Assembly: GCF_053078305.1 (NCBI RefSeq) | Contig: NZ_CP166879.1 | Strand: one strand, 5' to 3' | DNA length: 64,000 nt | In this document: piece after piece, positions 1 to 64,000 of the stretch | Numbering within the stretch: position 1 is the first letter of the stretch | How the letters are laid out: every line of letters begins with the position of its first letter | Program-made: the position numbers and the translations under genes | The notes under the pieces: generated by a model | What the model saw: the letters and a program-made list of their open reading frames with translations, nothing else | What the model was told of the DNA's origin: nothing | The model's database searches: none

Positions 1-834
1 GAACCGGTGGTGGTGCCTCTTTCAGTCCGTGGCAGCAGTACGGTACAACCCGGGGCACCGGTATCCGGGATCCGGTCTGAAGTACCGGAGTGTCAACCGG
101 ATACGGATACAGAGGCGATGCCGGAAAGCACAGTCTCCATATTCCCCGGTACTGAGCGCGAGCAACATGGTATTACCCGGCCACTGAAAGCCGTGTCTGA
201 TACTGACACAGAGCGCACTGAAAAATGCAGTCGACCTTCTCAGGAAGAGAGCGCAGGCAGGGGGGACAGTGGGGCGTCTTCTGCTGAAAATGCCCTGCGT
301 CCTGAGATACAGCCGGATATGTACGGTGGTAAGCCAGTCTTCAGTGGTGATGTTATGGAAGATGGTGCTGCCGGAGCAGTACTGGCATCAGTTATGACAG
401 GAGATACTGCTCCGGGAACCACTGATGCTCTTCCCGCGTCGGTGACGCACTTTGCTGTGGGGCGGGATGATATCGAACATCTGCAGAATGAAGCGTTCCG
501 TCTGGCCTGGGAACTGGCTGAATCAGCCGGTTGTGCTGAAGAGATTGCCATGGACAGGGAAAGCGACCTGTCTGCCGGTTTCGGGGCAACAGTGGAGAAA
601 TGTTCTCCTGTAGTGGCGTTTCTGGCGGGTCTGGCCGGTGATGCACCGCGGACAGTCCTCCCCGTGAGTCTGAAAGACCTGCTTACAGGGGGCAGTGCAC
701 CGGAAGCGTGGCCACTGCTGGATGACGACCATGCCGTGAAGCTGCTGCGTCTTCTGAGTGTGCTGCGCCGCCTGAGAGCCCTGCAGCGCAGTGTATTACC
801 CGACGACGATGAGGGGGATGAGAATGATGAGTGA
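1..834 (+). CDS. hypothetical protein, 5' end probably truncated by window edge
   Basis: Frame 1 is open from position 1 with no upstream stop; ORF track reports 7..834 from the first GTG. Acidic C-terminus. No recognisable motif. Confidence 0.45.
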   Translation, partial: EPVVVPLSVRGSSTVQPGAPVSGIRSEVPECQPDTDTEAMPESTVSIFPGTEREQHGITRPLKAVSDTDTERTEKCSRPSQEESAGRGDSGASSAENALRPEIQPDMYGGKPVFSGDVMEDGAAGAVLASVMTGDTAPGTTDALPASVTHFAVGRDDIEHLQNEAFRLAWELAESAGCAEEIAMDRESDLSAGFGATVEKCSPVVAFLAGLAGDAPRTVLPVSLKDLLTGGSAPEAWPLLDDDHAVKLLRLLSVLRRLRALQRSVLPDDDEGDENDE

Positions 835-1552
835 TATGTCGCATCAGGAACGTCTGATCAGGCGGGTCAGGAAACTGCTGGAGCTGAGCCGTAATAACAG
901 CAATGCCCATGAGGCCGGGCTGGCGCTTGCAAGGGCGCAACAGCTGATGGCGAAACACGGTATCACGGAGCAGGATGCCGGACTTTCTTCGGTGCAGACC
1001 TCTTCATCACAGGGGGCACCTTCTGATGCTGAAAAAGTTCCGGCGTGGATGTTTCGTCTGGTCATGGTGGTGACACAGACATTTGGCTGCCGGGCGTATT
1101 ACGACTGGCGGGCGGTGCCCGGAGGCCGGTATCGCCGGTGTGTGACGTTTTACGGTTTCAGTGAACGTCCTCAGGTGGCGGCTTATGCGTTTGATGTTCT
1201 GTGCCGTCAGCTAAGGGAAGCAACGGATGCGTATCTTCGTACACAGAGCCGGAGACTGAAACTGAGCACCCGTCGTGCCCGGGCGGCTCAGTTTCGTGAT
1301 GGCTGGGTTCAGGGGATTCGTCAGGTGGTGATGCCATTCAGTGTGACAGAAGAGGAAAGTCGGCTGATGCGTCTCTGGATGGAGCAGCAGGATATGGTGA
1401 CGGTGGACTCCCGTGAGATGAAAGCCTGTCGCGGCGGTGACCTGGCCCGCTGGCAGGGGTATGAGGCCGGGAAAAATGCCTCACTGCATCATGGTGTGGG
1501 GGAGAGTGCCCGACAGGTGGTGCCGGGTCTGATGATACGGGAGGCGTCATGA
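824..1552 (+). CDS. hypothetical protein with N-terminal helical domain resembling DUF2786
   Basis: ORF 791..1552; internal ATG at 824 follows a GAGGGGG RBS. N-terminal RKLLELS..NAHEAGLALARAQQLMAKHGI pattern typical of DUF2786-type proteins. Overlaps upstream gene, suggesting coupling. Confidence 0.5.
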   Translation: MMSDMSHQERLIRRVRKLLELSRNNSNAHEAGLALARAQQLMAKHGITEQDAGLSSVQTSSSQGAPSDAEKVPAWMFRLVMVVTQTFGCRAYYDWRAVPGGRYRRCVTFYGFSERPQVAAYAFDVLCRQLREATDAYLRTQSRRLKLSTRRARAAQFRDGWVQGIRQVVMPFSVTEEESRLMRLWMEQQDMVTVDSREMKACRGGDLARWQGYEAGKNASLHHGVGESARQVVPGLMIREAS

Positions 1553-2157
1553 ATAACAGCTTGTCTCAGGCAACCAACGGTCTGCTGATGCAACTGGTGA
1601 TGGACCTCAAGAGCGGCTACCTGCGTCGCTGCGAATCTCTGGGGCTGGCCCGGGAGGAAATGCAGATGCTGCAGGGACTGACCATTGAGGAAATTCATTA
1701 CCTGTCAAACTCTGAAGTGTCGGTTATCCGGCTGGACATTAATCATGAAAACCTGCTGCGTATGCTGCAGCAGGCCCGGACGGAGCAGAAACGTCTGCAG
1801 CGCATTGACCGGGCACTGGCGCTGGGAGGCTCCATTGAACTGATGGCGTTTTACTTTGGACTTTCCAGTGTGGATGTGGCAGCGCGCCGTCGCATTGCCG
1901 GTATTGATGTTCGCCCGGGACGTGGCATCACACTGAGTGATGAGGAAAGTGCAGAGCTGTGGCGTTTATGGCAGAAGAGCGGCATCACAGATGTGGAAAG
2001 TGCGGACGGACTGGATGTCATGATGCTGGCAGCTGAGCAAATGAATATCCCGCTGACGGCGGTATGGCATGCAGTGAGGGGATGGCATCAGGGAACTGCG
2101 GGGTTTAATGATGTATCGGCCAGTCGCCGGAAACTGAACCGGGAAAAAGCAGAATGA
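1549..2157 (+). CDS. hypothetical ICE replication-region protein (possibly STY4526/DUF2857-like)
   Basis: 202-aa ORF with 4-bp overlap to upstream gene, same strand as STY4528-like gene downstream. Family assignment from memory, unverified. Confidence 0.45.
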   Translation: MNNSLSQATNGLLMQLVMDLKSGYLRRCESLGLAREEMQMLQGLTIEEIHYLSNSEVSVIRLDINHENLLRMLQQARTEQKRLQRIDRALALGGSIELMAFYFGLSSVDVAARRRIAGIDVRPGRGITLSDEESAELWRLWQKSGITDVESADGLDVMMLAAEQMNIPLTAVWHAVRGWHQGTAGFNDVSASRRKLNREKAE

Positions 2158-2171
2158 CAAGGACAAATGAC

Positions 2172-2321
2172 ATGGCCGAAATTAACTTTCAGGTACTGCG
2201 GGAGGCTGAACAGGTGAAGCGAGAGAACCAGCCGGTTGAGGCTGGAGCGTGGAAAGATGCCGTTGAGTGGGTGCTCCAGGAGGATTGCCAGGCTGTAAAC
2301 ATTCGCATCAAAGGAGAGTGA
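2172..2321 (+). CDS. small ORF (49 aa) whose C-terminal half duplicates the C-terminus of the 2615..3013 protein
   Basis: ATG 2172 to TGA 2319-2321, translating MAEINFQVLREAEQVKRENQPVEAGAWKDAVEWVLQEDCQAVNIRIKGE. Below the ORF-track size cutoff. About 112 bp of its DNA is a direct repeat of 2900..3013. Confidence 0.3.
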   Translation: MAEINFQVLREAEQVKRENQPVEAGAWKDAVEWVLQEDCQAVNIRIKGE

Positions 2322-2323
2322 AC

Positions 2324-2611
2324 ATGGCTACTTTGCAGGAATTAATCGACCTGACGCCAGAACAGGAAAAAGCGTGGAAGCGCCTTGTGAAGGCTGTAAA
2401 GGATTTCAGGGCAGCCGGAGGAAAGTTTTATAGCGTCCTGGACACGCTGAGTGCATACAACGGCGAGCACGTTGCCAGCATTGATAACGATAAGGGCTAC
2501 CACACTGCAAGAGTCTATATGCCTGGCATTGATGCGCCAGGGCTAACCAGTTGGGCTGATGACTGGCACGGCATCACGCTGAAAGATGGCGTTGAAGTGG
2601 ATGATGACTAA
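2324..2611 (+). CDS. hypothetical protein
   Basis: ORF track 2267..2611; preferred start ATG 2324 (MATLQELIDL) directly after AAAGGAGAG RBS embedded in the upstream stop region. Confidence 0.5.
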   Translation: MATLQELIDLTPEQEKAWKRLVKAVKDFRAAGGKFYSVLDTLSAYNGEHVASIDNDKGYHTARVYMPGIDAPGLTSWADDWHGITLKDGVEVDDD

Positions 2612-2614
2612 CAC

Positions 2615-3013
2615 ATGACCACGATTACCAAAGAGCGACTGCAATGGCTGGCTAACATTTCTGGCCGCGATGACATTGACGATATAGACGGCGGTGAGAT
2701 TCGTGAGCTGGCGCTTATCGCGCTGGCATCGCTGGAAGCAGAGCCTGTGGCGTCATGCATTATTGAAGATGGGGGCATGTGTGTTGACGGGGTCGGTGAG
2801 TATGTAGGTCACTCGCTGCCTGGTGGAACGTACCAGCTATACACCGCTTCACCTGTGCCGGTAGTGCCTGAAGGACTGGTTAAAGCAGTGCGCTTTTATG
2901 AACAGGTAAAGCGTGAGAATCCACCAGTTGAAACTGGGGCATGGAAAGATGCCGTTGAGTGGGTGCTCAAAGAGGCTTGCCAGGCTGTAAATATTCGCAT
3001 CAAAGGAGAGTGA
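2615..3013 (+). CDS. hypothetical protein
   Basis: 132-aa ORF, tightly packed with neighbours; C-terminus ...AWKDAVEWVLKEACQAVNIRIKGE is duplicated at 2172..2321. Confidence 0.5.
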   Translation: MTTITKERLQWLANISGRDDIDDIDGGEIRELALIALASLEAEPVASCIIEDGGMCVDGVGEYVGHSLPGGTYQLYTASPVPVVPEGLVKAVRFYEQVKRENPPVETGAWKDAVEWVLKEACQAVNIRIKGE

Positions 3014-3015
3014 GC

Positions 3016-3507
3016 GTGCAGATTTCACCAGTCACTCTTCGTGTTGCGAAGGCGTTTATATCCAGACATCACCGACACAATAAACCTCCGGTGGTGCATA
3101 AATTCAGTATTGGTCTGAGAAATGATGCGGGTGAATTGACAGGTGTGGCGACAGCCGGCAGACCTGTTGCACGCCACTTTGACGATGGGCTGACACTGGA
3201 GGTCAATCGTACCTGTACTACTGGTGAACGTAACGCTAACAGCGCACTTTATGGCGCTGTCTGGAGGGCGGCAAAAGATATGGGCTATCGCCGTTGCATT
3301 ACATACACCAGGGCTGATGAATCCGGGGCCTCTCTTCGGGCAGATGGTTTTGTTCGTGTGAAAGAACTTCCTTCAGGAAAAAGCTGGGCAGAATCAAGTG
3401 TCGCCCTGAAGAGTACACGCGATCCGGTTGGAAGCGGTGGTGTTCCTCGTGTGCTCCGGGAAATCAGGAGAATGAGCACTACTGTCATTCACATCAAAGG
3501 GGAATGA
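3016..3507 (+). CDS. hypothetical protein
   Basis: ORF track 2959..3507; preferred GTG start at 3016 after AAAGGAGAG RBS. Ends with ...IHIKGE, the same junction motif as the two upstream genes. Confidence 0.5.
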   Translation: MQISPVTLRVAKAFISRHHRHNKPPVVHKFSIGLRNDAGELTGVATAGRPVARHFDDGLTLEVNRTCTTGERNANSALYGAVWRAAKDMGYRRCITYTRADESGASLRADGFVRVKELPSGKSWAESSVALKSTRDPVGSGGVPRVLREIRRMSTTVIHIKGE

Positions 3508-3510
3508 GAT

Positions 3511-3978
3511 ATGGCTATTGCAGAGAGAATGGGTATCTCCTCGCGCGGCGATACTTACGAAATCTGGTTGGGAGCAAACTGTTATCACTACCGCTCTGAT
3601 GGTTATGCAGTGCTTCTGAAAGAAGGCAGGAATCGTGCTTATCCATGTCGGGTGACGAGTGAAACGATTAAATCTGCGCTGGCAGCAATTGTTGAATTGC
3701 AACAGAAATTAACTGCGGCAGAGAAGAAAAAGGAGTGTGAGAACCACGGGGTTCTTTTGCCAGCTGAGATGTTAATTCGCTGTCTGGAAGATCAAACAGG
3801 GGGACGGTGGATCCGTGCACATGAACCAGTAATGCTGATGAAACGATTAATCAGTAACCTGAAAAAAGCCAGACCAGAATGTACCGTTCCTGATGAAGCG
3901 CTGGCATATCTCCGGCGTAACTGTCTGGTGAATATGGGCGATATACCCGTTACCAGCAGACGGATGTCTGACGTATAA
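3511..3978 (+). CDS. hypothetical protein
   Basis: 155-aa ORF starting 3 bp after upstream stop; RBS AAAGGGGAA upstream. Confidence 0.5.
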   Translation: MAIAERMGISSRGDTYEIWLGANCYHYRSDGYAVLLKEGRNRAYPCRVTSETIKSALAAIVELQQKLTAAEKKKECENHGVLLPAEMLIRCLEDQTGGRWIRAHEPVMLMKRLISNLKKARPECTVPDEALAYLRRNCLVNMGDIPVTSRRMSDV

Positions 3979-3995
3979 CAAAAAGGAAAAGTGTA

Positions 3996-4571
3996 ATGAC
4001 ATTACCCGTAGACAGCCTGATTGCGTACACGCTGGAAAAAATGCAAGAGCGGATAGTGCAGAAAGGCCGACAACAGGACGGAAAAATACAAAGCGGACTG
4101 CTGTTTACCGGAAATGTGCATGATGCCATTCCGCGTCGACTGCTTCTGGATACTCGACTTTCTCCGCTGGATAAGATGGCGTGGATGATGATTCGGCTGT
4201 ATGCACAGAATAATGAAGGTGCAGTTTTCCCCACATATGACGAACTGCAACTGCAGCTTGCTTCCCCGGGGAAAGGAAAAGCCTCCAGGGAGACTGTCAG
4301 CCGGGTGCTGCTGATGCTGCGGATCACGGGCTGGCTGAGTCTGTGCAAACGGGTGCGTGATGAGAAAGGGCGGGTACGGGGCAATATTTATGCCCAGCAC
4401 GATGAACCGGTGACGTGCCGGGATGCTGAAATACTGGATCCACGTTATCTGGATATGGTGGCAGATGCCTGTATGAGCCGGAACCGGACCATAAGTCAGA
4501 CGGCCCGGGATATTCTGTGCGAAATAAAAAATGATCCGGGGATGCGTCATTATCACAGCCATATCAGTTAA
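3996..4571 (+). CDS. STY4528-family pathogenicity-island replication protein-like (putative winged-helix DNA-binding)
   Basis: 191-aa ORF; recognised by similarity of sequence pattern and position to the SPI-7 STY4528 family. Followed immediately by a palindromic motif array. Confidence 0.5.
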   Translation: MTLPVDSLIAYTLEKMQERIVQKGRQQDGKIQSGLLFTGNVHDAIPRRLLLDTRLSPLDKMAWMMIRLYAQNNEGAVFPTYDELQLQLASPGKGKASRETVSRVLLMLRITGWLSLCKRVRDEKGRVRGNIYAQHDEPVTCRDAEILDPRYLDMVADACMSRNRTISQTARDILCEIKNDPGMRHYHSHIS

Positions 4572-4650
4572 CTGGAAGCCCGGATAGGGAGTGCCCAGAC
4601 ACCGGGACAGATGGCGGCCCGTCAGCGGGTGACTGAGGACCGAATGCAGC

Positions 4651-4862
4651 CGGGTTCGGAAACCGAACCGGGGGTAGAAACACAGAGTTCGGTATTGAAA
4701 ATGCTGAGTTCGGATTCCGAACTCAGTGAAAAACAGGGGCAAAAAATACTGAGTTCGGATTCCGAACCATCAGAAAAATCAGAAGGTTATCACAGAGTTC
4801 GGAAACCGAACCATTACGTACGTAATATCACACACAGTGTGATTAAAAACACGTACGTATTG
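4651..4862. promoter_or_regulatory. array of palindromic GTTCGGA(A/T)(A/T)CCGAAC motifs plus adjacent perfect palindromes; candidate operator/origin
   Basis: Palindromes at about 4654-4668, 4706-4724, 4751-4768, 4795-4812, a half-site near 4685-4692, then TTACGTACGTAA (4814-4825) and ATCACACACAGTGTGAT (4827-4843). Lies between the STY4528-like gene and the RBS-supported start at 4905. Confidence 0.45.
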
Positions 4863-4904
4863 CCTGAAGCGCTGACAGGGCAAATCAGGGAGGAGGAGGC
4901 CATT

Positions 4905-5240
4905 ATGCTGACCAGTCAGTTGCAGGCGCTGCCGGAAGAACTGGCGCAGGGGGTTCTGGAAAGTCTGTCAGGGATGCTGGGCAGCCACTCGCTGCAGAAT
5001 CCTGTGGGCTGGTTGCTTGCAGTGCTGAAGCGAGCCCGGGAGGGAAATTTTTATCCGCCGAAGCAGAAACAACGTGTTGTTGTGCCAGCCTCCGTACTGG
5101 CAGGAGAAAGGGGGCGAGCTACTGCGCAATCAGTTTCATCGGGGAAACGTACGGAACCGATTTCAGCAGAACGTCTGAGTGGCATTGTGGCTGGATTACG
5201 GGCCTCGCTGCGCAGATGTTCTGCGATGAGACCTGAGTGA
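4905..5240 (+). CDS. hypothetical protein
   Basis: ORF track 4611..5240; the internal ATG at 4905 follows a very strong GGGAGGAGGAGG RBS, and the upstream part of the ORF is filled with palindromic repeats, so I take that part as non-coding. Confidence 0.45.
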   Translation: MLTSQLQALPEELAQGVLESLSGMLGSHSLQNPVGWLLAVLKRAREGNFYPPKQKQRVVVPASVLAGERGRATAQSVSSGKRTEPISAERLSGIVAGLRASLRRCSAMRPE

Positions 5241-5339
5241 TTGCGATACGGGCTATGTTCGCGGGAATAAAAATCAACCAGTGCCGCCAGCGACTGGTTA
5301 AAAAGAAAACAGAATCGGGAACTGGTCAGGTGAAACAAG

Positions 5340-5582
5340 GTGGTAAATAGCATGCAGAAATACAAACAGGAAAGTCTGAGTGCAGCCATGAAAGAAAGTG
5401 GCCTGTTGATCGCTAAAATTTGTGCCTGCGTGATTGCCGGAGTGGTGGTTATCTGGGGACTGGTGACAGGCACAGAGACCCTGCTCACTGCGCTGAAAAC
5501 AATGCACGAACAGTACGATAACAGTATGTGTTATATCGTATGTGCCACAGGGTGGTTTTTCCTGGTGTTAAGTAACTGGCTG
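5340..5582 (+). pseudogene. N-terminal fragment of a membrane-protein gene interrupted by IS66-family insertion
   Basis: GTG 5340 ORF reads into the IS end at 5583. The same frame resumes exactly after the target-site duplication at 8104 and continues to 8352. Confidence 0.6.
5575..5582. repeat. left 8-bp target-site duplication (ACTGGCTG) of IS66-family element
   Basis: ACTGGCTG immediately left of the IS end matches ACTGGCTG at 8096-8103 immediately right of the other end. Confidence 0.8.
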
Positions 5583-5612
5583 GTAAGCGTCAACGGAGCA
5601 CCGTATTGACGC

Positions 5613-7205
5613 TTATTTATTGGTGAGTACTACGTTCCATGGCAAGAGTTCATCAACTCGGTTGGAAGGCCATTCCGGCAGTACGCTCAGGATATGGCGC
5701 AGATACGCTTCCGGATCGATACCGTTCAGACGGCAGGTGCCGATCAGCCCGTACAACAGTGCTCCACGCTCGCCGCCGTGATCGCTGCCAAAGAACATAA
5801 AGTTTTTCTTTCCGAGACAGACTGCACGAAGCGCTCTTTCCGCAGCATTATTATCCGCCTCCGCCAGACCGTCATCACTGTAATAACAGAGGGCATCCCA
5901 CTGATTCAGTACATAGCTGAACGCTTCGCCCAGTCTGGATTTTTTCGACAGCGTACCATTCTTCTCCACCATCCATTCATGCAGCGACGTCAGTAACACT
6001 TTGCTTCGCTGCTGCCTGACGGAAAGACGCTCTGACTCCGGTAATCCCCGTATTTCATCCTCGATGGCGTACAGTTCACTGATTCGCTTCAGGGCTTCTT
6101 CTGCCTTCGCACTTTTGCTGCTGATGTATACATCGTGGATTTTTCGCCGGGCATGGGCCCAGCACGCAACTTCTGTCAGTGCACCACCTTCACGTTCTGC
6201 ACTGAACAACCTGTCGTAACCTGTGAACGCATCCGCCTGCAGGATACCCCGGAAGGGGCGGAGGTGTTGCTCCGGGTGTTTCCCCTGCCGGTTCGGCGAG
6301 TACGCGAACCAGACCGCTGGAGGAGATGACGAACCCACATTGCGATCATCCCGGACATACGTCCAGATACGCCCTGTTTTCGCCTTTTTCTGACCCGGTG
6401 CCAGTACCTTTACCGGTGTGTCATCAGTGTGAACCTTGCGGGTGTTCATTACATAACGGTACAGGGCATCATTCACCGGTGTCATTAACTGGCAGCACGC
6501 GTCAACCCAGTTGGAGAGTAAGGCCCGGCTCAGTTCGACACCCTTGCGGGCAAAGATTTCACTCTGACGATACAGTGGCAGATGTTCGCAGTATTTTCCC
6601 GTTAACACGCGGGCAAGTAATCCGGGGCCCGCGATACCACGCTCTATCGGGCGGGACGGCGCCGGTGCTTCAACGATGCAGTCACATTTTGTACAGGCTT
6701 TTTTTACCCGTTCTGTGCGGATCACTTTCAGGGCGCTGCTCACCAGTTCCAGTTGTTCTGCACTGACTTCCCCCAGATAATCCAGCTCACCGCCACACTC
6801 CGGGCAACAGCTTTCTTCAGACTCCAGACGGTGTATTTCACGGGGAAGGTGTGCCGGTAACGGACGACGATGGCGCGACTGTCGCAACTGGCGGGGAACC
6901 TGTGGATCGTCTTCCCGCCCACTGTAACGATCGCTGTCCTGTTCGCGTTGTTTCAGCAGGGCCTCAGCCTGTTCAACTTCACGACGCAGTTTTTCAGAAC
7001 GGGTACCGAACAGCATCCGGCGCAGTTTTTCTATCTGAGCCCGCAGATGTTCTATTTCCCGTTCATCTTCTTCGATCTTTTCTTCGGCACGTGCCAGTGC
7101 AGAGCGCAGGAAGGCCTCCGTCTCTTCAACCAGACTCAGTTGCTGGTCTTTCTGACGGAGCTGGCTTTCCAGTTCTGCAATGCGAATGAGGTATTTCTGA
7201 CTCAT
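5613..7205 (-). CDS. tnpC: IS66-family transposase (TnpC / Orf3)
   Basis: 530-aa ORF with N-terminal leucine-zipper-like coiled coil, CPECGGE zinc-finger motif and the conserved IS66 transposase core. Confidence 0.9.
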   Translation of the reverse strand: MSQKYLIRIAELESQLRQKDQQLSLVEETEAFLRSALARAEEKIEEDEREIEHLRAQIEKLRRMLFGTRSEKLRREVEQAEALLKQREQDSDRYSGREDDPQVPRQLRQSRHRRPLPAHLPREIHRLESEESCCPECGGELDYLGEVSAEQLELVSSALKVIRTERVKKACTKCDCIVEAPAPSRPIERGIAGPGLLARVLTGKYCEHLPLYRQSEIFARKGVELSRALLSNWVDACCQLMTPVNDALYRYVMNTRKVHTDDTPVKVLAPGQKKAKTGRIWTYVRDDRNVGSSSPPAVWFAYSPNRQGKHPEQHLRPFRGILQADAFTGYDRLFSAEREGGALTEVACWAHARRKIHDVYISSKSAKAEEALKRISELYAIEDEIRGLPESERLSVRQQRSKVLLTSLHEWMVEKNGTLSKKSRLGEAFSYVLNQWDALCYYSDDGLAEADNNAAERALRAVCLGKKNFMFFGSDHGGERGALLYGLIGTCRLNGIDPEAYLRHILSVLPEWPSNRVDELLPWNVVLTNK

Positions 7206-7235
7206 GACCGTTTTTATAATGCGGTCAGGATTTTT

Positions 7236-7586
7236 TTACAACATTGTCAGTGAGTTACGGCGGGATGTTTTTGGCTGACGCCAGTCCAGCTTATCGAGGA
7301 GCATTGCCAGTTGCGAGCGGGTAATGGATACCTTGCCGTCACGTACCGCAGGCCAGATAAACTGGCCTTCCTCCAGGCGTTTAGTGAACAGGCACAGACC
7401 ATCAGCATCAGCCCAAAGAATTTTAACGGTGTCACCCCGTCGGCCACGGAAGATAAACAGGTGACCGGAGAAGGGATTATCATTCAGCACATGTTGTACC
7501 TGTTCTCCCAGTCCGTTGAAGGATTTACGCATATCGGTAACGCCGGCAACGAGCCAGATACGGGTACCTGATGGGAGTGAGATCAT
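7236..7586 (-). CDS. tnpB: IS66-family accessory protein TnpB (Orf2)
   Basis: 116-aa ORF typical of IS66 Orf2, 4-bp overlap with tnpA. Confidence 0.85.
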   Translation of the reverse strand: MISLPSGTRIWLVAGVTDMRKSFNGLGEQVQHVLNDNPFSGHLFIFRGRRGDTVKILWADADGLCLFTKRLEEGQFIWPAVRDGKVSITRSQLAMLLDKLDWRQPKTSRRNSLTML

Positions 7587-8008
7587 CTTCCCCTCCCGGT
7601 CAGTTCACGGATCAACACCGTGAGCAGCTCTGGCGATGGATTTTCCAGCGTCATGTTACCGTGACGGAATTCCACCTTGCAGGAGCTGGCACTGACTCTG
7701 GTCTGAGAGGTAGTGGATAAAGATGGCGCAATGGCCACCACAGGTTCTTTCTGCTCATCCGGCGTTATTTCTACAGGTAATAATTCAACGCCAGTGTCAG
7801 AAGAGGTCGTTACCGGAAGACGCCGCGAAACACGCCCTTCGTTCTGCCAGAGCCTGAGCCATTTGAACAGGAGGTTATCATTGATATCGTGTTCCCGGGC
7901 GATACGGGCAACAGAGGCTCCTGGTTGCAAAGCCAGTTTAACCATTTGAAGTTTAAAATTATTTGAAAATGATCTGCGGGGTTCTGCGGATAATGTTTTT
8001 TGCTCCAT
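7583..8008 (-). CDS. tnpA: IS66-family TnpA (Orf1), helix-turn-helix protein
   Basis: 141-aa ORF at the 5' end of the IS66 operon; N-terminal HTH-like region. Confidence 0.8.
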   Translation of the reverse strand: MEQKTLSAEPRRSFSNNFKLQMVKLALQPGASVARIAREHDINDNLLFKWLRLWQNEGRVSRRLPVTTSSDTGVELLPVEITPDEQKEPVVAIAPSLSTTSQTRVSASSCKVEFRHGNMTLENPSPELLTVLIRELTGRGR

Positions 8009-8095
8009 AACAGGCGTCCACTAGTTTGAAAAGGTGGGCACCTACGTTACCAATACTGGCTTAATGGCTACATACGGCAGTCGGTTTACGCTTAC

Positions 8096-8103
8096 ACTGG
8101 CTG
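8096..8103. repeat. right 8-bp target-site duplication (ACTGGCTG) of IS66-family element
   Basis: Identical to 5575-5582. Confidence 0.8.
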
Positions 8104-8352
8104 TGGATCACATACAGTCTTTATAAAGCGCGTACAGGCAGTACAGTCGGAGGGGGCCTGCAATTTATGCTCCTCCTGAGTCTGCTGGCAGAATGCTTTT
8201 CATTTTTTGTGATTTTCTGGTCATTGTCTCATCTGGATATAACCGACATTCAGTTGCTCGTGATGGGGATAACAACATTAATGCTGTTTTTGTCTCTGAA
8301 CGTTAAGGTAGTAGTCATCATTAACCATGTTGCCAGTGGCAACAGTGATTAA
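8104..8352 (+). pseudogene. C-terminal fragment of the IS66-interrupted membrane-protein gene
   Basis: In frame with 5340..5582 once the IS and one TSD copy are removed; hydrophobic sequence (ORF track 8167..8352 is its tail). Its 3' end runs into the first unit of the tandem palindrome array. Confidence 0.5.
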
Positions 8353-9120
8353 AAAGCGAGCGGTGTTGCCAGTGGCAACAGAGTACAGAAAATAGTCAAT
8401 GGTGCCAGTGGCACCAGAGTACAAAAAATACTCAATGGTGCCAGTGGCACCATAGTATAAAAAATAGCCAATGGTGCCAGTGGTACCAGAGTACAAAAAA
8501 TAGCCAATGGTGCCAGTGGCACCAGAGTACAAAAAATAGCCAATGGTGCCAGTGGCACCATAGTATAAAAAATAGCCAATGGTGCCAGTGGCACCAGAGT
8601 ACAAAAAATAGCCAATGGTGCCAGTGGCACCAGAGTACAAAAAATAGCCAATGGTGCCAGTGGCACCATAGTATAAAAAATAGCCAATGGTGCCAGTGGC
8701 ACCAGAGTACAAAAAATAGCCAATGGTGCCAGTGGCACCATAGTATAAAAAATAGCCAATGGTGCCAGTGGCACCAGAGTACAAAAAATAGCCAATGGTG
8801 CCAGTGGCACCATAGTATAAAAAATAGCCAATGGTGCCAGTGGCAACAGAGTACAGAAAATAGTCAATGGTGCCAGTGGCACCAGAGTACAAAAAATAGT
8901 CAATGGTGCCAGTGGCACCATAGTATAAAAAATAGCCAATGGTGCCAGTGGCAGCAGAGGTTAAAAAGCGAACAGTGCAGCCAGTGGCAGCAGAGGTTAA
9001 AAAGTGAACAGTGCTGCCAGTGGCAGCAGAGATTAAAAAATGAGCAGTGCTGCCAGTGGCAACAGAGGTTAAAAAGTGAGCGGTGTTGCCAGTGGCAACA
9101 GCGATTAAAAAATAAGCGGC
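8329..9120. repeat. tandem array of about 22 units of 36-37 bp, each with a 15-bp palindrome G(G/T/C)TGCCAGTGGCA(C/A/G)C; candidate centromere-like or iteron array
   Basis: Central about 16 units near-identical, alternating two variants (72-bp higher-order period). Flanking units diverged, with GTTGCCAGTGGCAAC and GCTGCCAGTGGCAGC cores. Confidence 0.85.
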
Positions 9121-9216
9121 GTTAAATGTATATTCTGCCTGATTTGTTTTTTTGTTGTCGGTAATACGCAACCTGCGGACTATCTTCTGGTCATGAAATC
9201 ATTCGGAGTAAACACA

Positions 9217-9921
9217 ATGCCCCAGGAGAAAACCGGAGAAGTCAGAAAATCAGAACAAGTTGGTGCTCTGCAGTCATCGCTGACTATTGCCCTTCATACC
9301 CGATATGCGATCCGTCTCTGGGAGGGACGCAGGAATAATCAGAAGGAAGAAAAACAGGAAAAGCGGCCTGACATCATCAGTATGCCCAGGGCTATTGCGT
9401 TTGCGGGTCAGGCAACCAGAGATTCAGCCAGGGATAATCCTTATGCAGATATGATGTTAGTCAGGCTGGAAAATGCCCTGACGAAGGCAACTGAAACAAT
9501 TGAAAAGCATCTTGCGTGGCTTGACGGGATCCTTAAAAACCTGCCGGGACAGATCTCCCTTTCTGATATTAAATCCTCTTCGCCGGTAAATATTGGCGTG
9601 TACAGTAGTTCTCCGGTCGGTTATCGATGTGTATGGCTTCTGATCGGATATGATCGACTGGTCATGAAGGTATTTCAGGTATTTCATTACGGACTTATTT
9701 CCCGCACAAAACGGGATGAGTTGCTGAATCAGGGAGGGTATGCGGTACGCAGGATTTACGGGATTATTCAAAATTATAAATCAGTCAGTGTTACACGTGC
9801 TGATATTTTGTCCGGCACAGCCCGTGGAAAGGAGGCGGTTAACCGCATGGGGGAGCCGGATCCTGACGTGATGAGCGGTAAGAAACGTTCTGTTTATTCA
9901 CCACCGGTTAAAGCGGGGTGA
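9217..9921 (+). CDS. hypothetical ICE backbone protein
   Basis: ORF track 9193..9921; ATG 9217 preceded by GGAG RBS. 4-bp overlap with topB. Confidence 0.5.
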   Translation: MPQEKTGEVRKSEQVGALQSSLTIALHTRYAIRLWEGRRNNQKEEKQEKRPDIISMPRAIAFAGQATRDSARDNPYADMMLVRLENALTKATETIEKHLAWLDGILKNLPGQISLSDIKSSSPVNIGVYSSSPVGYRCVWLLIGYDRLVMKVFQVFHYGLISRTKRDELLNQGGYAVRRIYGIIQNYKSVSVTRADILSGTARGKEAVNRMGEPDPDVMSGKKRSVYSPPVKAG

Positions 9922-9923
9922 GT

Positions 9924-11966
9924 ATGCAACTCTTTCTGTGTGAAAAACCTTCTCAGGCGAAAGATATCGCCCGTGAACTGGCGCTCAGTAAGCGGGGCGA
10001 CGGATACATCGGAGATGACAATATTGCTGTCACCTGGGCGATAGGACACCTGCTGGAACTGGCTGAGCCGGAAGCTTACGGTGAACAGTTCGGTTCCCCA
10101 TGGCGTTCTGATGTGTTGCCGCTGATACCGGAACAATGGCAGATGGTGGTGAAGCCGAAGGTGAAAAAACAACTTATTGTGATCCGGGGGCTGTTAAAAC
10201 GCGCTTCTGAAGTGGTTATTGCCACAGATGCCGATCGTGAAGGAGAAGTGATAGCCAGAGAGTTGCTGGAGTACTGTCAGTACAGAGGGCGTGTCAGGCG
10301 TCTGTGGTTATCTGCACTGGATGAGGCCAGTATCAGGAAGGCGCTGAATAATATTCTCCCGGGCGAACAGACTGCGCTTCTCAGTGAAGCCGGTAAGGGG
10401 CGTGCCCGGGCTGACTGGCTGACAGGGATGAATCTGACCCGGTTGTATACCCTGAAGGCACGGGAACGTGGAATTTCTGGGGTTTTGTCAGTGGGCCGGG
10501 TGCAGACACCCACGCTGGCAATGGTGGTCAGACGGGATCAGGAGATCGCCACATTTGTGCCGGTTTCCTGGTGGCAGGTGATTGTCTGGCTGGAAAAGGA
10601 GGGGCTCCGTTTCCGCAGTAACTGGGTGGCAGCTGAGCAGTACTGCGATGATGAGGGACGTTGTGTGAATGTGCAGGCGGCCGGTGCTGTTCTCGGTCTG
10701 TGCCGTCAGCAGTCCTCTGCTGTTGTACAGGATGTTGTACAGAAGAGGGAGAAAACACCGCCACCTTTGTGTTTTTCGCTGGGAACGTTGCAGGACGCCT
10801 GTTCCCGGAAGTTTGGCATGGGGGCTCAGACCGTTCTGGATATCGCACAGTCCCTTTATGAGACTCACAAAGCAACAACTTATCCCAGGACAGACTGTGG
10901 TTATCTGCCTGCCTCGATGCATGAGGAGAGTTCTGAAGTGCTTGAGGCTGTCGGGCGTTCAGATCCGTCCGTGCTTCCACAACTGGCTGAACTGGAATCA
11001 GGACGGGTATCCCGTATCTGGAATGATAAAAAAATTACGGCTCACCATGCCATTATTCCGACCCGGCAGTTTTTTGACCTCAGCTTACTGAACGGTGATG
11101 AACTGAAGGTATATCAACTGATTCGTCAGCACTATCTGGCACAGTTTCTGCCGGAGCAGGAAGCCGATGTTACTGAGGCAACATTTGTGATTGGGGGGCA
11201 GTTATTCCGTTCCCGCGGAAGAGTGAATGTGATTATCGGGTGGAAACAGTTATTTCCACCGGAAAATCATGCAGATGAAGAAAAGCCTGACAGTGATGAA
11301 AGTGGAAACATATTGCCCCCTTTGATAAAGGGAGAACTCTGTGCTCTGGATGGTGCTGAACAGAAGGAGCTGAAAACCGTACCTCCCCGTCCTTTTACTG
11401 AAGGCAGTCTTATTACTGCGATGAAGAATGCTTCGTCTGGTGTAACGGATCCGGTGCTGAAAAAGATCCTGAGGGATAATGCGGGACTGGGAACGGAAGC
11501 CACACGCGCGGGGATCCTGGAAACGTTATTTGCGCGCAACTATATTGAGAGAGCGGGAAAACATATCCGTTCCACGCAACTGGGAAGAGAACTGGTGGCG
11601 GCATTGCCGGACTCTCTGACAAATCCGGGTATGACGGCTTTATGGGAACAGGCGCTGGATGATGTTGCCCGGGGGAAAATCTCACTGGAGGCGTTTATGG
11701 AGAAACAGCATCAGTGGATCAGGCACCTGGTGTTATCCGGACGTAACCAGACGGTTAATCTGTCAGTGGAATCAGGTCCTTCATGTCCACTCTGTAACGG
11801 TCCGACGGTGAAACGGAAGGGAAAAAGCGGTTTTTTCTGGGGATGCTCCCGTTATCCCGACTGCAGGGGAATTGCTGGTGAGCAGGGAAACAGCAGGGGC
11901 AGGAAAAGAAAAATTAATTTTTCTCATAAACAAAAATCTGGTGATGTCGGAGACAAACTGAATTAA
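9924..11966 (+). CDS. topB: DNA topoisomerase III
   Basis: MQLFLCEKPSQA start typical of TopB, Toprim and topoisomerase IA core, C-terminal zinc ribbon CPLCNGP...CSRYPDC. Standard ICE backbone gene. Confidence 0.9.
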   Translation: MQLFLCEKPSQAKDIARELALSKRGDGYIGDDNIAVTWAIGHLLELAEPEAYGEQFGSPWRSDVLPLIPEQWQMVVKPKVKKQLIVIRGLLKRASEVVIATDADREGEVIARELLEYCQYRGRVRRLWLSALDEASIRKALNNILPGEQTALLSEAGKGRARADWLTGMNLTRLYTLKARERGISGVLSVGRVQTPTLAMVVRRDQEIATFVPVSWWQVIVWLEKEGLRFRSNWVAAEQYCDDEGRCVNVQAAGAVLGLCRQQSSAVVQDVVQKREKTPPPLCFSLGTLQDACSRKFGMGAQTVLDIAQSLYETHKATTYPRTDCGYLPASMHEESSEVLEAVGRSDPSVLPQLAELESGRVSRIWNDKKITAHHAIIPTRQFFDLSLLNGDELKVYQLIRQHYLAQFLPEQEADVTEATFVIGGQLFRSRGRVNVIIGWKQLFPPENHADEEKPDSDESGNILPPLIKGELCALDGAEQKELKTVPPRPFTEGSLITAMKNASSGVTDPVLKKILRDNAGLGTEATRAGILETLFARNYIERAGKHIRSTQLGRELVAALPDSLTNPGMTALWEQALDDVARGKISLEAFMEKQHQWIRHLVLSGRNQTVNLSVESGPSCPLCNGPTVKRKGKSGFFWGCSRYPDCRGIAGEQGNSRGRKRKINFSHKQKSGDVGDKLN

Positions 11967-12148
11967 AATTGCGGGCGAGTTCTGGTATCACCCTGTTGAC
12001 CACAGTGGGGCTGACAGCCCTGAGAGGTCCGGTAACCCGTTATGCACACGGCGGGGTTACAAGGCACATGCACTCCGTGAAAACCGTGCCGGGAGTCGCT
12101 CTCTCCGGAGAAGATGAGAATCAACACCGGGATTTGGTATCCCCCTGA

Positions 12149-12176
12149 AGCACCGGCTTGCCGGTGCTTTTTTGTT
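12149..12176 (+). terminator. rho-independent terminator downstream of topB
   Basis: GC-rich stem AGCACCGGC-TTG-GCCGGTGCT followed by T tract. Confidence 0.6.
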
Positions 12177-12232
12177 TTTGGTTAGCTGTTGACTTTTTCC
12201 ATCAGTGATTTCAGTCTGTCCGGGCACATAAC

Positions 12233-12528
12233 GTCGCTCCGGCGACCACCAATGCTCCACAAGTGGCCTGAGAGGAGCGCCTTCGGGTGGCTACATGTCG
12301 CTTCGGCGACCACCAATGCTCCATAAGTGGTCTGAGAGGAGCGCCTTCGGGTGACCACATCCCGCTTCGGTGGGCACCAATGTTCCGTTGATCTGAGAGG
12401 AACGCCTTCGGGTGATCAACACCCCCGTAACCTGAAAGGGGATGTGCAGCCAGGATGTTTCTGGTGGTGGTAAATCTGCCCACCTTTGAGAGCAGATATC
12501 GTCAGTCATGACGATGAAGGTTTTCTTT
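12233..12528 (+). repeat. structured repeat element, copy 1 (three about 60-nt sub-units plus tail); candidate ncRNA
   Basis: Repeated hairpins with CTTCGG tetraloop motifs (GTCGC-TTCG-GCGAC etc.) and recurring CTGAGAGGA motifs. Near-identical to copies at 56604-56840 and 58871-59105. Confidence 0.5.
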
Positions 12529-12644
12529 AACTGTTACTGAGTCAGCCGGAATAGTTCTGTTCCGGCTCCCTGACGGGAATATCACAACCCGTCAGGGATG
12601 ATGATGTTCTCTGTCTTTCCGATACTGAGAATGGAGATATCATT

Positions 12645-13112
12645 ATGACTGCAAATACTTCTTCTGCAAACGCTAAAACTGAGTACTTCAATCTGACACT
12701 GAAAGGCCTGGGGTATCTCAGCAACATTCGTCAGGTTAATCATCAGAACGGGACATTTCTCAGTTGTGTTGTGAATGCACTGAGTGGTCCGACGGACAGC
12801 CCGTCCTATGTGCGTTTTGATGTGACGGTTGCCGGTAAAGAGGCAACTTCCCTGATTGCCCGCTGCCAGAAAGCGGTGGATGAAGATCGCAAGGTGCTGA
12901 TTGGTTTTACCATGAGCAACCCCTCTACTGACATTTTTACCCTTAACCGGGGTGAACATGCCGGTGAGCAACGCGTCAGTCTGAAAGCCCGCCTGATCAA
13001 GGTGGAGTGGATCAAAATAGGCCAGGACATGGTTTATAAGACTGAAAAATCGGAATCCATACCGCCACAGAATGGCAATACCCCGCGGGAATACGCAGAA
13101 AATTCTTTCTGA
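12645..13112 (+). CDS. conserved hypothetical ICE protein
   Basis: 155-aa ORF with upstream AT-rich leader and hairpins; followed by a terminator. Confidence 0.55.
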   Translation: MTANTSSANAKTEYFNLTLKGLGYLSNIRQVNHQNGTFLSCVVNALSGPTDSPSYVRFDVTVAGKEATSLIARCQKAVDEDRKVLIGFTMSNPSTDIFTLNRGEHAGEQRVSLKARLIKVEWIKIGQDMVYKTEKSESIPPQNGNTPREYAENSF

Positions 13113-13130
13113 TCGTATTTTTCAACTCAA

Positions 13131-13176
13131 CCTCCCTGATGAAAACAGACCAACCATCAGGGAGGTCTGTTTTCTT
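13131..13176 (+). terminator. rho-independent terminator
   Basis: Stem CCTCCCTGATG...CATCAGGGAGG followed by T-rich tract. Confidence 0.55.
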
Positions 13177-13202
13177 ATCGTTTAACTTTAAGGAAACATG
13201 TT

Positions 13203-13406
13203 ATGAAACCGACAAGCGGAATTCTGGCCGCCAAAGCGGGCTATACCTTACCTCTGCAGATCCTCAGCAGTGCTCGTGGTTATTATATTGGTACTCAGTG
13301 CGACGAAGGGCCTGTGTCCCGGGAATCCGAAGAGTATTTCAGAAATTATGAGCAGGCAGTCCGGGCTCTGGAAAACGGCATCTGGACTCAGCGTGAATGT
13401 GTGTGA
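13203..13406 (+). CDS. small hypothetical protein
   Basis: 67-aa ORF directly upstream of ssb, with AAGGAAA RBS. Confidence 0.4.
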   Translation: MKPTSGILAAKAGYTLPLQILSSARGYYIGTQCDEGPVSRESEEYFRNYEQAVRALENGIWTQRECV

Positions 13407-13421
13407 GGATAAGGAGTTGTT

Positions 13422-13982
13422 ATGGCATCGCGTGGAGTGAATAAAGTCATACTGATTGGTCATCTGGGACAGGATCCGGAAATCCGTTATTTCCCCAACG
13501 GCGGAGGTGCAGTGGCAAATCTGACGCTGGCCACCACTGATACCTGGCGTGATAAACAGAGCGGTGAAATGAAGGAACACACTGAATGGCACCGTGTTGT
13601 GATTTACGGAAAACTGGCTGAGATTGCCGGTGAATACCTTCGTAAAGGTTCACAGGTGTATATTGAAGGTCAGTTAAGAACCCGGAAGTGGTTCGATCAG
13701 CAGAATGGTGTTGATCGTTATTCCACGGAAGTTGTTGTGAGTGTCAATGGTACCCTGCAGATGCTGGGGTCTCCGCGTCAGCAGCAGGGGGGTGGAAATG
13801 TTTCATCTGCTCCTGCTCAGGGAGGATGGGGACAACCACCACAAAATGCACAACAATCAACGGGAAAAAACGGTCAGGCTTCCTCAGGAAGCGGGGGAAT
13901 GCCGCCGATGGACTTTGACGATGATATCCCCTTTATGGGGCGTGGGTATGGCGTTGAACGACGGATTATCCATGTCATCTGA
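13422..13982 (+). CDS. ssb: single-stranded DNA-binding protein with C-terminal extension
   Basis: OB-fold N-terminus ([20 protein letters not shown]...), Gly/Gln-rich linker and acidic tip DFDDDIPF. Unusually, 15 further residues ([15 protein letters not shown]) follow the tip before the stop. Confidence 0.9.
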
Positions 13983-14030
13983 TGTTAACCACGGGGCTTA
14001 CCGCCCCACTTTTAATTCAAGGAGGCGGTT

Positions 14031-14951
14031 GTGAATGAAAACACACCCACTACCCCCACGCCACATGATGCGGCGTTCAGAGCGATGATGGAATGTCCCT
14101 CTGTTGCGAGGGATTTCCTGAAAGGCGCGTTGCCCCCGGAACAACTGAACCGGTGCGATATGAACACCCTGCAACTGGAGCCGACCACGTTTGTGGATCC
14201 GGATCTTCGCCAGTTTGCCTGTGATGTTCTGTGGAGTATGAAAACCACAGATGGCAGGGATGGATACATTTATACGCTGACAGAGCACCAGAGCAAGGCG
14301 GATAAGTATATGGCCCTGCGAATGATGCGCTATGTTCTGGCGGTGATACATCGCCACCTGAAAGCACATGCGTGTGCTCCCGTTGTGATACCGGTGCTTT
14401 TTTACCATGGTGTACCCAGTCCTTATCCATACAGCATGAACTGGCCTGACTGTCTGGATGATCCGGCGTTTGGTCGGGAGCTTTATGGAGAAGGCAGGCC
14501 ACCCAGGGTGATTGATGTCGGTCTTCTTGATGATGAGGGTATCCGTCGCTATAAGCAGATGGCTGCGCTGATGCTTATGATGAAGCTCCGGCAGAAGAAA
14601 GTGGATCTGATGGTTCATCTTGACTTTTTGTCACAGTTGATTCAGATACAGGAAACACACACTCAGGTGGTGACATTGTTTAACTATATGGTGAAAGAAT
14701 GTGATTCAGCTTCACCTGAATTTATACGGGCGATGGCAGAACGTCTGCCAAGACATGAGGATGATCTAATGACTATTGCTGAACGACTGGAACTGGCTGG
14801 TATCGAAAAGGGCCGCCAGGAGGAGAGAGAAAAGGCTCTTCAGGAGAATTACGCATCGGCCCGTCGCATGCAGCAGATGGGTATATCGTCAGAGAAAATC
14901 AAAGAAATACTGCAGTTCTCGGATGATGATTTGCGTAATGCTCTCCGGTAA
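14031..14951 (+). CDS. Rpn-family recombination-promoting nuclease / putative transposase (YhgA-like)
   Basis: N-terminal PHDAAFRAMM...ARDFL and YIYTLTEHQSKADKYMALRMMRY motifs typical of the YhgA/Rpn PD-(D/E)XK family; GTG start with AAGGAGG RBS. Confidence 0.75.
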   Translation: MNENTPTTPTPHDAAFRAMMECPSVARDFLKGALPPEQLNRCDMNTLQLEPTTFVDPDLRQFACDVLWSMKTTDGRDGYIYTLTEHQSKADKYMALRMMRYVLAVIHRHLKAHACAPVVIPVLFYHGVPSPYPYSMNWPDCLDDPAFGRELYGEGRPPRVIDVGLLDDEGIRRYKQMAALMLMMKLRQKKVDLMVHLDFLSQLIQIQETHTQVVTLFNYMVKECDSASPEFIRAMAERLPRHEDDLMTIAERLELAGIEKGRQEEREKALQENYASARRMQQMGISSEKIKEILQFSDDDLRNALR

Positions 14952-15016
14952 TCGGTAATTTATGTTAACCGCAGGATTGTGACATATTTGTTATGTTGCT
15001 TTCCTTCCTGTCAACA

Positions 15017-15047
15017 AAGCGCCTGCATGTCTGCAGGCGTTTTTTTT
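15017..15047 (+). terminator. rho-independent terminator
   Basis: GCGCCTGCA-TGTC-TGCAGGCG stem followed by eight T. Confidence 0.65.
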
Positions 15048-15136
15048 CGCCAGCGGGTAATGAGTTGTTCATTGAGCCAGCCCCGTCTTCTTCTGCACAT
15101 TGACCTCTGATTTATCACTGCAGAGGTAAATACCCG

Positions 15137-15736
15137 ATGAAAAAACGCTTTATCCTGTCCGGACTGACAGTCTGCCTCCTGATGGCGGGATGTCAGGGCA
15201 CTCAGAAACTACAGCAACGGGATGCGGCCATGCCGGTACCGTCGGTCACAGTAAACCGTAATGTACAGCCTGCCAGCCCGGATGTGTATTCACAGGCACC
15301 GGAGGTGGTGCGCTATGACCGTTACCTGCTGGTCAGCACAGAGCCGCAGGCTGTACAGCGTGATCCACTTTCTCAGGTGATCGACATTCGCATTCCCTCC
15401 TCCCTGAAACCCACGGTGGCCGATGCCATGCGTTATGCCCTGAAACAGTCCGGTTACACGCTCTGCGCCACCGGACCGGCCAACGGCGTGCTGTACCGTC
15501 AGCCTCTGCCGGCGGTGCAGTATCAGCCAGGACCACTGAGACTGCGTACTGCCCTGCAGTTAATGGCGGGGCCGGCATGGCAACTGGAAGTGGATGATGT
15601 GCAGAGGGTGGTCTGCCACAGTCTGCGTGACGGTTACCAGTTACCGGTCAGCCAGCTGGCTCCTGTTCCGGTCACCGTTCCTTTTGTGGGTCGTGAACCG
15701 GGTGTGAAGGCAACAGGAGGGTTTCTGAAAAAATGA
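15137..15736 (+). CDS. pilL: PilL-like conjugative lipoprotein
   Basis: Signal peptide with lipobox LMAGC; first gene of the T4SS cluster. Confidence 0.6.
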   Translation: MKKRFILSGLTVCLLMAGCQGTQKLQQRDAAMPVPSVTVNRNVQPASPDVYSQAPEVVRYDRYLLVSTEPQAVQRDPLSQVIDIRIPSSLKPTVADAMRYALKQSGYTLCATGPANGVLYRQPLPAVQYQPGPLRLRTALQLMAGPAWQLEVDDVQRVVCHSLRDGYQLPVSQLAPVPVTVPFVGREPGVKATGGFLKK

Positions 15737-16482
15737 GTGAGAAACAGCCGCAGATACCGGAGGGTGCGTCTGGTATGTCGCCGGAGCGAAGAAAAAGTCG
15801 TTTCCCCGGCGTGTTGATACTGTCTGTCACTGTGGGGCTGGTCATGGGGGCAGTGGTATATGGCGTACTGATGCTTATGACCGGTCTTGACAGCCGGATC
15901 ACGACCCTGGAAGGCCAGAGAAGAGAAATGCTTTCTGCGTCAGAACTCGCGCCCCTGAGAATGAAACTGACAGAGACGGAGAAGCAACTGAAGGATATGG
16001 AAAAGCGCCTGGCAGTCCTGGAGCAGCAGCCCGTGCTGACAGCATCCTGGAAGGAACAACTGGAGAATCTGCCGGAGATGCTGGAGCAGATTGAGTCTGC
16101 CCGGGAAAAGCTTTCCCTGAGACTGGATACACTCAGCGGTCTGGTGGAGAAAATGCAGAAAGTACCGGAGTCACCGTCACAGCCGGACAGCAGGAAAGCG
16201 GGGATGAAAAAAACGGAGGAGAAAAAGCCCGCTCCGGTGACGTCCTCCCGTAAATCCCGCGCAGTTCATACAGTTCGGCAGGCTCCTTTTGTGCTGACCG
16301 GGACAGAGCTGCGCGGTGGCAGTACCCGTGCAGCCGTGGCTCCCCGGGGGTATACCAGCCTCTCTCAGGTGGCTCTGCTGGGTGAAGGAGAGAGTGTGGC
16401 CGGGTGGACGCTTGTGTATGCCGGCCATGGTGAAGCAACGTTCCGGGTGAATGGTCGTCAGACGGTGCTCAGGGTGGAGTAG
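15733..16482 (+). CDS. ICE conjugation membrane protein (single TM plus coiled coil)
   Basis: 249-aa ORF, 4-bp overlap with pilL; hydrophobic segment followed by heptad-like region. Confidence 0.55.
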   Translation: MSEKQPQIPEGASGMSPERRKSRFPGVLILSVTVGLVMGAVVYGVLMLMTGLDSRITTLEGQRREMLSASELAPLRMKLTETEKQLKDMEKRLAVLEQQPVLTASWKEQLENLPEMLEQIESAREKLSLRLDTLSGLVEKMQKVPESPSQPDSRKAGMKKTEEKKPAPVTSSRKSRAVHTVRQAPFVLTGTELRGGSTRAAVAPRGYTSLSQVALLGEGESVAGWTLVYAGHGEATFRVNGRQTVLRVE

Positions 16483-17205
16483 ATGATGAAGCGAAAAATA
16501 CTGTATCTGCTGGCACTGTGCCCCGTTCTGGCTCAGTCTGCCGGGCAGACGAATATGTCGTCAGAGGCGCAACGGACGACCGGTACGGTGGTGACGCAGA
16601 GTACCACATCCGGACTTCAGCAGCAGGCCGGGCAGTGGGGGGTGAGTGAGGAGGATTACCGGCGTTATCAGTCACTGATGTCCGGCCCCCGGGGGATACA
16701 GTCTCCCGGACTTGATCCGCTGACGGTACTCGGTATAGAGGCCAGAACGCCGGCAGAGCGACGTGTCTGGGCCGAAAAGTGGGTCAGGGCTGAATATGAA
16801 CGAACAGAGAAGGAGCTGGCGTTTCAGCAGGAGGTGAATGCGGCCTGGAAGCGCCTGTATCCCGGTATGTTGCCTGTCAGTATGGGAAAAACAGGAGCAC
16901 TTACCGGAGATACGGGGGGACGGCTGGCGCTGTTTGTGAAGGCGAAGGAATGTGGCACCTGTGATGCCCGTCTTGCCTCCGTACTGGCCACGGGACGGCA
17001 GGTTGATATCTACCTTGTCGACAGTCAGGGAAAGGATGAGATTCTGCGTCAGTGGGCGCATGCGCACAGCATACCTGTGGAGAAAGTTCGCAGCCGTCAT
17101 ATCACCCTGAATCATGATGCCGGACGCTGGCTGCGTTTTGGTGAAGGAAAAATGCCGGTGGTACTGCAGCAGGGGGCTGACGGATGGCGCGTGGCGGCAT
17201 TCTGA
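16483..17205 (+). CDS. periplasmic thioredoxin-fold protein of the ICE transfer region
   Basis: Signal peptide; CGTC (Cys-X-X-Cys) motif in KECGTCDARL. Confidence 0.55.
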   Translation: MMKRKILYLLALCPVLAQSAGQTNMSSEAQRTTGTVVTQSTTSGLQQQAGQWGVSEEDYRRYQSLMSGPRGIQSPGLDPLTVLGIEARTPAERRVWAEKWVRAEYERTEKELAFQQEVNAAWKRLYPGMLPVSMGKTGALTGDTGGRLALFVKAKECGTCDARLASVLATGRQVDIYLVDSQGKDEILRQWAHAHSIPVEKVRSRHITLNHDAGRWLRFGEGKMPVVLQQGADGWRVAAF

Positions 17206-17864
17206 CGGTTCTGCTGATGGTGGCCTGCAGTGGTGTCTGTCGTGCTGCCGTTCAGAACGTACCGGACGGGTACGTGCGGGTGGCCCGTGCCCATGGTATT
17301 CCCGCAGAGCTTTTGTATGCCGTTTCCCTGACGGAAACGTCCATGTCTCCGGAAGCGATGTCCGGAGTACTGAAACAACGGCGTCGTGATTTTCGTCAGC
17401 CGGACGTGGCCCGCCCCTGGCCCTGGACAATAAATGTGGCAGGAAAAGGGTACCGTTATGCCACACGTCTGGAGGCCTGGCAGGCATTGCAGGTGTTTCT
17501 GAAACATTATCCGGCAAAACGTATTGATGTCGGGATAGCACAGGTCAATCTGGGCTGGAATGGACATCGTTTCCCGTCCACATGGGCGGCATTTGATCCT
17601 TACACCAGTCTGAATACGGCAGCGGTCATTCTGCAGGAATGCCGGCGTCGCCATCCGGTCAGCTGGCTGCAGGTGGCCGGGTGTTATCACCACCCGGCAG
17701 GTGGTGCGCCGGCCGCACGTTATACCGCCGTGGTCAGACGGCATCTTGCCCGGCTCCACCGGGATAATTTCCTGAATCCGTCTGATGTGCATGTGGCAGC
17801 GACCGCCATGCTGACACCATCCCCCCGTTATATCTGGACTGAACCACAGGAGGAGCTGAAATGA
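17184..17864 (+). CDS. lytic transglycosylase (SLT domain), conjugation-associated
   Basis: Signal peptide; SLT-domain-like core GIPAELLYAVSLTETS. Confidence 0.7.
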   Translation: MARGGILTVLLMVACSGVCRAAVQNVPDGYVRVARAHGIPAELLYAVSLTETSMSPEAMSGVLKQRRRDFRQPDVARPWPWTINVAGKGYRYATRLEAWQALQVFLKHYPAKRIDVGIAQVNLGWNGHRFPSTWAAFDPYTSLNTAAVILQECRRRHPVSWLQVAGCYHHPAGGAPAARYTAVVRRHLARLHRDNFLNPSDVHVAATAMLTPSPRYIWTEPQEELK

Positions 17865-18379
17865 AACGAGAAAGACTGTTTTATGTACTGAGTCTGCTGC
17901 TGTTCTGTACAACAGCTGGCGCAGAACTGAAAGTGATTGCAGACCTGGGCGGCAGGGATGCCAGCCCCTTTTTTGAGGCGATAAACCGGCAGCCACCGGT
18001 TCCCGCTTCAGTTGTGCCATCACCCTCTTTTCCGCAGGGAGAGGCGGCAATGTTACCGGTCAGTACGCCTGAAATGTCACCCGGAGAGGTTGTGGCGCGC
18101 CGGCTTCAGTTACCGGGCATCGGTGCACTTTTTCTTGTGGGCGATGATGCCCATTCCCGCACATGGCTGCAGATGAATGCAGCAGTACTCAGGGAGCGGA
18201 AGGCGGCGGGAATGGTAGTGAATGTGGCGGATGAGAGCAGTCTGCGCGTACTGCGTGAGCTGGCACCGGGGGTGGTGATGGTTCCGGCATCCGGTTCTGT
18301 ACTGGCCCGCAGGTTACAGATAAGTCATTACCCGGTGCTGATAACGGACAACGGCCTGTCACAGGTACCAGCACCATGA
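17861..18379 (+). CDS. periplasmic ICE transfer-region protein
   Basis: 172-aa ORF with signal peptide, 4-bp overlap with neighbours. Confidence 0.5.
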   Translation: MKRERLFYVLSLLLFCTTAGAELKVIADLGGRDASPFFEAINRQPPVPASVVPSPSFPQGEAAMLPVSTPEMSPGEVVARRLQLPGIGALFLVGDDAHSRTWLQMNAAVLRERKAAGMVVNVADESSLRVLRELAPGVVMVPASGSVLARRLQISHYPVLITDNGLSQVPAP

Positions 18380-18969
18380 TGCCGCTGTCTGCCACTTCTG
18401 CTGCGCTCTCTGCTTCTCCGGTACTGACAGCCTGCCTGGTTCTCAGCCTGCTGGCTGTTGTCCTGGGGCCGGCACTGTGGCGCAGCCGGCGAAAAAAAGC
18501 GTGTGTGAGAACACGCCGGCATCAGCGTTATCGTGCCACGGCCTCACGGGTAATGAAGCGGCTGAACGAATTGCAGGGCGATGCCCGGCGGCTGAAATAT
18601 CTGCGCAAAATCAGTCCGTATGTGTTTGAGGAACTGTTGCTGCTGGCTTTTGAGCAACAGGGGATGCCGGTTATCCGTAACCCCTCATACAGCGGCGATG
18701 GTGGTCTTGATGGTCAGGTGGTGATTAACGGTGAACGCTGGCTGATACAGGCTAAACGTTACGGAAGAACCATTCGTCCGGCACATATTGATGCTTTTGG
18801 CGAACTGCTGCGCCGGAAGGGATGCAGGGGCTTTTTTATCCATACGGGGCGTACGGGGAACATCAGCCGGGCACGGCTGACACTGTGGCCGGATATTGAG
18901 CTGATCAGTGGACAACGTCTGTTGCAACTGCTGAATGGCACCTTACTGAGTAATAAAGGAAGATCATGA
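18376..18969 (+). CDS. membrane-anchored restriction-endonuclease-like (Mrr-cat) domain protein
   Basis: N-terminal TM helix; C-terminal GDGGLDGQ...ERWLIQAKRY matches the PD-(D/E)XK Mrr catalytic-domain pattern. Confidence 0.55.
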   Translation: MMPLSATSAALSASPVLTACLVLSLLAVVLGPALWRSRRKKACVRTRRHQRYRATASRVMKRLNELQGDARRLKYLRKISPYVFEELLLLAFEQQGMPVIRNPSYSGDGGLDGQVVINGERWLIQAKRYGRTIRPAHIDAFGELLRRKGCRGFFIHTGRTGNISRARLTLWPDIELISGQRLLQLLNGTLLSNKGRS

Positions 18970-19448
18970 TTATGACACTGTACCGGTTTGTTATGCTGCT
19001 GCTCCGGCTTCTGATTGTCTGGCCGTCAATGCTGGCAGGATGTCTGGTAATGCTGTATGTCTGGAACAATCTGAGTGGTGGTGAGGCAGGCATGACACAG
19101 CGTTATGCGACGGAGTCATCCCGCTGGCGTGATGCGCCTGAAGGGCATGTGATGGTACAAAAATGTTCCTCCGTCATATCCGTCTCAGGTATGTATGTCG
19201 ATGAGCAGGAATGTCCGCGAACAGCGATTTCTTTCGGGGAGGCTGTTGCTGAAGATATTCGTGAACTGAAAATGCAGGCAGTGGTTCTGTTGCTGGGCGC
19301 TTTGTTTATGGAAGGTGTCTCGTCAGTCATTCTGTTTCGTGGTTGTGGTTCTGCAGCCGTATCCGGGGAAGGCAGGGGGGGCCCGGCTGTTATGCCGTGG
19401 CCTGACGGTATCGGTATCTCAAAAGTGCAGGAGAGAAGAGCTGAATGA
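18966..19448 (+). CDS. ICE membrane protein
   Basis: 160-aa ORF with N-terminal TM segments; overlapping stop/start with neighbours. Confidence 0.5.
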   Translation: MIMTLYRFVMLLLRLLIVWPSMLAGCLVMLYVWNNLSGGEAGMTQRYATESSRWRDAPEGHVMVQKCSSVISVSGMYVDEQECPRTAISFGEAVAEDIRELKMQAVVLLLGALFMEGVSSVILFRGCGSAAVSGEGRGGPAVMPWPDGIGISKVQERRAE

Positions 19449-20233
19449 AGGGGGCATTTACAGAGCGGATACAGGCGAATGCTCCGGCCTGGGCACATGA
19501 ACAACTGGTTGCATGGGATACCGCAGAGTTTGCGGCAATGTCGGATTTTATTACGGAACACTACTGGACGGGACAGGGCAGTATCAATGTGTACCGCATT
19601 GTGGGGACTGACCATCCACAGTATGCCGGAATGAGCTGGCTGGAGCTGCTGGAGCGTGGTGAACGCATGGACATCAATATCCCGTTACTTGAAAAGAATC
19701 CGGGATATTACACGCAGGCAGAGCAACAGCATGCCGGGATGGGTTTTGTCAGCACGGATGGCATTCACTGGTATGTCAGTGCTGACGGTAATCACCGCAG
19801 CTGTCTGGCCCGCTTTCTGTTCCACCTGCAGGGGGAGGGGCGCACACAGCTTCACAATGTGGCCCAGAGTATTTATCACACAGACCAGGCGTTCCGGTCT
19901 GCCTGTCGGGAAATTCACAACCTGGCAGAACCGTTGTCCCGGCATGATGTGTATCTTCGTCTGCAGATCCGGCGGCAGTGTGTTTCCCGCGAAGACCTGG
20001 CCTGCTGGAAAGTGGATCGTTTCAGAACAGAGGCGCAGTTGACAGTGGATGATGTGCATGCCGGCGGACATGACGGGCCACTGGTGTATAAGGCATTACT
20101 GCTGAATGCGGCAGACGCATGGCGGGAGGTGATGGTGTTACAGCGCAGGCTGGAGGCACTGTCAGCGTCACCGGAGAAAGCGTTGCCGCGCTCATGGTGG
20201 CGGCGTCTTTTACAGAGAGGTACCCGGTCATGA
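19445..20233 (+). CDS. hypothetical ICE protein
   Basis: 262-aa ORF; its stop overlaps the traD start (ATGA). Confidence 0.5.
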   Translation: MKGAFTERIQANAPAWAHEQLVAWDTAEFAAMSDFITEHYWTGQGSINVYRIVGTDHPQYAGMSWLELLERGERMDINIPLLEKNPGYYTQAEQQHAGMGFVSTDGIHWYVSADGNHRSCLARFLFHLQGEGRTQLHNVAQSIYHTDQAFRSACREIHNLAEPLSRHDVYLRLQIRRQCVSREDLACWKVDRFRTEAQLTVDDVHAGGHDGPLVYKALLLNAADAWREVMVLQRRLEALSASPEKALPRSWWRRLLQRGTRS

Positions 20234-22326
20234 GTAACCGTTATGTGATTGAGGCTCTGCTGCGTCCGGCTGTGGAACTGAATACCGCCGTGGTGGCAGC
20301 AACGGCGGCCGGTGTCTGTGTGACAGCGCCCTGGGCGGTGGCGCTCGCGCCTTCGGTCAGCTATGTCACAGCCGCCGGCTTTGGCGTTCTGGCAGTGGTC
20401 CGTTTCCGACAGGGGATGAAGATCATCCGTTACCGTCGCAATCTGCGCCGGCTGCCCCGTTATGTGATGAGTTCCCGGCAAATTCCGGTCAGCCGTCAGC
20501 GGCTGTTTCTGGGACGCGGCTTCCGCTGGACACAGAAGCACACCCAGCGCCTTCAGGACACGCTGCGACCGGAGGTTGCGCACTATCTTCAGCCGGGCAG
20601 TCTGTACCGGACAGCGCGCTGGCTTGAAATGAAAACGGAGCGCAGTCTTCCCTGGATTGGGCAGCTTCTTCGTCGTGACTCGCCGCTGAATCCCGTCCGT
20701 CCCCTGCCGCCGGTGGGAGGAAATCCTGCCCTGCATGGTATTGAGCCGGATGAGCAGGATGTGACGCTGGCACTGGGTGAACGTGTGGGGCACACCATTG
20801 TCTATGGCACCACCCGTGTCGGGAAAACCCGGCTGGCGGAGTTGCTGGTCACACAGGATATTCGTCGGGGAGATGTCACCATTGTCTTTGATCCCAAAGG
20901 GGATGCGGATCTGTTGCTGCGTGTCTGGGCTGAAGCACACCGTGCAGGCAGGGGCGATGAGCTTTATATCTTTCATCTGGGCTGGCCGGAAATCTCTGCG
21001 CGTTATAACGCCGTGGGGCGTTTTGGTCGTGTGTCGGAGGTGGCTTCCCGTGTGGCCGGTCAGTTATCCGGTGAAGGTAACAGTGCGGCCTTCCGTGAGT
21101 TTGCATGGCGGTTTGTCAACATTGTTGCCCGTGCACTGGTGGCACTGGGGGAGCGCCCAGATTACACGCTGATTATGCGTTATGTGAATAATATTGCCGA
21201 CCTTTATATCCGTTATGCTGGTAAGGTGATCAGCGAACAGATGCCGGAACTGGAAAACGCCATTCTGAATAACATGAATGTACTGGGGGAAGCGGATGTT
21301 CCCCGGACCATGCAGAACCAGCCGGATGCTGTGCGTATCTGGGCCATTGAGGTGGCTCTCAGCAGTGAAGCCGGAAAGAAACTCTATGATCCGATACTGG
21401 ATGGTCTGCGAAGCGCGGTACGTTATGATCGTACCTATTTTGACAAAATTGTGGCATCCCTGTTGCCGTTGCTGGAAAAACTGACCACAGGAAAGACGGC
21501 AGAACTGCTGGCACCTGACTACCTGGATATGAGCGATACCCGTCCCGTGTTTGACTGGGAGCAGGTGATACGTAAAAAGGCGGTGGTGTACATTGGTCTT
21601 GATGCGCTGAGTGACAGTGAGGTGGCCAGTGCCGTGGGTAACTCCATGTTTGCGGATCTGGTGAGTGTCGCCGGGCATATCTACAAACACGGAATGAATG
21701 CCGGTCTTCCGGGAGGGAATGGTACCAAAAATCCGGTTAACCTGCATTGTGATGAGTTTAATGAACTGATGGGTGATGAGTTCATTCCGTTAATCAACAA
21801 GGGAGGCGGTGCCGGTATGCAGGTGACGGCTTACACGCAGACCTCTTCTGATATTGAGGCCCGTACCGGTAGTGCTGCCAAAACGGCCCAGGTGCAGGGT
21901 AACTTTAATAACATGATTATGCTGCGGGTCAGGGAGAACCGGACGGCCGAGTTACTGACGACCCAGTTGTCCCAGGTGGAAATTTATACCAAAACGCTGG
22001 TTTCCGGCCATCAGGACACCGCAGATGTCACGACCGGCCAGGACTTCACATCCAGTACCCAGGATCGTGTTGGTACTGTGAAGGTGCCTTTGCTGGAGCC
22101 GGCAGATATCGTGACCCTGCCGAAAGGACAGGCCTTTGCTCTGCTGGAAGGGGGACAGTTGTGGAAAATCCGTATGCCCCTGCCTGCAACTGATGCAGAT
22201 GACGCGCTGATGCCGGAGAGTATTGCAAAAATTGCAGAGGCCATGCGGCGTAATTACCACACCGGAGAGGGATGGTGGAATGAGACTCCCTCCGTGAACA
22301 TGCCGGAAGGAGAGCAGAATGGCTGA
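20230..22326 (+). CDS. traD: type IV coupling protein TraD (ICE/PFGI-1 class)
   Basis: ORF track 20119..22326; preferred ATG 20230. Two N-terminal TM helices and Walker A GTTRVGKT. Confidence 0.85.
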   Translation: MSNRYVIEALLRPAVELNTAVVAATAAGVCVTAPWAVALAPSVSYVTAAGFGVLAVVRFRQGMKIIRYRRNLRRLPRYVMSSRQIPVSRQRLFLGRGFRWTQKHTQRLQDTLRPEVAHYLQPGSLYRTARWLEMKTERSLPWIGQLLRRDSPLNPVRPLPPVGGNPALHGIEPDEQDVTLALGERVGHTIVYGTTRVGKTRLAELLVTQDIRRGDVTIVFDPKGDADLLLRVWAEAHRAGRGDELYIFHLGWPEISARYNAVGRFGRVSEVASRVAGQLSGEGNSAAFREFAWRFVNIVARALVALGERPDYTLIMRYVNNIADLYIRYAGKVISEQMPELENAILNNMNVLGEADVPRTMQNQPDAVRIWAIEVALSSEAGKKLYDPILDGLRSAVRYDRTYFDKIVASLLPLLEKLTTGKTAELLAPDYLDMSDTRPVFDWEQVIRKKAVVYIGLDALSDSEVASAVGNSMFADLVSVAGHIYKHGMNAGLPGGNGTKNPVNLHCDEFNELMGDEFIPLINKGGGAGMQVTAYTQTSSDIEARTGSAAKTAQVQGNFNNMIMLRVRENRTAELLTTQLSQVEIYTKTLVSGHQDTADVTTGQDFTSSTQDRVGTVKVPLLEPADIVTLPKGQAFALLEGGQLWKIRMPLPATDADDALMPESIAKIAEAMRRNYHTGEGWWNETPSVNMPEGEQNG

Positions 22327-23080
22327 ACCCCGTCGTGAGGTGAACAGAGCAGCACAACCCTCTCCGCCACGTCAGCACGGACTGCTCTGGAATCTGTTGT
22401 GGGGCTGGCCGTGGATGCTGGTCGGGATCCTGTTTTCCTCCCTGCTGCTGAGCCTGCTGGTTGAGTATATCGGGATTGCTTTTTTCTGGCCGGAGCAGGG
22501 GGCAGCACACAGTGAGGCAGTGATGAAGACAGAACTGGGGTGGCTGTCTTCGGAATTCACCCGCAGTCTGCTGCTGTCGGCACCATCGGTAACGGTGACA
22601 GAATGGATAGCAACGGCGTATCAGTGGCTGTTTGTGGAAACAGGTTTTCTGTCGTGGCTGAAGCAGCAAAATGCCGGTGCCGTGGTGGGTAACAGTGTGT
22701 CACAGTACAGTGAGGATGTGGGGCGCTGGCTGAGCCATTATCTGTATGAGTACCTGATGGCCACAGTATATGTCACGGTGGTCACACTGATACGGGTGAC
22801 GATCCTGGTGTTGTCTGTTCCGCTGTTTGTGATGGTGATACTGATCGCGGTTGTGGAGGGACTGGGGCGTCGTGATCTGCGCCGGTATGGTGCTGCGTAT
22901 GAGTCCAGCTTTGTTTATCACCATGCAAAAAAGTCTATTAAACCGGCGATATATATTCCCTGCATTCTTTACCTGTCCTGGCCGACGTCGGTGTATCCGA
23001 ACCTGCTGATATGGCCGGCAGCCATGCTGCTGGGGGTGGCCATCACCGTGACCATGGCATCCTTCAAGAAATATTTATAA
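22319..23080 (+). CDS. ICE integral membrane protein
   Basis: 253-aa ORF with about four TM helices, overlapping traD stop. Confidence 0.6.
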   Translation: MAEPRREVNRAAQPSPPRQHGLLWNLLWGWPWMLVGILFSSLLLSLLVEYIGIAFFWPEQGAAHSEAVMKTELGWLSSEFTRSLLLSAPSVTVTEWIATAYQWLFVETGFLSWLKQQNAGAVVGNSVSQYSEDVGRWLSHYLYEYLMATVYVTVVTLIRVTILVLSVPLFVMVILIAVVEGLGRRDLRRYGAAYESSFVYHHAKKSIKPAIYIPCILYLSWPTSVYPNLLIWPAAMLLGVAITVTMASFKKYL

Positions 23081-23171
23081 TCCACAGAGGCCGGACACCC
23101 TGATGCAAAACTTGTTTTGTGGCAGGGTGTCGGCAGACAAGCCACGCCCTTACGGTCAGTGCGCGTCAGTG

Positions 23172-23357
23172 TCAGAGTAACGACAGCGCCGGAATGACAA
23201 CAATGTTGACGAAAATAATGAACAGAGTGATGGCCCTGATGACGTCATAGATCCACGGGGGGCAACGAGGTTCTTCATAAATGAAAAAATACACAACACA
23301 AACCCAGGTCAGAAGGAACAGGGCCCAGAACGGAAGGGCAGTACGGAGAAATTCCAT
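23172..23357 (-). CDS. small membrane protein in AT-rich insert
   Basis: 61-aa two-TM ORF on the opposite strand in a low-GC segment inside the T4SS cluster. Confidence 0.35.
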   Translation of the reverse strand: MEFLRTALPFWALFLLTWVCVVYFFIYEEPRCPPWIYDVIRAITLFIIFVNIVVIPALSLL

Positions 23358-23463
23358 GCTGATGTGTTTCCTCTTTAAATTGTTAATGCGGTGCCATTAA
23401 CGGGAAACAGTAGTGATGCCGTGTTTTAATAAACAGGAATAAATCATTCAGGCTGGAATAAAT

Positions 23464-24030
23464 TTATTTGAACAGAATCTGGAACAGCGAGATGCAGAAA
23501 CTGGCTATGCTGACAGCCCCCAGAACATAGTTTATTCTTCTGGCCAGCTTCTCTTTTTTCTGACAGGAATTATAAATGTCATGAAGTGACATGGCTAATA
23601 ACTGCACTTCTGACTCACTGACATCGGGTAAACTGATTATATTTTGTAACTGTTGTTTTATATCCTCAGGGAGTTCTGTGAATGGGGCATATTTCTCGTA
23701 CCATGTGATCAGTTCTCTGACCCGGGGGACGTGATGTGAAAAGTTGTTATCAGTCAGAAAATCATTGAAAACAGACAGCAGTGCGCTTTTGATATGTTCA
23801 TGACTGGCAGACCAGCGTTCGGCCAGTAAACAGATATCATTATTTTGTAAACTGCCATTTATTATCGCTTCTTTCAGTTTTTTCTCGTACTTTCTCTTTT
23901 TTGATGATCTGTCTATATCATTGATAGTCAGGATAATGAATATCAGGCCGATGAGATAGACTGTCAGGAGAATGATTATACTGATGATGTCGTTCATGCC
24001 AGGAGTTCCGGGTTGTTTGCCTTCATCCAC
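23464..24030 (-). CDS. membrane protein in AT-rich insert
   Basis: 188-aa ORF with N- and C-terminal TM helices, low GC, convergent to the T4SS genes. Confidence 0.45.
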   Translation of the reverse strand: MDEGKQPGTPGMNDIISIIILLTVYLIGLIFIILTINDIDRSSKKRKYEKKLKEAIINGSLQNNDICLLAERWSASHEHIKSALLSVFNDFLTDNNFSHHVPRVRELITWYEKYAPFTELPEDIKQQLQNIISLPDVSESEVQLLAMSLHDIYNSCQKKEKLARRINYVLGAVSIASFCISLFQILFK

Positions 24031-24136
24031 ACCAGTGTATTCTCCCGTAAAAATTTTCTGTTTTGCAAATAGAGTTTATCGCTGATCCAGTCCCCTGCCT
24101 TACGCATCCTGTACGCACTGTTTAACTCTGACGGAG

Positions 24137-24484
24137 GTGCGTATGTTTTCTTTTCCGGCATCATCCTGCCGTGCCGGCCGTCTGGCCGGTGCCGTGGGGA
24201 TGCTGTTTCTTTTGTCCTTTGCATTACCTGCGCAGGCTGCCGAAAAGGATGAACTGGCCACTGTAATGCGCCAGCTTGACCACGTGCAGGCAGCGCTGGA
24301 GCGGGCCAGAACGGCCTCTCTGCAGGCTTCTTCACAGGGGGAACGCTACTTTTTTGATTATCTGCGTGCCCGTGCAGATTTGCAGACCATTCGTGACGGT
24401 ATTGACCATTATCTGGCCCCTTCCCGGGCGCAACCCCGGTCTTCCGCAGCCGTGATCGGTGACTACCGGCGGGAGCGTCCCTGA
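24137..24484 (+). CDS. RAQPRD-family ICE protein
   Basis: Signal peptide; RAQPRS motif near the C-terminus. Confidence 0.65.
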   Translation: MRMFSFPASSCRAGRLAGAVGMLFLLSFALPAQAAEKDELATVMRQLDHVQAALERARTASLQASSQGERYFFDYLRARADLQTIRDGIDHYLAPSRAQPRSSAAVIGDYRRERP

Positions 24485-24726
24485 TGGCGATGACGGCCCT
24501 GCAGAATACGGCCTTCCGGGCTGCTTCAGGTGAAGTGGATCTCAGTGTGCTGCATCTCATCACGCTGGGATTTCTGCTGGCAGTCGTGTTCCTCTGGGCA
24601 GCGTGGAGTCTGACGGATGCCTGGGCAGGCTGGCGTAGCGGTGATGTCCGGGATGGTGTGTTCGGCTGGTTTATGTTCCGACTCGTCCTGCTGCTGATCT
24701 GCAGTATCTGGATGTTTGCGGGTTGA
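24484..24726 (+). CDS. small ICE membrane protein
   Basis: 80-aa two-TM ORF, start overlapping upstream stop. Confidence 0.55.
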   Translation: MAMTALQNTAFRAASGEVDLSVLHLITLGFLLAVVFLWAAWSLTDAWAGWRSGDVRDGVFGWFMFRLVLLLICSIWMFAG

Positions 24727-25117
24727 TTTCAGTGTCTTGTTTAAGTTTCAGGAGGAAATAATGCATAAAAAAATGCGCATCTGTCGCCAGGCCTGGTATG
24801 CCATGGCGGTGTTTCTGTGTACCGGGATCACACCTGCTCTGGCTGATTTGCCTCAGATAGAGCCGCCAACATCCGGTGGAGGTGGTGGACTTTTCGGACA
24901 GATCAAAGGCTATCTCCAGGATGGTGTTGTGCTGTTTGGTCTTGTACTCAGTGCAGTTGCTTTTGTGAAGGTGGCGGAAGCGGCGCTTTCCACCTTCTCA
25001 GAGGTTCGTGACGGGAAGGCCGGATGGGGGCAGTTTGGTGCCATCGTGGTGGTTGGTGTTGTTCTGCTGGTCGCCATTATCTGGCTGCTGGGCAAGTCGG
25101 CCTCCATCATTCTGTAA
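24716..25117 (+). CDS. ICE membrane protein (pilin-like)
   Basis: 133-aa ORF with signal/TM segments and Gly-rich hydrophobic core. Confidence 0.55.
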   Translation: MRVDFSVLFKFQEEIMHKKMRICRQAWYAMAVFLCTGITPALADLPQIEPPTSGGGGGLFGQIKGYLQDGVVLFGLVLSAVAFVKVAEAALSTFSEVRDGKAGWGQFGAIVVVGVVLLVAIIWLLGKSASIIL

Positions 25118-25129
25118 GGAGACATCCCC

Positions 25130-25492
25130 ATGCAGACCATTCGTTTTTTGCCCGATCGTCTGAACGTGGAGCCTGCGGTTTTTCGTGGTTTTACCACACC
25201 GGAACTGGGGCTGGCGGCCCTGACAGGCGCTGTGGCAGGGGGGATCTGGCCGTTACCGCTGATTCCGCTACTTGGCTGGGTGATTATCCCGACCGGGATG
25301 TTGCTGACTCCCCTGCTGCTGGTCTGGTTCGGTGGCGTCTGGATCAGCCGGCTGAAGCGGGGAAAACCTGACAACTGGCTCTGGCAGCATCTGGCGAAGA
25401 AAAGCAGTGCATGGGGTGGTGGCCGGAAAACATTTATCCGGGAGGCGCATGGCTGGTCCCTGCGCCGTACCCGTAGCAGGGGGAAAAAATGA
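25130..25492 (+). CDS. ICE membrane protein
   Basis: 120-aa ORF with two TM helices. Confidence 0.55.
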   Translation: MQTIRFLPDRLNVEPAVFRGFTTPELGLAALTGAVAGGIWPLPLIPLLGWVIIPTGMLLTPLLLVWFGGVWISRLKRGKPDNWLWQHLAKKSSAWGGGRKTFIREAHGWSLRRTRSRGKK

Positions 25493-26151
25493 GTCGTTTT
25501 CGTCATGCTCTGCGGGATCGCGACCAGCATATCCTGACACTGCGTATTTTCAGCGGTGTGCTGGCCGGAATTCTGATGCTGGTCTGTATCGGGTGGATGA
25601 CGGCACCGGACAGACTGACAATTCACAATCCGCCGGATCTGCGTTCCGGCAGTACCCGTCCCTGGTGGGAAGTCCCGCCGTCAACGGTTTATTCCTTTGC
25701 CTTTTATATCTTTCAGCAACTGAATGCCTGGCCGAAGAACGGAGAGGTGGACTACCCGGCGAAAATTCATGCGCTCTCCGCCTACCTGACGCCATCCTGT
25801 CGGGAGATTCTGGAGAGTGATGCCCGCCGTCGCAGTGATGCGGGGGAGCTGCTGGAGCGTGTGCGCGTGGTGTATGAAATTCCGGAACATGGCTACGGGG
25901 GCAGGTACAACAAAAATCCGGTGACGGTGGAAGGGCGGGATAACTGGCAGGTACAGCTGGATCTGGTGGCAGATGAGTATTTTCATGCTGAGCCGGTAAA
26001 ACGGGCACTTGTCCGTTATCCGATAAAGGTGGTGCGCATGGAGGGGGATCCTGAACGTAATCCGTTCGGACTGGCGCTGGACTGCTACAGCAGTACACCA
26101 CAGCGGCTGGAAGCAGCCTCCCCGGCAGCCGGGAAGGGGGATAATCAGTGA
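25489..26151 (+). CDS. ICE transfer-region protein with N-terminal TM anchor
   Basis: 220-aa ORF, 4-bp overlaps on both sides. Confidence 0.55.
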   Translation: MSRFRHALRDRDQHILTLRIFSGVLAGILMLVCIGWMTAPDRLTIHNPPDLRSGSTRPWWEVPPSTVYSFAFYIFQQLNAWPKNGEVDYPAKIHALSAYLTPSCREILESDARRRSDAGELLERVRVVYEIPEHGYGGRYNKNPVTVEGRDNWQVQLDLVADEYFHAEPVKRALVRYPIKVVRMEGDPERNPFGLALDCYSSTPQRLEAASPAAGKGDNQ

Positions 26152-27059
26152 TGAACGGAGCTGAACGTTGTTTATACCGTAGTATTGTGATGGTCCTGTC
26201 ACTGCTGGTTTTACCACTGAGCGCACGGGCTGATGAGCTGATGAAATGGGAGCGCATTCCCTTACCCGTTACCCTGATGGCAGGACAGGAGCGGGTTATT
26301 TTTGCAGATAAAAATGTGCGGGTGGGCTTCCCGCCAGCACTGAACGGAAAGTTGAGGGTACAGAGTACCGGTGGGGCAGTCTATCTGAAAGCAGAGAGTG
26401 TTTTTCCGCAGACGCGTCTGCAACTGCAGGATGTGGAGAGCGGAGAAATTATTCTGCTGGATGTGACAGCAGCAGAAAAAGGGCCCACAGAGCCCGTACG
26501 GATTGTGTATGAGGGAAGCGTCAGTACGGTCAGTCAGGCTGGCACAGCGGCGTCTGCACGCTCTGCAGAACACAAAAAGGTGGTACCCGGCGGGGATGAC
26601 GGCTCGCAGGCCCTCCGTCAGCCGGTGAAGTATGCAGAGCCTTTACCCGTTCTGTTGACCCGCTATGCGGCACAGTCGCTGTACGCACCGTTACGGACGC
26701 TGGAAGCGGTACCGGGTATCCGGCCGGTTAATACACATCTGCCCGGGAAAATCACCACACTCTATCCGTCAGAGCCACTGACAGTCACGCCACTGGCAGC
26801 CTGGGCTGCGGGTGGGCGTGCAGTTGTTGCACTGAAACTGACGAGTACGGTAAGCCGCAAAATTATCCTTGATCCGCGGGCACTTCAGGGAAAATTCATT
26901 GCCGCGACTTTCCAGCACCGCTGGCTGGGTGCAGCAGGTACCCCTGAGGATACCACCACGCTCTATGTGGTGACGGCAGAACGGCCGGAACAGGCGTTTA
27001 TCGCGGAGCCTGCCTCCCGTCGCATTCCTTCACGGGGGGAGGTGAAGCATGCAGATTAA
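26148..27059 (+). CDS. periplasmic ICE transfer protein (possibly VirB9-like)
   Basis: 303-aa ORF with signal peptide; position in the cluster. Confidence 0.5.
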   Translation: MMNGAERCLYRSIVMVLSLLVLPLSARADELMKWERIPLPVTLMAGQERVIFADKNVRVGFPPALNGKLRVQSTGGAVYLKAESVFPQTRLQLQDVESGEIILLDVTAAEKGPTEPVRIVYEGSVSTVSQAGTAASARSAEHKKVVPGGDDGSQALRQPVKYAEPLPVLLTRYAAQSLYAPLRTLEAVPGIRPVNTHLPGKITTLYPSEPLTVTPLAAWAAGGRAVVALKLTSTVSRKIILDPRALQGKFIAATFQHRWLGAAGTPEDTTTLYVVTAERPEQAFIAEPASRRIPSRGEVKHAD

Positions 27060-28536
27060 ATCCAATACGATCGTGAAGTATGTGGTGCCCTGTGTGGTGG
27101 TGGCGGGGATCCTGACGGGATTAAAAAGCTGTGGAGGAGATACCGGGGAGCCCTCGTCTGCGGAAAGCTCAGGAACGCTGGCCGGACTGTCACCGGATGA
27201 ACTGAAGGCCCTGGGCGTGGAAGGAGACACACCTGAAGATACCCTGCGCACACTGATTGGGCGTATGAATCAGGTGAGGGAGCGGCAACTGGTACTGGAC
27301 AAACAGAATGAAAAGTTGCTGAAAGAAAATGAAATGCTGCGCAAGCGGGGCACGGATGTTTCCGGTCAGGTCAGTGAGGCAGTGGCAGGATTGCAGAAAA
27401 ATTATGAGCAGTCGCAGCGCCAGTTCCGGAATGAACAGAACGCGTTAATGACACAGGTTCAGTCACTGACAGAGCAACTGAAGCGTCAGCAGGAGAGTGC
27501 TGATGCCGGCGCCGGAGGACAGGAGAGCGATATTCCAGCAGGTCTGGGCCTTGACGGACTGGGGAGCGTGACAGGATCGGCAGCCTCACCGGGAACGGAT
27601 GGTCTGATGTGGGTGACACCGGCCGATCAGGTGCAGGATGAAGCGTCGTCGGTGGGGGATAAGAGCGGACCGCGTTTTCCAGTCTCTTTTCTGGATGACA
27701 ATCCACTGACCCGTCAGAAAGCGGCTTATGAACAGCAGGTGAAGGGATACAGCAATGAACAGCAGAAGGCGAGCACCCGGGCAGTGTATACCCTGCCGGA
27801 GAACTCGACGCTGGCAGGCAGCCGGGCGATGACAGCGCTTCTGGGACGGGTTCCGGTGAACGGAACCGTGACGGATCCCTATCCGTTCAAGATCCTGGTG
27901 GGTAAGGATAACCTGACGGCAAACGGAATAGAGCTGCCGGATGTGGAAGGTGCAGTGGTGTCCGGTACTGCGAGTGGTGACTGGACGCTCTCCTGTGTCC
28001 GTGGGCAGGTGAACAGCATCACGTTTGTTTTTGCCGACGGGACAGTGCGTACGCTGCCGTCATCAGACGTGAACGGCAGCAGTAACGCACAGGCAAAAAA
28101 TAACAGCAGTACAGGAGGCATTGGCTGGATTTCGGATGATGACGGGATCCCGTGTATCAGCGGAACCCGTAAATCCAATGCCTCCACGTATCTGCCGACA
28201 ATATTTGCCCTGTCTGCAGCCGGCGCTGCGGGTGATGCACTGAGTGAGGGGCAGTACACCTCACAGAACAACGTCAATGGCATCACATCAACACTGACCG
28301 GCAGTGCCGGAGAGGCGGCACTTGGAAAAGCCCTGTCCGGCGGGATGAATGAAACCGCGGAATGGGTGAAACAGCGATACGGGCAGACGTTTGATGCCAT
28401 TTATGTTCCCCCGGGGCAGACGCTGGCGGTGCATATCACGCGTCAACTGGCCATTGATTATGAAGATCAGGGGCGCCGGGTACGTTACGACTTCACTCTG
28501 CCGGGGGAAGTCCACGGTACCGGTGGTCTGGACTGA
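27049..28536 (+). CDS. ICE transfer protein (possibly VirB10-like)
   Basis: 495-aa ORF with N-terminal TM, coiled coil and Gly/Ser-rich region. Confidence 0.55.
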   Translation: MQIKSNTIVKYVVPCVVVAGILTGLKSCGGDTGEPSSAESSGTLAGLSPDELKALGVEGDTPEDTLRTLIGRMNQVRERQLVLDKQNEKLLKENEMLRKRGTDVSGQVSEAVAGLQKNYEQSQRQFRNEQNALMTQVQSLTEQLKRQQESADAGAGGQESDIPAGLGLDGLGSVTGSAASPGTDGLMWVTPADQVQDEASSVGDKSGPRFPVSFLDDNPLTRQKAAYEQQVKGYSNEQQKASTRAVYTLPENSTLAGSRAMTALLGRVPVNGTVTDPYPFKILVGKDNLTANGIELPDVEGAVVSGTASGDWTLSCVRGQVNSITFVFADGTVRTLPSSDVNGSSNAQAKNNSSTGGIGWISDDDGIPCISGTRKSNASTYLPTIFALSAAGAAGDALSEGQYTSQNNVNGITSTLTGSAGEAALGKALSGGMNETAEWVKQRYGQTFDAIYVPPGQTLAVHITRQLAIDYEDQGRRVRYDFTLPGEVHGTGGLD

Positions 28537-28550
28537 TGTAAGGAGATCCC

Positions 28551-28964
28551 GTGAAACGACAGTTATCTGTAATGACCGTCATGGTGGCGGTATTTATTCT
28601 GTCCGGCTGCTCGACATCGAAAGAGGAGCTTCTGCCTCCGGGTGAACAGAGTATGCTGGAGATCTGGCAGGGGAAAGGAAGCGGAGGACATTCGCGGCAC
28701 ATGACAGCGGCCAGGGACACCCTGCGGCGTCCGCTGACAATGCCGGAGCAGCAGGCAGATGCGCACGGAGCCATAAGCTACAGCCGGACACAGGAAAGTG
28801 AGATCAGTCAGCAGTTTCCGCGGCTGCCCAATCCTGACATGGTGATGTATGTTTTTCCGCATCTGGCTTCCGGTACGTCACCGGTTCCGGGGTACAGCAC
28901 AGTATTTCCTTTTTACAGCCGGACGCAGTATGCCATGCCGGGTGAACGAACGGAGGCGTTGTGA
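28551..28964 (+). CDS. conjugative lipoprotein
   Basis: Signal peptide with lipobox LSGC. Confidence 0.55.
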   Translation: MKRQLSVMTVMVAVFILSGCSTSKEELLPPGEQSMLEIWQGKGSGGHSRHMTAARDTLRRPLTMPEQQADAHGAISYSRTQESEISQQFPRLPNPDMVMYVFPHLASGTSPVPGYSTVFPFYSRTQYAMPGERTEAL

Positions 28965-31798
28965 TGCGATTTTCCCTGTTTACAGACACAAAAAAACGGG
29001 TTTCTTCCCCGGTGTCGCAGCATGACGGAGAAGCGGTATCTCCGGATATGAAAGAAAGAGTGGACCCTCAGGTACGAAAGCCACTGTCAAGGCCGGGGAA
29101 GATGACCCGACAGGATGAGACGAAGGTTTACCATGCCTGTCCGTCGGTGATTGATTTTCTGCCATGGGTGGAATATCTGGACGAAGAGCAGTGCCTGCTG
29201 CTGGATGATGGGGTGTCGGTTGGTGCCGTGTATGAGGTGAGTCCGGCTGCTACGGAAGGGCGGACCGCAGAGCGTCTGGAGCAAATCCGGGATACGGTGG
29301 AGGATGCGCTGCAGGACAGTTTTGATGAATATGACTCACATCCCTGGGTGGTGCAGTTCTTCTGTCAGGATGAAAACGACGTGGACACGTATGTTGACCA
29401 GCTCAGGGGGTACGTGAAACCTCATGCAGAAGGCTCCTCATTTACGGAGGCCTGGCTGAGGGAGATGGAGCGCCATCTGAAGGGGATTGCCCGACCGGAA
29501 GGTCTGTTCAGGGATACGCTGGTCACAGGTCAGCCATGGCGTGGTCAGCAGCGGCGCACGAGGATGGTGATTTACCGGTGGATCGGGAAAAACAACCACG
29601 ATCCGATGCCGCCGGTGGCAATGCTGAACCAGGTCTGTTCGCGGGTCGTGGGGGCGCTGGGTGGCGCAGGCGTCCGCTGTACACGGATGAACGGGCAGCA
29701 GGTGCATGGCTGGCTGCTGAGGCTGTTCAATCCCCGGCCGGAATGGGTGGACAGGGATATTCTGTACCGTATGGCATCCCGTGCAGAACCGCAGGAGACA
29801 CCGGAGGGAATGATGCCGGTGATGACCGATTTTGCAGAAAGCCTCTGGTTCACCCCACCGGTATCTGATCCGGAAAACGGCGTGTGGTGGCTGGACGGGC
29901 TTCCGCATGCCGCTGTTGTGGTGGAGAAACTGCGCACACCACCGGAGCCGGGAACCATCACAGGGGAACAGGCCCGGGGCGAAAAGACAGTGAATGCCCT
30001 GATGGACACCTTTCCGGAGGGAACGGTGCTGTGTATGACAATTGTGGTCCAGCCACAGGACACACTGGAAGAGCGCTTCACGAGGTTGTCGAAAAATGCG
30101 GTCGGGGAGAACAGTGAATCCCTGCGTGCCCGGGAGGATGTGGCGACCGTGAAGAAATATCTGGGAAACCGGCACAAGCTCTACCGTGCCGGGATCACGT
30201 TTCTGCTGCGGGCAGAGGATATGGAGAGTCTGAAGCGCAGACGGGTTGAACTGACGACGGTGCTGCTGGGCGCGGGCTTACAGCCAGTGCGCCCGGAGTT
30301 TGATGTCGGACCGCTGAACAGCTGGCTGCGCGCGCTGCCCATGTGTTTTGATCCTGATACGGATAAAAAACAGTGGTACACGCGTCTGATGTGGGTACAG
30401 CATCTGGCAGGGCTCCTGCCGGTGACGGGAAGGGAAACCGGTACGGGGCATCCCGGATTCAGTTTCTTTAACCGTGGCGGGGATGTGCTGACCTTTGATC
30501 CGCTGAACAAGCTGGACCGGACCCAGAATGCACATCTGCTGCTTTTCGGGCCTACCGGAGCCGGTAAATCGGCCACGCTGTGTGGTTCGTTGTCGCAGAT
30601 AATGGCAGTTCATCGTCCCCGTCTGTTTATCGCTGAGGCCGGGAACTCGTTTGGTCTGCTGGCGGATTATTTTGAGAGTCTCGGGCTTTCGGTTAACAAA
30701 ATCAGTGTCAAACCGGGAACGGGGGTGTGTCTTCCTCCATTTGCGGATGCTCATCAACTGGTGGAGCAGGGAGAGACGCTGCAGAGTGTGGATGAGCATT
30801 CACTGCCCGATCTTGATGAAGATGAGGGGGATGAAGAGGCAGAGAAACGCGACATTCTGGGGGAGATGGAAATCTCTGCCCGCATGATGATCACCGGAGG
30901 GGATCCGAAAGAAGAAGCAGCGCTCAAACGTGCGGACAGGGCGATGATCCGTGAGGCACTGCTGATGGCCACGCACACCACGTACCGGGAGGGGCGTCAG
31001 ATGCTGCCGGTGGATCTGCAGAGTGCGTTGTGGGAAATTTCGCGGGACACTCAGCGTAATGATGTTCGCCGGGCTAAAGCCGCAGAGATGGCAGAGTCGC
31101 TGGGGATGTTCACCCAGCCGGGCAGTTTTGAAGCGGAGCTGTTTAACCGGGAAGGAAAACTGTGGCCGGAAGCGGATGTGACCCTGATTGATCTGGGGCA
31201 TCTTGCCCGTGAAGGTTATGAAGCCCAGATGGCACTGACCATGGTGTCAATGACCAATATGATTAACAACATTGCCGAGCGCGATCAGTATCTGGGACGG
31301 GATATTCTGTTTGTGGTGGATGAGGCGCATATCGTGACGGTAAACCCGCTTTTGTCCCCGTATATGACCAAAGTGGTGAAAATGTGGCGCAAGCTGGGGG
31401 CCTGGCTGTGGCTGGCCACGCAGAACCTGAAGGATTATCCGGATGTTTCAGAGAAGATGCTGAATATGGCAGAGTGGTGGGTGTGCCTGACCATGCCGCC
31501 GGAGGAAGTGAACAATATTGCCCGTTTTAAATCCCTGACGGAGGAGCAGAAGGCGGTACTGCTGTCAGCCAGTAAACTGTCCGGCTGCTATACGGAGGGG
31601 GTGGTACTGGCGAAGCGCACAGAAGCGTTGTTCCGGGTTGTGCCACCGAGTCTGTATCTGGCTCTGGGGATGACGGAGAAAGAAGAGAAGGCTGAACGCC
31701 GCGCCCTGATGAAGGTGCACCAGTGCAGCGAACTGGAAGCAGCGTTTCATGTGGCACGAAAGCTGGACGGGCTACGTGGTCTGGCTGGCAGGGAGTGA
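28961..31798 (+). CDS. traC: conjugative transfer ATPase (VirB4/TraC-like, ICE class)
   Basis: 945-aa ORF; Walker A LLLFGPTGAGKSAT and Walker B-like region FVVDEAH. Confidence 0.85.
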   Translation: MMRFSLFTDTKKRVSSPVSQHDGEAVSPDMKERVDPQVRKPLSRPGKMTRQDETKVYHACPSVIDFLPWVEYLDEEQCLLLDDGVSVGAVYEVSPAATEGRTAERLEQIRDTVEDALQDSFDEYDSHPWVVQFFCQDENDVDTYVDQLRGYVKPHAEGSSFTEAWLREMERHLKGIARPEGLFRDTLVTGQPWRGQQRRTRMVIYRWIGKNNHDPMPPVAMLNQVCSRVVGALGGAGVRCTRMNGQQVHGWLLRLFNPRPEWVDRDILYRMASRAEPQETPEGMMPVMTDFAESLWFTPPVSDPENGVWWLDGLPHAAVVVEKLRTPPEPGTITGEQARGEKTVNALMDTFPEGTVLCMTIVVQPQDTLEERFTRLSKNAVGENSESLRAREDVATVKKYLGNRHKLYRAGITFLLRAEDMESLKRRRVELTTVLLGAGLQPVRPEFDVGPLNSWLRALPMCFDPDTDKKQWYTRLMWVQHLAGLLPVTGRETGTGHPGFSFFNRGGDVLTFDPLNKLDRTQNAHLLLFGPTGAGKSATLCGSLSQIMAVHRPRLFIAEAGNSFGLLADYFESLGLSVNKISVKPGTGVCLPPFADAHQLVEQGETLQSVDEHSLPDLDEDEGDEEAEKRDILGEMEISARMMITGGDPKEEAALKRADRAMIREALLMATHTTYREGRQMLPVDLQSALWEISRDTQRNDVRRAKAAEMAESLGMFTQPGSFEAELFNREGKLWPEADVTLIDLGHLAREGYEAQMALTMVSMTNMINNIAERDQYLGRDILFVVDEAHIVTVNPLLSPYMTKVVKMWRKLGAWLWLATQNLKDYPDVSEKMLNMAEWWVCLTMPPEEVNNIARFKSLTEEQKAVLLSASKLSGCYTEGVVLAKRTEALFRVVPPSLYLALGMTEKEEKAERRALMKVHQCSELEAAFHVARKLDGLRGLAGRE

Positions 31799-31802
31799 GA
31801 CT

Positions 31803-32180
31803 ATGCTGTGTCTGAAGTATCCGGAACCGGAAGTGGTGTCTGCTGTTCACCCCGCCGGAAGTGTGTTTGTTCTGCCGCCACAGGGTGCGCCGGGGATAAG
31901 TTGCACCACACGGGATAATCTTGAACGTCTTCGCGGGCATCTGGCGGCGCAACTGGGGCGGGTGGAGTGTATCCGTTGCCAGCCACAGAGGGTGGGTCTG
32001 AACAGCAGTGTGGCGGTGATGCTGGAAGGTCAGCGGGGTCAGTATGTGCATATTCTGCTTACTGTGAGTGGGCATGAGAGCTGGCCGTCGGAGGAGGAGT
32101 ATATTCATCCCCGCTGGTATATATCAGTGACTGATGCGGCGGATTTGTTCTATCTGCTGTTGTGGCTGGGAGAGGGGTGA
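31803..32180 (+). CDS. hypothetical ICE protein
   Basis: ORF track 31749..32180; ATG 31803 follows GGGAG RBS just after the ATPase stop. Confidence 0.45.
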   Translation: MLCLKYPEPEVVSAVHPAGSVFVLPPQGAPGISCTTRDNLERLRGHLAAQLGRVECIRCQPQRVGLNSSVAVMLEGQRGQYVHILLTVSGHESWPSEEEYIHPRWYISVTDAADLFYLLLWLGEG

Positions 32181-32181
32181 T

Positions 32182-32397
32182 ATGAGGAGCGATATCGATT
32201 TTCCGGGACCACTGTATCCATCGCTGTCAGATCAAATTGCCAGTGAACCTGTGCTGTTTCTGGCGGGAGCTGTGGGTGTGGCTGTGTTTTCATGGGTGCT
32301 TGCGAATTTTTCATGGATGCTTACGAATGTACTGGCCCGGATGCTGTCAGGGTTGTACTCCCGTGTCAGGAGGAGGGTAAAGAACTCTGAAAAATAG
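32182..32397 (+). CDS. small membrane protein
   Basis: ORF track 32134..32397; ATG 32182 after GGGAGAGGGG RBS. Confidence 0.4.
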   Translation: MRSDIDFPGPLYPSLSDQIASEPVLFLAGAVGVAVFSWVLANFSWMLTNVLARMLSGLYSRVRRRVKNSEK

Positions 32398-32566
32398 CGG
32401 GAGAGAGGTGCTGCCCTGATGCCTTCGTTGTATTCTGCGACGCTGTTGGTGCCCGTATTTTGTGCGGGTACCGTACAGAATCACCGCATGAGCCATTGCT
32501 GAGACGCTCACTTTTTTTCGCATGCATTACCGGAGTGATGGCTCAGCCGGTGATTTTGGTGTTGAG

Positions 32567-32767
32567 ATGAGAGCCAGTATGGGAAAGCGATATAAAATAA
32601 CTGCGACAATAATCAAACCAGGCAATATGCCGGTTCAGTGGCTGCGTTACCAGGATGAAAAAATGACTCAGGATGAATGTGAAAAACTGTTTGCGCCCGC
32701 AAAAGAGCCGGGACGGTATATTGGCGTCAGGGTGGAGGACTTCCGGTGTGAAGTGGTGAAGGCCTGA
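32567..32767 (+). CDS. small hypothetical protein
   Basis: ORF track 32522..32767; start uncertain. Confidence 0.3.
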   Translation: MRASMGKRYKITATIIKPGNMPVQWLRYQDEKMTQDECEKLFAPAKEPGRYIGVRVEDFRCEVVKA

Positions 32768-33087
32768 GTATGAAAATAAAAACCTCCGGCGGAGTCGGAG
32801 GGGGCAAAAACAGATAGTCCCGGAGTGTATCTGTGTAAATGGTGTTATTGGTATAATAATGGTGGTAAAGACCACGGGAGAATTTATTCATTTTATTCGT
32901 CATGAAATCAACGGTAATAGTGTGTTTCTGTGACGGGAATAAAAAAATACAGCACCGCCGATGACCCGGTGCTGAAAACAGGTTAAATGTAGTGGGCACA
33001 TTTCCGGTAATATCAGGAACAGCATGTTATGGTTATAAAAGCATATACCGGGAGTGTGCCCTGGCACTGTGATGTTCTGGTTGTCTT

Positions 33088-33116
33088 TTGACCATTTTCC
33101 GGGGACGAAATATAAG
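33088..33116 (+). promoter_or_regulatory. candidate sigma70 promoter (TTGACC, 17-bp spacer, TATAAG)
   Basis: Near-consensus -35 and -10 hexamers with 17-bp spacing, about 35 bp upstream of the lipoprotein start. Confidence 0.4.
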
Positions 33117-33151
33117 CTGTTCTGCGTTAACACTTAATAATGAGAGATTGT

Positions 33152-33601
33152 ATGCTGAAAAAAACAATTCTGGCGTTATGTATTTCCGCACCATTTCTGG
33201 TTGCGGGCTGTGATGATGCGACAAAGGAGAATGTAAGTAAGAAGGCGGCAGATATAAAGGAAGCTGCGCAGACTCAACTCAGTGATGTGAAGGATGCCGC
33301 GGAGGAAGTGAAAATGCAGGCTGTCGGAAAGGTGGCAGAGGTTTCTGAAGCGGCTCAGTCCGGGCTCAGCGAGGTGAAGGATGCCGTGGAGGAAGTGAAA
33401 ACACAGGCAGCCGGAAAGGTGGCAGAGGTCTCTGAAGCGGCTCAGTCCGGGCTCAGCGAGGTGAAGGATGCCGTGGAGGAAGTAAAAACACAGGCAGCCA
33501 GAAAGGTGGCAGAGGTCTCTGAAGCGACTCAGTCCGGTCTCAGTGATGTGAAGGATACCGCTCCTGAAAAGGGGGCTGAAATATCCGTAACGGAGGAGTA
33601 A
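33152..33601 (+). CDS. lipoprotein with tandem internal repeats
   Basis: ORF track 33140..33601; ATG 33152 after GAGAG RBS; lipobox LVAGC. Three tandem copies of an about 20-aa (60-bp) unit AEVSEAAQSGLSEVKDAVEEVKTQAAGKV. Confidence 0.6.
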   Translation: MLKKTILALCISAPFLVAGCDDATKENVSKKAADIKEAAQTQLSDVKDAAEEVKMQAVGKVAEVSEAAQSGLSEVKDAVEEVKTQAAGKVAEVSEAAQSGLSEVKDAVEEVKTQAARKVAEVSEATQSGLSDVKDTAPEKGAEISVTEE

Positions 33602-33705
33602 AAGAGCGCCGTCGGTGCAGTTTTTTTCAGCACCCGGTGACACGGAATTTTATATACGGGGCATGTCTGTCTCTTTAATAAATCAGCATATTTACCGGAT
33701 ATCCG

Positions 33706-34425
33706 ATGCCCTGTACCTGCGCTGTCATTATGGCTCTCAAACAGACAATGCTTTGTCTGGAGCACAGGAACTCTGTCATACCTGCCGGCACAATGCTTCT
33801 GATTGCCGGGCATCTGCGCCCTGCTTTTCAGGCTCATACCGGACGTTTCCTTATCGCTGACCTCAGTGAGGAGGTGGTGAGGCGGTATCTGCGGTTCTGC
33901 ACGCCATTATCCGGTATGGCAGTCAGCCCGTCGTCTTTGCTTTTACAGATCCGGCCACAGATGTCCGTGCTGGCGGAATGTCTGATCAGACAACTTATTA
34001 CAGATGAACCATCGCCGGTGTACTTCAGGGATGCGGTGGCTTTTTCCAGTCTGGCGCTGTTTGAGGAACATCCGGATTTCCATGCCCTGCTCACGGGGTG
34101 TATCCGGAGCTGCACTGTCCGGGTGAAGAATATTATCAGTGCTGATTTGTCCCGTCCATGGATGCTGGGTGAAGTGGCCAGTCTGTTATATATAAGTGAG
34201 AGTTTACTGAAGAAAAAGCTTCAGGAAGAGCTGACGACCTTCAGTGAGCTTCTTCTGAAAGAGAGAATGCAGTATGCCGTTCAGCTTTTGTCTGCGGGAG
34301 AAAACCGTATTTCCCGGGTGGCAGAGTTGTGTGGCTATGCCAGTGCTTCTTATTTTATTTCTGTGTTCAGGCGTTATTATAGTATTACCCCGAATCAGTG
34401 GCTTCCTGTGATGCAACCGGATTAA
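33706..34425 (+). CDS. AraC-family transcriptional regulator
   Basis: C-terminal AraC-type HTH signature (...SRVAELCGYASASYFISVFRRYYSITPNQW); start position uncertain. Confidence 0.7.
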   Translation: MPCTCAVIMALKQTMLCLEHRNSVIPAGTMLLIAGHLRPAFQAHTGRFLIADLSEEVVRRYLRFCTPLSGMAVSPSSLLLQIRPQMSVLAECLIRQLITDEPSPVYFRDAVAFSSLALFEEHPDFHALLTGCIRSCTVRVKNIISADLSRPWMLGEVASLLYISESLLKKKLQEELTTFSELLLKERMQYAVQLLSAGENRISRVAELCGYASASYFISVFRRYYSITPNQWLPVMQPD

Positions 34426-34560
34426 TTTGATTCAGATGCAGAGTGTGCGTTATTCAGAGGAAGAGGCTTAATTTTTATCATCCGGTTTTGAATTTATTGC
34501 TGATTGTCCCTTTGCCTTTGCGCACGCTGTCAGATACCAGTTGTCTGACGGAGTCGCATC

Positions 34561-34956
34561 ATGTACCGACTGTTACTGTATTCCTTCCTGATACTACCGG
34601 TGGCAGCATCTGCCGGTACAACAATTTATACCGATTCGCACCAGCGCCCCATGAACCCGCCAGCAGGTGTTCGTGTTGTCCTGCTTGATGCTCCTGAGCA
34701 GACGCAGGATACATTTTTCGGGGTACTTCCCGCAGAGCCTGCAGAAGCATCTGCCCGTGTCATGGAACGGATGCAGTCGCCTGAATGGCAGTCGTTTCAG
34801 GCAGGGCTTGCTGAACACTACCGTGCATTAGCACATGCCTGGTCCCTTGGACTGAAAAAATATCCGGCTGTGGTTTTTGATGACAGTGAAGTGGTCTACG
34901 GAACCACAGACGTGGTGCTGGCAGAACAACTGCGTACAGGGGGAGGGCAGCCATGA
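34561..34956 (+). CDS. periplasmic ICE transfer-region protein
   Basis: 131-aa ORF with signal peptide, followed by overlapping genes. Confidence 0.55.
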   Translation: MYRLLLYSFLILPVAASAGTTIYTDSHQRPMNPPAGVRVVLLDAPEQTQDTFFGVLPAEPAEASARVMERMQSPEWQSFQAGLAEHYRALAHAWSLGLKKYPAVVFDDSEVVYGTTDVVLAEQLRTGGGQP

Positions 34957-35927
34957 TTTCCTGCACATCACGTCATCGCGCCGGTGTTCTGCTGTTAAGT
35001 ATGGCGGTATTGCCGGTGGCAGAGGCATCGCTGAACACCGCGCAGATAGTGGCCAGTGCAGCCTCACAGAGCTGTATCAGCTGGCGGGTCAGCGGGATTT
35101 GCTACTGGCTGTTCTGCACCAAATTCAGTTGCAAGGTCAGAACATCAGTGAAAGTTTCCCATTATATCCCGGAAGTGGTTGTTTCCACCTATACCGCACC
35201 TGGCGGAAATCCCTGGCGTGAAATGTCGGCGGTCAGCAGTACAGCCGGTGGTCCGGAGAATGCCATAAGCAAAGGTATTGCCGGTCTGTCAGCAGGAGGA
35301 GGGAACCCCGCAGACATGAAGGTACAGGGGGAACGTCGTTCGTCAATCCGTTTTAAATATGCCGATGCAACAGGGCACCCGGCCACCACGCTTATCGGAG
35401 GGATGGTGCCGGGATATTCCTGTGAGTCACCGGTGACACCTTTTGTTCCTTATTTTCTCAGTACGCTTGACAGTATTGCCTGGCGTACAGGACTGCCGGA
35501 GTCACTGTACCCGGAGGCCCTGATCCCCGGTAAACGCGAAATAGGCAGCCAGGAAGAAGAGAATATGTGGGGCAATGTGTATCCCCGCTCCGGGTTCGTG
35601 ACCCAGACAGATGATGATAAAGCTGCTGCGGTGGTGGCCCAGCGGGTGGCTGACATTATCACCCGCACCGGTGAGCCACATGTCTATCAGCCGGTGAAAG
35701 CAGGGAAGAAGGACGGTTACTGGCCACCGGATCCGGTGGAGGAAAATACGGGCACCCGGAACCATAAATGGCAGAGACTGACGCCTTCAGTCTCCACGTC
35801 CTGCGCAGTCTTCCCTGACGGAGAGCATGAAGCGGCTGAAACAGGTAATGCTGCCTTTGCCCTGTGGCAGCCCTACAGTTGCTGCAAGAAACGGGGACAG
35901 ACATTCCTGGGCAGTACGAATTTTTAA
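34953..35927 (+). CDS. periplasmic ICE transfer-region protein
   Basis: 324-aa ORF with signal peptide; 4-bp overlap upstream. Confidence 0.55.
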   Translation: MISCTSRHRAGVLLLSMAVLPVAEASLNTAQIVASAASQSCISWRVSGICYWLFCTKFSCKVRTSVKVSHYIPEVVVSTYTAPGGNPWREMSAVSSTAGGPENAISKGIAGLSAGGGNPADMKVQGERRSSIRFKYADATGHPATTLIGGMVPGYSCESPVTPFVPYFLSTLDSIAWRTGLPESLYPEALIPGKREIGSQEEENMWGNVYPRSGFVTQTDDDKAAAVVAQRVADIITRTGEPHVYQPVKAGKKDGYWPPDPVEENTGTRNHKWQRLTPSVSTSCAVFPDGEHEAAETGNAAFALWQPYSCCKKRGQTFLGSTNF

Positions 35928-35937
35928 GTAAGGGGAA

Positions 35938-37362
35938 GTGATGAAACAGAAAATGACGATACCTGTTCTGGCTGTGGTGCTTTGTGCGGGTACGGTACAG
36001 GCTGACGGAAACTTTTTGTCCCTGCCGAAAGTGAATGACAGTGCGTTTGGCTACGGTAAATCCGTGGACGGCGCAGTATCAGACAAACTGTTTTATACCC
36101 TGGGAGGGGGCTCGGTGATATCGCAGCCGGCAACGCGCAGCAATATGCAGAAACTTGGGGTGGATCTCGGGTGGAGCAGTGATCTGATGTGTGGCAATTT
36201 TGACCTGAAAACAACAGTGGGTAACCAGCTGAACGGGATCACTGATGGTTTCAAAAACCTGATGGGGGATGTGATTCAGGGGGCGAGCGGAGCCGTGGCG
36301 AGTCTGCCGGCAATGGTGATACAGCGGGCTAATCCGGGGCTGTATGACATGCTGACCAACGGTGTACTGCAGGCGAATGTGGCATTCGACAAAGCGCAGC
36401 TCAATTGTCAGAACATGGCGAAACGCATGATGGAGTTCACGGACAGCAATAAGTGGACGCAGGCGGCCATGCTCGAGGAGTACAAAAAAATTGTGAATAC
36501 GGGGGACGGTGATGCGATCAAAGGGGATGAAGCAGGTCGTCAGGTTACCGGGGAGGAGGGGCAACGCTGGATCGGAGGGCAGCAGCGTGGTGGAGCGGGA
36601 CAGTCTGCTATCCGGCCGACACATGATCTGACAGCTGCCGGTTTCAATATGATGAACAGTCTGCCTTCGACCAGTACATCCAGTGTCAGTCCCGGGAACT
36701 GTAACGGGAGTGCCTGCATGAAATACCGTAATGCAGAGGAAGCTGCCCGGGCGGTGGTGAAGGTTCTGGGGGATAAATCCATGCGGACCTGTGGTGATGC
36801 AAAGGCATGTACCAGCGGGGATGCTGATCAGCAGCCGGGGACCAGTATTGCCGGCACGGGGTTTGCGCCGATGCTTGAAGAAGCGACGCGGGTTAACACG
36901 GAACTGCTGGCAGGTATGGTCAATGGTCGTGACAAGCCGACAGCCGGGAATCTGGCAAAACTGAAAGCCGGGAGTCTGTCTGTGACAGCGGGAGTGATCC
37001 GTGCCCTGCAGCGTGATCCGGACAATGGTGCCCTGACGTCGCGTCTGGCGGGAGAACTGGCCATGGCGGATACCGTTGAAACGGCGCTGCTGATGCGCAG
37101 GATGCTGCTCACGGGGATGGCCGAGCCGTATGCTGCAGCTCAGCCTGCTGCACTGGAAGAGGGGGAACGCCGTATTGAGGCGCTGGATCGGGAAATTATG
37201 GCGCTGAAAAACGAGATGGAGCTGAAGCGGGATCTGGCGCGTAACAGTGTTCTGACCATCATTGAACGGGATAACGAGCGTGTGGGGAATAACCCGATGA
37301 TCCAGCAGGCTGACAATGCTGACAGCCGTATCCATTCTCTCGATGCCCCGGATAAGGAGTGA
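35938..37362 (+). CDS. periplasmic ICE transfer-region protein
   Basis: 474-aa ORF with signal peptide and C-terminal coiled coil. Confidence 0.55.
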   Translation: MMKQKMTIPVLAVVLCAGTVQADGNFLSLPKVNDSAFGYGKSVDGAVSDKLFYTLGGGSVISQPATRSNMQKLGVDLGWSSDLMCGNFDLKTTVGNQLNGITDGFKNLMGDVIQGASGAVASLPAMVIQRANPGLYDMLTNGVLQANVAFDKAQLNCQNMAKRMMEFTDSNKWTQAAMLEEYKKIVNTGDGDAIKGDEAGRQVTGEEGQRWIGGQQRGGAGQSAIRPTHDLTAAGFNMMNSLPSTSTSSVSPGNCNGSACMKYRNAEEAARAVVKVLGDKSMRTCGDAKACTSGDADQQPGTSIAGTGFAPMLEEATRVNTELLAGMVNGRDKPTAGNLAKLKAGSLSVTAGVIRALQRDPDNGALTSRLAGELAMADTVETALLMRRMLLTGMAEPYAAAQPAALEEGERRIEALDREIMALKNEMELKRDLARNSVLTIIERDNERVGNNPMIQQADNADSRIHSLDAPDKE

Positions 37363-37366
37363 GAGG

Positions 37367-37708
37367 ATGAGCAGAATTTATGGCCGGGTGAAAAAGAGGA
37401 TGAAGGTATTCGCCCTGTATACGCTGTTGCTGACAGGGATTACCGTGTTTTCCCTCTGGCTGGCCGATACCGGTATACGTCACGCAGAAGGATTTGCGGC
37501 CCTGCGGGAGTGGATGTATGAGACACGTTATGGCTGGCTGGGATGGCGTCTGTGTCTTTACAGTGCGATCGGATGGCTGGGGTGGAGGATCTGGCATGCG
37601 CCGGGGTTCAGGGCAGAATACCGGGCTTCTTTTCTGCGTATGGCCACAGTCAGTGTTCTGTTTATCCTGCTGTGTGAATACGCCATTTTTGCTGAGCCGG
37701 GGCGTTGA
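37367..37708 (+). CDS. ICE membrane protein
   Basis: ORF track 37316..37708; ATG 37367 after AAGGAGTGAGAGG RBS; three TM helices. Confidence 0.45.
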   Translation: MSRIYGRVKKRMKVFALYTLLLTGITVFSLWLADTGIRHAEGFAALREWMYETRYGWLGWRLCLYSAIGWLGWRIWHAPGFRAEYRASFLRMATVSVLFILLCEYAIFAEPGR

Positions 37709-37714
37709 GCAATC

Positions 37715-39233
37715 ATGACCACAAATAACTATCTGGAATATTTTCTGACTCTGCTGGGCTGGGTGGTGAATAACGGTCTGTGGAATGTGTTGATCAGCAC
37801 AGGACTGTTTGCCCTGCCACTGGCATTCAGGATCATCGGGATCTGGCTGAAAGTCAGGGAAGAAGGTGCGGATGAGGGAAACAAAGGGATGCTTTCCCTG
37901 CCGCGTATTGAGCATGTTCTCTATGGTGCTTTTTTTGTGATGATATCCTGCTGTGTTCCTCTGGTACAGGTGACGCTGGATACGCTGTCATTCGATAAAT
38001 CCAGGGCACAGACCTGTGGGGTATGGACACCTGAAGAGCCCGGAGAGACGGGGTACAGTGGGGTGATCAGCAGTATAGGGGATCAGACTGCTGCAGCCCC
38101 GGTATGGTGGGTGGTGGTTCATAAATTGTCGAAAGGTGTCACCCAGGCGGCAGTGGCTTCGATTCCGTGCCGGCCTGATTTGCGCCAGTTGCGTTTTGAG
38201 ATCCAGCGAACGTTTATAGAAAACAGGGCACTTGCTGATGAGCTGCAGGACTTTATGAACGACTGTTATTCACTGGCACTGTATGTGGAAACAGCGTGAT
38301 CAGGGGCAGAGTAAAGATAAAAAAGTGCTTGATGATATCTCCTGGATAGGGAGCGCCACATTCATGCAGGGGGATTACGGGACGCTGCAGTCAAAGATGC
38401 CGCGGGCTGCGTTCCCGTGGAATACAGCACGTGACAGCGGACGACCGGATACGGGGCGGGGAGGCTATCCGACATGCCGGGAGTGGTGGAGTGACAGTAG
38501 TGTGGGGCTGAAAAAACGGGTCATGGAGGAGGTCAGTGACCATTACTGGTTACGTCTGTCAGCTGCAATGAAGATGATTGGCAGTAGTCAGGTGGATTAT
38601 AAGGAGGAGGTGATCAAGCGTCTGGTGAGTCCGGCAAACCTGACGCTCTCTCAGGGGGGAGAGGTGTATCGTGGCTATGGTGGCAATGCAGATATGACGA
38701 CTATGAATGCGGTGGCCCGGATTGCGGGAACGGCGGGCAGTGCGGTAGCAGCACTGGGTGCGTTTCCGGCACTGGATGCAATGCGGCAGGCACTGCCGAT
38801 GGTACAGTCGATAATACTGATGGCGATTTACATCATGATACCGCTGATTCTGGCGTTTGCGGCATATGAACTGTCGACGTTAATCACACTGACGTTTGTG
38901 GTGTTTGCGGTACACTTTCTGACGTTCTGGTGGGAGCTTGCACGGTGGCTTGACAGCTGGATGCTGACGGCGCTGTACAGTTCGGATACACATACCCGGT
39001 TCAATATGATGGGATTCCAGAACACATCGGATGATCTGATAATGAATCTGGTGATGGGGACAATGTTTCTCGTCTTGCCGGCAGTGTGGCTGGGTGCGTT
39101 GTCCTGGGCTGGGGTGAATATGGGCTCTGTGGTTGGTGATACTTTTGGAAAAAGTACAAGTCATACCTTTCAAGCTGCATCAAAAAGTGGTGATCTTGCA
39201 TCTAGTGGAATTTCAAAAGGTATGAATAAATAA
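37715..39233 (+). pseudogene. traG: TraG-like conjugal transfer protein (TraG_N-type), apparently split by a frameshift near 38283-38299
   Basis: Two overlapping ORFs in different frames (37715..38299 and 38283..39233) together give about 510 aa with multiple TM helices typical of TraG_N. Could be a genuine frameshift or a sequencing error. Confidence 0.6.
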
Positions 39234-39235
39234 GA

Positions 39236-39267
39236 AAAAGTCCAGTATAATTTATACTGGACTTTTT
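39236..39267. terminator. bidirectional rho-independent terminator after traG
   Basis: Perfect inverted repeat AAAAAGTCCAGTATA-ATT-TATACTGGACTTTTT, with A/T tracts on both sides. Confidence 0.65.
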
Positions 39268-39671
39268 GAATAAGTATCATCATATGAAAGGCGTTTTTAT
39301 TTGTGTTGGTGAAATAAATGGAGATTCAATTTCTGATACAAATGGTGATTTATAAGATAGGTCTAAGGGCATGTCGTTATTATTTTTAATAACTGAAGCA
39401 GATTGTTTATTAGCCAAAAATGCACAAGTGACCTTTTTTACAAGGGAGTTGAAGGTCCATGGATTATCCATCGGCTTACAACGCCACATTGCTTTTTCAG
39501 ATTCGTTATTCATATCTATACCCTCGGCGCAGGATAAATAACACAGTGTTATCATACGTCTTGTATGATAAATGTGCAATCACATGTCTTCCATTTGATG
39601 AGAGGCTGTGACGCCACATTACCTTGGGACACGGGGATTCTGTTGAAATGATCCATCTGAGAATGTATCTT

Positions 39672-39692
39672 GTTGTTATGTTATAACATGGG
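39672..39692. promoter_or_regulatory. Zur-box-like palindrome upstream of ykgM
   Basis: Palindrome ATGTTATAACAT inside TGTTGTTATGTTATAACATGG, about 15 bp upstream of the ykgM start. ykgM-ykgO is the classic Zur-repressed operon. Confidence 0.4.
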
Positions 39693-39701
39693 TGAAGACA
39701 G

Positions 39702-39965
39702 ATGAAACCAAATATCCATCCTGAATACCGCACAGTAGTGTTCCATGACACGAGTGTGGATGAGTACTTTAAAATAGGTTCTACCATCAAAACAGAGCGC
39801 GAGATTGAACTGGACGGTGTGACGTATCCGTATGTGACGATTGACGTTTCCTCCAAATCGCATCCGTTCTATACCGGTAAACTTAGAACGGTGGCATCAG
39901 AAGGCAATGTTGCCCGCTTTACTCAGCGTTTTGGTCGTTTCGTTGGGACTCAGAAGGGGGAATGA
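39702..39965 (+). CDS. ykgM: 50S ribosomal protein L31 type B (zinc-independent paralog)
   Basis: 87-aa protein [31 protein letters not shown]... lacking the Cys zinc ribbon; followed by an L36 paralog. Confidence 0.9.
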
Positions 39966-40105
39966 TGAAAGTGCTTAATTCTCTGCGAACGGCCAAAGAG
40001 CGACCTCCTGACTGTCAGATAGTGAAGCGCAAAGGGCGATTGTATGTAATTTGTAAATCCAATCCTCGTTTTAAGGCTGTTCAGGGACGCAAAAAAAAGC
40101 GTTGA
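39965..40105 (+). CDS. ykgO: 50S ribosomal protein L36 paralog
   Basis: 46-aa [49 protein letters not shown], start overlapping ykgM stop. Below the ORF-track size cutoff. Confidence 0.85.
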
Positions 40106-40588
40106 TTCCGAAGCTTGTACATAGACTGTGAGCAGTGCTCAGACATGATTTATGTCGGTACATTAGCATTGATGTGTGTCGGCATTAATTAATTTTTGTG
40201 GATGCGTTCTATCATTCATATCTTCCTGTGCTTTGCTGCTTGATGGGAAATCCTCTTCCAATATCACGGCGATGTTCACTTTTTGCGTAAGTGGACATCG
40301 CTGCGTATTTTTTGTTAGTTGGGGTTTGAGGCTCAGTGGAACAATAACCGCCGTTAAGCGGTCATTTTAAATAGCCAAAAATCAACCCAAAAATCAACCA
40401 GCCAATTTACATCGTGAATCTGCGTTCTTGGCTATCTGTTTTGGGGGGGCCAAGTTGGCTTTAGTCATCCTGGCCGTTTGCGGAACAAAAGACGTTGTTG
40501 ATCTCAACAGATTGATTTACCTGTTATTGACCATTCAATTGAACCGCTTAACCGCCTTTTGAGTTCCACTACTCCCCAAACCCCTAGT

Positions 40589-41683
40589 TTAGTTTTTAGT
40601 TTCCAACGGTGGTAATTTTTCAAGTGTCAGTAGTTCCTGCCCCTTTACCCGACGGCATTGGGAAGCTGCATCCTGAAGTTTTTCGCGAACGTTATTATCA
40701 TAGTCGGGATCCAATAGTTGGTATTGAAGACTATCTTTGTATGATTGAATGATATTTAGTGGACAGATAAGGCGTATATCACCGAGTGAATAAAGTTTTA
40801 CTGCCTTAAGTAAATAGTATTTTTCATCTGAAGAGCGAGCACTCTGCCAGGCTGAGTTTCTGAAATATTCAGCAGGATATGAGGTGGTCGGTATTCCATA
40901 AACATGAGGAGTCAAGTCCATGATTCCTGATATTTTAAGGAAAATAGTTAGTATTAGAGCTGGAACCATATGCACAAACGTAAAAATGAAGGCTAATATT
41001 CCAGCCATGATTCCGCCAGTCACAATTACCTGATTTAGCAAGCTGGTGCGGGTTCTTAACCTGAGGAAAACAATACAGGGAATAAGTGAAAAAATAATCA
41101 GAAGAATTGATAATACTATAACACTCAACACCTGCCAGAACTCGTTTATTCCTTCCGGGAATTCCAACGTATGAAGAAATAACTCAAGAGGAATAATATA
41201 TATGCAGGCTGCGTGGGTGAATAGCGTTGACTGTACAATATGCATGGAAAGAAACTTTTTGATCTGCTTCCACTTACCCTCTGTGCTTATCTGTCTATAA
41301 GTAATAGAGCCATTGAGACACAGAGAAAGTATAAAACTGCAAATCCAGATAATGCTTAACTGAAGTAGCACATATTGTTCAATTTCTTTTCCTGCGTTGT
41401 ACATGAGGAAAAAATAACCAAAAAATATCAGTGTTGATAATAGCGAGGTCAGAAGAACGATTTTGATGTTGTTTTCCGTCAGTTCATTCCGGAAATCACT
41501 TTCCCCTGGATAATTGGAAATATAGAATCCTGCCACTAGTGAGGGCATAAATAACGCCATGCAAAATAGGAGTACGCTGATACAAGCAAAGACCATCAGA
41601 TAACTGAACAATGATGAAAAAGAAATACTGTCAAAAAAAAGTCCTGTTTGTCCAATACGCGCAAGATGTGACCATATAAACAA
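40589..41683 (-). CDS. polytopic membrane protein of unknown function (low GC)
   Basis: 364-aa ORF with about 8 predicted TM helices and a C-terminal soluble tail; AT-rich codon usage unlike surrounding DNA. Confidence 0.5.
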   Translation of the reverse strand: MFIWSHLARIGQTGLFFDSISFSSLFSYLMVFACISVLLFCMALFMPSLVAGFYISNYPGESDFRNELTENNIKIVLLTSLLSTLIFFGYFFLMYNAGKEIEQYVLLQLSIIWICSFILSLCLNGSITYRQISTEGKWKQIKKFLSMHIVQSTLFTHAACIYIIPLELFLHTLEFPEGINEFWQVLSVIVLSILLIIFSLIPCIVFLRLRTRTSLLNQVIVTGGIMAGILAFIFTFVHMVPALILTIFLKISGIMDLTPHVYGIPTTSYPAEYFRNSAWQSARSSDEKYYLLKAVKLYSLGDIRLICPLNIIQSYKDSLQYQLLDPDYDNNVREKLQDAASQCRRVKGQELLTLEKLPPLETKN

Positions 41684-42026
41684 TGCTACAATAGAAGTTG
41701 ACGCGATCGGTGTAAGGATTGTTAAAAACCAAGCACATAGTTTTATAAAATGTTTGTTTACTCTGTAATTTTCTATATTTTAGTGTCCATTCAAAGTTTG
41801 ACATATGATCTAGCTAATGACTCCATTTTTGGGCATTGCTTACCAACATACCTCTTATGTGTATTACTGTGAAGGAGAACGATGAATAGCGACTATTCAC
41901 GTGGATCTCCACAACAACCATCAATATTCCAGCCATTATCATTCCCGGTATCCTTACCGGCATTACCTGTAGAATCGGTTATTGTTGTTGCCCTATAACA
42001 CACTTTTGTGGCTATAACGTTTATAG

Positions 42027-42521
42027 CTATCGACAAAAAACCATATTAATTCTTTTGGAAAAAAGAAAATAAGGTATCCATATAACAACACCAAATATTC
42101 CACTCACTAATAATCTGATATTATCTGAATCCAGCTGTACGTCAAAAAGAATAGCCGGTAATAAAGTAAGATAGAGAGCAATAATCAGTCCTGTTGCATA
42201 ATAAGCGATCATGGCTTTTCGAGTTCCTTTTTTGCGTCTGAAAAACAACCACGTTGCATAAAGGGAAACAATGAATCCACATATCAGCAACACAAATGCC
42301 CCCATAGCGTAATAAGATAAAAAGCCAGTTTCATTGAAATAATTGAATGCAGTTATGGTAAAACTGTAAAGTTCAATAGTACTACCAATAACACCCAAGA
42401 TAAGTCCCAGAGCAGGAAGATATAATAGTCCATTAATTTTACTTAACTCTTCTCTTTCACAGGCATCACACAATCCCGACTCTTTGTTTGCTTCTGACAT
42501 TTTACATTTTATACATTCCAT
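42027..42521 (-). CDS. zinc-ribbon plus four-TM membrane protein of unknown function (low GC)
   Basis: N-terminal CxxC...CxxC (MECIKCK...CDACE) followed by four hydrophobic helices. Confidence 0.5.
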   Translation of the reverse strand: MECIKCKMSEANKESGLCDACEREELSKINGLLYLPALGLILGVIGSTIELYSFTITAFNYFNETGFLSYYAMGAFVLLICGFIVSLYATWLFFRRKKGTRKAMIAYYATGLIIALYLTLLPAILFDVQLDSDNIRLLVSGIFGVVIWIPYFLFSKRINMVFCR

Positions 42522-42606
42522 TTTTTATTCCATTATTCATTGCGTTACGATAATGTTTAGTTTTTTAAACATCCCCCACCACATGTATGGGGATTGTTGC
42601 AAATCT

Positions 42607-42862
42607 CACTTAGGATCTGATGGTGTTTTCTTACGGGAGTTAAATTTATCTATTAAATTAAATACTATTGTAGCTAATGTTATTGCTGTTCCTGCTATAC
42701 AACCAAAAACGATAGCTCTTTTAAACTGATTCACTGGAAAATAAAACCCATCACCTTTAAAAAATAAAAGATTGAAACCGCCCCTCCCAGAAATAGTAAC
42801 ATGACTATAGATGATAAACAGCTATAAAGGAACAATATCACATAACTATATAGTTGTTTCAT
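42607..42862 (-). pseudogene. degenerate orphan cdiI-like immunity gene (frameshifted paralog of 43100..43348)
   Basis: DNA is homologous to cdiI; translation from the ATG at 42862 stops after about 42 codons, and the conserved C-terminal part (...IVFGCIAGTAITLATIVFNLIDKFNSRKK) continues in another frame. Confidence 0.5.
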
Positions 42863-43103
42863 TTTTTCTTATCCTCTGACGAACCTTTCGGTTTATTGAG
42901 TTATTGGCTCCTTCAGGTAACTCACCTTTGGCAAGTTTATCCAGTCCTGCCTGCTTCTGTTCCGAGGTGAGATTATTGGCATCAGCATACTGATTCCATG
43001 AGGAAACCGCCTGACCATAACTCACCATTCCTGATGGAAGACTGAGCGAGTTATTCTCAACAACAATCCTAACCGCAAAGGTTGGGATTGTTGTTAATCT
43101 CAC
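42846..43103 (-). CDS. orphan CdiA C-terminal fragment (VENN-containing, truncated)
   Basis: 85-aa ORF containing VENNSLS and a segment (SWNQYADANNLTSEQKQAGLDKLAKG) paralogous to the start of the main CdiA-CT; lacks the Gly-rich toxin core. Confidence 0.5.
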   Translation of the reverse strand: MRLTTIPTFAVRIVVENNSLSLPSGMVSYGQAVSSWNQYADANNLTSEQKQAGLDKLAKGELPEGANNSINRKVRQRIRKNETTI

Positions 43104-43348
43104 TCAGGATCTGATGGAGGTTTTTTACGAGAATTAAACTTATCGATCAGATTAAAAACTATCGCTGCTAGTGTTATCGATGTACCTGCTATGCACCCAA
43201 ACACAATAACTCTTATCATTTGGTGGGTCGGGAAAAAAAAGAATCCTTTTGTTAGGTAAATAAATAAAGCTCCTCCCCCCATCAAAAGAAATCCACTGAT
43301 GATACAAAAGAGGCATGCATATATGAACAATACAATGTAAGCAATCAT
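43100..43348 (-). CDS. cdiI: CdiI immunity protein (small two-TM membrane protein)
   Basis: 82-aa ORF whose start overlaps the cdiA stop (ATGA); two hydrophobic helices. Confidence 0.65.
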   Translation of the reverse strand: MIAYIVLFIYACLFCIISGFLLMGGGALFIYLTKGFFFFPTHQMIRVIVFGCIAGTSITLAAIVFNLIDKFNSRKKPPSDPE

Positions 43349-46300
43349 TTCCCCTCCTCCTTCTTCGCGCTAGAAGAGAACTGATTATTACTACTTGCTT
43401 CTTTTATATATCCACCAAGAAATTCACTACCAAAAGATCCTGTCGCATCAAATATAAATCCCGGAAACTCTTTCCCAGTAACTGAGTTTACTATTCCGGG
43501 AGCATATACTCCAAATGCTCCACCCAATCCGGCCCCGGCAGCAGCCCCTCCAATAGAGCCTGTATTTGGACCATCGGTAAAGAATGCACCACCCATCGCA
43601 ATTCCGACGTTTTGTCCGACAGTTCTCCCCGGCGCAAGCATACCCGCAATGCCTGAACTGGCACTGCTTTTCCAGTCCCAGTTTTTGTTTTCATTACCTG
43701 GCTGGCTTAAATCAAACCACTGGTAACTTCCATTGGCTATCTCCGCGACGACTCCACCACTGACCATTTTACCGACCGAAGCAGCAGGCCCCAGATACCA
43801 TGCCCCGGCAATCATTACACCATCCTGATATCCATCCACGATCACTTTCGTGATATTGGTGCTGTCCGGCATATCACCTTTCGCTATCTTATCCAGTCCA
43901 GCCTGTGTTTGTTCCGGTGTCAGATTATTGTCCACCGCGTACTTGTTCCATGATGTAGCCGCAGCAGCATTGCTTTCAAAACCATCACCGAAGCTGAGCG
44001 CATTATTCTCAACCGTCGTCTTACCTGACTGTGCTCCGGCTACCGCTGAAGCTCCCGAATCTCCCACCAGACCACCGGCCAGGCCGGCAGCAACCGTTGC
44101 CAGTGTCGAGACCGTCTGCTTCTCTGTCCCGCTCAGTTCACTCACCGGCTTACCGTACATCTGTGTGGCTATCATTCCCACCACCTCGCCGGTGGCTGCG
44201 CCTGCGGCACCAGCCAGAGCATTCTTACCCTGTGCCAGAGACAGGGCTGCATTCACTACTGCATGAGCTGCCACACGTCCCGCACCGTCCGGGGTGGTCT
44301 GTTTGATAATTTCAGCAATATACGGTGCTGCACCACCTGCCAGGGCTGCACTCAGATTACCGCCGGCCAGCCCCTGTACTGCTGCCGTTGCGGCCTGTAT
44401 CGCCTGCTGGTATTTGCCTCCCGTTCCAAAACCTGAGGCCGCCATACCGTTATTGTAGGCCCGCTGCGCCACATCCTGTTCCGTGAACGGTTTTCCTGCT
44501 GCCTCAAGCTCCTCACGGGCCTGATTCAGTGCTGCCGGGTCCCGCTTCGCTTTCTCACCAGCTATCTGGCCTTCCGTTCTGGCAATATCTGCCACCTGGT
44601 TACCAATCTCACCAATGAGCTGCGCCTGCTGCAGTCGCTGCTGCTCTTTTTCCCTGTCAAAGATGGGGGACAGCGTCTGGTTTGCATGTGCTGCGTCACG
44701 GTTCAGGTCTGCCACATCCTGTTTCTGGCTCTGCGTATCCCGGATGGTGATATTCCCGGCAGACACAGCCGACTGAGTGGTGCTTTCTGCATGGCCTTCA
44801 TGATTTGCACCAACCAGCAGATTGTTGGCCATATTTCCCGCGAACTGGCCACCGATGCTGCCGCCAGTGCTGATACCCACGCTCTGGTGTTCAACTTTGT
44901 AATCAGCACGATTTTCGATATCACGGAAGCCCAGTGTACCGGTATCCAGCCGGTTTTTATCTGCCGTTGCCGTGGACGCAATCACCGCACCGTTCAGTTG
45001 CGTATGCTGTCCGGTGGTGACATCAAACCCGCCCCTGCCGGCAAAAATCCCCGTCTGCTCCTGCACACTGTCATAGTTACTGTGCATTTTATCCCGGCTG
45101 AGGCTCACACTCGCCGAACCGCTCATGGACCCGAAAGTGAAGCTGCCTCCGGCACTGGCATTCTGCTGCTTACTGTCATAACGGTCACTGTCCTGCTCAC
45201 TGGTCAGTGTCAGATGACGACCGGCATCCACTTTCACCGTTTCACCGCCGGCCTGCACGCCGGTAAGCGTGGTGTCCCGCCCGCTGATAATGGTCAGGCG
45301 GTTTCCCGCATCCACCGTGGTTTCTGTATGGGTGGTACCGTTGCCTTTTTCACTGCCCTTACCCTGGTTTGCGCTGGCTGAAACACTGATACCCCAGCCT
45401 CCGGCCCCCACACCGATACCGACACCCACACTGCCGCCACTGGATGAGTTCTTTCCTTCCAGCTTTGACGTGTTTTCTGCTGATACCAGATTCACGTCAC
45501 GGTTTGCCTGCAGCAGAACGTTGTTCCCTGCCTTTATCTGACTGCCCTGTATCGTCAGGTCACCATCCACGTCCTTCACGCCGGAGCCGGTGGCCTGAAT
45601 ACTGAGGTTATTACCTGCGGTCAGGGCGCTGTTCTTCGCCACCGTCTGCTCTGACTGCTGTTCTGATTTCGAAGACTGGCTGCCGTAAGAGAGGCTGATA
45701 CCCACGGCATTGTTATTCTCTTTCTGGTTGCCCTGTGCTTCTGCCAGTCGTCCGGCCTGCACGGCCTGAGCCCCCGAGAGCGCGGCCTTCACCCCCTGCA
45801 GGGCTTCAAGCCGGCTGTTTCCGGCAGATTTCGCCGCCTGCACGGTCTCCACCGTCGTGTTCAGGGCGCTGCCCACTGTGCCGGACAGGGCAAGCGTCAG
45901 ACCGGAGGTTTTCTGCTCCACCGAATGCGTCTGCACATGCCGGTCTGTGACGGCGCTAATGCTGACCTCCTTACCACTGAGTGCCATGTCCCTGCCGGCA
46001 ATCAGGTCAGCACTGTTGGCGCTCAGCCGGTTACCTGCCTGAAGGGAAACATCACCGTGAACACTCCCCACCGTGCTGCCTTTCTGTGTGCTGTCTGTTG
46101 CGGTGTCCGTGACTTTCAGACTCTGGCTGCCCACACTGAATCCCACACCTCCGGAGCTCATCAGCCCGGATTTTTTCTCCTGTTTCAGGTGTGTTTCACG
46201 GTTGCTTTCTGTCAGCGTGCCGATACTCAGGTCATTTCCGGCAGCCAGGGAGACACGGTTATCCCCGGCCACACTGCTGCCCGTGACGTTCAGATTATGT

Positions 46301-49300
46301 CCGGCACTGATACTGACCGTATCCCCGTTCAGTTCACTGCCCGTCATGGTCCGGCGGTCAGTGACATCATGCGTGGTTGTGGTGGTTTTCGATAACATCC
46401 CGCTGCTGCCGGTCACTTTATGGTATTCATCCAGCGAGCGGGTATTCTGTGCACCGGTCAGCGTCACGTCATGACCTGCCATCAGGGCCAGGCCTTTCTG
46501 AGCTGACAGCGATGCCGCCTGTGACGTCATATCCCGTCCGGCGGTCAGCGTGACATCACCGTTACCGGCAAGCGTGCTGCCCGTACTCTGTGTGACGCCC
46601 TGCGACAGACGATTATTTTTATCCCAGATAATATTGTCCTGCGCGGAAGTGGTCACTGTGGAAAGCGTCATATCCCTGCCCGCACTGAGTTGCGTCAGGC
46701 TGTCCTTACCCTGATTCACCACCGTTGCAGCCGTCAGATTCATATCCCGTCCGGCCTGCAGCACCAGTCTTCCCTGGTCGTTCTGCACATACACGCCGGC
46801 CACACTGTCGATACTGGTACGTTCAAAATGGTTCTGTCCGGCGTCGCGCTGTGCCGTACGGGTGGTGGTGGTCAGACTGATATCCCGTCCGGCCATCGCC
46901 AGCAGGCTGTCCGTGGCCTGCAGCAGCCCGCCGGTACTGTTAATATCCGTCCGGGCCGTCAGGCTGACATTTGCTCCCTGAATGGAGCCGGCCTGGTTGT
47001 GAATGTTTTCTGCACTGAGCTGCACGGTCTGCTTCCCGGCCAGTTTACCGCTGTTAAACAGGTCACCATCCAGCTTCATCACCATGTCCCTGCCGGCAAT
47101 CAGCGCACCGGCACTGTTCACATCACCGGGTTTTACACGGGCATACACCTGAGGTACCTGAACTGTCTGCGTGCTGCCGTCCGGCAGTGTCACCGTGGTG
47201 TTAACCAGCCAGACAATATCCCCGGTCAGTAACGCCATCTGCTCAGCCGTCAGCGCCACACCCGGTTTCAGGTTGTATTGCTTACCAAATGCAATACCCG
47301 CATCCATTAATGCCTTAAACTGCTCTTCATCACTGCCGTATCTGTCCAGGTACCGTTGCCCGGTCAGAGCGACAACCTGCTCTCGAATCAGACGCTGCTC
47401 GTAAAAACCGTCTCCCAGACGTTTGAGCATGTTATCCCCGTTCTGAGAAAACGCCTTCTGCATGTAATCACTGCCCAGCCACATCTTCTGGTTCGTAAAA
47501 CGCGGGTCCGTTTCAACCAGATATGGCACATTCACTGCCGGATTTGTTTTAAACAGACTGCTGTCCGGCAGACGGGTATCCGGCCCGGCAACATGGATAC
47601 TGCCCTGAGGTGTGCTGACTTCAAACTGCTGCCCCGGCAACAGAATGACCGGTTCACCGGCAGACACCACCGGGCGAAGCGGTATCCGGTCAGTAGCGGC
47701 TACTGCCGCATCCACATTTCCGGCCTGTCCTGTCTGTACATCCGTTCCCTGTGGCTTCAGAGGAGAAAGCGTGACCTGGCTGCCCTGAATCTGTCCGTGG
47801 CTGGTGAGCTCTCCCGGCTTCAGCGTAATGCTCTGAATTACAGTGGGCGGAGTGTACTGAGAGGTTTTCTCCCCCTGCTTATCCTTTCCTTTTTTCCTGA
47901 TACGGTAATAATACGTGGATGTTCCTGAGTCCGTAACATGCCGCTCGCCACTGACACTGACATTTTCCACGCTTCCTGACGGAATGGTCAGCAGGCCGCC
48001 TGCAACAACCTGACTCTTATCATTAAGCAGTTTGTCTGCCACAATCGTCATGCCGGCACCGGACAGAATTTTTCCCGGGTCGGAGTCTTTTACCCGGGTT
48101 TCTTCCACGGTACGGGTGTAATCATACTGCGTGAATTTATCTCTGGCGCCTTCCGGTGTATGCAGTTTTTTCAGTGAGTTACTGGAATCGTTATCCACAT
48201 AAACGCCCGGTTCACCGGCGCTCCAGCGTTTATCTGAGCCGCTGAGCTGATACTCAGTCACCTTTTCCGTGGAAACCACCACGCGCTCCGTGGTGAAATG
48301 GTCATTGACGTTATTGATTTGTCCGGCACTCAGTACCAGATATCCGGCGGCTTCAATAGTGGCACTGTGATTATTCAGTACACCGGCTTTCCCCGTGGCG
48401 GCACCATTCGCATCCAGCATGCCACCAGTATGCATATCACCTGCACTGTAAATCAGGCTGTGCGTCCGGTTATTCAGGGTCTGTACCCCTAAGTCCACAC
48501 GCTCACGCCCGGCCAGCGTCGCCGCCACGCCATTTTCTTCCAGATTATTAAATGTGGCAGCGCTGACACCAACAGCATCGCCGTAGATTCGCCCGGTACC
48601 GGAATTCGTCAGGGTGTTCGCCTGAAGATGCGTATATTTCCCGTCAATCAGCCCACGGTTCAGCAGTGTGTCCGTCACGTTAAGCCAGGTCTGCCCGGCA
48701 CTGATTTCACCTTTCTCTGTGTTTTCAAGGCGGATGCTGTTCAGGTCAAGCCGGCTGCCTGCCAGCAGGCTGCCGGTATTAGAGACATCGCCATTAACGG
48801 AAAGCGTAAGGTTTCCGTTCGCAATAGTCTGACCACTGTTGCTGAACGTTGTGTTACTTTTCAGCGTCATATCGCCCAGCGAAAGCAGTTTCCCGTCACC
48901 ACCGAGCTGACCGGCATCCACAGATACTGACTGCCCGGCCTTAACCACGCCGTCACGGTTCGAAAACGCCAGCTGACGGCCACTGACAGACAATGTCGCG
49001 CCGGAAGAGAGGACGCCGTCATTATTACTGAGCGTCCTGTCTGCCATAACCGTAAGCGCCCTGTCTGCCAGAATACTGCCCTCCTGGTTATCAAGGTCCT
49101 GCGTCGTGATGTGTATTGTCTGCGCTTCCAGCCCCTGACCGGTATTCTGCGTGTGGCGATTGATAAACTGCAGGGCGTTCAGCGTAATGGCGGAACCACT
49201 GCGAATCAGACCAGAGACGTTGTCCACAACGCCCCGTACACTGTTGAGCAACATGTCGCCCACAGACTGTATTTGTCCGTGGCTGTTCTGCAGACCTCCC

Positions 49301-52290
49301 GTATGCAGACGGAGTTCACCTTCACTGACCAGCCGGCCCCCCTCACGGTTATCCAGCGAGGTGGTGCTCAGGTCAGCTGTCGTTTTCGCCCCCACGGTCC
49401 CGCCCCGGTTATCCATTGCTCCGGTACTGACAGTCAGTTCCTGCAGGCTGTTCAGCGTACCGCGTCTGTTATCCAGCGTCTGGCCTGCGGTATTAATGCT
49501 GATACCCCTCCCCTGAATAAGACCGGACTGATTGTTCAGCGCCTGGCTGTTCCAGCCGAGCAGACCGTTTGCCACCATCTGACCGGATGTATTGTTAACC
49601 ACGCCTGCAGTCAGGGACAGAGCATCTCCCGACAAAAGCACACCGGCAGTGCTGTCCAGTGTGCCGGCATTCAGCGTCATCGGACCCTGACTGATAACCC
49701 CGCCCCGGTCACCACTATTACGGTTACTCAGTGTGTCAGCACGGAGATTCAGCGATGCACCGCTCTGTATCAGGCCGCCGGCATCGTTGATGATATCCGT
49801 CGAGGAAAGTGTCAGTGACTGCTGTGCCACCAGTCTGCCGCCCTGATTATCAAACCGTGTGACATCCAGCCTGCTGTTACCGTTGCTGACCACCGTCCCC
49901 TGCTGATTTTCCAGCACACTCAGGTGCGTATTCAGGTCCCCGCCGGCGGCAAGCGCCCCTTCCTGATTACTGACATCACCACCACTCAGCAACATATCCG
50001 TCCCGGCCTTCAGTGCGCCTTTCTGGTTCATCAGCGTACCTGACGATATCTGTAATGACGTCTGACTCCCCAGCACGCCCTGACGGTTATCGAGCGTTCC
50101 GGCGTTCAGGGTCATATCCTTCTGACCCGCCATAAATCCCTGCTGGTTATTCAGCATACCGGCCCGCACTGTCAGGGTACCGGCGCTGCTGATACCACCC
50201 CGTGTTTTCGTGTTCCGGTTACTGAGTACCCCGTCCTGTACATCCAGCGTCATGTCACTGCCGGACTGAATCAGACCATCATCAGAGACCAGTTCGCTGC
50301 CTGACACAGACAGCGTTTTCTGTGAAAGCAGTCTGCCGGACGTATTATCCAGCGCACCATCCAGCGTCACAGACAGCCCGTCAGCCACCACCGTACCCTG
50401 GTGGTTATTCAGATTCCCTGCCGAAATATCCAGCCTGCCGGCGGACTCCATTCGTCCCTCAGTATTGCTGACAGCCTGCTGTGTTTTTATCCTGCCCGTT
50501 CCGGCAGCAGCTGAAATCAGTCCGTTGTCGTTATTCAGCGCCTGTGTATTAATCAGGATGTCACGGCTGGCAAGCAGACGTCCCTGCTGGTTATCCACGG
50601 CGCCGGTTGTCCTCACCTGCAGACTGCCTGACTGCGCCGCCTGCACTTTCCCCCTGCGATTATCAAGGCTCAGTGCATCCAGACGCACCGCGCCATTTGC
50701 CGCAAACAGCCCTTCCCGGTTATCCACGCTTCCCGGCAGACTCAGCGAAAAATCCCCTGTTCCCGTCTGAGTCAGACTGCCTTTACGATTTGACAGGCTT
50801 TGTGCCGATATCTGCAGTGTGTCGGCATTTATCGTGCCACCATTATTGCTGAAGTGCCCGACAGTCCGGGCGGAAAGCGTACCGGCACTCAGTTGCGCAT
50901 TCTGTGTGGACAGATTTCCACTGGTTGCATCCAGCTCAGTATGTTGTCCCTGTATCCGGCTGTTGCTTAAATCCAGCCCCTGCCCCTTCAGTTGCATGTC
51001 CCCACCGGACAGAACCTGTCCGTGTGCCGCCAGTTCGCCGGTGGTACTGACAGTCAGGTTGCCCGCTGCCGCCAGACGTCCGTCATCTTTCACCCCGGCG
51101 GCCAGCAGACTCCGCTCACCGCCGGTCAGACGCGCTGTCTGAATCCGGGTGTTGCGACGTGATGCCACAGAGCCTGTATGGGTGAAGACACCATCACTCT
51201 GTATCTGCGTATCCTGCCCCGCATAAACAGAACCACTGTTATGCAGCTCCCGGGTTGTCGCCAGATGCACATCCGTTTTCGCACTGATACTGCCACTGTT
51301 TTCAATACGTCCGTCAGCCGTCAGGGTAACCGCCCCTGCCTGTGCACCAATATGACCGGCGTTACGAACACCCACCCCCGTTTCCGTACCGACAAGGCGA
51401 ATTTTTCCGGCATACATTCCGCCAAGACTGGCCACATCCAGTGCCATCTGAGGCTGTGAAGAGACATCACCGGTCTTTTTCTCAATCTGCCCGTGCGCGA
51501 TATCCACATTGTTACGTCCTGTGGTCACTTTCAGATCCTGCGCCCAGATACCCGCATTAATCTTCACAGACCGGGCAATGATATCGGTATAATCCGTGCG
51601 CGAGGCATCCATCCCTTTGCCCGTAACCTGAATCTCACCACGTTCAACACTGAATCCGGTCAGACTGCCGTTTTTCATCTGCGGCTGCCCCGTGGTCAGC
51701 GTGGCCCGGTTCGCATTAATAAAACCGCACCCGTCGCAACTGATGCCGGCCGGGTTCGCAATCACCACCTGCGCCTTTTTACCGGCAACCTCAACAAAAC
51801 CGTTCAACTGGCTGGGATTGCGACTGTTCACTTCATTAAGAATGATTCTGGCCTCTCCCTTAGCCAGCCACGGGTTCCCGGCCACCATGCCACCCAGTTG
51901 AGTCTGCACATTGTTATGGGCATTATTCAGAATGACGCCCTGGTTACCGACGTCGAACTGGCTGTATGCGTTATGTGAAACCCCGCCGGCAGAAGGCGTC
52001 TGAATATTCACCTGCGGAATGCCGCTGGCCGTCTGCGTAATCGTGGGCTGCTGATACCCTGGTGCGCCATGGTCTGCGACAATGCCTGCAGCACTGACAG
52101 AATGCACCATCCCCGAAGCCAGCCACAAAGAGAATGCAAGCGGCGTGACACGGCAGATACGTTGCCTGTGTGGATATCCTGTGCGGGAGGACAGTGATGT
52201 ACCGGCGCGACCGGAACGGGCAATATCTGCCACCACCATCAGCATTCCCCGGGCTTTGTTAAAAATAATGCGGTAACAATTTCTGTTCAT
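43345..52290 (-). CDS. cdiA: CdiA, contact-dependent growth inhibition exoprotein (TpsA/filamentous-haemagglutinin family)
   Basis: 2981-aa ORF; extended TPS signal peptide MNRNCYRIIFNKARGMLMVV, TPS domain with NPAGISCDGCGFIN, long haemagglutinin-type repeats, VENN motif at 44002-44013, then a 218-aa Gly-rich hydrophobic C-terminal domain (43348-44001). Confidence 0.9.
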   Translation of the reverse strand: MNRNCYRIIFNKARGMLMVVADIARSGRAGTSLSSRTGYPHRQRICRVTPLAFSLWLASGMVHSVSAAGIVADHGAPGYQQPTITQTASGIPQVNIQTPSAGGVSHNAYSQFDVGNQGVILNNAHNNVQTQLGGMVAGNPWLAKGEARIILNEVNSRNPSQLNGFVEVAGKKAQVVIANPAGISCDGCGFINANRATLTTGQPQMKNGSLTGFSVERGEIQVTGKGMDASRTDYTDIIARSVKINAGIWAQDLKVTTGRNNVDIAHGQIEKKTGDVSSQPQMALDVASLGGMYAGKIRLVGTETGVGVRNAGHIGAQAGAVTLTADGRIENSGSISAKTDVHLATTRELHNSGSVYAGQDTQIQSDGVFTHTGSVASRRNTRIQTARLTGGERSLLAAGVKDDGRLAAAGNLTVSTTGELAAHGQVLSGGDMQLKGQGLDLSNSRIQGQHTELDATSGNLSTQNAQLSAGTLSARTVGHFSNNGGTINADTLQISAQSLSNRKGSLTQTGTGDFSLSLPGSVDNREGLFAANGAVRLDALSLDNRRGKVQAAQSGSLQVRTTGAVDNQQGRLLASRDILINTQALNNDNGLISAAAGTGRIKTQQAVSNTEGRMESAGRLDISAGNLNNHQGTVVADGLSVTLDGALDNTSGRLLSQKTLSVSGSELVSDDGLIQSGSDMTLDVQDGVLSNRNTKTRGGISSAGTLTVRAGMLNNQQGFMAGQKDMTLNAGTLDNRQGVLGSQTSLQISSGTLMNQKGALKAGTDMLLSGGDVSNQEGALAAGGDLNTHLSVLENQQGTVVSNGNSRLDVTRFDNQGGRLVAQQSLTLSSTDIINDAGGLIQSGASLNLRADTLSNRNSGDRGGVISQGPMTLNAGTLDSTAGVLLSGDALSLTAGVVNNTSGQMVANGLLGWNSQALNNQSGLIQGRGISINTAGQTLDNRRGTLNSLQELTVSTGAMDNRGGTVGAKTTADLSTTSLDNREGGRLVSEGELRLHTGGLQNSHGQIQSVGDMLLNSVRGVVDNVSGLIRSGSAITLNALQFINRHTQNTGQGLEAQTIHITTQDLDNQEGSILADRALTVMADRTLSNNDGVLSSGATLSVSGRQLAFSNRDGVVKAGQSVSVDAGQLGGDGKLLSLGDMTLKSNTTFSNSGQTIANGNLTLSVNGDVSNTGSLLAGSRLDLNSIRLENTEKGEISAGQTWLNVTDTLLNRGLIDGKYTHLQANTLTNSGTGRIYGDAVGVSAATFNNLEENGVAATLAGRERVDLGVQTLNNRTHSLIYSAGDMHTGGMLDANGAATGKAGVLNNHSATIEAAGYLVLSAGQINNVNDHFTTERVVVSTEKVTEYQLSGSDKRWSAGEPGVYVDNDSSNSLKKLHTPEGARDKFTQYDYTRTVEETRVKDSDPGKILSGAGMTIVADKLLNDKSQVVAGGLLTIPSGSVENVSVSGERHVTDSGTSTYYYRIRKKGKDKQGEKTSQYTPPTVIQSITLKPGELTSHGQIQGSQVTLSPLKPQGTDVQTGQAGNVDAAVAATDRIPLRPVVSAGEPVILLPGQQFEVSTPQGSIHVAGPDTRLPDSSLFKTNPAVNVPYLVETDPRFTNQKMWLGSDYMQKAFSQNGDNMLKRLGDGFYEQRLIREQVVALTGQRYLDRYGSDEEQFKALMDAGIAFGKQYNLKPGVALTAEQMALLTGDIVWLVNTTVTLPDGSTQTVQVPQVYARVKPGDVNSAGALIAGRDMVMKLDGDLFNSGKLAGKQTVQLSAENIHNQAGSIQGANVSLTARTDINSTGGLLQATDSLLAMAGRDISLTTTTRTAQRDAGQNHFERTSIDSVAGVYVQNDQGRLVLQAGRDMNLTAATVVNQGKDSLTQLSAGRDMTLSTVTTSAQDNIIWDKNNRLSQGVTQSTGSTLAGNGDVTLTAGRDMTSQAASLSAQKGLALMAGHDVTLTGAQNTRSLDEYHKVTGSSGMLSKTTTTTHDVTDRRTMTGSELNGDTVSISAGHNLNVTGSSVAGDNRVSLAAGNDLSIGTLTESNRETHLKQEKKSGLMSSGGVGFSVGSQSLKVTDTATDSTQKGSTVGSVHGDVSLQAGNRLSANSADLIAGRDMALSGKEVSISAVTDRHVQTHSVEQKTSGLTLALSGTVGSALNTTVETVQAAKSAGNSRLEALQGVKAALSGAQAVQAGRLAEAQGNQKENNNAVGISLSYGSQSSKSEQQSEQTVAKNSALTAGNNLSIQATGSGVKDVDGDLTIQGSQIKAGNNVLLQANRDVNLVSAENTSKLEGKNSSSGGSVGVGIGVGAGGWGISVSASANQGKGSEKGNGTTHTETTVDAGNRLTIISGRDTTLTGVQAGGETVKVDAGRHLTLTSEQDSDRYDSKQQNASAGGSFTFGSMSGSASVSLSRDKMHSNYDSVQEQTGIFAGRGGFDVTTGQHTQLNGAVIASTATADKNRLDTGTLGFRDIENRADYKVEHQSVGISTGGSIGGQFAGNMANNLLVGANHEGHAESTTQSAVSAGNITIRDTQSQKQDVADLNRDAAHANQTLSPIFDREKEQQRLQQAQLIGEIGNQVADIARTEGQIAGEKAKRDPAALNQAREELEAAGKPFTEQDVAQRAYNNGMAASGFGTGGKYQQAIQAATAAVQGLAGGNLSAALAGGAAPYIAEIIKQTTPDGAGRVAAHAVVNAALSLAQGKNALAGAAGAATGEVVGMIATQMYGKPVSELSGTEKQTVSTLATVAAGLAGGLVGDSGASAVAGAQSGKTTVENNALSFGDGFESNAAAATSWNKYAVDNNLTPEQTQAGLDKIAKGDMPDSTNITKVIVDGYQDGVMIAGAWYLGPAASVGKMVSGGVVAEIANGSYQWFDLSQPGNENKNWDWKSSASSGIAGMLAPGRTVGQNVGIAMGGAFFTDGPNTGSIGGAAAGAGLGGAFGVYAPGIVNSVTGKEFPGFIFDATGSFGSEFLGGYIKEASSNNQFSSSAKKEEGK

Positions 52291-52842
52291 TCTGATAAAC
52301 CTGACTTATCTCTCCGGCACATCCACAGCAAGCGGGTGCTGCACACGCCACTGGCGCGCCTCTTCACGACTGACCTGTGCACCCCGGAAATTCATCACCC
52401 GTAACCCGGTCTGCTGCCCACGGTGGTACAGCGAACGCCAGCACAGACGGGGAAAAATATCCTGCCGGACAAGACGACTCATATCCGGAGTGTGTCCAAA
52501 AGGGGCAACCCAGTCACAGACCCACATCCGGTCGCCGCTGTTCCAGTCCGACTGAGGCATGAGAATTGCCGGCTGCGTAAGATAACGCGCCTCTGCCTCC
52601 GGGCTGAGCCAGGCCTGGCTCATGAAGAAAACCGGTCGCCCCTGCTCTGTTGCCACCACATACTGTCGGTGCTTAATCACCGGCAGCTGCAGGTCCGGCA
52701 GGGTATGCAGTGGCGCATCACGATGCAGGGGGGAGTGCATCCACAACCAGACGGCCGCCCCCAGGACTTCCGCCTCATTGACCGGCTCACCGGAATACAG
52801 GGGACTCAGAACGTCATATTTCCCGTTACGCATGAAACTTTC

Positions 52843-54582
52843 TCAGAAATCCCGGAACAGATTAAAACCGGCTGTCACATCACTCGTCATAAAACCCGCC
52901 GGCTTTGAAAACGGACGACCGATGAAAACGTCATAATCCGTACTGAACAGTTGCCCCCTCAGCCCCACAACACCACCGGCCAGATGACGTCCCACCAGAT
53001 ATTCACTGCCGGCTCCCCCCACCTCGCCGTAATCCATTCCCAGATATAACGCCTGCTCCGGCAGTGGCGTACGCCAGGCCAGGTCGTTGCGGATATACCA
53101 GCCGTTACTGGCATTCAGCGTTCGCTCCCCGTCAAAACCACGAACCGTCCAGCGGTTACCGATGGCAAACTGTTCCTGTGGGGTCAGCGGGGTATTGCTC
53201 AGCTGGCGCTGATACCGGAAGGAATAACTGAAGGGCTGCTCTGCCAGTGTAAAGGGCAGATTAAAGGATGCATTCATCTGCAGGATCTTACTGAGCGCCG
53301 TTGCCTCACCGAAGATTTCCTCCGGTGCCGGCTGTGCACCAAACCAGCGGGTTCCCCGTTGCCAGCTGACACCAGCATCCAGTGTGGCCTGAGAAATATA
53401 ATGACGGTGCTGCAGCCCAAGTCGCCAGGCCGCTGTCTGCCGGCGCTGCACCTGGATTTCCGTATCATTAATGTAGTTACGCGACCTGCGGGCCTGAACA
53501 TCGTAAGTCAGCACCGTTTTCTGCGTCCCGTTACGATGCAGTACCCGGCTCAGCTGCATGCCCAGATTCTGACTCTCGCCACTGTACTGGTAATCCTCAA
53601 CCGCACCAGCTACCGTCTGATGGTAATCGTAATCACTGGCGGTGACGGAAAACTGCCAGTAACCGAAAGGCACAGAGTAATGGGCCGTGTAGTTTTTACT
53701 GCCCTTACCCCCGTAATGTGGAAAATTATGGGTGGCAGAAACATACAGCAGGTCACTCAGGGAAAAAGGATTATCCAGAGAAAATGTTATACCACCGAGA
53801 TAACGCCCTGTGCTGCGGGTACCTGAATCATCAAGCGAAAACCCCAGTCGCCAGTATTTATCCTGTTTACGGGTAATAAGAATATCACTTTCCCCTGGCT
53901 GCTCACCGGGCACAATTTCCATATCAGCCTGCACACCCGGCAGTCGTTGCATATTCTCCAGCCCCTGCTCAATGTCCCGTAAATCCAGCAGAGAACCTTC
54001 GTGTGCCGGGAATGAGGAATACAACTGAATATAGTCATCACTGTCCGGTGTCAGACGCACATGTCGCACAACACCGGGAATAACAACCAGCCGGAGGATA
54101 CCGCTTTTTAAATCCTGCGAAGGTGCCAGAACACGGGTGGTGACATAACCATGATCGACAAGACGGTTCTGCAATGTACTCATCAGCAGATTAATTCCTT
54201 TCGCCCCCAGGCAATGCCCGACCGCCCCGTTGGCGATTTTTTGTAAAGGCAGCCAGTGTGGTAACGCATCAGCCCCCTTCAGTTCCGTCTGTTTAATCTG
54301 AAAACAGGGCGTTTCAACAGGAAAATTAATCTTATGGGCAAAAGAGCCAGGTGCAGAAAGGCGAACATCAGGGGCTGAAGGCGTCAGTTGTTGCTCAAGG
54401 GCTTCCTGACGCTGCTGCTGAATGATAAATGTATCCTCTCCACTACGCCGGATATCCGCGGCCTGAAGAGATAAAGGCGATAATAAAACAGACATCAGTG
54501 TCAGTGATAAAATGAACGGACAGCGCCGGAATAAGCTTTGTTCCTCAGCCCTCTCGTTCCTGCAACATAATTTTCCAGCCAA
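52843..54582 (-). CDS. cdiB: CdiB, TpsB-family outer-membrane transporter
   Basis: 579-aa ORF directly upstream of cdiA on the same strand; signal peptide, POTRA-like region and C-terminal beta-barrel ending ...FNLFRDF. Start may instead be at an internal Met (about 54495). Confidence 0.85.
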
Positions 54583-55203
54583 ACGAAAAACCTTTTATGC
54601 ATGCTGTGTCAACAATCACCAGCCTCCTGACGATGTCTGCCGCCATTTTGGCAATAACACACTACCGCCCTTCCGGAATTCCCCGTATCAACCGGTACCA
54701 GAATGCTGAGTAACCAGTCAGCCAAATCAGGCTGGTTTAATTTTGCTCATTATAGAATAATGATCTGAAAAATATCAATATAACAGGTGTATCGATCGTA
54801 ATTGCAGATGCTTGCAGATCTTTATTCCAGTATATGTTGTCAAGCTGGAATATTTAGAAATATATATCCATGACTAATGTGGAAATACAGAAAATTATTC
54901 CAGTGAATGCTTTTTATACGGTCTCCTGGCACAGAAAATGGTGATTTTTGATTTGAATCATTGAAATCAGTTCTGCTAATAAGAAGACATGCTGAAAAGC
55001 CGATTTTCAGGGGGTGATTGAAGGGATTGTGAGTTTTTCCTTCGGCTTTTAACGTAACTTCCTGTTTTCCTGATATTCCACGGCAAGATTAATTTTTAGC
55101 GGAGCAGAATGAATAAAATCTTCATCTGGTGTTTTTGCTGCGCGTAAATGCAGGTGTAACTGTGGATGTTATCCACTGAAGAGCTGCTGATGAGGATGAA
55201 GAC

Positions 55204-55776
55204 ATGCTGACTAAAAAAATGTTACTCGTTTGTGCTTCGTGTGTTGCGCTGAGTGCCTGTTCTGCACAGGAAATTGCAGAGCTGAACAGGCAGATAAGTG
55301 ACGGTGCATTTGCTGTGACAAAAGTACTGAACGTAGGTGTAAACCAGGCAGATGATGATCTCAAATATCTGTCTCAGGCACCCCGGGCAAAAAGAGAGAA
55401 ACGTGATCATGTCATAGAAGTCCCTGTTGATGTGGATACAGCTGCGGGAAGACTGAAACGGTACTATAAGTTTTATTCAAATGAAGAAGTCGATGCGATT
55501 CGTAATAACGGACATGCGAACGGGAAGTGGGCCGCAGCAGCAATAAGTCAGAACGGACATATGTGGGATGCCATGCCCGGTAGTTATTATAAAATGGGCA
55601 GTGACTGGGATGGTGGCGAATTTGATGATCATCTGACGCTTGAACTTGAAAAAAATGGCAAAGGAAGTCGGATATATATAACGTATGCATCTCCGGCACC
55701 GGGGCATCTGAAAGATAAATTTATTGAGCCATTAGTTAAACGTGTGAAGGATGTGGCTGAAGGCCGGGTCAGGTAA
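55204..55776 (+). CDS. hypothetical lipoprotein
   Basis: Signal peptide with lipobox LSAC; divergent from cdiB. Confidence 0.55.
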   Translation: MLTKKMLLVCASCVALSACSAQEIAELNRQISDGAFAVTKVLNVGVNQADDDLKYLSQAPRAKREKRDHVIEVPVDVDTAAGRLKRYYKFYSNEEVDAIRNNGHANGKWAAAAISQNGHMWDAMPGSYYKMGSDWDGGEFDDHLTLELEKNGKGSRIYITYASPAPGHLKDKFIEPLVKRVKDVAEGRVR

Positions 55777-55795
55777 CGTGTACTATATAATATAT

Positions 55796-55828
55796 CCCCT
55801 GGCATACTGCCAGGGGATGTTGTTTTTC
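55796..55828 (+). terminator. rho-independent terminator
   Basis: CCCCTGGCA-TACT-GCCAGGGG stem followed by T tract. Confidence 0.6.
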
Positions 55829-56159
55829 TGTATGTCATTTTATGATGATACCTTTGATATTCTTATAGATGTTTAGGTGAACTGTTAATGATAAATATTG
55901 TCCGATATTATACTTTCTTGTAAGTATATTTTGGGGAGGTTATTTTTATTAAGGTTTTAAATGTTTTATTTTGTTCGCTTTTTCTTTCTCTGTTTGTTGT
56001 TTCTTGCTATTACAACTATCTTGTGATTGTTTATATGCTAAACATAATTCTGATGTTTTAGTACATGTAACATATTGACACATTCTTTATCTGTTTGTAT
56101 TTTACGTGTTAGCAGTGTTTTTATTTTGACATTGCTGTTAACAACCGATTGCTGGAGAG

Positions 56160-56444
56160 GTGAAAATGAATAAAATGTTCAGTCAGTGGATTGATTTTGA
56201 TGAGATGATTACTCCGAAGATCATCAAGGTAATATACTGGTTTTTTCTTTTTATTACAGTGGCCGGTGGTGTTATAGGTATGATAGCCAATCCGTTTGTC
56301 GGACTGCTTGGTCTTATTATGGGTATTATTGGTCTGAGGATTGGGTGTGAAATGATAATTCTTCTTTTTAATATTTATAAGCAGGTTAAAAAGATTGCTG
56401 ATGCGGTACCGGATAAAATAAACGAACAGGCTGAGGATAGTTAA
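56160..56444 (+). CDS. small membrane protein
   Basis: 94-aa ORF with two Gly-rich TM helices, preceded by GGAGAGG RBS; low-GC region. Confidence 0.5.
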   Translation: MKMNKMFSQWIDFDEMITPKIIKVIYWFFLFITVAGGVIGMIANPFVGLLGLIMGIIGLRIGCEMIILLFNIYKQVKKIADAVPDKINEQAEDS

Positions 56445-56603
56445 TTATCTCAGAATAAACATTGATGAATGGTAATAACAGGGACTGTTAATACTGTCCC
56501 TGTTATTTTTTCTGCAGACTGTTTTCTGTTCTTCCTGGTTATGTTCTGAGTGATGATGATTGACGCCTTTTATACGCTCTGATATGCTCAGAATGCATTA
56601 TCT

Positions 56604-56840
56604 GTCGCTTCGGCGACCACCAATGCTCCATAAGTGGTCTGAGAGGAGCGCCTTCGGGTGGCCACATCCCGCTTCGGTGGGCACCAATGTTCCGTTGATC
56701 TGAGAGGAACGCCTTCGGGTGATCAACACCCCCGTAACCTGAAAGGGGATGTGCAGCCAGGATGTTTCTGGTGGTGGTAAATCTGCCCACCTTTGAGAGC
56801 AGATATCGTCAGTCATGATGATGAAGGTTTCTTTTAACCG
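56604..56840 (+). repeat. structured repeat element, copy 2; left direct repeat flanking the recombinase module
   Basis: Near-identical to 58871-59105 and to the last two sub-units plus tail of 12233-12528; the similarity continues about 20 bp past the element. Confidence 0.55.
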
Positions 56841-57467
56841 CGCCCTTTATTACGGGCAATACACAGCAGTGGTTGTGTGATCCTTATCTATCCGGTGATG
56901 CCGGAATGTTTTTACTGCGTAATGGCGGTATTGACTTCTTTTATTCTTTTCATTTGTTTGCCAGCACTTCCTGCGACTGTGCGCGCTGTATAAGACCATT
57001 TGAAATTTGGTCGCTTACGCGTGTACCTGGCGTCTGAAGCTGCGCGGCGTCACTTTCGTCAGCGTGTCACGATGACAAAGTGACGCACGCGCGTCTGCTT
57101 AACGAACCCGCACGAACTGCCGTTTCACGTGATGTTTTTTAACATTTGAAGAAGTGACCCGGCGTGAGAGTGTTTTTTCAACCTCTTCTGCAAATTTACG
57201 GACGATTTTGTGAATAACGTCCATAAATGGTTTTTTGCAGAATTAATTGTTTTTTAAGGAGTTTTATGTAGTGAGATGCCGAATCGGCGATACCACTTAT
57301 TAGAGGTGGTGTCGGGGGCGACCTGGAGACAGGTACAGCAAATGCTGCAGTCGGTGTGCAACACCGATTTGTTACCCCTCAATACCTAAACAATCTGCGC
57401 TACCCTGGCGCACAGGCAGTCACTACCCGAAGGATCGCAACGTTTAACCGTGTCGTCAGGGAGAAAT

Positions 57468-57518
57468 GCAGATGAGTTTTTCTGTTGTGTTCACGGCACA
57501 ACAGAAAAACTCATCTGC
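57468..57518. other. perfect 22-bp inverted repeat with 7-bp spacer; candidate recombinase target site
   Basis: GCAGATGAGTTTTTCTGTTGTG-TTCACGG-CACAACAGAAAAACTCATCTGC, about 50 bp upstream of the recombinase start; no T tract after it, so not a typical terminator. Confidence 0.6.
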
Positions 57519-57567
57519 CGAACGTACAGCTGTTTAAGGTAAAAATTATTATGTGCAGGAGAAGTTG

Positions 57568-58470
57568 ATGTCCAGACGTGAAAAATTACTGAAACAGGAT
57601 CTGGTTGCTCACATTCGAAAAGACAAAGGCAGCTTCAAGAAGCTGAGTGATTACACCAGGATCATGCACCGCTTTGCTGAAAGTCTGGCAAAAATGAATG
57701 TACAGATCAGTTCTGCCGCGCAGGTAAAAGTCCGGCATATTGAGCTATATATGAGAAGCCGGAGTAATGTTTCTGGGCGAACAAGGGAAAATGAAATGTC
57801 TGCAATACGGGTTATGTTACGTCAGGCAGGTAAATATAAGATGGCTGATCCCGAACATCCTCGTCTCAGCAATAAAGCGTTAGGCATTTCCGGCTCCAGT
57901 CGTAAGGGAACAAAAAAATTAATCACGGATGAGCGTTTTCGGGAGATTCTTCAGCGTGTGGAAGCAAAAGATAAAGGGGTGGCTGCTGTTGTTAAACTGT
58001 CACGTTACCTCGGTCTGAGAAATGAAGAAGCTATCCAGTCGGCCAAATCATTACGAACCTGGAAAAAAGCGTTACAACGGGGAGATGAAAAAATAAGAGT
58101 GATTTTTGGTACGAAAGGGGGACGGGAAAGAATGACAACGGTTGTTGACCGGGATAACGTTCTTGATGCTGTTAATTATGCACTCAAATATGCCAGTGAA
58201 CATAATGGACGTCTTATAGACAGAGATAATCTTAAGTCGGCAATGGATTATTATCTTAATACATTACGTCGTTATGGAGAACTGAAAGGCGGAGATGAGA
58301 CTGCACACAGTTTTCGGTACAGTTACGCTGCAAGTGCCATGAAATATCATATTATGAACGGTTACAGTTATAAGGAGGCACTTGCACTGACATCAATTGA
58401 TCTTGGTCATGGTGATGGCAGAGGACGATATATTGAACAGGTTTATTGTCAGTTGTTAGGCTATGAGTAA
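57568..58470 (+). CDS. tyrosine recombinase / phage-integrase-family protein
   Basis: ORF track 57553..58470 (GTG); ATG 57568 after AGGAGAAG RBS. Catalytic-domain-like motifs: LGLRNEE (Arg I), HSFRYSYA (H-x-x-R) and a C-terminal RGRY region. Confidence 0.6.
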   Translation: MSRREKLLKQDLVAHIRKDKGSFKKLSDYTRIMHRFAESLAKMNVQISSAAQVKVRHIELYMRSRSNVSGRTRENEMSAIRVMLRQAGKYKMADPEHPRLSNKALGISGSSRKGTKKLITDERFREILQRVEAKDKGVAAVVKLSRYLGLRNEEAIQSAKSLRTWKKALQRGDEKIRVIFGTKGGRERMTTVVDRDNVLDAVNYALKYASEHNGRLIDRDNLKSAMDYYLNTLRRYGELKGGDETAHSFRYSYAASAMKYHIMNGYSYKEALALTSIDLGHGDGRGRYIEQVYCQLLGYE

Positions 58471-58502
58471 TAACTCATGGCGATTTCGTACGGGTAAATA
58501 TT

Positions 58503-58826
58503 ATGGATTGTACTATTTTGCTGAAAATAATCTCTGTAAAAGAGATTACAAAAAATTCGCCTTTGTGGTCACACTATCTGGCGCGATATGTTGATTCCGG
58601 ATATCAGGCCGAGTTTGAATGTGAAGGAACAGCAGATAAATGGGATATCTATGATGAATGGGACATCTATGAATCCATTGCGGATTATTTTGATGTGGTA
58701 GGAGATTTTAACTGTGATGTCAGATGGTCGGGAAGAAAAATACTGATTAAAGGGACCTGTGTTTTTCCTCTGGGAGAACCCGTTAAGGGAATACATAATA
58801 TTCCTCTTTGGATTGATGTTGAATAA
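58503..58826 (+). CDS. hypothetical protein
   Basis: 107-aa ORF, AT-rich, downstream of the recombinase. Confidence 0.35.
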   Translation: MDCTILLKIISVKEITKNSPLWSHYLARYVDSGYQAEFECEGTADKWDIYDEWDIYESIADYFDVVGDFNCDVRWSGRKILIKGTCVFPLGEPVKGIHNIPLWIDVE

Positions 58827-58870
58827 CTTGACATTCATCTTTTGTGATTTAAAAATATACAGGCTTATAT

Positions 58871-59105
58871 GTCGCTTCGGCGACCACCAATGCTCCATAA
58901 GTGGTCTGAGAGGAGCGCCTTCGGGTGACCACATCCCGCTTCGGTGGGCACCAATGTTCCGTTGATCTGAGAGGAACGCCTTCGGGTGATCAACACCCCC
59001 GTAACCTGAAAGGGGATGTGCAGCCAGGATGTTTCTGGTGGTGGTAAATCTGCCCACCTTTGAGAGCAGATATCGTCAGTCATGACGATGAAGGTTTCTT
59101 TATAA
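58871..59105 (+). repeat. structured repeat element, copy 3; right direct repeat flanking the recombinase module
   Basis: Near-identical to 56604-56840. Confidence 0.55.
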
Positions 59106-59227
59106 CTGCGCCCTTTATTAACGGGCTTTTTCTGACAGCAACACCATGCTGTACTGGTGGTGTTTTAACCCTGACGGGAGTTTTTGTCCGTCGGGGCGAA
59201 GGCTCCCGTTTTTTTACAGGAGTCTTT

Positions 59228-59620
59228 ATGTCAACGTTTATTTTGTGCCCTGAACCGGGCATCTCTTCTTTTTTCCGGCGAATGACGGCTCAGTTGCGGG
59301 TGTTTTTTTCCCGCAATAACCTGTCATATTACAGTCGCTGGTACACTAATCCGGCCGGCAATCTGAGCGTGCGGGTCTGTATGTTCCGTCGTGGCGGTGT
59401 CTGGACACCCTGCCTGTATTACCGGCAGGGAATGTATCGCAACGAGTACACAGGATGGTATCAGCCGTTACCGCGTGAGGTCATTTATCTGAACCGGTTT
59501 ACCGGACGGATATCCCGTCGCAGGACATGGCATGCTGCCTGCCGTATGGCGGAGCAACTGACCACCCTGCGTTACCGGTTTGGTCTGCAGGGTGATGGAA
59601 TCGTCGCACAGCCCTGCTGA
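59228..59620 (+). CDS. hypothetical protein
   Basis: ATG 59228 after AGGAG RBS; preceded by a CCCTGACGG...CCGTC(A/G)GGG hairpin leader. The ORF-track entry 59060..59620 begins inside the repeat. Confidence 0.4.
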   Translation: MSTFILCPEPGISSFFRRMTAQLRVFFSRNNLSYYSRWYTNPAGNLSVRVCMFRRGGVWTPCLYYRQGMYRNEYTGWYQPLPREVIYLNRFTGRISRRRTWHAACRMAEQLTTLRYRFGLQGDGIVAQPC

Positions 59621-59702
59621 TTTATCATTTATTACCCTGTCGGGAACACGCTTCCCGCAGGGCAGGTGTGTTCCCGTTATTTTTTGTATCTGAGGTGAAC
59701 AC

Positions 59703-60182
59703 ATGCATAGTCTGTTAATACTCCTTTACGTTGTTGTATGGCGTGCCTGCACCATTCTTCGGGTAATCGCACCAGTGTCGGCTGTCCGTGCGTGGTGTGA
59801 GTATCAACTGGAAGGTATGACGATACTTCGTGATGCGTACAGCTCGCTGGCTAAGGCGGCTGGAATGCAGAATGATGCATTTGAATATACTGAAAGTATT
59901 GCACGTCATCTGGGCTACAAAAGCGGTGGTGACCAACTGAAATCAGGACTTTTCCGGCCGTTTCTGTGGCATATACGTGTGAAAGGCCACAGGCTGGGGG
60001 CTGTCATGGAGATGGAGGCATGGAAGACATGGAAGAATGGCTGTAACGATGTCTGCAATCCATGGGAGGATGTCTGTAATCCATGGGAGCGTGGATGGAA
60101 CGATGGCTGGACGGAATGTCTGAATCAACGTATAGCCGGGCTCCTGAAGCAGGCCTGTATTGAATTTTCCGACGCAGACTGA
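59703..60182 (+). CDS. hypothetical protein
   Basis: 159-aa ORF with GAGGTG RBS. Confidence 0.45.
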   Translation: MHSLLILLYVVVWRACTILRVIAPVSAVRAWCEYQLEGMTILRDAYSSLAKAAGMQNDAFEYTESIARHLGYKSGGDQLKSGLFRPFLWHIRVKGHRLGAVMEMEAWKTWKNGCNDVCNPWEDVCNPWERGWNDGWTECLNQRIAGLLKQACIEFSDAD

Positions 60183-60377
60183 CGGGCAGGATGCCAGTCA
60201 GTCACAGGAAGGATGTCAAATCGTGAGCGATGCAACTGCCATTTTGCAATGATGGCTGTTTTGCTCCCGTAACGGTTTTTCTTTTACTTACTGCACCGTG
60301 TTTTTGCGCCGGTGTTTTCCCTGACGGGAGTTTTGTTCCGTCAGGGACAGGACTTCCTTTAAGAGACGGAGGTCATC

Positions 60378-60755
60378 ATGTATTCACCTTTAATTGCTCA
60401 TTATTCAGCGCTTCAGACGCAGTCTGCTCTGCTGGCTCATATCAGTCAGATGGAAGGCGAGCTGATGCGGTTACGTGCCTGGCAACGGCTGGGTATTACC
60501 CCGGAGCCGGATGATGAGACGGAGCCTTCACTGGTATACGTGTATCTGTGGGATACCGGCGAGGCGCTGGGCTGGCTGTTGTATGACCTGGAGCAGGAGG
60601 AGATTTCCGCACCGGGAATTCAGGCCCGTCAGGCACTCGACAGTCTGATGGCTCTGGGGCGTGAAATTAATCATGAAATCTGGGCTGACAGTATCAGTAC
60701 CGGAAAGATGGTGGCCGGAGCGGATGAATATTTTGCCCGGCACGACATGATGTAA
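60378..60755 (+). CDS. hypothetical protein
   Basis: 125-aa acidic ORF with GGAGG RBS; same hairpin leader as 59228. Confidence 0.45.
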   Translation: MYSPLIAHYSALQTQSALLAHISQMEGELMRLRAWQRLGITPEPDDETEPSLVYVYLWDTGEALGWLLYDLEQEEISAPGIQARQALDSLMALGREINHEIWADSISTGKMVAGADEYFARHDMM

Positions 60756-60836
60756 TTCATGACCTGACTCTGACGGGGGAGTTCTCCGTCCGGGAGACAT
60801 TCCCCGTTGTTTAGTTTTAACCATGAGGAATGTTCC

Positions 60837-61466
60837 ATGTCTGAGTTATCTTCACGTCCGGTCCGTGAGCCGGTGGTATATACCCTTGAGCAGGTTTCCA
60901 CAATACCGGAAAAGCAGTGGCATGCTTTTGTTCTGGCTGTCACTGAAACCTTCTGGCAGTTGCCGGAGGCGTTACGGCCGCAGAATGCGTATTTCGGCTC
61001 CCTGACCCGGGCGTCAGAGTTGTTTCCGGTAACGGACACGCTGGCGTTTTACTGCCGGTCTGCCGACGGGCTGTGGTCGGTGAATGTCACTATTGAGCGG
61101 GAGCACAGCCGGAATATCCTGGCTCTTAATGAGCTGAATTTCGGACGTCAGCCGGGAGATTTCTTTGCCCGTACAGTCTTTGTGCTGTTGCACAATCTGT
61201 GTCCGGACTGTTTTCGTATTCATTCCACTGTCGGTGGTGCCAGCTGGTCGCTGCCGCTGAAATGGATAAAACGGTACCTGGGGCATGAGAATTTTTCTGC
61301 TCCGGAGTCTGTATTAACCACCCCGGTAAGGGGAGATGCGTTTGACAGCTTACTGCTGCAGTTTTTGTCCGGTCAGGGGCGACAGTTATCCCCGGATGAC
61401 TGGGCAGCACTGGAAGAGGCCGAATATCAGCTTTACTGGCTGCGGGCTCTTGCCGGTGGGCGGTAA
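60837..61466 (+). CDS. hypothetical protein
   Basis: ORF track 60807..61466; ATG 60837 after GAGGA RBS. Confidence 0.45.
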   Translation: MSELSSRPVREPVVYTLEQVSTIPEKQWHAFVLAVTETFWQLPEALRPQNAYFGSLTRASELFPVTDTLAFYCRSADGLWSVNVTIEREHSRNILALNELNFGRQPGDFFARTVFVLLHNLCPDCFRIHSTVGGASWSLPLKWIKRYLGHENFSAPESVLTTPVRGDAFDSLLLQFLSGQGRQLSPDDWAALEEAEYQLYWLRALAGGR

Positions 61467-61581
61467 CAGAACGCCGTAGTTTCTTTATCCGGAATAACGT
61501 CATCACGTATTCCGTCATTATATCACCCGGCAGGGACATATCCCTGTGGGGAGAGTCCCGGCTTTATTCAGGAGAATTGTT

Positions 61582-61965
61582 ATGGGACTCGATATTTACT
61601 TTCTGGCTCGTGATAACCATCACAGTGGTGCCGTTGTGGGAACACAGGAACATCAGGAGGTGGGGGCTTTCCGTAAGGTGAAACCGCTTCTGACATGGTT
61701 TCGTGAACATACCGGTGCTTCAGATGAGCAGCATGCTTTCCCTGTAACCCGCAGTTCACTGGCTGCATTATTGCGCGACCTCAGTATGCTGACACCGGGG
61801 AACTGCCACAGGCTGTTTCCTTATGTCACAGGCTCGTGTTTACGGGGGGAAGATTATGCCGGTGATTACTGGTATGACGTGGATGACGTAAAAGCGTGGG
61901 TCAGCAATACGCTGAAGACGTTTGATTTTGAGCGTCGTTCACTGGTGATGCTGGCGTTGTGGTAA
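61582..61965 (+). CDS. hypothetical protein
   Basis: ORF track 61546..61965; ATG 61582 after AGGAG RBS. Confidence 0.45.
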   Translation: MGLDIYFLARDNHHSGAVVGTQEHQEVGAFRKVKPLLTWFREHTGASDEQHAFPVTRSSLAALLRDLSMLTPGNCHRLFPYVTGSCLRGEDYAGDYWYDVDDVKAWVSNTLKTFDFERRSLVMLALW

Positions 61966-62057
61966 TTCTGGCCAGTCTGATTTTCGTTATTAATTTAACT
62001 GTACGGTGCACTCTCACCGTACAGGGAGCGTGCATCTTTTTCAGGGGGCATGCTCTT

Positions 62058-63035
62058 ATGAAAACGAAAAAACATACTTCACGTACCGCGATTAAAACTC
62101 CGGAACGTGACCTGTATCAGCTTGTGACCGACAGGGTTGTTACGGCCATTGAAAATGGTGTGCCACCCTGGAAACGTCCCTGGCGCTCTGCGCGTAATGG
62201 CGTGGGGCTTCCGGAGATGATGCCGGCAAATGCCCTGACCGGGAAGCCTTATACAGGGGTGAACGTCCTGTTGCTGTGGCTGGCCGCGGATGAAGCCGGG
62301 TATGTCAGCAATGACTGGCTGACGTACCGTCAGGCGCAACAACTGGGTGGCCACGTCCGTAAAGGGGAGGTGGCCACGCTGGCGGTGATTTACAAAGACT
62401 GGAAAAAACAGGCTGTGGATGAACACGGTAACCGGCTGACGGACAGTGAGGGGGAGCCTCTCATGGAAATCGTACCGGTACTGAAATCGAATCCTCTGTT
62501 TAATGTGGGGCAGTGTGACGGTTTACCTGAACATCTGATGGTGAAGGCGGAAGGCAGCGCGGATGCACTGCCGGCAGATACCTTCAGTGAGCGGGTGCTG
62601 CAGGTACTGAATGGCAGCGGCGTCAGCGTCTCGTCACTTCCACAGGACAGGGCATTCTACCGGCCTGATCTTGACCGTATCGTGATGCCACTGTCGTCGC
62701 AGTTTGACCAGGTGGCTGATTACTGGACCACCCTGCTGCATGAGCTGGTACACAGTACCGGTCATGAAAAGCGCCTGCGGCGGGTGGGGATAAGTACCTT
62801 TACCGGTCGCAAAAGCCCGGAATATGCGTTTGAAGAGCTGATTGCCGAGATGGGCAGTGCTTTTCTGTGTGCACATCTCGGGATTGCCGGTGACGTACAG
62901 CACGAAAGTTATATTGACGGATGGCTTAAGGTTCTGAAGTCTGACAAAAAAGCGCTGTTTCGCGCCTGCCGGCAGGCACGTGAAGCATCAGAGTATTTAC
63001 TGACGCGGCGAACTTCGCAGGAGTGCGCAGCATAA
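62058..63035 (+). CDS. ardC: ArdC-like antirestriction protein (N-terminal ssDNA-binding domain plus zincin-like metallopeptidase domain)
   Basis: ORF track 61959..63035; ATG 62058 after AGGGGG RBS. HELVHSTGH (HExxH) motif in the C-terminal domain; N-terminal ...ENGVPPWKRPW... pattern typical of ArdC. Confidence 0.7.
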   Translation: MKTKKHTSRTAIKTPERDLYQLVTDRVVTAIENGVPPWKRPWRSARNGVGLPEMMPANALTGKPYTGVNVLLLWLAADEAGYVSNDWLTYRQAQQLGGHVRKGEVATLAVIYKDWKKQAVDEHGNRLTDSEGEPLMEIVPVLKSNPLFNVGQCDGLPEHLMVKAEGSADALPADTFSERVLQVLNGSGVSVSSLPQDRAFYRPDLDRIVMPLSSQFDQVADYWTTLLHELVHSTGHEKRLRRVGISTFTGRKSPEYAFEELIAEMGSAFLCAHLGIAGDVQHESYIDGWLKVLKSDKKALFRACRQAREASEYLLTRRTSQECAA

Positions 63036-63148
63036 TTTTTACTACCGGTGGCGGTTATAACCTGACCGCCATTTATCCCGTGAGGGCATTGTACCTCACG
63101 GGACAATGCCCTCTTTTTACATCTGTATAAAAAAGAGGAGCGTAAACA

Positions 63149-64000
63149 ATGTCTGAATGGTGCAAAAACCGTTTTGAAATTACCGGTAAATCAGTCTGTC
63201 TTGATGTACTTACACAGTGGATTGAAGGGCGTGAGACCCCGCGCTACCGTCATGCCATACAGCAGAGTATACAGCTGTTTCTGGCCGGTTGTGCAGGGCT
63301 GGTAAAACCCACACGGACGACGCAGTATCCGCCATATCCGGCGCTGGTTCGTCAAGGAACGGGGTTGTCATCTCCGGCTAACCAGGCGTTTGAGCAGTGG
63401 CTGGGGTTGCTGGTAAAAAATGCCGTTCTGGATGGTGAAACGATAAAGACCATTGAGCGTCTTTATCACCAGTCATGTATCGGCGCTGTTCGCTGGGGTA
63501 ATCTGCCGGATAATGCCAGGGAGATCATCACCACGCTGATGAGCCGTCAGTATTCTGACTGGTTTGGTCTGGCCGGGCTGAGTGAACACATTGATGCAGA
63601 AGCCTGCTGGAGCTGGTTGTCGGATTACCCGGAACAGGCGCAGCCCTGTGACATGCTGATGGTCATACCCTCCCGTCTGGCTACAGAGCTGAATGGTTCA
63701 GGTGGACTGCTGCAGGGTATTTCCACAACGACCAGCCTTTACAGCCGGATATACGGTGTGGAGTGGCCGTCAGGAAATAATGTTCGCCATGCGCGTGATG
63801 AGATGAGCAGTCTGGTGCTGCTGATCGACACGCCCTGGTATCCGCCTTCAGGCGAACTGGTTGGTGAGATCTCGAAGGTGTTTGACTGCGAGGTCCGACA
63901 CTGGTACAGCGAGCCGGTACACGGTATACAGGGTTACAACTGTTACGATGGCGGAGAGCATACGGACAGTGATCTGCAGGCCGAATGGCCGGGCAGGGAA
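63149..64000 (+). CDS. hypothetical protein, 3' end truncated by window edge
   Basis: ATG 63149 after AAGAGGAG RBS; frame open through position 64000 (284 codons, no stop), so absent from the ORF track. Confidence 0.5.
   Translation, partial: MSEWCKNRFEITGKSVCLDVLTQWIEGRETPRYRHAIQQSIQLFLAGCAGLVKPTRTTQYPPYPALVRQGTGLSSPANQAFEQWLGLLVKNAVLDGETIKTIERLYHQSCIGAVRWGNLPDNAREIITTLMSRQYSDWFGLAGLSEHIDAEACWSWLSDYPEQAQPCDMLMVIPSRLATELNGSGGLLQGISTTTSLYSRIYGVEWPSGNNVRHARDEMSSLVLLIDTPWYPPSGELVGEISKVFDCEVRHWYSEPVHGIQGYNCYDGGEHTDSDLQAEWPGRE

Follow-up and report, generated by a model that had tools for sequence, protein, structure and literature searches.

The window analyzed here, which is the whole 64,000-nucleotide stretch of contig NZ_CP166879.1 (NCBI RefSeq assembly GCF_053078305.1), carries a tandem array of palindromes that we regard, with slightly better than even confidence, as a parS-like cluster amplified in tandem, a counterpart of bisS, and as candidate loading sites for a BisD-type ParB-CTP clamp encoded by the same ICE. 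This reading is based on three comparisons. First, the ParB-like protein of the ICE has the motifs of BisD and the ParB/Noc/KorB fold. Second, the bisS site of an ICEclc-type locus lies at the equivalent spot upstream of the PFL_4669 gene. Third, residues adjacent to the helix-turn-helix (HTH) of the ParB-like protein track the inner bases of the palindrome across unrelated lineages, although this relationship was recognized post hoc. A BisD-type ParB is thus the likely reader of the array. The array itself is of a kind already known, being the counterpart of the repeats published as 'putative oriV' in pKLC102 and PFGI-1.

Gene neighborhood of the array

The array is harbored by a decayed ICE of the SPI-7/pKLC102/ICEclc family and is flanked by a STY4528-family gene and a PFL_4669/AcaB-family gene. 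The initial annotation had already placed the array, as a candidate protein-binding site, within an ICE of a family that can exist as a plasmid-like episome; this placement stands, the family being that of pKLC102/SPI-7. The features around the array are as follows.

1-834, plus strand: 3′ part of the ICE 'ParB family' gene, BisD-like, 577 aa when complete (tblastn, 99% identity to the CH4811 protein)
791-1552, plus strand: DUF2786-domain gene (100% identical to the CH4811 protein so annotated)
1549-2157, plus strand: DUF2857 gene, BisC-like partner of the ParB-like protein (similarity to the DUF2857 protein of L080, an ICEclc-type locus)
3996-5240, plus strand: STY4528-family 'replication protein' pseudogene (both halves match NCBIfam NF040582)
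4654-4811: four copies of the family-wide conserved palindrome GTTCGGAWWCCGAAC, within the STY4528 gene (motif search)
4836-4858: single conserved palindrome TCACACACAGTGTGA, then TTAAAAAC (comparison with relatives)
5343-5582, plus strand: 5′ part of a membrane-like gene (159 aa) that is unique to the E. coli element; an IS splits it
5583-8095, minus strand: ISEc23-like element of the IS66 family, inserted with duplication of an 8-bp target, ACTGGCTG
8096-8352, plus strand: 3′ part of the 159-aa gene (stop codon inside array unit 1)
8278-9171 and 8349-8939, minus strand: ORFs across the array (ORF list)
8329-9120: tandem array, 22 x 36 bp (Tandem Repeats Finder, TRF, and in-register parse)
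9193-9921, plus strand: PFL_4669 / TIGR03761 gene (full-length match to Pfam AcaB, E 1.9e-81)
9918-11966, plus strand: DNA topoisomerase III gene, the first long gene of a co-directional transfer/maintenance block

The ParB-like gene is truncated by the start of the window and its N-terminal ParB/HTH part is missing. The STY4528 gene carries a change of CAA to TAA at 4569-4571 relative to the aligned intact gene of CH4811. The GTTCGGAWWCCGAAC cluster within it gives eight strand-hits, a number reached in none of 100 shuffles, and the TCACACACAGTGTGA palindrome is found at the equivalent relative place in most relatives. The PFL_4669 gene occupies the place of inrR in ICEclc-type elements. parA lies ~11 kb upstream, beside int, and is separated from the parB-like gene by dnaB. 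The ICE block around the array encodes DnaB-PI, SSB, a topoisomerase and two products named 'replication protein' by NCBI. The array is accompanied by genes of both the ParB and STY4528 families, a co-occurrence that the initial annotation had proposed to look for. STAXI motifs, which are also suspected structured nucleic acids, occur near the array. Identification of TprA of PAPI-1 with the PFL_4669 protein was considered and rejected; TprA is a small Arc-like protein encoded beside NdpA2.

Organization and variation of the array

The array is composed of 22 head-to-tail units, each exactly 36 bp long in an in-register parse. Of the about 22 units of 36-37 bp initially described, the number is retained but the 37-bp length is not: the spacing between units is 36 bp in 21 of 21 cases and 37 bp in none. 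TRF detects a single array at 8367-9114 with a period of 36, 20.8 copies, 91% matches and 0% indels. Each unit consists of a 17-bp odd palindrome, TGnTGCCAGTGGCAnCA, and an A-rich spacer, the motif of which is gATTAAAAA in edge units and AGTAcAAAAAATAGCC in central units. The perfect 17-mer TGGTGCCAGTGGCACCA is present in 13 of the 22 units, and its variants TGTTGCCAGTGGCAACA and TGCTGCCAGTGGCAGCA in three units and one unit, respectively; the remaining units are hybrids or one-base variants, such as GGTGCCAGTGGTACC at ~8473. Units 3-17 are near-identical, with two alternating spacer subtypes (..CCAGAGTACAAAAAATAGCC.. and ..CCATAGTATAAAAAATAGCC..), and units 1-2 and 18-22 are diverged, which bears out the uniform center and diverged edges noted before. 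Since the 64-kb window has no occurrence of the family motif outside the array, the array is far beyond chance. Sigma-70 promoters are not in excess within the array. A sigma-54 promoter was considered because of the TGGCAC within the palindrome and was rejected for its unsuitable spacing, and minus-strand 'terminator-like' matches represent nothing more than the palindrome and, after it, the T-run of the spacer.

The palindromic symmetry of the sites is maintained: 94.8% of arm cells are complementary, compared with 70.5% in shuffles, and changes on both sides are seen at all eight of the eight arm positions. Such compensatory changes would also be left by selection for pairing itself, if the array were a structural element that forms cruciforms or hairpins (in the single strand during transfer, for instance), serving SSB, Topo III or a helicase as signals for priming or recognition. 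The coexistence of different symmetric variants in one array and one element, the proximity of ssb and topB, which act on single-stranded DNA, and the STAXI motifs close by would suit such an element. Nevertheless, we consider it very unlikely; stems of 8 bp are short, the outer bases (TG.TG/CA.CA) show more conservation of sequence than pairing demands, wobble-type mismatches among the site variants have no strand bias, and a site bound by a dimer predicts equal symmetry. Quasi-palindrome template switching, an established mutational mechanism, can also keep symmetry.

Among E. coli strains, the array varies from 14 to at least 63 copies and its dominant unit depends on the strain, so that recent amplification looks the likely cause of the central uniformity, which had first been read as a sign of upkeep by a binding protein. 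The amplification itself may be neutral, because many relatives have one site. The array as a whole could accordingly be a largely neutral minisatellite, in which slippage or unequal crossing-over multiplied one functional ancestral site and left the additional copies idle. The spread in unit number (from 1 to at least 63 among relatives, besides the range within E. coli), the near-identical central units expected from recent amplification and the decay of the host ICE all fit neutral expansion. Large arrays have, however, arisen independently in Pseudomonas, Salmonella and E. coli, and the units have retained perfect palindromes at a constant 36-bp step. We give idle copies a slim chance, no better than that of a structural element; the explanation is compatible with the other readings and leaves the role of the founding site unaddressed.

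The 36-bp period is divisible by three and two minus-strand frames are open across the array, as would be the case if it encoded a repeat protein, and other annotations indeed have a 'beta strand repeat-containing protein' or a 'saposin' here. Close relatives, however, disagree on which strand the ORF is called, how long it is and what it is named; the 35- and 37-bp units included in the CH4811 array and the repeat periods of 46, 106, 107 and 118 bp in relatives argue against coding; and what is conserved is a DNA palindrome, not a peptide. A repeat protein thus has next to no probability, and the coding reading was rejected. The ORFs are artefacts, as the initial annotation had maintained.

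The same class of site in relatives

A 17-bp odd palindrome of the form TGnTGnnn-n-nnnCAnCA is present between the STY4528-family and PFL_4669 genes in 43 Enterobacterales ICE loci, and the same class occurs at the equivalent spot in pKLC102, SGI-4, a Stutzerimonas plasmid and ICEHin1056. Related units at this spot number from 1 to 11 in SGI-4, PFGI-1, ICEHin1056 (three sites at a spacing of 36/72 bp) and ~40 Enterobacterales ICEs, many relatives having a single site only. Large arrays are found in Pseudomonas with a 57-bp unit and in Salmonella and E. coli with a 36-bp unit. The site cluster is unique to the promoter-proximal region upstream of the PFL_4669 gene, and the promoter-proximal palindrome of Enterobacterales elements lies 134-200 bp upstream of this gene.

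The same unit plan is seen in SGI-4 (pSGI4, NZ_CP061046), in which a 36-bp unit made of a palindrome and gGTcAAAAAG occupies the same position in the same gene neighborhood, with a PFL_4669 protein 59% identical. It differs in having 11 units and the palindrome TGCTGGCACTGCCAGCA, with inner GGCA in place of GCCA in the window, and its ParB-like protein has GLGAPQ where that of the E. coli element has GLGRPQ. The SGI-4 array is annotated in RefSeq as a plus-strand hypothetical CDS.

Klockgether and colleagues reportedly postulated in 2004 that the repeat array of pKLC102, of ~16 x 57 bp, is an oriV, and TRF run on pKLC102 gave about 15-16 x 57 bp. The putative oriV of PFGI-1 has 4 x 46 bp (Mavrodi et al., 2009, PMC2647930). 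The window array belongs to the same positional family, as an array with internal inverted repeats that has the STY4528 gene upstream and the PFL_4669 gene immediately downstream. The core palindrome of pKLC102, TGGTGCCACTGGCACCA, differs from TGGTGCCAGTGGCACCA at the center base only. A homogeneous center, diverged edges and symmetric variants are common to these arrays, as is an upstream companion cluster, of four GTTCGGAnnCCGAAC-type palindromes; the GTTCGGAWWCCGAAC motif of the window is that of the 'oriV first half' of PFGI-1. In contrast, the units of pKLC102 and PFGI-1 are GC-rich and 57 or 46 bp long, whereas the window has a 36-bp unit with an A-rich spacer motif in an E. coli host. 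The 'origin' function of these published arrays was inferred from sequence only.

According to the published label, the array would be a vegetative origin with iteron-like sites, at which a STY4528-family initiator binds, melts the DNA and loads the DnaB-type helicase of the ICE. The oriV has been called putative or postulated since 2004 in publications on pKLC102, PFGI-1, ICEHin1056 and SPI-7, and pKLC102 is published to reach up to 30 copies per chromosome. The position of the array among genes for DnaB-PI, SSB, a topoisomerase and two 'replication proteins' agrees with an origin, and pSGI4, a Citrobacter plasmid and the Stutzerimonas plasmid, which share this backbone, have no typed replicon. 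The N-domain of the STY4528 protein, which gave neither a Pfam match nor a PDB sequence match, is modeled as a winged helix in a predicted structure, with Geobacillus primosomal DnaB(1-300) (E 0.03) and RctB domain 1 (E 0.75) as the best, though weak, structural matches.

We nevertheless judge an origin unlikely. The label is an in silico one, and no functional test of the array as oriV was found in the literature searched. Iterons are direct repeats of ~17-22 bp in one orientation, whereas the array sites are perfect, symmetric 17-bp palindromes at 36-bp spacing in the window and up to 57-bp spacing in the family. Near the array, there are only two one-mismatch matches to DnaA boxes, neither of them good, and no AT-rich unwinding stretch, the AT content being 50-63%. 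Since, in addition, many relatives have a single site, the iteron alternative offered by the initial annotation is left without positive support. The STY4528 protein is near-identical between elements with different palindromes (its N-domain differs by 0.5% between loci L018 and L019), and in the window its gene is a pseudogene, while the array is intact and large. In ICEclc, replication in transfer-competent cells has been linked to oriT and the relaxase, which also counts against an origin here.

Comparison with ICEclc bisS and with sopC

The bisS sites of ICEclc are bound by BisD, a ParB-like CTP clamp (Antar et al., 2025, PMC12409273). BisD loads at bisS and spreads over ~50 kb, as demonstrated by ChIP-seq, focus formation and stimulation of CTPase, and it serves above all as a sliding transcription co-activator, its role in partition being doubted (PMC12409273). 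A further candidate, bisS-3, carries a GTTCGGAWWCCGAAC-type motif and is not bound by BisD (PMC12409273). The array sites resemble bisS in being odd-length perfect palindromes with one central base and in lying at or just upstream of the inrR/PFL_4669 gene, where the co-directional ICE core genes begin. Indeed, the ICEclc-type locus L080 has a bisS-like site, CCTATCCCCAGGGGATAGC, with one mismatch to the published bisS core, 122 bp upstream of its PFL_4669 gene. The likeness extends to a homologous cognate protein, with identical GNTR and ENELR and a three-part architecture, and to a BisC/DUF2857 partner. The two systems differ in that ICEclc has two single 23-bp bisS sites ~2 kb apart, of unrelated sequence (GAGCTATCCCCnGGGGATAGCTC), whereas 22 tandem 17-bp candidate sites were detected at one locus in the window element. 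No second bisS-like site was found after ssb, the position of bisS-2 in ICEclc, in the window or in Serratia elements, and a divergent segment after ssb in the latter is coding sequence.

The ParB-like protein, as seen in a full-length homologue, contains GNTR and ENELR identical to G92NTR95 and E136NELR140 of BisD, and thus has the GxxR and ENxxR motifs of the CTP pocket together with an HTH. With the proteins of L080 taken as the ICEclc-type counterparts, it is 33% identical to the BisD-like protein over the full length, including the C-terminal part, and the DUF2857 protein is 34% identical (E 7e-32) to the protein encoded after the BisD-like gene. The AF2 model of a full-length homologue (pLDDT 87) matches Noc, KorB and ParB structures with a probability of 1.0. 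Pfam and single-protein PDB sequence searches gave no match, and its profile gave only weak matches to KorB/ParB in PDB. By its modeled structure and motifs, the ParB-like protein of the ICE is a BisD homologue with a ParB/Noc/KorB fold. The element accordingly has the BisD architecture (a ParB part, a long linker and a C-terminal domain), an adjacent gene for a BisC-like partner, DUF2857, downstream of the ParB-like gene, and a near-perfect parS-type palindrome by an inrR-family gene.

In the sopC centromere of plasmid F, SopB of the ParB family binds an inverted repeat in each of 12 units of 43 bp. The window array likewise has tandem direct repeats with one dimer-type inverted repeat each, and its element also encodes both a ParB-family protein and ParA. 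It differs from sopC in its unrelated sequence, in that parA of the ICE adjoins neither the parB-like gene nor the array, and in the extra activator domain of the ParB-like protein. The analogy with sopC drawn in the initial annotation fits the reading favored here, each tandem unit carrying one inverted repeat of the type that a ParB dimer binds.

Possible covariation of protein and site

Two co-resident Serratia ICEs have DNA 94-99% identical apart from a few segments, and the diverged ones are the stretch coding for ParB residues ~48-250 (67-80%), the array, which is unalignable, and two short segments elsewhere, in agreement with joint change of protein and site. In the ParB-like protein, residues 208-209, which follow 'GLG' at the start of the post-HTH helix, vary with the inner bases of the palindrome: [RK]P is found with (C/A)CA, [RK]H with CCC and [ATS]P with GCA. 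Four unrelated lineages, one of them the ICEclc type, show the pairing of [RK]H with CCC. For the 208-209 rule, which was picked after the data had been seen and has two exceptions (L049 and L066), Fisher tests on cluster-collapsed data gave p = 7e-5 and 1.3e-3. Moreover, pKLC102 and the E. coli element, whose N-terminal ParB/HTH regions are only 48% identical, have a common palindrome and a common 'PVSH' start of the recognition helix.

Other observations count against recognition by the ParB-like protein. L049 and L063 have near-identical HTH regions and different palindromes. A simple base-reading model does not account for the symmetric variation seen at arm position 3/15 inside a single element. 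In an unbiased within-clade scan for co-change, ParB columns 189, 200, 208 and 182 ranked 9th to 21st of 1400; because columns of DnaB and DUF2857 ranked as high as those of the ParB HTH domain, linkage is possible as the cause. For none of ten backbone proteins, ParB included, did a whole-protein Mantel test show a convincing signal against palindrome distance, and per-column mutual information, raw or permutation-scaled, was dominated by column entropy and phylogeny.

The same comparisons bear on the downstream gene product. The array might be the operator of the AcaB-family (InrR-like) regulator of ribbon-helix-helix type, which would autoregulate an acaB-topB operon. The last array unit ends 72 bp before this gene, the proximal site of relatives lies within the distance given above, and the site cluster is found solely in the region proximal to the acaB promoter. 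The gene product matches Pfam AcaB over its full length, and AcaB of IncC plasmids is published as a DNA-binding activator structurally similar to the ribbon-helix-helix superfamily. Recognition by this protein is distinctly unlikely, however. The AcaB-like proteins of L018 and L021 are 99.1% identical while their palindromes differ at three positions per arm, those of L007, L008 and L009 are 95-96% identical with three different palindromes, and among E. coli strains whose AcaB-like proteins are identical, the dominant array unit differs. No column of the AcaB-like protein stands out separably from phylogeny.

Levels of conservation suggest a better-fitting assignment, in which the variable HTH of the ParB-like protein would correspond to the variable array palindrome and the strongly conserved N-domain of STY4528 (64-82% identity) to the conserved GTTCGGAWWCCGAAC.

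Proposed mechanism

For the array as a set of bisS-type loading sites, we infer binding, clamp loading, sliding and an effect of copy number by analogy with ICEclc, the one member of the ICE family from which binding data come. The 577-aa ParB-like protein, proposed to consist of an N-terminal CTP-binding ParB domain, the HTH, then a long linker and a helical C-terminal domain, would bind each 17-bp palindrome as a dimer through the HTH. The palindrome would trigger CTP-dependent closure of the dimer into a clamp, and clamps would slide from the array into the co-directional block directly downstream, which includes the acaB/inrR-like gene, topB, ssb, and the pilus and type IV secretion genes. 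Together with the BisC-like DUF2857 partner, they may switch on the transfer promoters. The ParB-bound array may double as a centromere for the ParA of the ICE once the element is excised. A larger number of units would raise the loading rate or enlarge the complex, and this number may shift rapidly through unequal recombination or slippage.

Implications

ICEs of the pKLC102/SPI-7 family spread genes for virulence, metal resistance and antibiotic resistance in Pseudomonas, Salmonella, Haemophilus and E. coli. Annotation pipelines make spurious proteins of their arrays, such as an 813-aa 'beta strand repeat-containing protein' and a 'saposin'. We tentatively extend the proposal to the whole group, as a possibility rather than an expectation: the 'origins' of pKLC102/SPI-7/SGI-4 type might be amplified loading platforms for transcription-activating ParB-CTP clamps, the code at residues 208/209 might set recognition groups, and copy number might tune switching-on, partition or interference with a co-resident relative. 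If the array is a docking site for an activator clamp and not an origin, the annotations 'oriV' and 'replication proteins' would need revision. The site together with two specificity residues would then allow prediction of which ICEs cross-activate or interfere, and array length would be a measurable, fast-evolving variable for the frequency of transfer.

The array and its genetic context

The window belongs to an ICE of the SPI-7/PFGI-1/pKLC102/ICEclc family. Its tandem array is real: Tandem Repeats Finder reports a single array (8367-9114; period 36, 20.8 copies, 91% matches, no indels), and in-register parsing divides 8329-9120 into 22 units of exactly 36 bp. Each unit joins a 17-bp palindrome with one central base, TGnTGCCAGTGGCAnCA, to an A-rich spacer that reads gATTAAAAA at the edges and AGTAcAAAAAATAGCC in the centre of the array. 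A perfect TGGTGCCAGTGGCACCA is found in 13 of the 22 units; the edge units (1-2 and 18-22) show TGTTGCC..GGCAACA, TGCTGCC..GGCAGCA or hybrids. Elsewhere in the 64-kb window the motif is absent.

In E. coli CH4811, whose ICE is near-identical, the gene order is int, parA, dnaB-PI, 'ParB family protein' (577 aa), DUF2786, DUF2857, several small genes, XF1762, an STY4528-family 'replication protein', a 159-aa gene, the array, a PFL_4669-family gene, topoisomerase III, STY4534, ssb, followed by genes for the pilus and type IV secretion; all of them point the same way. The window starts within the ParB-like gene, and the ICE copy that it holds is decayed.

Features around the array (window coordinates)
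3996-5240: STY4528-family gene, nonsense codon at 4569-4571 (CAA to TAA)
5583-8095: IS66-family element with 8-bp target duplication ACTGGCTG, which splits the membrane-like 159-aa gene just before the array
8329-9120: tandem array, 22 x 36 bp, palindrome plus spacer
9193-9921: PFL_4669/TIGR03761-family gene, full-length match to Pfam AcaB (E 1.9e-81)

The stop codon of the 159-aa gene falls in array unit 1. That the array itself encodes a repeat protein is barely credible and was rejected, as strand, frame and period are not conserved; the initial annotation was right to regard the ORFs across it as artefacts. RefSeq calls on E. coli arrays (an 813-aa 'beta strand repeat-containing protein', 'saposin' and hypothetical proteins) are all spurious.

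The window also contains three STAXI RNA motifs (RF01728; 12360-12525, 56603-56768 and 58870-59035, all +; scores of 76-94 bits, gathering score 40.5) along with one EFASI motif (RF02957; 57268-57425, +). The gap from topB to the STY4534 gene is conserved and non-coding; in it, a 64-bp tandem repeat (12233-12415) is overlapped by the first STAXI copy. An 87-bp tandem repeat (33278-33560; 3.3 copies, 92% matches) probably lies inside a coding gene of the transfer region.

Published 'oriV' repeats

The array is of a known kind: such repeat regions were reported in 2004-2009 as putative origins. [quoted passage not shown] An iteron-like region of the same kind is found in ICEHin1056, pKLC102, SPI-7 and PAPI-1 (Juhas et al., PMC2258188), and the origin is still 'postulated' in a clone C review (PMC7685784). 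This label is drawn from sequence, and no functional test of it was found in the literature searched. In pKLC102, the STY4528-family and PFL_4669 genes have an array of 15.2 x 57 bp exactly between them; the unit core of this array, TGGTGCCACTGGCACCA, equals the window palindrome except at the centre base, and its edges likewise consist of diverged, symmetric variants. Salmonella SGI-4 has an 11.4 x 36-bp array at the equivalent position. The E. coli array of the window, with 22 copies of a 36-bp unit, adds to this group.

A companion feature of the published regions is also present, namely four GTTCGGAWWCCGAAC palindromes at 4654-4811 within the STY4528 coding sequence. This motif is conserved from Enterobacterales to Pseudomonas PFGI-1, and resembles bisS-3, an ICEclc candidate site that is not bound by BisD. 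A better partner for the cluster is the strongly conserved STY4528 N-domain, whose model is a winged helix weakly similar to primosomal DnaB(1-300) and RctB domain 1; the cluster is a candidate target of this protein. If the element has a vegetative origin, the cluster is the first place to look.

Family-wide layout and array length

A representative-genome scan around PFL_4669 homologues yielded 71 loci, most of which share a three-part layout upstream of the homologue gene:
Part 1: three or four GTTCGGAnnCCGAAC sites
Part 2: one TTCACACAnnGTGTGAA site
Part 3: 1-7 copies of a variable 17-bp palindrome, TGyTGnnn-n-nnnCArCA, plus gATTAAAAA, spaced by 36, 72 or 108 bp

The start codon follows 134-200 bp after the proximal palindrome. 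In Haemophilus, ICEHin1056 (L079, 6000-6124) has three TGTAAAGGGGCTTTACA+AAGTACAAA sites at 36/72-bp spacing. The 36-bp quantum and the post-palindrome spacer motif AAGTACAAAAA are common to Haemophilus, Duffyella and E. coli elements (L079, L076 and the window array) and are both absent from Pseudomonas arrays; they may reflect a second bound factor or a bend.

Because many related elements carry a single site, the 22 units of the window represent an expansion. Array length is hypervariable among E. coli strains, with 14, 14, 20, 22 (window), 28 and at least 63 units in a comparison that took in L081, L082, L083 and L084 (OkiPb01677, 29-2296). An iteron origin is favoured by tradition and gene context, but is unlikely given that the sites are palindromes, that DnaA boxes and an unwinding element are lacking and that single-site relatives exist. 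There is a slender chance that the array is a neutral minisatellite around one functional site.

Across 58 distinct palindromes, arm cells are complementary in 94.8% of cases against 70.5% in shuffles, with changes on both sides at 8/8 arm positions. The dominant unit varies between E. coli strains only at symmetric arm position 3/15. A hairpin or cruciform element would account for this change, which the other readings leave unexplained, yet we consider it very unlikely overall.

Relation to BisD/bisS of ICEclc

ICEclc BisD is a 550-aa ParB-like CTP clamp that loads at two 23-bp odd palindromes, bisS. It spreads ~50 kb, following the direction in which the ICE is transcribed, and activates 11 promoters jointly with BisC; it does not bind the candidate site CTTCGGAtTCCGAAG in orf96323 (PMC12409273). 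In an ICEclc-type plasmid locus (L080), the ParB family protein corresponds to BisD, DUF2857 to BisC, the STY4528 family to orf96323 and the PFL_4669-family gene (9010-9798) to the inrR position. The position of the Enterobacterales palindromes is taken in this locus by a bisS-like site, 122 bp upstream of the PFL_4669 gene. The E. coli ICE ParB-like protein is a BisD homologue: it has both BisD motifs, GNTR and ENELR, is 33% identical to the L080 protein over its full length, and is confidently modelled with a ParB/Noc/KorB fold (pLDDT 87; HTH at residues 165-194). The neighbouring DUF2857 protein is 34% identical to its L080 counterpart. The PFL_4669/TIGR03761 family matches Pfam AcaB, an IncC conjugation activator; no paper mentioning both InrR and AcaB was found in the literature searched.

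Possible protein-site covariation

Two co-resident ICEs of Serratia marcescens 106R (L018 and L021) share 94-99% DNA identity outside four places. One encodes ParB-like residues ~48-250, which contain the HTH, and another is the palindrome array; the remaining two are short, L018 1501-1800 upstream of parA and L018 15301-15600, a coding stretch that follows ssb. Such a pattern resembles a switch in recognition specificity between elements that inhabit the same cell. ParB-like residues 208/209, the pair after 'GLG' at the start of the post-HTH helix, track the inner palindrome bases (Fisher p = 7e-5 and 1.3e-3, cluster-collapsed, for columns picked after data inspection and with two exceptions). 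[RK]H is repeatedly paired with CCC: in Erwinia, in Pectobacterium, in an Enterobacteriaceae MAG and in the Pseudomonas ICEclc type. pKLC102 and E. coli agree in their palindrome and also in the opening residues of the recognition helix, 'PVSH'. Unbiased scans did not set ParB apart from DnaB and DUF2857, whose genes are linked to it. Near-identical copies of STY4528, and likewise of the AcaB-like protein, can face different palindromes, which disfavours both as specificity determinants. An operator for the AcaB-like protein, which would suit the array position, does not fit the covariation and is quite unlikely.

Proposed function

The array is, on balance, probably an amplified set of bisS/parS-type sites, candidate loading sites for the ParB-like CTP clamp. 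This reading is close to the centromere-like part of the initial proposal, whose iteron part is unsupported. No publication linking these arrays to BisD/bisS was found in the literature searched, where BisD or bisS is named in two papers that do not deal with such arrays, and the link draws on comparative evidence. From the anatomy and homologies established here, we infer binding, loading and any dose effect. A ParB-like dimer would bind each palindrome and close into a CTP clamp, and the clamps would slide into the co-directional gene block, beginning at the acaB/inrR-like gene, to act there together with the BisC-like protein. The ParB-like complex on the array may double as a centromere for the ICE ParA, and array copy number would set loading capacity.

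Follow-up and report, generated by a model that had tools for sequence, protein, structure and literature searches.

The STAXI motif (RF01728) was described by Weinberg et al. (2010; PMC2864571) and provides a close comparison for the RNA reported here, which follows topB in an integrating conjugative element (ICE). The two share Enterobacterales hosts, the same ICE module (with Ssb and a topoisomerase), the same strand and the presence of pseudoknots, but STAXI is a tandem repeat of a ~55-nt pseudoknot unit whereas the new RNA is a single, non-repetitive fold of ~200 nt. EFASI (RF02957), which is probably a trans-acting sRNA, is likewise an ICE-associated enterobacterial RNA found near STAXI, although it lies downstream of STAXI and upstream of integrases, and the EFASI model has no match in the new RNA. 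Small RNAs of the DapZ/MicL type belong to 3′ UTRs and are transcribed from a promoter of their own that lies within, or at the end of, the preceding coding sequence; they are short, Hfq-dependent and act by seed pairing. The new RNA is like them in that its candidate −10 element in the window (the whole 64 000-nt stretch of DNA that was analysed) lies on the topB stop codon and its terminator is common to the upstream mRNA, but it differs in having a double-pseudoknotted fold of 200–245 nt that persists where the upstream gene is missing, and a scan of the window found no target for it. PesA of the ICE PAPI-1 (PMC5493400) is also an ICE-encoded sRNA of the same broad family, ~260 nt long and ending at an intrinsic terminator, but it is a processed product encoded downstream of pilM2 in Pseudomonas; the loci are unrelated and PesA was rejected as a counterpart for that reason.

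Transcripts from two published studies are also relevant here. Strand-specific RNA-seq of Pectobacterium atrosepticum SCRI1043 detected a 228-nt transcript (601635–601862) next to topB, with a predicted −10 element at 601643 and a predicted terminator end at 601875, and, separate from it, a further transcript downstream for which a promoter was also predicted (PMC4710047); the 228-nt transcript was filed as ‘3′ UTR: topB’ and loosely labelled STAXI. In Salmonella Typhi, StyR-381 is a 73-nt cDNA from SPI-7 that has a terminator, is co-oriented with its neighbours and is constitutive (PMC2943607).

Genomic context of the RNA

The region that carries the RNA is part of an SPI-7/PFGI-1-type ICE in Escherichia coli, and the features of the locus are collected in Table 1. 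A sequence-only reading had flagged 11967–12176 as a structured region with no ORF, lying between topB and a strong terminator, and this placement was right to ~10 nt, as the covariance model described below matches 11973–12179 (+ strand) with 133.9 bits (E-value 2e-36) and finds no other copy in the window. The RNA element has a G+C content of 57 %. In each of the 16 loci tested STAXI lies 3′ of the new RNA in the same orientation, and the STAXI model has no match to 11967–12176 even at E <= 10. The module also has the SPI-7-type DnaB and ParB.

The ‘PFL_4669 family ICE protein’ encoded 5′ of topB matches Pfam AcaB (PF08900, E-value 2e-81). AcaB is a transcriptional activator of IncC plasmid conjugation, and the match suggests that a putative regulator stands at the head of the topB module. 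One E. coli record, NZ_CP075640.1, has a 100 % match to the RNA element and is in register with the window only at ~9–14 kb, position-by-position identity being at chance level at 1–9000 and 14000–64000; the ICE is thus out of register or mosaic relative to that record, the annotation of which was used only for the ~9–14 kb in register.

Table 1. Features of the topB–DUF3577 region, other known RNAs in the window and cargo in related ICEs (positions are those of the window unless a locus is named)
Feature	Position	Strand	Description
AcaB-family (PFL_4669) gene	9193–9921
topB	9918–11966		Stop codon TAA at 11964–11966
Candidate −10 element TAAAAT	11964–11969	+	Overlaps the topB stop codon; inferred transcription start ~11976
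topB–DUF3577 gap			680 nt, of which the flagged segment is the first 210 nt
RNA	11976–12179	+	~200 nt here, 215–245 nt in most relatives; from covariance-model match, nhmmer homologues and covariation
Pa 5′ strand UUCUG	11980–11984	+	GCUUUG in most relatives; pairs with CGGAG 12106–12110 and closes the multi-helix core
PK1 5′ strand ACC	11990–11992	+	GUACC-type in relatives; pairs with P6 loop at 12136–12138
P1	11991–12009	+	CCCUG 11991–11995 with CAG-U-GGG 12003–12009; loop holds P1b 5′ strand GACC 11998–12001
P2 hairpin GGGGC-UGACA-GCCCU	12007–12021	+	Short form
P1b 3′ strand GGUC	12026–12029	+	Pairs with GACC 11998–12001; ends 2 nt before P3
P3 long hairpin GUAACCCG / CGGGGUUAC	12032–12060	+	Loop contains GCACAC
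P4 hairpin GGCAC / GUGCC	12063–12090	+	18-nt loop with near-invariant CUCCGUGAAAACC at 12073–12085 (CUCCGUGAAAAYC)
P5 hairpin GGGAG / CUCUC	12091–12105	+	4/4 pairs covary; 95 % of cells pair
CGGAG	12106–12110	+	Invariant; Pa 3′ strand, complementary also to CUCCG of P4 loop
Linker AAGAUGAGAAUCAACACC	12111–12128	+	Conserved; drawn single-stranded
P6 hairpin	12129–12143	+	Loop UUGGU (CUGGUAC in relatives) is the PK1 3′ strand
Intrinsic terminator	12147–12179	+	Stem GAAGCACCGG/CCGGUGCUUU (12147–12170), loop CUUG, U-run
STAXI promoter	12189–12194 (−35)		−35 TTGACT; −10 degenerate TCAGTC (TAAAAA, TAAAGA, TAAATA in relatives)
STAXI array	12226–12525	+	Three tandem units from near 12226, of which the Rfam match covers only 12360–12525
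STAXI (RF01728) match	12360–12525	+	76.2 bits (gathering score 40.5)
DUF3577 5′ UTR	12568–12647		Two conserved hairpins
Second DUF3577 5′ UTR hairpin	12598–12647		UGUUCUCUGU with GAAUGGAGAUA; MFE −36.5 kcal/mol, z = −4.5
DUF3577 ‘STY4534 family ICE replication protein’ gene	12645–13112		Followed 3′ by a 67-aa ORF, then ssb, then an Rpn-family gene
Further STAXI copies	56603–56768 and 58870–59035	+	90.9 and 93.6 bits; no new RNA upstream
EFASI RNA	57268–57425	+	53.2 bits; no new RNA upstream
Cargo in terminator–STAXI promoter gap, L010	7269–8387		DUF3800 gene
Cargo in terminator–STAXI promoter gap, L058			Two small ORFs on the opposite strand, ~1 kb
Cargo in terminator–STAXI promoter gap, L085	1180–3500		~2 kb, AT-rich stretch and 3D-domain gene

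Homologues and distribution

Diverged ICEs in complete E. coli genomes are 70–77 % identical to the window over 11990–12258, and the C-terminal tail of topB is unalignable among them; compensatory changes in several hairpins are already visible in a three-way alignment. The productive search route was a DNA-pattern scan of metagenomes with the invariant core AAGNCNCNNNNNCTCCGTGAAAANCGNG, which returned 63 loci, 60 of them full-length homologues by nhmmer. A scan of genome contigs with DUF3577 peptide patterns, which proved too narrow, found only 3 loci. A covariance model (R1) was then available from a MAFFT alignment of 24 diverse copies, and it gives one match per locus. Sequences outside its training set score 72–151 bits (Dickeya, Salmonella, Pectobacterium, Serratia and Escherichia sp. 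E4742, with the Serratia rubidaea copy at 78 bits), and the divergent copy of Escherichia sp. E4742, which was missed by nhmmer, is found by the model.

The named genomes that carry the RNA include those of E. coli, Superficieibacter, Mixta, Pantoea, Salmonella enterica, Dickeya, Serratia rubidaea, P. atrosepticum and Escherichia sp. E4742. Exact-protein look-ups assign every deep metagenomic lineage for which a named relative exists to the Enterobacterales (Pantoea, Klebsiella, Enterobacter, Raoultella, Citrobacter, Erwinia, Cedecea, Dryocola and Scandinavium), and the L069 type is known from a compost metagenome only. The covariance model finds no copy in a Xenorhabdus ICE or in two high-G+C DUF3577 loci, and since the RNA is missing from some ICEs of the family it is dispensable for core functions of the elements. 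In the Xenorhabdus sp. ICE (L076/L077, 3186–3500) only 315 nt separate topB from the DUF3577 gene; the promoter and, by eye, a STAXI-like sequence are kept there, and neither nhmmer nor model R1 has a match to the RNA. A blastn search of a plasmid collection in distant mode gave no match to the element, and a repeat search of the window revealed no second copy.

None of the 4227 models in Rfam 15 is a family for this RNA, and the window copy has no credible match to any of them even at E <= 10; the only matches, at chance level, fall on the terminator region (asX2, for instance, scores 23.7 bits, its cutoff being 70). A full-length relative (L062) likewise gives chance-level matches only, and among 16 related loci the gathering score is reached only by STAXI and one tRNA. 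No description of the element was found in the searchable literature, queries for topB- and ICE-associated structured RNAs having returned nothing relevant. The element defines a new RNA family, of a kind that is already familiar, and its structure is solid.

Comparative evidence for a pseudoknotted structure

The several stems predicted from the single sequence do not by themselves distinguish it from random sequence: its minimum free energy is −75.8 kcal/mol against −73.2 ± 4.7 kcal/mol for shuffles (z = −0.55 for the + strand and −1.59 for the − strand). Since this fold is no better than chance, the case for structure is comparative, and it is across the homologues that the stems are established. 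In the MAFFT alignment of 24 sequences (A4), 93.3 % of cells in the helices pair, against 37–45 % when the partners are slid, and 26 of 40 pairs change on both sides, a value that none of 500 shuffles reached. The covariance-model alignment of 53 distinct sequences (A6) gives 94.1 % against 38–45 %, although the percentage paired is inflated by fitting to the nested helices of the model. Conservation and covariation in related ICEs, which had been proposed as a check from the sequence alone, are thus both seen: in A6, double-sided changes occur at 35 of 44 pairs (437 cells), a value that again no shuffle among 500 matched.

The order of elements from 5′ to 3′ is Pa 5′ strand, PK1 5′ strand, P1/P1b, P3, P4, P5, CGGAG, linker, P6 and terminator. 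The long-range helix PK1, which joins the segment just 5′ of P1 to the loop of P6, was left out of the covariance model and so provides an independent check. Four of its five pairs change on both sides, one position being U-A in 24 sequences and C-G in 19, and the variants include GUACC/GGUAC, AUACC/GGUAU, GUGCC/GGCAC, GCACC/GGUGC, CACACC/GGUGUG and CGCAUC/GAUGCG. In the window PK1 has 3 bp in register, and an out-of-register alternative of 5–6 bp pairs GGUAUC (11984–11989) with 12136–12141.

A second pseudoknot is formed by P1 and P1b. All four P1b pairs covary on A6, and in a swap test helices of at least 5 bp were found in 52 % of matched pairs of strands and in 2.8 % of swapped pairs. P1 was left out of the tool-based pair count because its register varies; per-sequence helix finding recovers it as CCCG/CGGG, CCGC/GCGG, CCUCG/CGAGG and CCCGC/GCGGG. 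The strand order, the covariation and swap test of P1b and the variants of P1 together identify an H-type pseudoknot, which on the evidence of the swap test and helix finding supersedes the plain P1 hairpin that we had drawn. Hairpin P2 sits in the third loop of this pseudoknot, and in relatives it is a hairpin of 33–40 nt, often with the loop UUUAACGGG.

All nine pairs of P3 change on both sides, with up to six pair types per position and 96 % of cells paired, and AAG joins P3 to P4, in which 99.6 % of cells pair and three pairs covary. The P4 loop is invariant in all pattern-derived copies; in Escherichia sp. E4742 CUCCGUGA alone is kept, and in S. rubidaea the sequence aligned at this position is CCUUGUGAAAAGC, which is without CUCCG. 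In Pa 98 % of cells pair and U/C changes occur only opposite G, double-sided covariation being impossible because the 3′ strand is invariant. CGGAG may use either Pa or the P4 loop as its partner, since both are invariant. The L069-type relatives have a GNRA-capped hairpin in place of the linker. P6 covaries at all four pairs (94.5 % of cells paired) and the terminator at seven of eight (97.9 %). The strong intrinsic terminator expected from the sequence alone is borne out in the window, where a terminator scan finds a 10-bp stem with six G-C pairs followed by TTTTGTTTTTG. This hairpin with its U-tail is the only visible feature that would fit an Hfq- or ProQ-dependent sRNA.

Across the helices G·U cells outnumber A·C cells by 106 to 13, which shows the + strand to be the folded strand, and GNRA loops are found in lineage-specific hairpins and in terminators. 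We are confident that the element encodes a genuine RNA with a conserved structure. The copy in the window is reduced in form, having a short P2 and few in-register PK1 pairs; its score is the lowest among the E. coli types and it may be partly decayed.

Two other structures were considered and set aside. The motifs GAUGAG and GAAA had prompted a comparison with the hammerhead ribozyme, the core of which is CUGAUGA ... GAAA flanked by three helices, but no conserved CU precedes GAUGA (AAGAUGAG, CAAGUGAG and GUAAUGAA are found), the core motif is missing in the L069 type and there is no Rfam hammerhead match. A small 5′ hairpin around GCUUUGAUG was rejected as well, as its register differs among lineages.

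Candidate promoter and probable transcription unit

In every lineage a TAnnnT hexamer, usually following TGn, lies 6–7 nt before the conserved 5′ end GCUUUGAUG, and the freedom with which its three middle positions vary is characteristic of extended −10 promoters. The candidate in the window is without TG or a −35 element, is spaced 9 nt from GUUCUGGUA (which corresponds to the family GCUUUGAUG after realignment) and was not called by a simple promoter scan. We had at one stage read the window copy as being without the 5′ strand and the ‘TTCTGcTAatGT’ box as possible RNA sequence, and abandoned this when realignment showed that the box behaves as a −10 element.

In ICEs of the L010 and L037 types the RNA lies directly 3′ of an AcaB-family gene, with no topB there. 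Since the RNA is kept without topB and has its own candidate −10 box, it appears to be an independent RNA gene and not only the 3′ UTR of topB, and we consider it probable that it constitutes an independent transcription unit. The sequence-only suggestion of a 3′-UTR-derived RNA is not the reading that fits best. Read-through from topB must nevertheless end at the same terminator, and for this reason the window copy may also contribute a 3′ UTR to topB. On the downstream side, a conserved promoter of the TTGACA-N17-TAAAAA type lies between the terminator of the RNA and STAXI, and the gap between that terminator and this promoter is a recurrent insertion point for cargo (Table 1), so that the RNA is separated from STAXI as well.

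RNA-seq had been named as a further check, and a transcript of matching geometry does exist in P. atrosepticum (PMC4710047), the link being one of geometry between different strains. In another P. atrosepticum strain the covariance model matches 2676–2909 of locus L082, where the topB stop is at 2654, and this arrangement fits the SCRI1043 transcript, which on its geometry may be a homologue. A second non-coding element of ~200 nt with its own terminator is found at L082 2915–3135 in P. atrosepticum, where it separates the RNA from the STAXI promoter; the window has no such element, which is probably the published transcript reg_seq34b (601860–602087). StyR-381 of S. Typhi may be the 3′ part of a homologue of the RNA.

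Possible functions and alternative explanations

The explanation that on balance we favour for the locus as a whole is a stand-alone gene for a conserved structured RNA, which has its own promoter and serves as a trans-acting scaffold. The pattern of conservation suggests that transcription would start from the −10 or extended −10 promoter, with the GCUUUGAUG block as the 5′ end, that the terminator would end both the RNA and any read-through from acaB–topB, and that STAXI–DUF3577–ssb would be transcribed separately from the TTGACA-N17-TAAAAA-type promoter. The weakest step is that the RNA would act in trans as a folded molecule. Its pseudoknotted core could act as a scaffold on which the P4 loop (CUCCGUGAAAAYC) is displayed together with the invariant CGGAG; the partner would come from the DNA-processing module and would be either a protein (DUF3577, SSB or TopB) or the Shine–Dalgarno/anti-Shine–Dalgarno hairpin of the DUF3577 mRNA, which uses nearly the same two sequences as the RNA, UCUCCGUCA and AUGGAGAA. 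With two pseudoknots and a near-invariant exposed loop the RNA looks shape-recognized, unlike a simple seed-pairing sRNA or a cis leader, although this scaffold mechanism, taken separately, is put forward tentatively. The earlier suggestion of a regulatory RNA of the ICE thus stands as far as a conserved, covarying, structured + strand RNA specific to SPI-7-type ICEs is concerned, its regulatory role being a candidate one only.

In the DUF3577 mRNA the conserved hairpin of UUCUCCGU and AUGGAGAA conceals the Shine–Dalgarno sequence and the start codon, and the RNA has a near-copy of each half: the P4-loop sequence CUCCGUG complements CAUGGAG, and CGGAGAA complements UUCUCCG. These pairings are of 6–7 bp only and were noticed post hoc, and the mRNA hairpin exists also where the RNA is absent. 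The near-copies could reflect control in trans of DUF3577–ssb translation, or a factor that binds both RNAs. When the window was scanned for complementarity to the invariant loop or to the linker, nothing outstanding emerged, the best target duplexes being ~−24 kcal/mol, ~4 sd over ~12 800 windows per strand. The same anti-Shine–Dalgarno/Shine–Dalgarno arrangement is seen in the Xenorhabdus locus and in high-G+C (61–64 %) DUF3577 loci. A search of PDB sequences with a DUF3577 profile gave no match.

That the element is simply the 3′ UTR of topB, with any sRNA processed from the topB mRNA, is a reading we consider unlikely, even though the element starts within ~10 nt of the topB stop codon, the terminator is shared with topB read-through, the window promoter is weak by consensus, the P. 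atrosepticum transcript was filed under topB, and PesA of PAPI-1 shows that an ICE sRNA can arise by processing (PMC5493400). Against these points stand the conservation of the −10 box at a fixed spacing in all lineages, the ICEs in which the RNA directly follows an AcaB-family gene, and a 5′ block that is fixed and conserved while the 3′ end of topB and its stop-proximal sequence cannot be aligned. A cis leader, that is a riboswitch or attenuator gating read-through into STAXI–DUF3577–ssb, would account for a complex conserved fold with invariant unpaired nucleotides that stands immediately before a terminator, beyond which lies a conserved, co-oriented operon. Such leaders have no promoter before the gene that they control and have a pairing that competes with the terminator, but here a conserved sigma-70-type promoter intervenes between terminator and STAXI, cargo genes have been inserted into that gap in several lineages, and no conserved antiterminator alternative is visible by eye in the alignments, so that we regard a cis leader as highly improbable.

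A base-pairing regulator of DUF3577–ssb, in which CUCCGUG would repress by binding CAUGGAG or CGGAGAA would activate by binding the anti-Shine–Dalgarno sequence UUCUCCG, has in its favour a 7-bp complementarity in most lineages between two highly conserved partners, the strong stability of the hairpin around the start codon (Table 1), and a loop on a 5-bp stem that is like an antisense loop. We nevertheless think it distinctly unlikely: the complementarity falls to 6 bp in the window and to 5 bp in loci L035 and L018, it was noticed after the fact with one candidate examined and its site is not top-ranked in the duplex scan, conservation of the mRNA hairpin is just as high in loci that lack the RNA, and a double-pseudoknotted scaffold of 200 nt far exceeds what a seed needs. 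The chance is slight that the structure acts instead as single-stranded DNA in conjugative transfer or replication, for example as a priming signal or single-stranded promoter. The position among DNA-processing genes (topB, ssb, DUF3577 and the genes for SPI-7-type DnaB and ParB) is consistent with such a role, and the idea was raised for STAXI by Weinberg et al. (PMC2864571), but the element has a promoter upstream and an intrinsic terminator with a U-run at its 3′ end, its helices contain 106 G·U cells, which would be poorly tolerated as G·T, GNRA tetraloops are present, and an RNA of matching geometry has been detected in vivo in P. atrosepticum. As for a small protein, mechanical ORFs do overlap the segment (59 aa on the + strand, 54 and 67 aa on the −), many homologues have long stop-free stretches on the − strand, and the P. 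atrosepticum annotation has, at the equivalent place, an ORF (ECA0527) antisense to the transcript. However, the absence of an ORF noted from the sequence alone is upheld by the comparison, as none of these ORFs is conserved and no anchored frame stays open among 43 distinct homologues (minimum 12–25 codons on the − strand and 2–19 on the +); a recurring peptide is limited to the stretch over the invariant core and the peptides are unrelated elsewhere, indels are not multiples of three, and the substitutions in helices are compensatory. A coding function on either strand has, in our judgement, practically no chance of being correct.

Implications for SPI-7-type elements

Beyond the scaffold gene that we prefer, the RNA might be the first of a new class of ICE RNAs with complex folds, one that binds a ligand or protein or acts as a catalyst within the AcaB–TopB–RNA–STAXI–DUF3577–SSB module. 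This bolder proposal is in our opinion unlikely; under it the RNA could, for example, join DUF3577, SSB or TopB in a ribonucleoprotein, or could mimic the Shine–Dalgarno/anti-Shine–Dalgarno switch of the DUF3577 mRNA, and if it were true an RNA of the new class would set the timing of replication or transfer of SPI-7-type elements.

At present annotation pipelines either report nothing in the region or predict spurious ORFs on its antisense strand, and the family gains a covariance model and a defined architecture. The ICEs concerned spread cargo for virulence and resistance between E. coli, Salmonella, Klebsiella, Pectobacterium and related bacteria, and little is understood of how they are regulated. 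In nearly every locus examined, the Xenorhabdus ICE being the exception, a second structured RNA with good support is placed directly 5′ of STAXI and of a translationally locked DUF3577–ssb operon, which points to a layer of RNA in the DNA-processing module of these elements.

Follow-up and report, generated by a model that had tools for sequence, protein, structure and literature searches.

The three near-identical repeats in this window, a 64,000-nt stretch of DNA that is an MPF-G integrative conjugative element (ICE) of E. coli, are arrays of STAXI, a known RNA motif. Building on observed motif identity, structure, promoter, synteny and deletion variants, we consider it probable that these arrays head three gene blocks of the island, that the 2.3-kb stretch separating copies 2 and 3 is native and carries an oriT candidate, the EFASI motif and a MOB_M-family protein, and that the E. 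coli arrays have been homogenised. The STAXI and EFASI motifs themselves were already known. Features are listed in Table 1.

A previous sequence-only reading described three near-identical copies in the same orientation and a repeat search of the window bears this out. Family D2 comprises + strand copies at 12291-12527, 56598-56834 and 58865-59101, which share 97-99% identity and are spaced 44307 and 2267 nt apart. Chance cannot account for three copies of at least 237 nt that are so alike. The extra 64-nt unit of copy 1 starts at 12233 (family D4). In E. coli the sub-units are 61-64 nt long, comprising a small hairpin and a 46-nt pseudoknot. The details picked out earlier, namely CTTCGG hairpins, CTGAGAGGA boxes and a T-rich tract behind the final hairpin (at 12497-12516 and 59071-59090), are all seen in the copies. 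The tracts score as weak terminator-like sites, and in the Rfam alignment the "terminal hairpin" turns out to be the inner one of the final pseudoknot unit.

The same reading took the repeat for a structured element acting at the RNA level and proposed an Rfam search together with a covariation analysis of homologues, and both agree with it. All three copies give full-length matches to the STAXI model RF01728, with scores of 76.2 bits (copy 1, 12360-12525), 90.9 bits (copy 2, 56603-56768) and 93.6 bits (copy 3, 58870-59035) against a gathering threshold of 40.5 bits. The unit model R1 matches copy 1 at 12246-12294, 12310-12358 and 12374-12419, copy 2 at 56617-56665 and 56681-56726, and copy 3 at 58884-58932 and 58948-58993. 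H-type pseudoknots of 46 nt follow one another in each array, and in E. coli a small hairpin precedes every one. Pairing stands at 97.4% over 50 distinct STAXI units, with both sides changed in eight of the 14 pairs. The outer stem has such changes in five of its six pairs and the pseudoknot helix, which is 99.2% paired, in three of five. The observed covariation score was reached by none of 500 shuffles, and a control with slid partners gave 32-52% pairing. At variable pairs on the + strand G.U exceeds A.C (35 versus 9), whilst the two strands are not distinguished by minimum-free-energy folding (z = -1.9 for + and -2.2 for -).

STAXI as described by Weinberg et al. (2010, PMC2864571) consists of tandem pseudoknots with UUCG loops in Enterobacterales, located near ssb, topoisomerase, antirestriction and integrase-like genes. 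This locus differs in nothing essential. The pseudoknot, supported by covariation, is repeated in tandem four to five times per copy, where two units would suffice to call it tandem, and a separate 5′ hairpin precedes every unit; topB and ssb lie around copy 1, the integrase-like gene between copies 2 and 3, and ArdC downstream of copy 3. It is the near-identity of all three arrays that is unusual compared with the other elements.

Table 1. Features of the three STAXI positions and the interval between copies 2 and 3 (coordinates within the window)
Feature	Position	Strand	Evidence or remark
topB (DNA topoisomerase III), upstream of copy 1	9918..11966	+	NCBIfam NF005829/TIGR01056, 825 bits
Intrinsic terminator after topB	12147..12170	+	10-bp stem then T run
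Promoter-like site, copy 1	12189..12217	+	TTGACT, 17-nt spacer, CAGTCT; weak -10; same fixed position as promoters of other arrays
STAXI array copy 1 (position A)	12233..12528	+	Five units, against four in copies 2 and 3
STY4534-family ICE replication protein gene, first after copy 1	12645..13112	+	NCBIfam NF040584, 193.6 bits, cut-off 160
ssb (single-stranded DNA-binding protein)	13422..13982	+	NCBIfam NF006533, 266 bits
Promoter-like site, copy 2	56560..56588	+	TTGACG, 17-nt spacer, TATGCT, TG before -10
STAXI array copy 2 (position B)	56604..56840	+	Four units
Conserved non-coding element with inverted repeat	56985..57086	+	Candidate oriT
EFASI RNA motif	57268..57425	+	Rfam RF02957, 53.2 bits vs threshold 51.2, marginal pass
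Long near-perfect palindromic hairpin, between EFASI and integrase-like gene	57468..57518		Sequence; spurious microRNA-model matches on both strands
Integrase-like gene (tyrosine-recombinase fold), 305 aa	57553..58470	+	Pfam PF12835 Integrase_1 (5e-55), PF12834 Phage_int_SAM_2 (6e-22)
107-aa ORF of unknown function	58503..58826	+	No NCBIfam or PHROG match
Promoter-like site, copy 3	58828..58856	+	TTGACA, 17-nt spacer, AAAAAT
STAXI array copy 3 (position C)	58871..59105	+	Four units
Strong terminator-like hairpin between copy 3 and next ORF	59173..59210	+	17 bp + T7
Gene block headed by copy 3, with five ORFs of unknown function ahead of ArdC	59228..63035	+	tblastn synteny; RefSeq annotation of near-identical island

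A promoter score of at least 9 of 12 is found upstream of 62% of 85 arrays, compared to 4.5% of control windows. The -10 end is placed 27-34 nt before the start of the units in 47 of the 53 high-scoring arrays and likewise in most of the weaker ones. Since a sigma-70-type promoter is conserved just before each array, each STAXI array is predicted to form the 5′ end of a transcript. The promoter of copy 1 has a poor -10 (CAGTCT). The terminator following topB separates that gene from the STAXI transcription unit. At position C a similar hairpin and T run in front of the ORF that follows the array also occur in other genera.

The same three STAXI positions are present in 74 loci from many Enterobacterales genera, and the orientation is always that of the flanking genes. 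At position A the order is topB, STAXI, then STY4534 and ssb; at position B it is STAXI, EFASI and the integrase-like gene; at position C the integrase-like gene is followed by STAXI and a block running from hypothetical genes to ArdC. The STY4534-family gene comes directly after the position-A array in about 20 loci of other genera, and in Enterobacterales islands the position-C block closes with ArdC, DUF1281 and a methylase.

Copies 2 and 3 were said to bracket only a tyrosine-recombinase-like gene and one small ORF. Both are indeed there, but EFASI and an inverted repeat, absent from that description, share the interval. The inverted repeat, GCGTCACTT-N22-AAGTGACGC at 57047-57086, occurs once in the window where none is expected by chance. 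It is found in 44 of 85 loci and, wherever both motifs were mapped, lies between STAXI and EFASI, including on small plasmids that carry STAXI, inverted repeat and EFASI without the integrase-like gene. We infer that it is a candidate oriT. Members of the EFASI family (RF02957, "Enterobacteriaceae, Frequently Around STAXI and Integrases") lie several hundred bases after STAXI and before an integrase-like gene, and the placement here, downstream of copy 2 and upstream of the gene at 57553, is the same. The E. coli copy is barely over the threshold whereas EFASI scores 54-117 bits in other genera, where it occupies this position in 15 of 15 loci. No conserved ORF was found within EFASI.

The integrase-like protein shares 52% identity over 295 aa (E = 4e-112) with WP_033567157.1 from pSGI4 (SGI-4). 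The latter was among the seven query proteins from which a 2026 preprint defined the MOB_M tyrosine-recombinase-like relaxases, with a profile score of at least 84 splitting relaxases from ordinary recombinases (bioRxiv 10.64898/2026.01.13.699239). The match shows homology to a query protein of MOB_M. The gene is placed after TIGR037xx conjugation genes and cargo, with the conserved inverted repeat upstream, and on the basis of the preprint and the homology the protein is a candidate MOB_M-type relaxase. A point against is that the islands encode a TraI (MOBH-type) protein as well. Of 63 plasmid records matched by the protein (tblastn, E ≤ 1e-3), the 60 listed include none of pIGRK size, and among them nothing resembling the assayed MobK was therefore seen. 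The 107-aa ORF has tblastn matches in E. coli loci only; behind the gene in Photorhabdus and other genera it was not found. These comparisons suggest that the 2.3-kb interval is a native, conserved module of the island, and probably its transfer-origin and relaxase unit.

A parallel is provided by the SGI1 module of oriT, sgm-sRNA, mpsA and mpsB (PMC6414798, PMC9299015), in which an inverted-repeat region and a small RNA also precede a tyrosine-recombinase-like protein. The order here, promoter and STAXI, inverted repeat, EFASI, then the gene, is as in SGI1, and the likeness is one of layout. The sgm-sRNA corresponds to the 3′ portion of a longer primary transcript and there is a sequence resembling a terminator close to the promoter (PMC6414798, PMC9299015). 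In addition, MpsA of SGI1 is without a core-binding domain, which MpsB supplies, whereas the protein here has its own (PF12834).

Did a small recombinase-bearing element insert site-specifically into an RNA gene, leaving copies 2 and 3 as the duplicated target and copy 1 as an empty one? This proposal of the sequence-only reading we regard as very unlikely. Copies 2 and 3 are direct repeats that share 99% identity, and the searches suggested alongside it did find empty single-copy sites with the same flanks in two backgrounds, L002 (one among the 5426 genomes that share these flanks) and L006. In both the module is missing exactly between the repeats, and the one array kept is an exact chimera of left and right copies. 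They also found the module in another context, as a STAXI-EFASI-integrase piece away from the islands on Klebsiella IncF plasmids. That plasmid copy, however, has no downstream array, and empty sites are equally predicted by deletion through homologous recombination, which also predicts the scattering of the crossovers that is seen, anywhere within about 210 identical bases. The two strains without the module therefore fit the fallback offered in the same reading, a repeat that promotes homologous recombination.

Further observations tell against insertion. The STAXI-EFASI-integrase-STAXI order is kept across genera even though the integrase-like proteins there are just 42-59% identical, and the arrangement is part of the conserved backbone. 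If the flanking repeats were a duplicated target they should be duplicates everywhere, yet their identity within one element ranges from 0.34 to 0.99 and is only 0.34-0.79 in nine of 11 elements, each array typically having its own type of upstream promoter. The flanking arrays of other genera show an identity of only 34-79%, or 93% in one Xenorhabdus, which lends no support to target duplication. Between genera, arrays that occupy the same position reach identities of 0.87-0.96; those of Serratia and Erwinia are 0.92 and 0.87, as opposed to 0.47-0.48 with the partner in the same element. Copy 1 is no unoccupied target, as it holds a separate conserved position between topB and STY4534-ssb with downstream genes of its own, and the "recombinase" belongs to a family proposed as conjugative relaxases. 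The near-identity of the E. coli arrays (97-99%) would instead reflect homogenisation, and it is this near-identity that makes precise loss of the module possible.

Does the repeat code for protein, or is it a dispersed sequence without function? A conserved, translated minus-strand ORF of 72 aa (MTDDICSQRW...) had been named as the result that would speak against an RNA element, and this ORF is open in all three copies. Over 92 arrays, however, the longest antisense ATG-started ORF varies from 5 to 87 aa and 69 of the arrays have none of at least 60 aa; the changes are paired and compensatory rather than codon-like. A functionless repeat is excluded by the conservation of structure, promoter and position across genera. 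We give either idea a negligible chance.

Does STAXI work as folded single-stranded DNA and not as RNA? It might then serve as a signal for priming or for a single-strand origin, or as a site for recognition by the tyrosine-recombinase-like protein in conjugative or rolling-circle replication, an option raised and left open by Weinberg et al. (2010, PMC2864571). The neighbours ssb, topB and ArdC handle single-stranded DNA, STAXI is found on small rolling-circle plasmids of the Rep_1 type, a kind that requires a single-strand origin, and covariation and G.T pairs would fit DNA too. Nevertheless nearly every array has a conserved promoter of duplex type at a constant distance upstream, the array is always oriented with the downstream genes, and the same cassette is carried by ColE1-type theta-replicating plasmids (with RNAI and Rop). 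Moreover, H-type pseudoknots are typical of RNA. The C(UUCG)G loops stabilise RNA and not DNA (Weinberg et al. 2010, PMC2864571), and STAXI and EFASI transcripts have been found by RT-qPCR in STEC vesicles, albeit of another strain (PMC12370729). A DNA-level role is, with these points in mind, unlikely, though less so than target duplication.

Two other known systems were considered and fit less well. Frpo forms a single long, imperfect hairpin in the DNA strand that is transferred, and this rebuilds a promoter with its -35 and -10 boxes. Like STAXI, the Frpo/ssi single-strand promoters are repeated, non-coding structured elements located before ssb and anti-restriction genes of conjugative elements (PMC11541004). 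STAXI differs in that its pseudoknots follow one another downstream of a promoter of the usual duplex kind, and its wobble pairs favour the sense strand. Type III toxin-antitoxin loci (ToxI-type) have the order promoter, tandem pseudoknot-forming RNA repeats, terminator and ORF, and the layout at copy 3 is the same. However, such loci have near-identical repeats ahead of a ToxN/AbiQ-type toxin gene. STAXI units within an array are non-identical, and the ORFs that follow the arrays are of three unrelated kinds with no NCBIfam or PHROG match.

Returning to STAXI as an RNA element of the island backbone, the arrays mark three conserved positions, before STY4534-ssb, the EFASI/integrase-like unit and the block ending in ArdC-DUF1281-methylase. 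At each, the RNA may act in cis as a leader that influences stability, termination or processing of the three transcripts. The inverted repeat, EFASI RNA and MOB_M-family protein together may constitute the unit that supplies the transfer origin and the relaxase. Homogenisation of all three arrays has probably brought them to their present identity in this E. coli lineage, and recombination between the two flanking arrays would delete or restore the module. The link of STAXI and EFASI to conjugative transfer is a testable lead.

The three copies of the repeat were described in the sequence-only reading as near-identical and similarly oriented, and so they are. A repeat search of the window returns one direct-repeat family of three members, all on the + strand and 97-99% identical, with the starts of copies 2 and 3 2267 nt apart; a second repeat family shows one additional 64-nt unit in copy 1. 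The CTTCGG-capped hairpins, the CTGAGAGGA boxes and a last hairpin with a T-rich tail, which the same reading had reported, are all present in the copy sequences, although the hairpin it called terminal is, in the Rfam alignment, the inner hairpin of the last pseudoknot unit. The Rfam search it suggested, run on the window at gathering thresholds, gave four matches. STAXI RNA (RF01728) matched all three copies (76.2, 90.9 and 93.6 bits against a threshold of 40.5) and EFASI RNA (RF02957) matched once between copies 2 and 3 (53.2 bits, threshold 51.2). STAXI (Ssbp, Topoisomerase, Antirestriction, XerDC Integrase) is a pseudoknot repeated two to three times near such genes; whether it acts as RNA or single-stranded DNA was left undecided, although the UUCG loops were taken to favour RNA (Weinberg et al. 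2010, PMC2864571). EFASI ('Enterobacteriaceae, Frequently Around STAXI and Integrases') lies several hundred bases 3' of STAXI and 5' of integrase genes (Rfam text in PMC12370729). STAXI together with radC accounts for 80% of RNA genes in MPF-G ICEs (Cury et al. 2017, PMC5587801). The matches and these descriptions mean that the motif and its pairing with an integrase were already catalogued: the element is the known STAXI motif, its partner is known too and the feature itself is not new.

Positions of features in the window
Feature	Position	Strand	Remark
IS66-type transposase block	5613-8008	-	
36-bp tandem repeat	8367-9114		20.8 copies, 91% matching, consensus TGCCAGTGGCACCAGAGTATAAAAAATAGCCAATGG
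ORF preceding topB	9193-9921		
topB terminator	12147-12170		between topB and copy 1
Predicted promoter, copy 1	12189-12217		poor -10
Copy 1, STAXI array	12233-12528	+	additional unit from 12233; repeat-family member 12291-12527
Rpn-family gene	14031-14951		directly 3' of ssb
2981-aa ORF	43345-52290	-	
Predicted promoter, copy 2	56560-56588		
Copy 2, STAXI array	56604-56840	+	repeat-family member 56598-56834
Conserved block	56985-57086		
Inverted repeat	57047-57086		
AAGGAG(G)A box	57250-57267		
EFASI	57268-57425		
Palindromic hairpin	57468-57518		long, near-perfect; no T run after
Integrase-like gene	57553-58470	+	305 aa
orf107	58503-58826	+	107 aa
Predicted promoter, copy 3	58828-58856		
Copy 3, STAXI array	58871-59105	+	repeat-family member 58865-59101
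Hairpin and T run	59173-59210		

An exact-pattern scan for the conserved core CTGAGAGNNNCGCCTTCGGGTG, with one genome per species, found 74 loci in Photorhabdus, Xenorhabdus, Erwinia, Pantoea, Citrobacter, Klebsiella, Serratia, Yersinia and other genera. No STAXI-like sequence was found in 50,697 phage records. The 46-nt units, 50 of them distinct, align without gaps. We tested a structure consisting of an outer stem, a C(UUCG)G inner hairpin and a pseudoknot in which the bases after AATG pair with three variable bases of the internal loop. Over the 50 distinct units 97.4% of cells are paired (99.2% in the pseudoknot helix), 8 of 14 pairs are changed on both sides and none of 500 shuffles reaches the observed covariation score; sliding the partners by 1-3 columns leaves 32-52% paired. 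Covariation, named in the sequence-only reading as a check, is therefore strong, with the pseudoknot included. At pairs that the search pattern left free there are, reading the + strand, 35 G.U against 9 A.C combinations, which identifies the + strand as the one under selection. Minimum-free-energy folding of copy 3 with a model that omits pseudoknots did not separate the strands (z = -1.9 and -2.2). An antisense ORF of 72 aa was considered as a coding product and rejected; it is not conserved, and an antisense ORF of at least 60 aa is absent in 69 of 92 arrays.

The window is nearly identical to the island of E. coli O22:H8 strain 154, an MPF-G ICE with TIGR037xx conjugation genes that ends in UvrD-like, TraI-domain and integrase genes adjoining tRNA-Phe. 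The extent of that island places all three STAXI copies inside it. Copy 1 lies between topB and a STY4534-family ICE replication gene, which is followed by ssb, and copy 3 heads a block of small ORFs of no assigned function, then ArdC, DUF1281 and a DNA methylase. Synteny, assessed across genera using tblastn with the window's proteins and a covariance model of the unit, reveals three positions that recur genus after genus, the arrays always oriented as the flanking genes. Position A comprises topB, STAXI, STY4534 and ssb; position B, STAXI followed after ~0.7-0.9 kb by an integrase-like gene whose product shares 42-59% amino acid identity with that of the window; and position C, the integrase-like gene, STAXI and a hyp130/orf139/ArdC block. 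In all 15 loci examined from other genera, Rfam places EFASI between the position-B array and the integrase-like gene.

Other features of the island deserve mention. The gene directly 3' of ssb encodes an Rpn-family recombination-promoting nuclease or putative transposase. The 36-bp tandem repeat, situated between the IS66-type block and the ORF preceding topB, has the appearance of an iteron or centromere-type array belonging to the island. The 2981-aa ORF, with activator and transporter-like genes downstream, makes up the variable cargo that separates the conjugation genes from copy 2; at this site related islands carry annotated hemagglutinin-repeat or two-partner secretion proteins. C4 antisense RNA (RF01695) occurs 3' of the integrase-like gene in two loci from Prodigiosinella and Yersinia (L072, 6756-6843; L049, 2177-2263), echoing the STAXI-C4 proximity already remarked upon (Weinberg et al. 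2010, PMC2864571).

Upstream regions of 95 nt from 85 non-redundant arrays were aligned on the unit start. TTGA is found 58-61 nt upstream of that point in 64 arrays, and a sigma-70-type match of at least 9/12 in 62% of arrays compared with 4.5% of control windows. In 47 of the 53 arrays at this score 27-34 nt separate the end of the -10 hexamer from the unit start, placing the hexamer ~7-12 nt before the first small hairpin; the best site in lower-scoring arrays is mostly at that same position. A promoter fixed in this way makes STAXI the extreme 5' end of a transcript. STAXI and EFASI RNA have been detected by RT-qPCR in a STEC strain (PMC12370729), which in combination with the promoter position favours a role at the RNA level. 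The earlier suggestion of an RNA-level element is thus supported by covariation, G.U bias, promoter and RT-qPCR alike. The most likely mechanism is that of a cis-acting leader, in which a promoter-proximal structured RNA would act on its own transcript at the three operon heads of the island, the route being stability, termination control or processing. A hairpin and T run often lie ~20 nt before the next ORF after position-C arrays (the window; L041, L055, L058, L063, L046 and L068), whereas comparable terminators are mostly missing after position-A arrays. It may therefore depend on position whether the product is a read-through leader or a small RNA of its own, and the arrangement at position C suggests attenuation or antitermination control. 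Readings of STAXI as a type III toxin-antitoxin component or as a Frpo-type single-strand promoter were set aside, as it does not display the features that define membership of either class.

How did two such similar arrays come to flank the integrase-like gene? Integration with target duplication had been proposed, copy 1 representing an unoccupied target, or else a dispersed repeat that promotes homologous recombination. The former predicts like flanking arrays wherever the module, the ~2.3-kb interval between copies 2 and 3, occurs. The arrays at B and C are indeed alike in the window (identity 0.99) and in one Xenorhabdus element (0.93), but in the other nine elements the values are 0.34-0.79. 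Between Serratia oryzae and Erwinia oleae the B arrays are 0.92 and the C arrays 0.87 identical, as opposed to 0.47-0.48 for B against C inside either element. Arrays at the same position are closer than partners and therefore represent old, position-specific elements, a pattern that does not bear out target duplication. Nor is there support for copy 1 as an empty target, since it occupies the conserved position A. All three E. coli copies, even copy 1 at ~44 kb from the others, are nearly identical through lineage-specific homogenisation.

Homologous recombination fares better. A query joining the left flank, one array and the right flank matched exactly that layout in one of 5426 genomes (L002), which also carries an occupied copy of the island (L003); a second background presents the same pair, occupied (L005) and empty (L006). 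Genome comparison, as the sequence-only reading had advised, thus uncovered single-copy sites. In each, the sole array matches the upstream array in its promoter and left-hand variants and the downstream array in its right-hand variants and tail, the crossover being somewhere within ~210 identical bases. Such chimeric arrays are the expected trace of homologous recombination between direct repeats of 237 nt; a site-specific event, though possible, is not needed to explain loss of the module. These two sites, lacking the module, fit the suggestion that the repeat promotes recombination. The repeats do recombine, but this is a consequence of the repeats and not their purpose.

An alignment of 20 loci over the interval from the position-B array to EFASI contains one block that is conserved in sequence across all genera. 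It holds an inverted repeat, GCGTCACTT...AAGTGACGC, whose arms are 10-22 nt apart. The window has one occurrence, GCGTCACTT-N22-AAGTGACGC, where none is expected by chance, preceded by ATTTGAAATTTGG-type repeats. Pattern search and alignment identified the inverted repeat at 44 of the 85 loci; wherever STAXI and EFASI had both been mapped, it lay between them. With blastn, the surrounding element returned close relatives only. A spacer of varying length speaks against a recombination core site and fits a hairpin-type recognition site such as oriT. By inference, the inverted repeat is a candidate oriT for the neighbouring integrase-like gene. A purine-rich AAGGAG(G)A box directly 5' of EFASI is conserved in all genera; a small ORF inside EFASI, suspected from this box, was discarded as the peptides are not conserved. 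The palindromic hairpin follows EFASI and ends before the integrase-like gene begins.

The interval between copies 2 and 3 does contain the integrase-like gene and small ORF noted earlier, though not these alone, since EFASI and the inverted repeat are also there. The 305-aa product carries the Pfam domains Integrase_1 (PF12835, 5e-55) and Phage_int_SAM_2 (PF12834); searches of NCBIfam and PHROGs gave no match for this protein, orf107 or hyp130. Proposed tyrosine-recombinase-like conjugative relaxases, termed MOB_M, are abundant in chromosomes, often annotated as integrases, and associated with MPF type G; WP_033567157.1 is one of the seven query proteins used for them (bioRxiv 10.64898/2026.01.13.699239). 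On the circular SGI-4 record this 'integrase domain-containing protein' follows STAXI and EFASI. Over 295 residues the protein encoded in the window shares 52% identity with it, and the stretches they have in common, GLR, HSxRY and GHGDGRGRYI..QVY, can be read as a catalytic signature. MobK of pIGRK, an assayed relaxase, showed no similarity among the tblastn matches listed for plasmids. The middle unit is probably the transfer-origin and relaxase module of the island, the relaxase function being suggested by the resemblance to WP_033567157.1.

STAXI-like sequence is present on 39 plasmid records. These include 3.1-kb E. coli plasmids with a Rep_1 rolling-circle replicase, 5.3-kb E. coli plasmids, and small ColE1-type replicons with RNAI and Rop in Pantoea and relatives. 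On these small plasmids, those of the Rep_1 or ColE1 type among them (L083, NZ_CP059920.1; L084, L085, L043, L045, L057, L065, L075 and L078), STAXI, the inverted repeat and EFASI follow one another in the usual order over ~750 nt, and the integrase-like gene is missing. Mixta theicola and Chimaeribacter coloradensis each combine an island-type position-A locus with a small cassette replicon in one genome (L044 with L045; L064 with L065), the pattern expected of hitchers that carry only oriT and are served in trans. On Klebsiella IncF plasmids there is a lone STAXI-EFASI-integrase-like piece with no downstream array (L082, NZ_CP032832.1, 7001-8782), surrounded by IS elements and metabolic genes.

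A parallel is offered by SGI1, where MpsA-dependent mobilisation requires sgm-sRNA, encoded between oriT and mpsA; this RNA makes up the 3' portion of a longer primary transcript that has a terminator-like sequence close to its promoter (PMC9299015). The gene order, and the presence of an RNA near oriT, resemble the STAXI-repeat-EFASI cassette, and by analogy EFASI may correspond to sgm-sRNA. We tentatively propose, as a reading we judge somewhat short of an even chance, that the position-B array, inverted repeat and EFASI form a portable cis-acting transfer cassette of ~750 nt, with oriT in a STAXI-to-EFASI primary transcript, serviced by the MOB_M protein next door. EFASI would be the functional counterpart of sgm-sRNA, and the small plasmids would be hitchers mobilised in trans.

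The motifs are now linked to a promoter at a set position, to the heads of three operons in MPF-G islands and to a cassette that travels without the protein gene. The assignment of such 'integrases' as relaxases in the preprint, and the small-RNA requirement of SGI1, mean that the role of the motifs can be put to a direct test. The islands concerned bring virulence and metal-resistance cargo to E. coli and Salmonella. If the proposal is true, two orphan Rfam motifs, one described in 2010 and one later, would gain a function for the first time, and RNA would be a general component of MOB_M transfer origins.

Follow-up and report, generated by a model that had tools for sequence, protein, structure and literature searches.

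The closest relatives of the nuclease described here, which is encoded in a 64,000-nucleotide stretch of contig NZ_CP166879.1 (RefSeq assembly GCF_053078305.1; hereafter the window), are two uncharacterized plasmid genes, the "mrr" of the IncN group (N3/R46/pKM101) and orf16 of pOXA-48. Both share 47–51% domain identity with the nuclease and have the same architecture, a transmembrane (TM) helix followed by a stalk bearing the motif RRHxR, and all three proteins contain the motifs YLRKIDPFVFEELLL, YTGDGGIDG, LIQAKRY, and HTGKTG. All are located on conjugative elements, but the two plasmid copies, unlike the nuclease gene of the integrating conjugative element (ICE) studied here, lie away from the gene for the type IV coupling protein (T4CP), and they are known from annotation only, apart from transposon sequencing (Tn-seq) of pOXA-48. 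The literature, of which our coverage was incomplete, yielded annotation-level mentions of the family rather than a functional description, and contained within that coverage no paper on the architecture of the family or its link to coupling proteins.

Among characterized enzymes, the closest by sequence is Mrr of Escherichia coli, which shares the catalytic domain only. In that domain, Mrr_cat, both proteins have the E...D...QxK variant of the PD-(D/E)XK active site, a motif assignment reportedly made for Mrr by Bujnicki and Rychlewski in 2001. The N-terminal winged-helix recognition domain of Mrr is replaced in the nuclease by a TM helix and stalk. The nuclease is about two-thirds as large as Mrr and resides among conjugation genes rather than at restriction loci. 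The best structural match is the cleavage domain of FokI (Foldseek E-value of 1.3e-3, probability 1.00), although the match is weak, with a TM-score of 0.45 on the query. Both are PD-(D/E)XK modules of the non-specific kind that lack a recognition function of their own. In FokI, specificity is conferred by a fused recognition domain and cleavage needs dimerization, whereas the part fused to the nuclease here is a membrane anchor.

By logic rather than by sequence, the closest system is SNIPE, which uses a different nuclease fold. Bound to the membrane, SNIPE cuts the DNA of phages as it is injected; the protein is toxic without its TM segment, and the tether is thought to prevent self-cleavage (bioRxiv 10.1101/2025.11.03.685801). 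The likeness consists of an N-out, single-pass TM helix followed by a cytoplasmic nuclease, which for the protein described here is a prediction. SNIPE combines a GIY-YIG nuclease with a DUF4041 DNA- and tape-measure-binding domain, neither of which was found by Pfam in our protein, and the two are unrelated in sequence and fold; nor is SNIPE linked to conjugation genes.

Two further groups of accessory proteins offer partial parallels. The fertility-inhibition proteins Osa, PifC, and FipA are also plasmid-encoded and act at the T4CP of rival elements, and Osa is said to be a DNase, as reported by Maindola et al. in 2014. Their folds are unrelated to that of the nuclease, however, and while fertility-inhibition genes have been described as recent, rapidly moving acquisitions, the nuclease is stably co-inherited with the ICE backbone. 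Nuc, a phospholipase-D-family protein of pKM101, pCTX-M3, and pOXA-48, is likewise a nuclease common on conjugative plasmids and dispensable for transfer, but it has another fold and is secreted rather than cytoplasmic, with no inner-membrane anchor. Nuc and the Mrr-like gene co-occur in pOXA-48. Relative to these systems, the nuclease is a known domain in a distinct, conserved, membrane-tethered form, and its association with conjugation is specific and previously unremarked. Antibiotic resistance is carried chiefly by conjugative plasmids and ICEs, and the gene is found on some that rank among the most important, namely pOXA-48, IncN carbapenemase plasmids, and SPI-7-type islands of Salmonella and E. 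coli, yet an inherited "restriction endonuclease" annotation is the sole existing label for this conserved gene with a selected active site.

Gene and operon setting

An earlier note, made from the sequence of the window, had described a membrane-anchored, Mrr-like nuclease gene within a conjugation operon, and the 197-aa open reading frame (ORF) is present exactly as that note gave it (Table 1). The same ORF is called by RefSeq as WP_000982739.1, "restriction endonuclease," in E. coli chromosomes; islands 99.7% identical to the region are found in the chromosomes of 17 complete E. coli genomes, where PGAP annotates an ICE of the SPI-7/PFGI-1 class. Signature genes of the SPI-7/PFGI-1/ICEclc class (MPF_G) at the locus include TIGR03759, PFL_4695/DUF2859, TIGR03754 TraD, and TIGR03747, among others (NCBIfam and PGAP). 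Locally, the genes run in the order pilL2, a hypothetical gene, TIGR03759, an SLT transglycosylase, DUF2859/PFL_4695, and the nuclease, followed by a 160-aa ORF with two predicted TM segments, a 262-aa ORF, traD (TIGR03754), and TIGR03747/DUF4400. A tRNA scan of the window found none, placing the attachment end of the ICE outside it.

Table 1. Features of the nuclease locus, in coordinates of the window.
Feature	Position	Strand	Basis
DUF2859/PFL_4695-family ICE protein, upstream	17861..18379	+	TIGR03765, E 4e-39; Pfam DUF2859, E 2e-49
Membrane-anchored Mrr_cat nuclease-like gene, 197 aa	18376..18969 (stop codon included)	+	ORF list; PGAP; Pfam Mrr_cat
Predicted single transmembrane helix, aa 14–35	18415..18480	+	Hydropathy; charge bias; AF2
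Predicted basic cytoplasmic stalk helix, aa 36–65, RRHxR...A.RV motif	18481..18570	+	AF2 helix 15–65
Mrr_cat (PD-(D/E)XK) nuclease domain, aa 76–186	18601..18933	+	Pfam PF04471
Catalytic residues E85, D112, Q125, K127	18628..18756	+	Codons read in DNA
160-aa two-TM ORF, variable, overlaps nuclease stop	18966..19448	+	
262-aa ORF, variable	19445..20233	+	Invariant G-N-H-R in DGNHR motif
traD, type IV coupling protein (T4CP) of the ICE	20230..22326	+	TIGR03754, 1091.8 bits; PGAP start position
TIGR03747/DUF4400 ICE membrane protein, next operon gene	22319..23080	+	Pfam DUF4400, E 3e-69; PGAP

The stop codon of the DUF2859 gene and the start of the nuclease gene overlap as ATGA, and ATGA start/stop overlaps likewise join the nuclease gene to the 160-aa ORF, that ORF to the 262-aa ORF, and the latter to traD. 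On the + strand of this stretch no convincing promoter or terminator was found, the counts being those of shuffled sequence, and the GC content and GC3 of the nuclease gene are like those of its neighbors. Taken together, the overlaps, the promoter and terminator counts, and the composition indicate that the gene is expressed within the transfer operon, and the co-transcription with type IV secretion system (T4SS) genes proposed in the earlier note is supported. The nuclease is translationally coupled to the transfer genes and co-inherited with them in the ICE lineage.

Catalytic domain and membrane anchor

The profile search that had been suggested as a check on the nuclease assignment returned Pfam Mrr_cat with an E-value of 1.3e-17 (64.4 bits against a cut-off of 21), covering profile positions 1–115 of 115. 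The predicted catalytic D...QxK corresponds to D112...Q125-A-K127 and could be verified codon by codon in the DNA (gat at 18709–18711, cag at 18748–18750, and aaa at 18754–18756); the helix glutamate is E85 (gag at 18628–18630). Conservation was assessed in 149 family sequences, namely the query and the best 148 representatives; E85 and D112 are each retained in 148 and Q125 and K127 each in 147. Near-invariance of all four residues in a family whose members are only 35–76% identical overall indicates selection on catalysis, and argues that this is an active site under selection rather than a degenerate structural fold or, as the earlier note had considered, a non-catalytic module in homologs.

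The AlphaFold2 model (mean pLDDT of 93.8, built on 37 homologs) has a continuous helix over residues 15–65, comprising the TM segment and the basic stalk, followed by an alpha-beta-beta-beta-alpha-beta core. The best Foldseek matches in the PDB were the FokI cleavage domain, Cdn1, Hjc, Ecl18kI, N.BspD6I, Can2, and the Avs4 nuclease; these top matches are all PD-(D/E)XK nucleases, with weak E-values of ∼1e-3. Pfam detected neither Mrr_N nor any other DNA-recognition domain, residues 1–75 being taken up by the TM helix and stalk helix. Searches with the nuclease returned no family match in NCBIfam and nothing from the PDB by sequence. In PADLOC-DB there was no full-length match to a system protein, and the partial, domain-level matches were to PDC-S02 (E-value of 1.2e-7, C-terminal 147 of 390 profile positions), LmuA (0.021), and ZorD (0.038).

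The N-terminal TM helix claimed in the earlier note also found support, in a hydrophobic segment at residues 14–35 with a Kyte–Doolittle 19-mer peak of 2.5. Positive charge is absent before this segment, and the segment is followed by RSRRKKACVRTRRHQRYR; under the positive-inside rule, this charge pattern would place the N-terminus in the periplasm and the nuclease domain in the cytoplasm. The N-out topology is in keeping with a natural in-frame fusion that joins the periplasmic DUF2859 protein to the nuclease TM segment. The pattern extends to the family: 113 of the 144 representatives with enough N-terminal sequence have a hydrophobic 19-mer scoring at least 1.6 upstream of the domain, and net charge averages +6.9 over the 20 residues that follow the hydrophobic segment and −0.5 before it. 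The stalk motif is common to the ICE, IncN, IncL/M, Sphingomonad, Xanthomonas, Bacteroidota, and Micavibrio members. By its predicted topology, the nuclease is a single-pass inner-membrane protein with a short periplasmic N-terminus.

Family distribution and genomic context

The earlier note regarded the fusion of a restriction-endonuclease fold to a TM helix within a T4SS operon as unusual, which, if taken to mean rare, did not hold. An exhaustive HMMER search recovered 1,214 representative clusters at E < 1e-3 (620 at E < 1e-10), a family defined by this architecture. The best 148 representatives are nearly all 170–230 aa long (median 192), and the motifs YLRKIxPxVFEELLL, Y(S/T)GDGGxDG, LIQAKRY, and HTG(R/K)TG and the basic RRHxR...A.RV stalk recur from Enterobacterales to Bacteroidota. 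Conjugative elements commonly carry the gene, as a conserved, accessory part of their backbone.

Synteny was scored by phmmer and Pfam in 80 loci from one-genome-per-species contigs together with metagenomic loci. A conjugation marker was present within 10 kb in 69 of the 84 loci, and a T4CP within 3.5 kb in 56. The order DUF2859-nuclease-TraD was conserved in all 31 Enterobacterales loci (Erwinia, Serratia, Pantoea, Pectobacterium, Brenneria, Morganella, Xenorhabdus, Hafnia, and others), in many of which the nuclease stop overlaps the traD start. Two Vibrionales/Alteromonadales loci, those of Photobacterium and Shewanella, also have the nuclease directly upstream of TraD, with PcfJ-like and HATPase-like ORFs between DUF2859 and the nuclease. 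In 24 Sphingomonadales loci, genes for a TrwB-type T4CP and the TrwC relaxase, in that order, precede the nuclease. Overlap with a T4CP gene was seen in one Crocinitomix (Bacteroidota) locus, where the nuclease start is overlapped by the T4CP stop, and in one Micavibrio locus, where it is the T4CP start that the nuclease overlaps. One marine contig encodes a natural 913-aa fusion of Mrr_cat (residues 70–179) to a VirD4-type T4CP (residues 391–799), at the end of a virB4-virB11 operon; this is a single case on only two contigs, and a search for further nuclease-T4CP fusions found none. Some other loci have the nuclease beside NikA/relaxase, ArdC, KorB, or KfrA genes, and ArdC, a conflict gene, lies within 5 kb of the nuclease in nine loci.

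Across 28 ICE loci, pairwise identities of the nuclease correlate with the corresponding values for TraD (r = 0.84) and for DUF2859 (r = 0.90). With a median identity to the window of 58%, the nuclease has diverged as far as the T4SS accessory genes (54–63%), and the gene is not recently acquired cargo. Nor does every T4SS of this type include it as a core component, since related elements lack it: orf71178 (DUF2859) abuts iceD4 in ICEclc, and in ICEHin1056/ICEHpa1, Tfc4 is followed by Tfc5, which is TraD; ICEclc and ICEHin1056 transfer despite having DUF2859 directly beside TraD.

Homologs were found in 2,591 of 72,556 plasmid records, and 78% of the carriers were typed as conjugative; a published account puts the conjugative share of plasmids overall at about one quarter. 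None of 50,697 phage genomes contained a homolog. The plasmid copies in IncN and IncL/M occupy backbone regions that do not adjoin the T4CP. On IncN maps the gene stands in the order korB-orf-kikA-orf-mrr and adjoins EcoRII, and orf16, which pOXA-48 shares with other IncL/M plasmids, lies in pOXA-48 between an XRE gene and a lipoprotein gene, adjoining resD/parAB. Tn-seq of pOXA-48 classed orf16 as "NE" in the input and transconjugant libraries (log2FC of 0.71, adjusted p of 0.25), CRISPRi did not place it among the seven genes with fitness effects, and its XRE neighbor orf15 was also non-essential by Tn-seq. The essential XRE regulator orf20 was considered as a controller of orf16 and rejected, since orf16 is five genes from orf19/orf20 and the XRE gene that does adjoin it is non-essential. 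The pOXA-48 homolog, the only one tested, is thus not needed for plasmid maintenance or transfer, and the homolog data argue against a requirement for the nuclease in transfer.

Possible roles of the nuclease

As possible functions, the earlier note had named DNA processing at the membrane and defence or anti-defence by the ICE, and nothing observed in this analysis supported an anti-defence role. We tentatively favor, while regarding it as less likely than not, an accessory nuclease that acts at the cytoplasmic mouth of the conjugation channel and serves conflict rather than the element's own transfer. Such a protein would sit next to the T4CP, where the type IV secretion channel opens to the cytoplasm, and could cut duplex or branched DNA arriving there without sequence specificity, with the membrane tether keeping it from the nucleoid; its purpose would be to destroy foreign DNA, whether of rival conjugative elements or of pilus-dependent phages, as this enters a cell whose conjugation apparatus is switched on. 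A role in conflict is favored because homologs are dispensable for transfer, related ICEs lack the gene, and the domain is of a non-specific and destructive kind. The position at the T4CP is suggested by gene order, by translational coupling, and by the single fusion on only two contigs. That a tether might limit access to DNA has a precedent in SNIPE, which turns toxic once its TM segment is removed, and plasmid factors acting at rival coupling proteins are known precedents for a role in conflict.

Several observations sit poorly with this conflict role. The IncN and IncL/M copies do not adjoin a T4CP, and no known defence family was matched beyond the shared domain. Stable co-inheritance with the backbone differs from the rapid turnover of fertility-inhibition genes and of typical defence cargo. 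Expression confined to the T4SS operon would make for a poor constitutive defence, and a nuclease placed beside its own relaxosome would need a way of sparing self-DNA, for which no means is evident. We consider doubtful the more specific proposal of a "gatekeeper" family docked on the coupling protein, which would destroy foreign nucleic acid at the open conjugation channel. Its targets could include rival plasmids, retro-transfer, and pilus-dependent phages, and it would amount to a conjugation-coupled immunity analogous to SNIPE that employs another nuclease and is tied to the T4SS. If the nuclease does act at the coupling protein, it would represent a new layer of control over DNA passing the conjugation gate, with implications for competition between plasmids, for phage therapy that uses pilus-dependent phages, and for the ways in which cells escape damage by their own non-specific nucleases.

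Much of the same genomic evidence would suit a donor-side DNA-processing enzyme of the Dtr module, working with the T4CP and relaxase, e.g., by cleaving intermediates that are duplex or branched or by removing substrates that have stalled, and making transfer more efficient in natural settings or in certain hosts. Recurrence in the same operon as T4CP and relaxase genes, translational coupling, the T4CP fusion, divergence in step with T4SS genes at the same rate, and the presence of Hjc-type resolvases among the fold matches are all consistent with such a helper, and several genuine T4SS accessory genes of ICEclc likewise show only mild phenotypes on deletion. We nevertheless judge it unlikely, given that the pOXA-48 homolog is dispensable for transfer, that ICEclc and ICEHin1056 use the same type of T4SS without the gene, and that the IncN and IncL/M copies lie outside the Dtr genes; in addition, we know of no relaxase pathway that needs a second, non-specific nuclease. 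Similarly improbable in our estimation is a generic, SNIPE-like tethered defence against any injected DNA, mainly that of phages, for which proximity to traD would reflect only a permissive insertion slot. The topology and logic are those of SNIPE, the DUF2859-TraD junction is indeed a variable slot holding unrelated ORFs in different lineages, the pOXA-48 authors labeled orf16 "Host defense" (by annotation alone), and there is the weak PDC-S02 match in PADLOC. However, the gene adjoins T4CP genes of four or more unrelated types and is in one case fused to one, a pattern hard to ascribe to chance, and inheritance of the nuclease is stable rather than shuffled. The gene is translationally embedded in the transfer operon without a promoter of its own, the protein lacks a sensor or partner domain such as the DUF4041 of SNIPE, and homologs are absent from the phage genomes searched although prophages often carry defence genes.

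A toxin that is harmless while tethered but, when released or over-expressed, degrades the chromosome upon loss of the element or attack, in the manner of addiction or abortive systems, would be in keeping with the toxicity expected of an untethered non-specific nuclease (cf. SNIPE without its TM segment) and with the XRE-type or small HTH genes beside the IncL/M and IncN copies. It is very unlikely nonetheless, as no conserved antitoxin or partner gene was found across the contexts compared, transposon insertions in pOXA-48 orf16 and orf15 were both neutral, and the essential regulator orf20 does not adjoin orf16. The near-invariant catalytic residues make it highly improbable that the protein is a subunit of the T4SS/T4CP complex with a structural or adaptor role and no catalytic activity, in which the nuclease fold has merely been retained; what points that way is a sub-threshold match to NA-iREase1, an inactive REase domain (E-value of 0.0048, 17.3 bits against a cut-off of 27), in a protein whose own catalytic residues are intact. 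It is barely conceivable that the ICE carries the protein as cargo in the role of a classical, modification-dependent (type IV) restriction enzyme like Mrr. The catalytic domain belongs to Pfam Mrr_cat, and the names given are "restriction endonuclease" (RefSeq) and "mrr" (IncN maps), but the protein has no recognition domain and thus is not a true Mrr enzyme, a conclusion with which its smaller size and its conjugative rather than restriction context agree.

Across the contexts compared there is no conserved partner downstream of the nuclease. The ORFs that follow it are unrelated, with a two-TM protein encoded at the present locus, a lipoprotein encoded in pOXA-48, a secreted, SLT-like protein encoded in Sphingomonads, and a small ORF of HTH-like type in IncN. 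The 262-aa ORF at the present locus has no Pfam or NCBIfam match and no significant fold match, and a ParB/Srx-like identity considered for this DGNHR-containing neighbor could not be demonstrated by Pfam or fold searches. It belongs to a set of only 32 homolog clusters, and the 160-aa ORF has homologs in only four of the 31 other enterobacterial loci (L014, L022, L025, and L026). The two ORFs are occasional extras among enterobacterial loci.

Natural fusions of the nuclease

In E. coli, the 340-aa protein P0002, found on four contigs, is a natural in-frame fusion of DUF2859 with the nuclease; two 'PVL' motifs apparently mark the ends of the short deletion that produced it. Its periplasmic domain is followed by a TM helix and then by the cytoplasmic nuclease, an arrangement topologically consistent with the N-out orientation predicted for the nuclease itself. 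A second fusion, of 913 aa and observed on two contigs only, joins Mrr_cat to a VirD4-type coupling protein. On the TARA Oceans contig (L092), the fusion gene terminates a virB4-virB11 operon and is followed by a UvrD-like helicase gene.

Variable ORFs beside the nuclease and its plasmid homologues

The DUF2859–TraD junction of the T4SS operon, as seen in the window and in two other loci with nuclease homologues (L055 and L076), is a variable slot whose extra ORFs differ from lineage to lineage. It encodes a 554-aa PcfJ-like protein in Photobacterium and an 839-aa HATPase_c_3 protein in Shewanella. The two-TM ORF that lies in this slot in the window has homologues in only 4 of the 31 other enterobacterial ICE loci, and its match to TraP is weak and sub-threshold (E 0.0038). 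Among the plasmid copies, the 68-aa ORF located 3' of IncN mrr resembles the 82-aa pOXA-48 orf18 (BLASTP E 6e-6), a similarity suggesting that a nuclease-plus-small-ORF module is common to the IncN and pOXA-48 plasmid groups.

Other genes of the element

The ICE carries a contact-dependent inhibition (CDI) locus as cargo, and this segment is missing from the reference strain, which is otherwise 99.7% identical. The window also encodes an ArdC-like protein of anti-restriction type; in nine unrelated loci, an ArdC homologue is found no more than 5 kb from the nuclease gene. Two further genes of the window are an IS66-family transposase gene and an Rpn/YhgA-like gene (see table).

Coordinates of the features discussed (window positions unless a locus is named)
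Feature	Position	Strand	Remarks
IS66-family transposase	5613-7205	-	
Rpn/YhgA-like (Transposase_31) recombination-promoting nuclease	14031-14951	+	between ssb and pilL2
DUF2859–TraD slot	18380-20229		
160-aa ORF	18966-19448	+	two TM segments; start overlaps nuclease stop
CDI locus	43345-54582	-	
CdiA-like protein, 2,981 aa	43345-52290	-	part of CDI locus; TPS, haemagglutinin repeats, PT-VENN pre-toxin
HlyC-like acyltransferase	52306-52833	-	part of CDI locus
ShlB/FhaC-type transporter	52843-54582	-	part of CDI locus
Anti-restriction-type protein	61959-63035	+	ArdC-N + MPTase-PolyVal (zincin); far end of ICE
Mrr_cat–VirD4-type fusion	L092 9001-11742		
Small-ORF pair, pOXA-48 orf18 / IncN mrr neighbour	L090 9974-10222; L091 9560-9766		BLASTP
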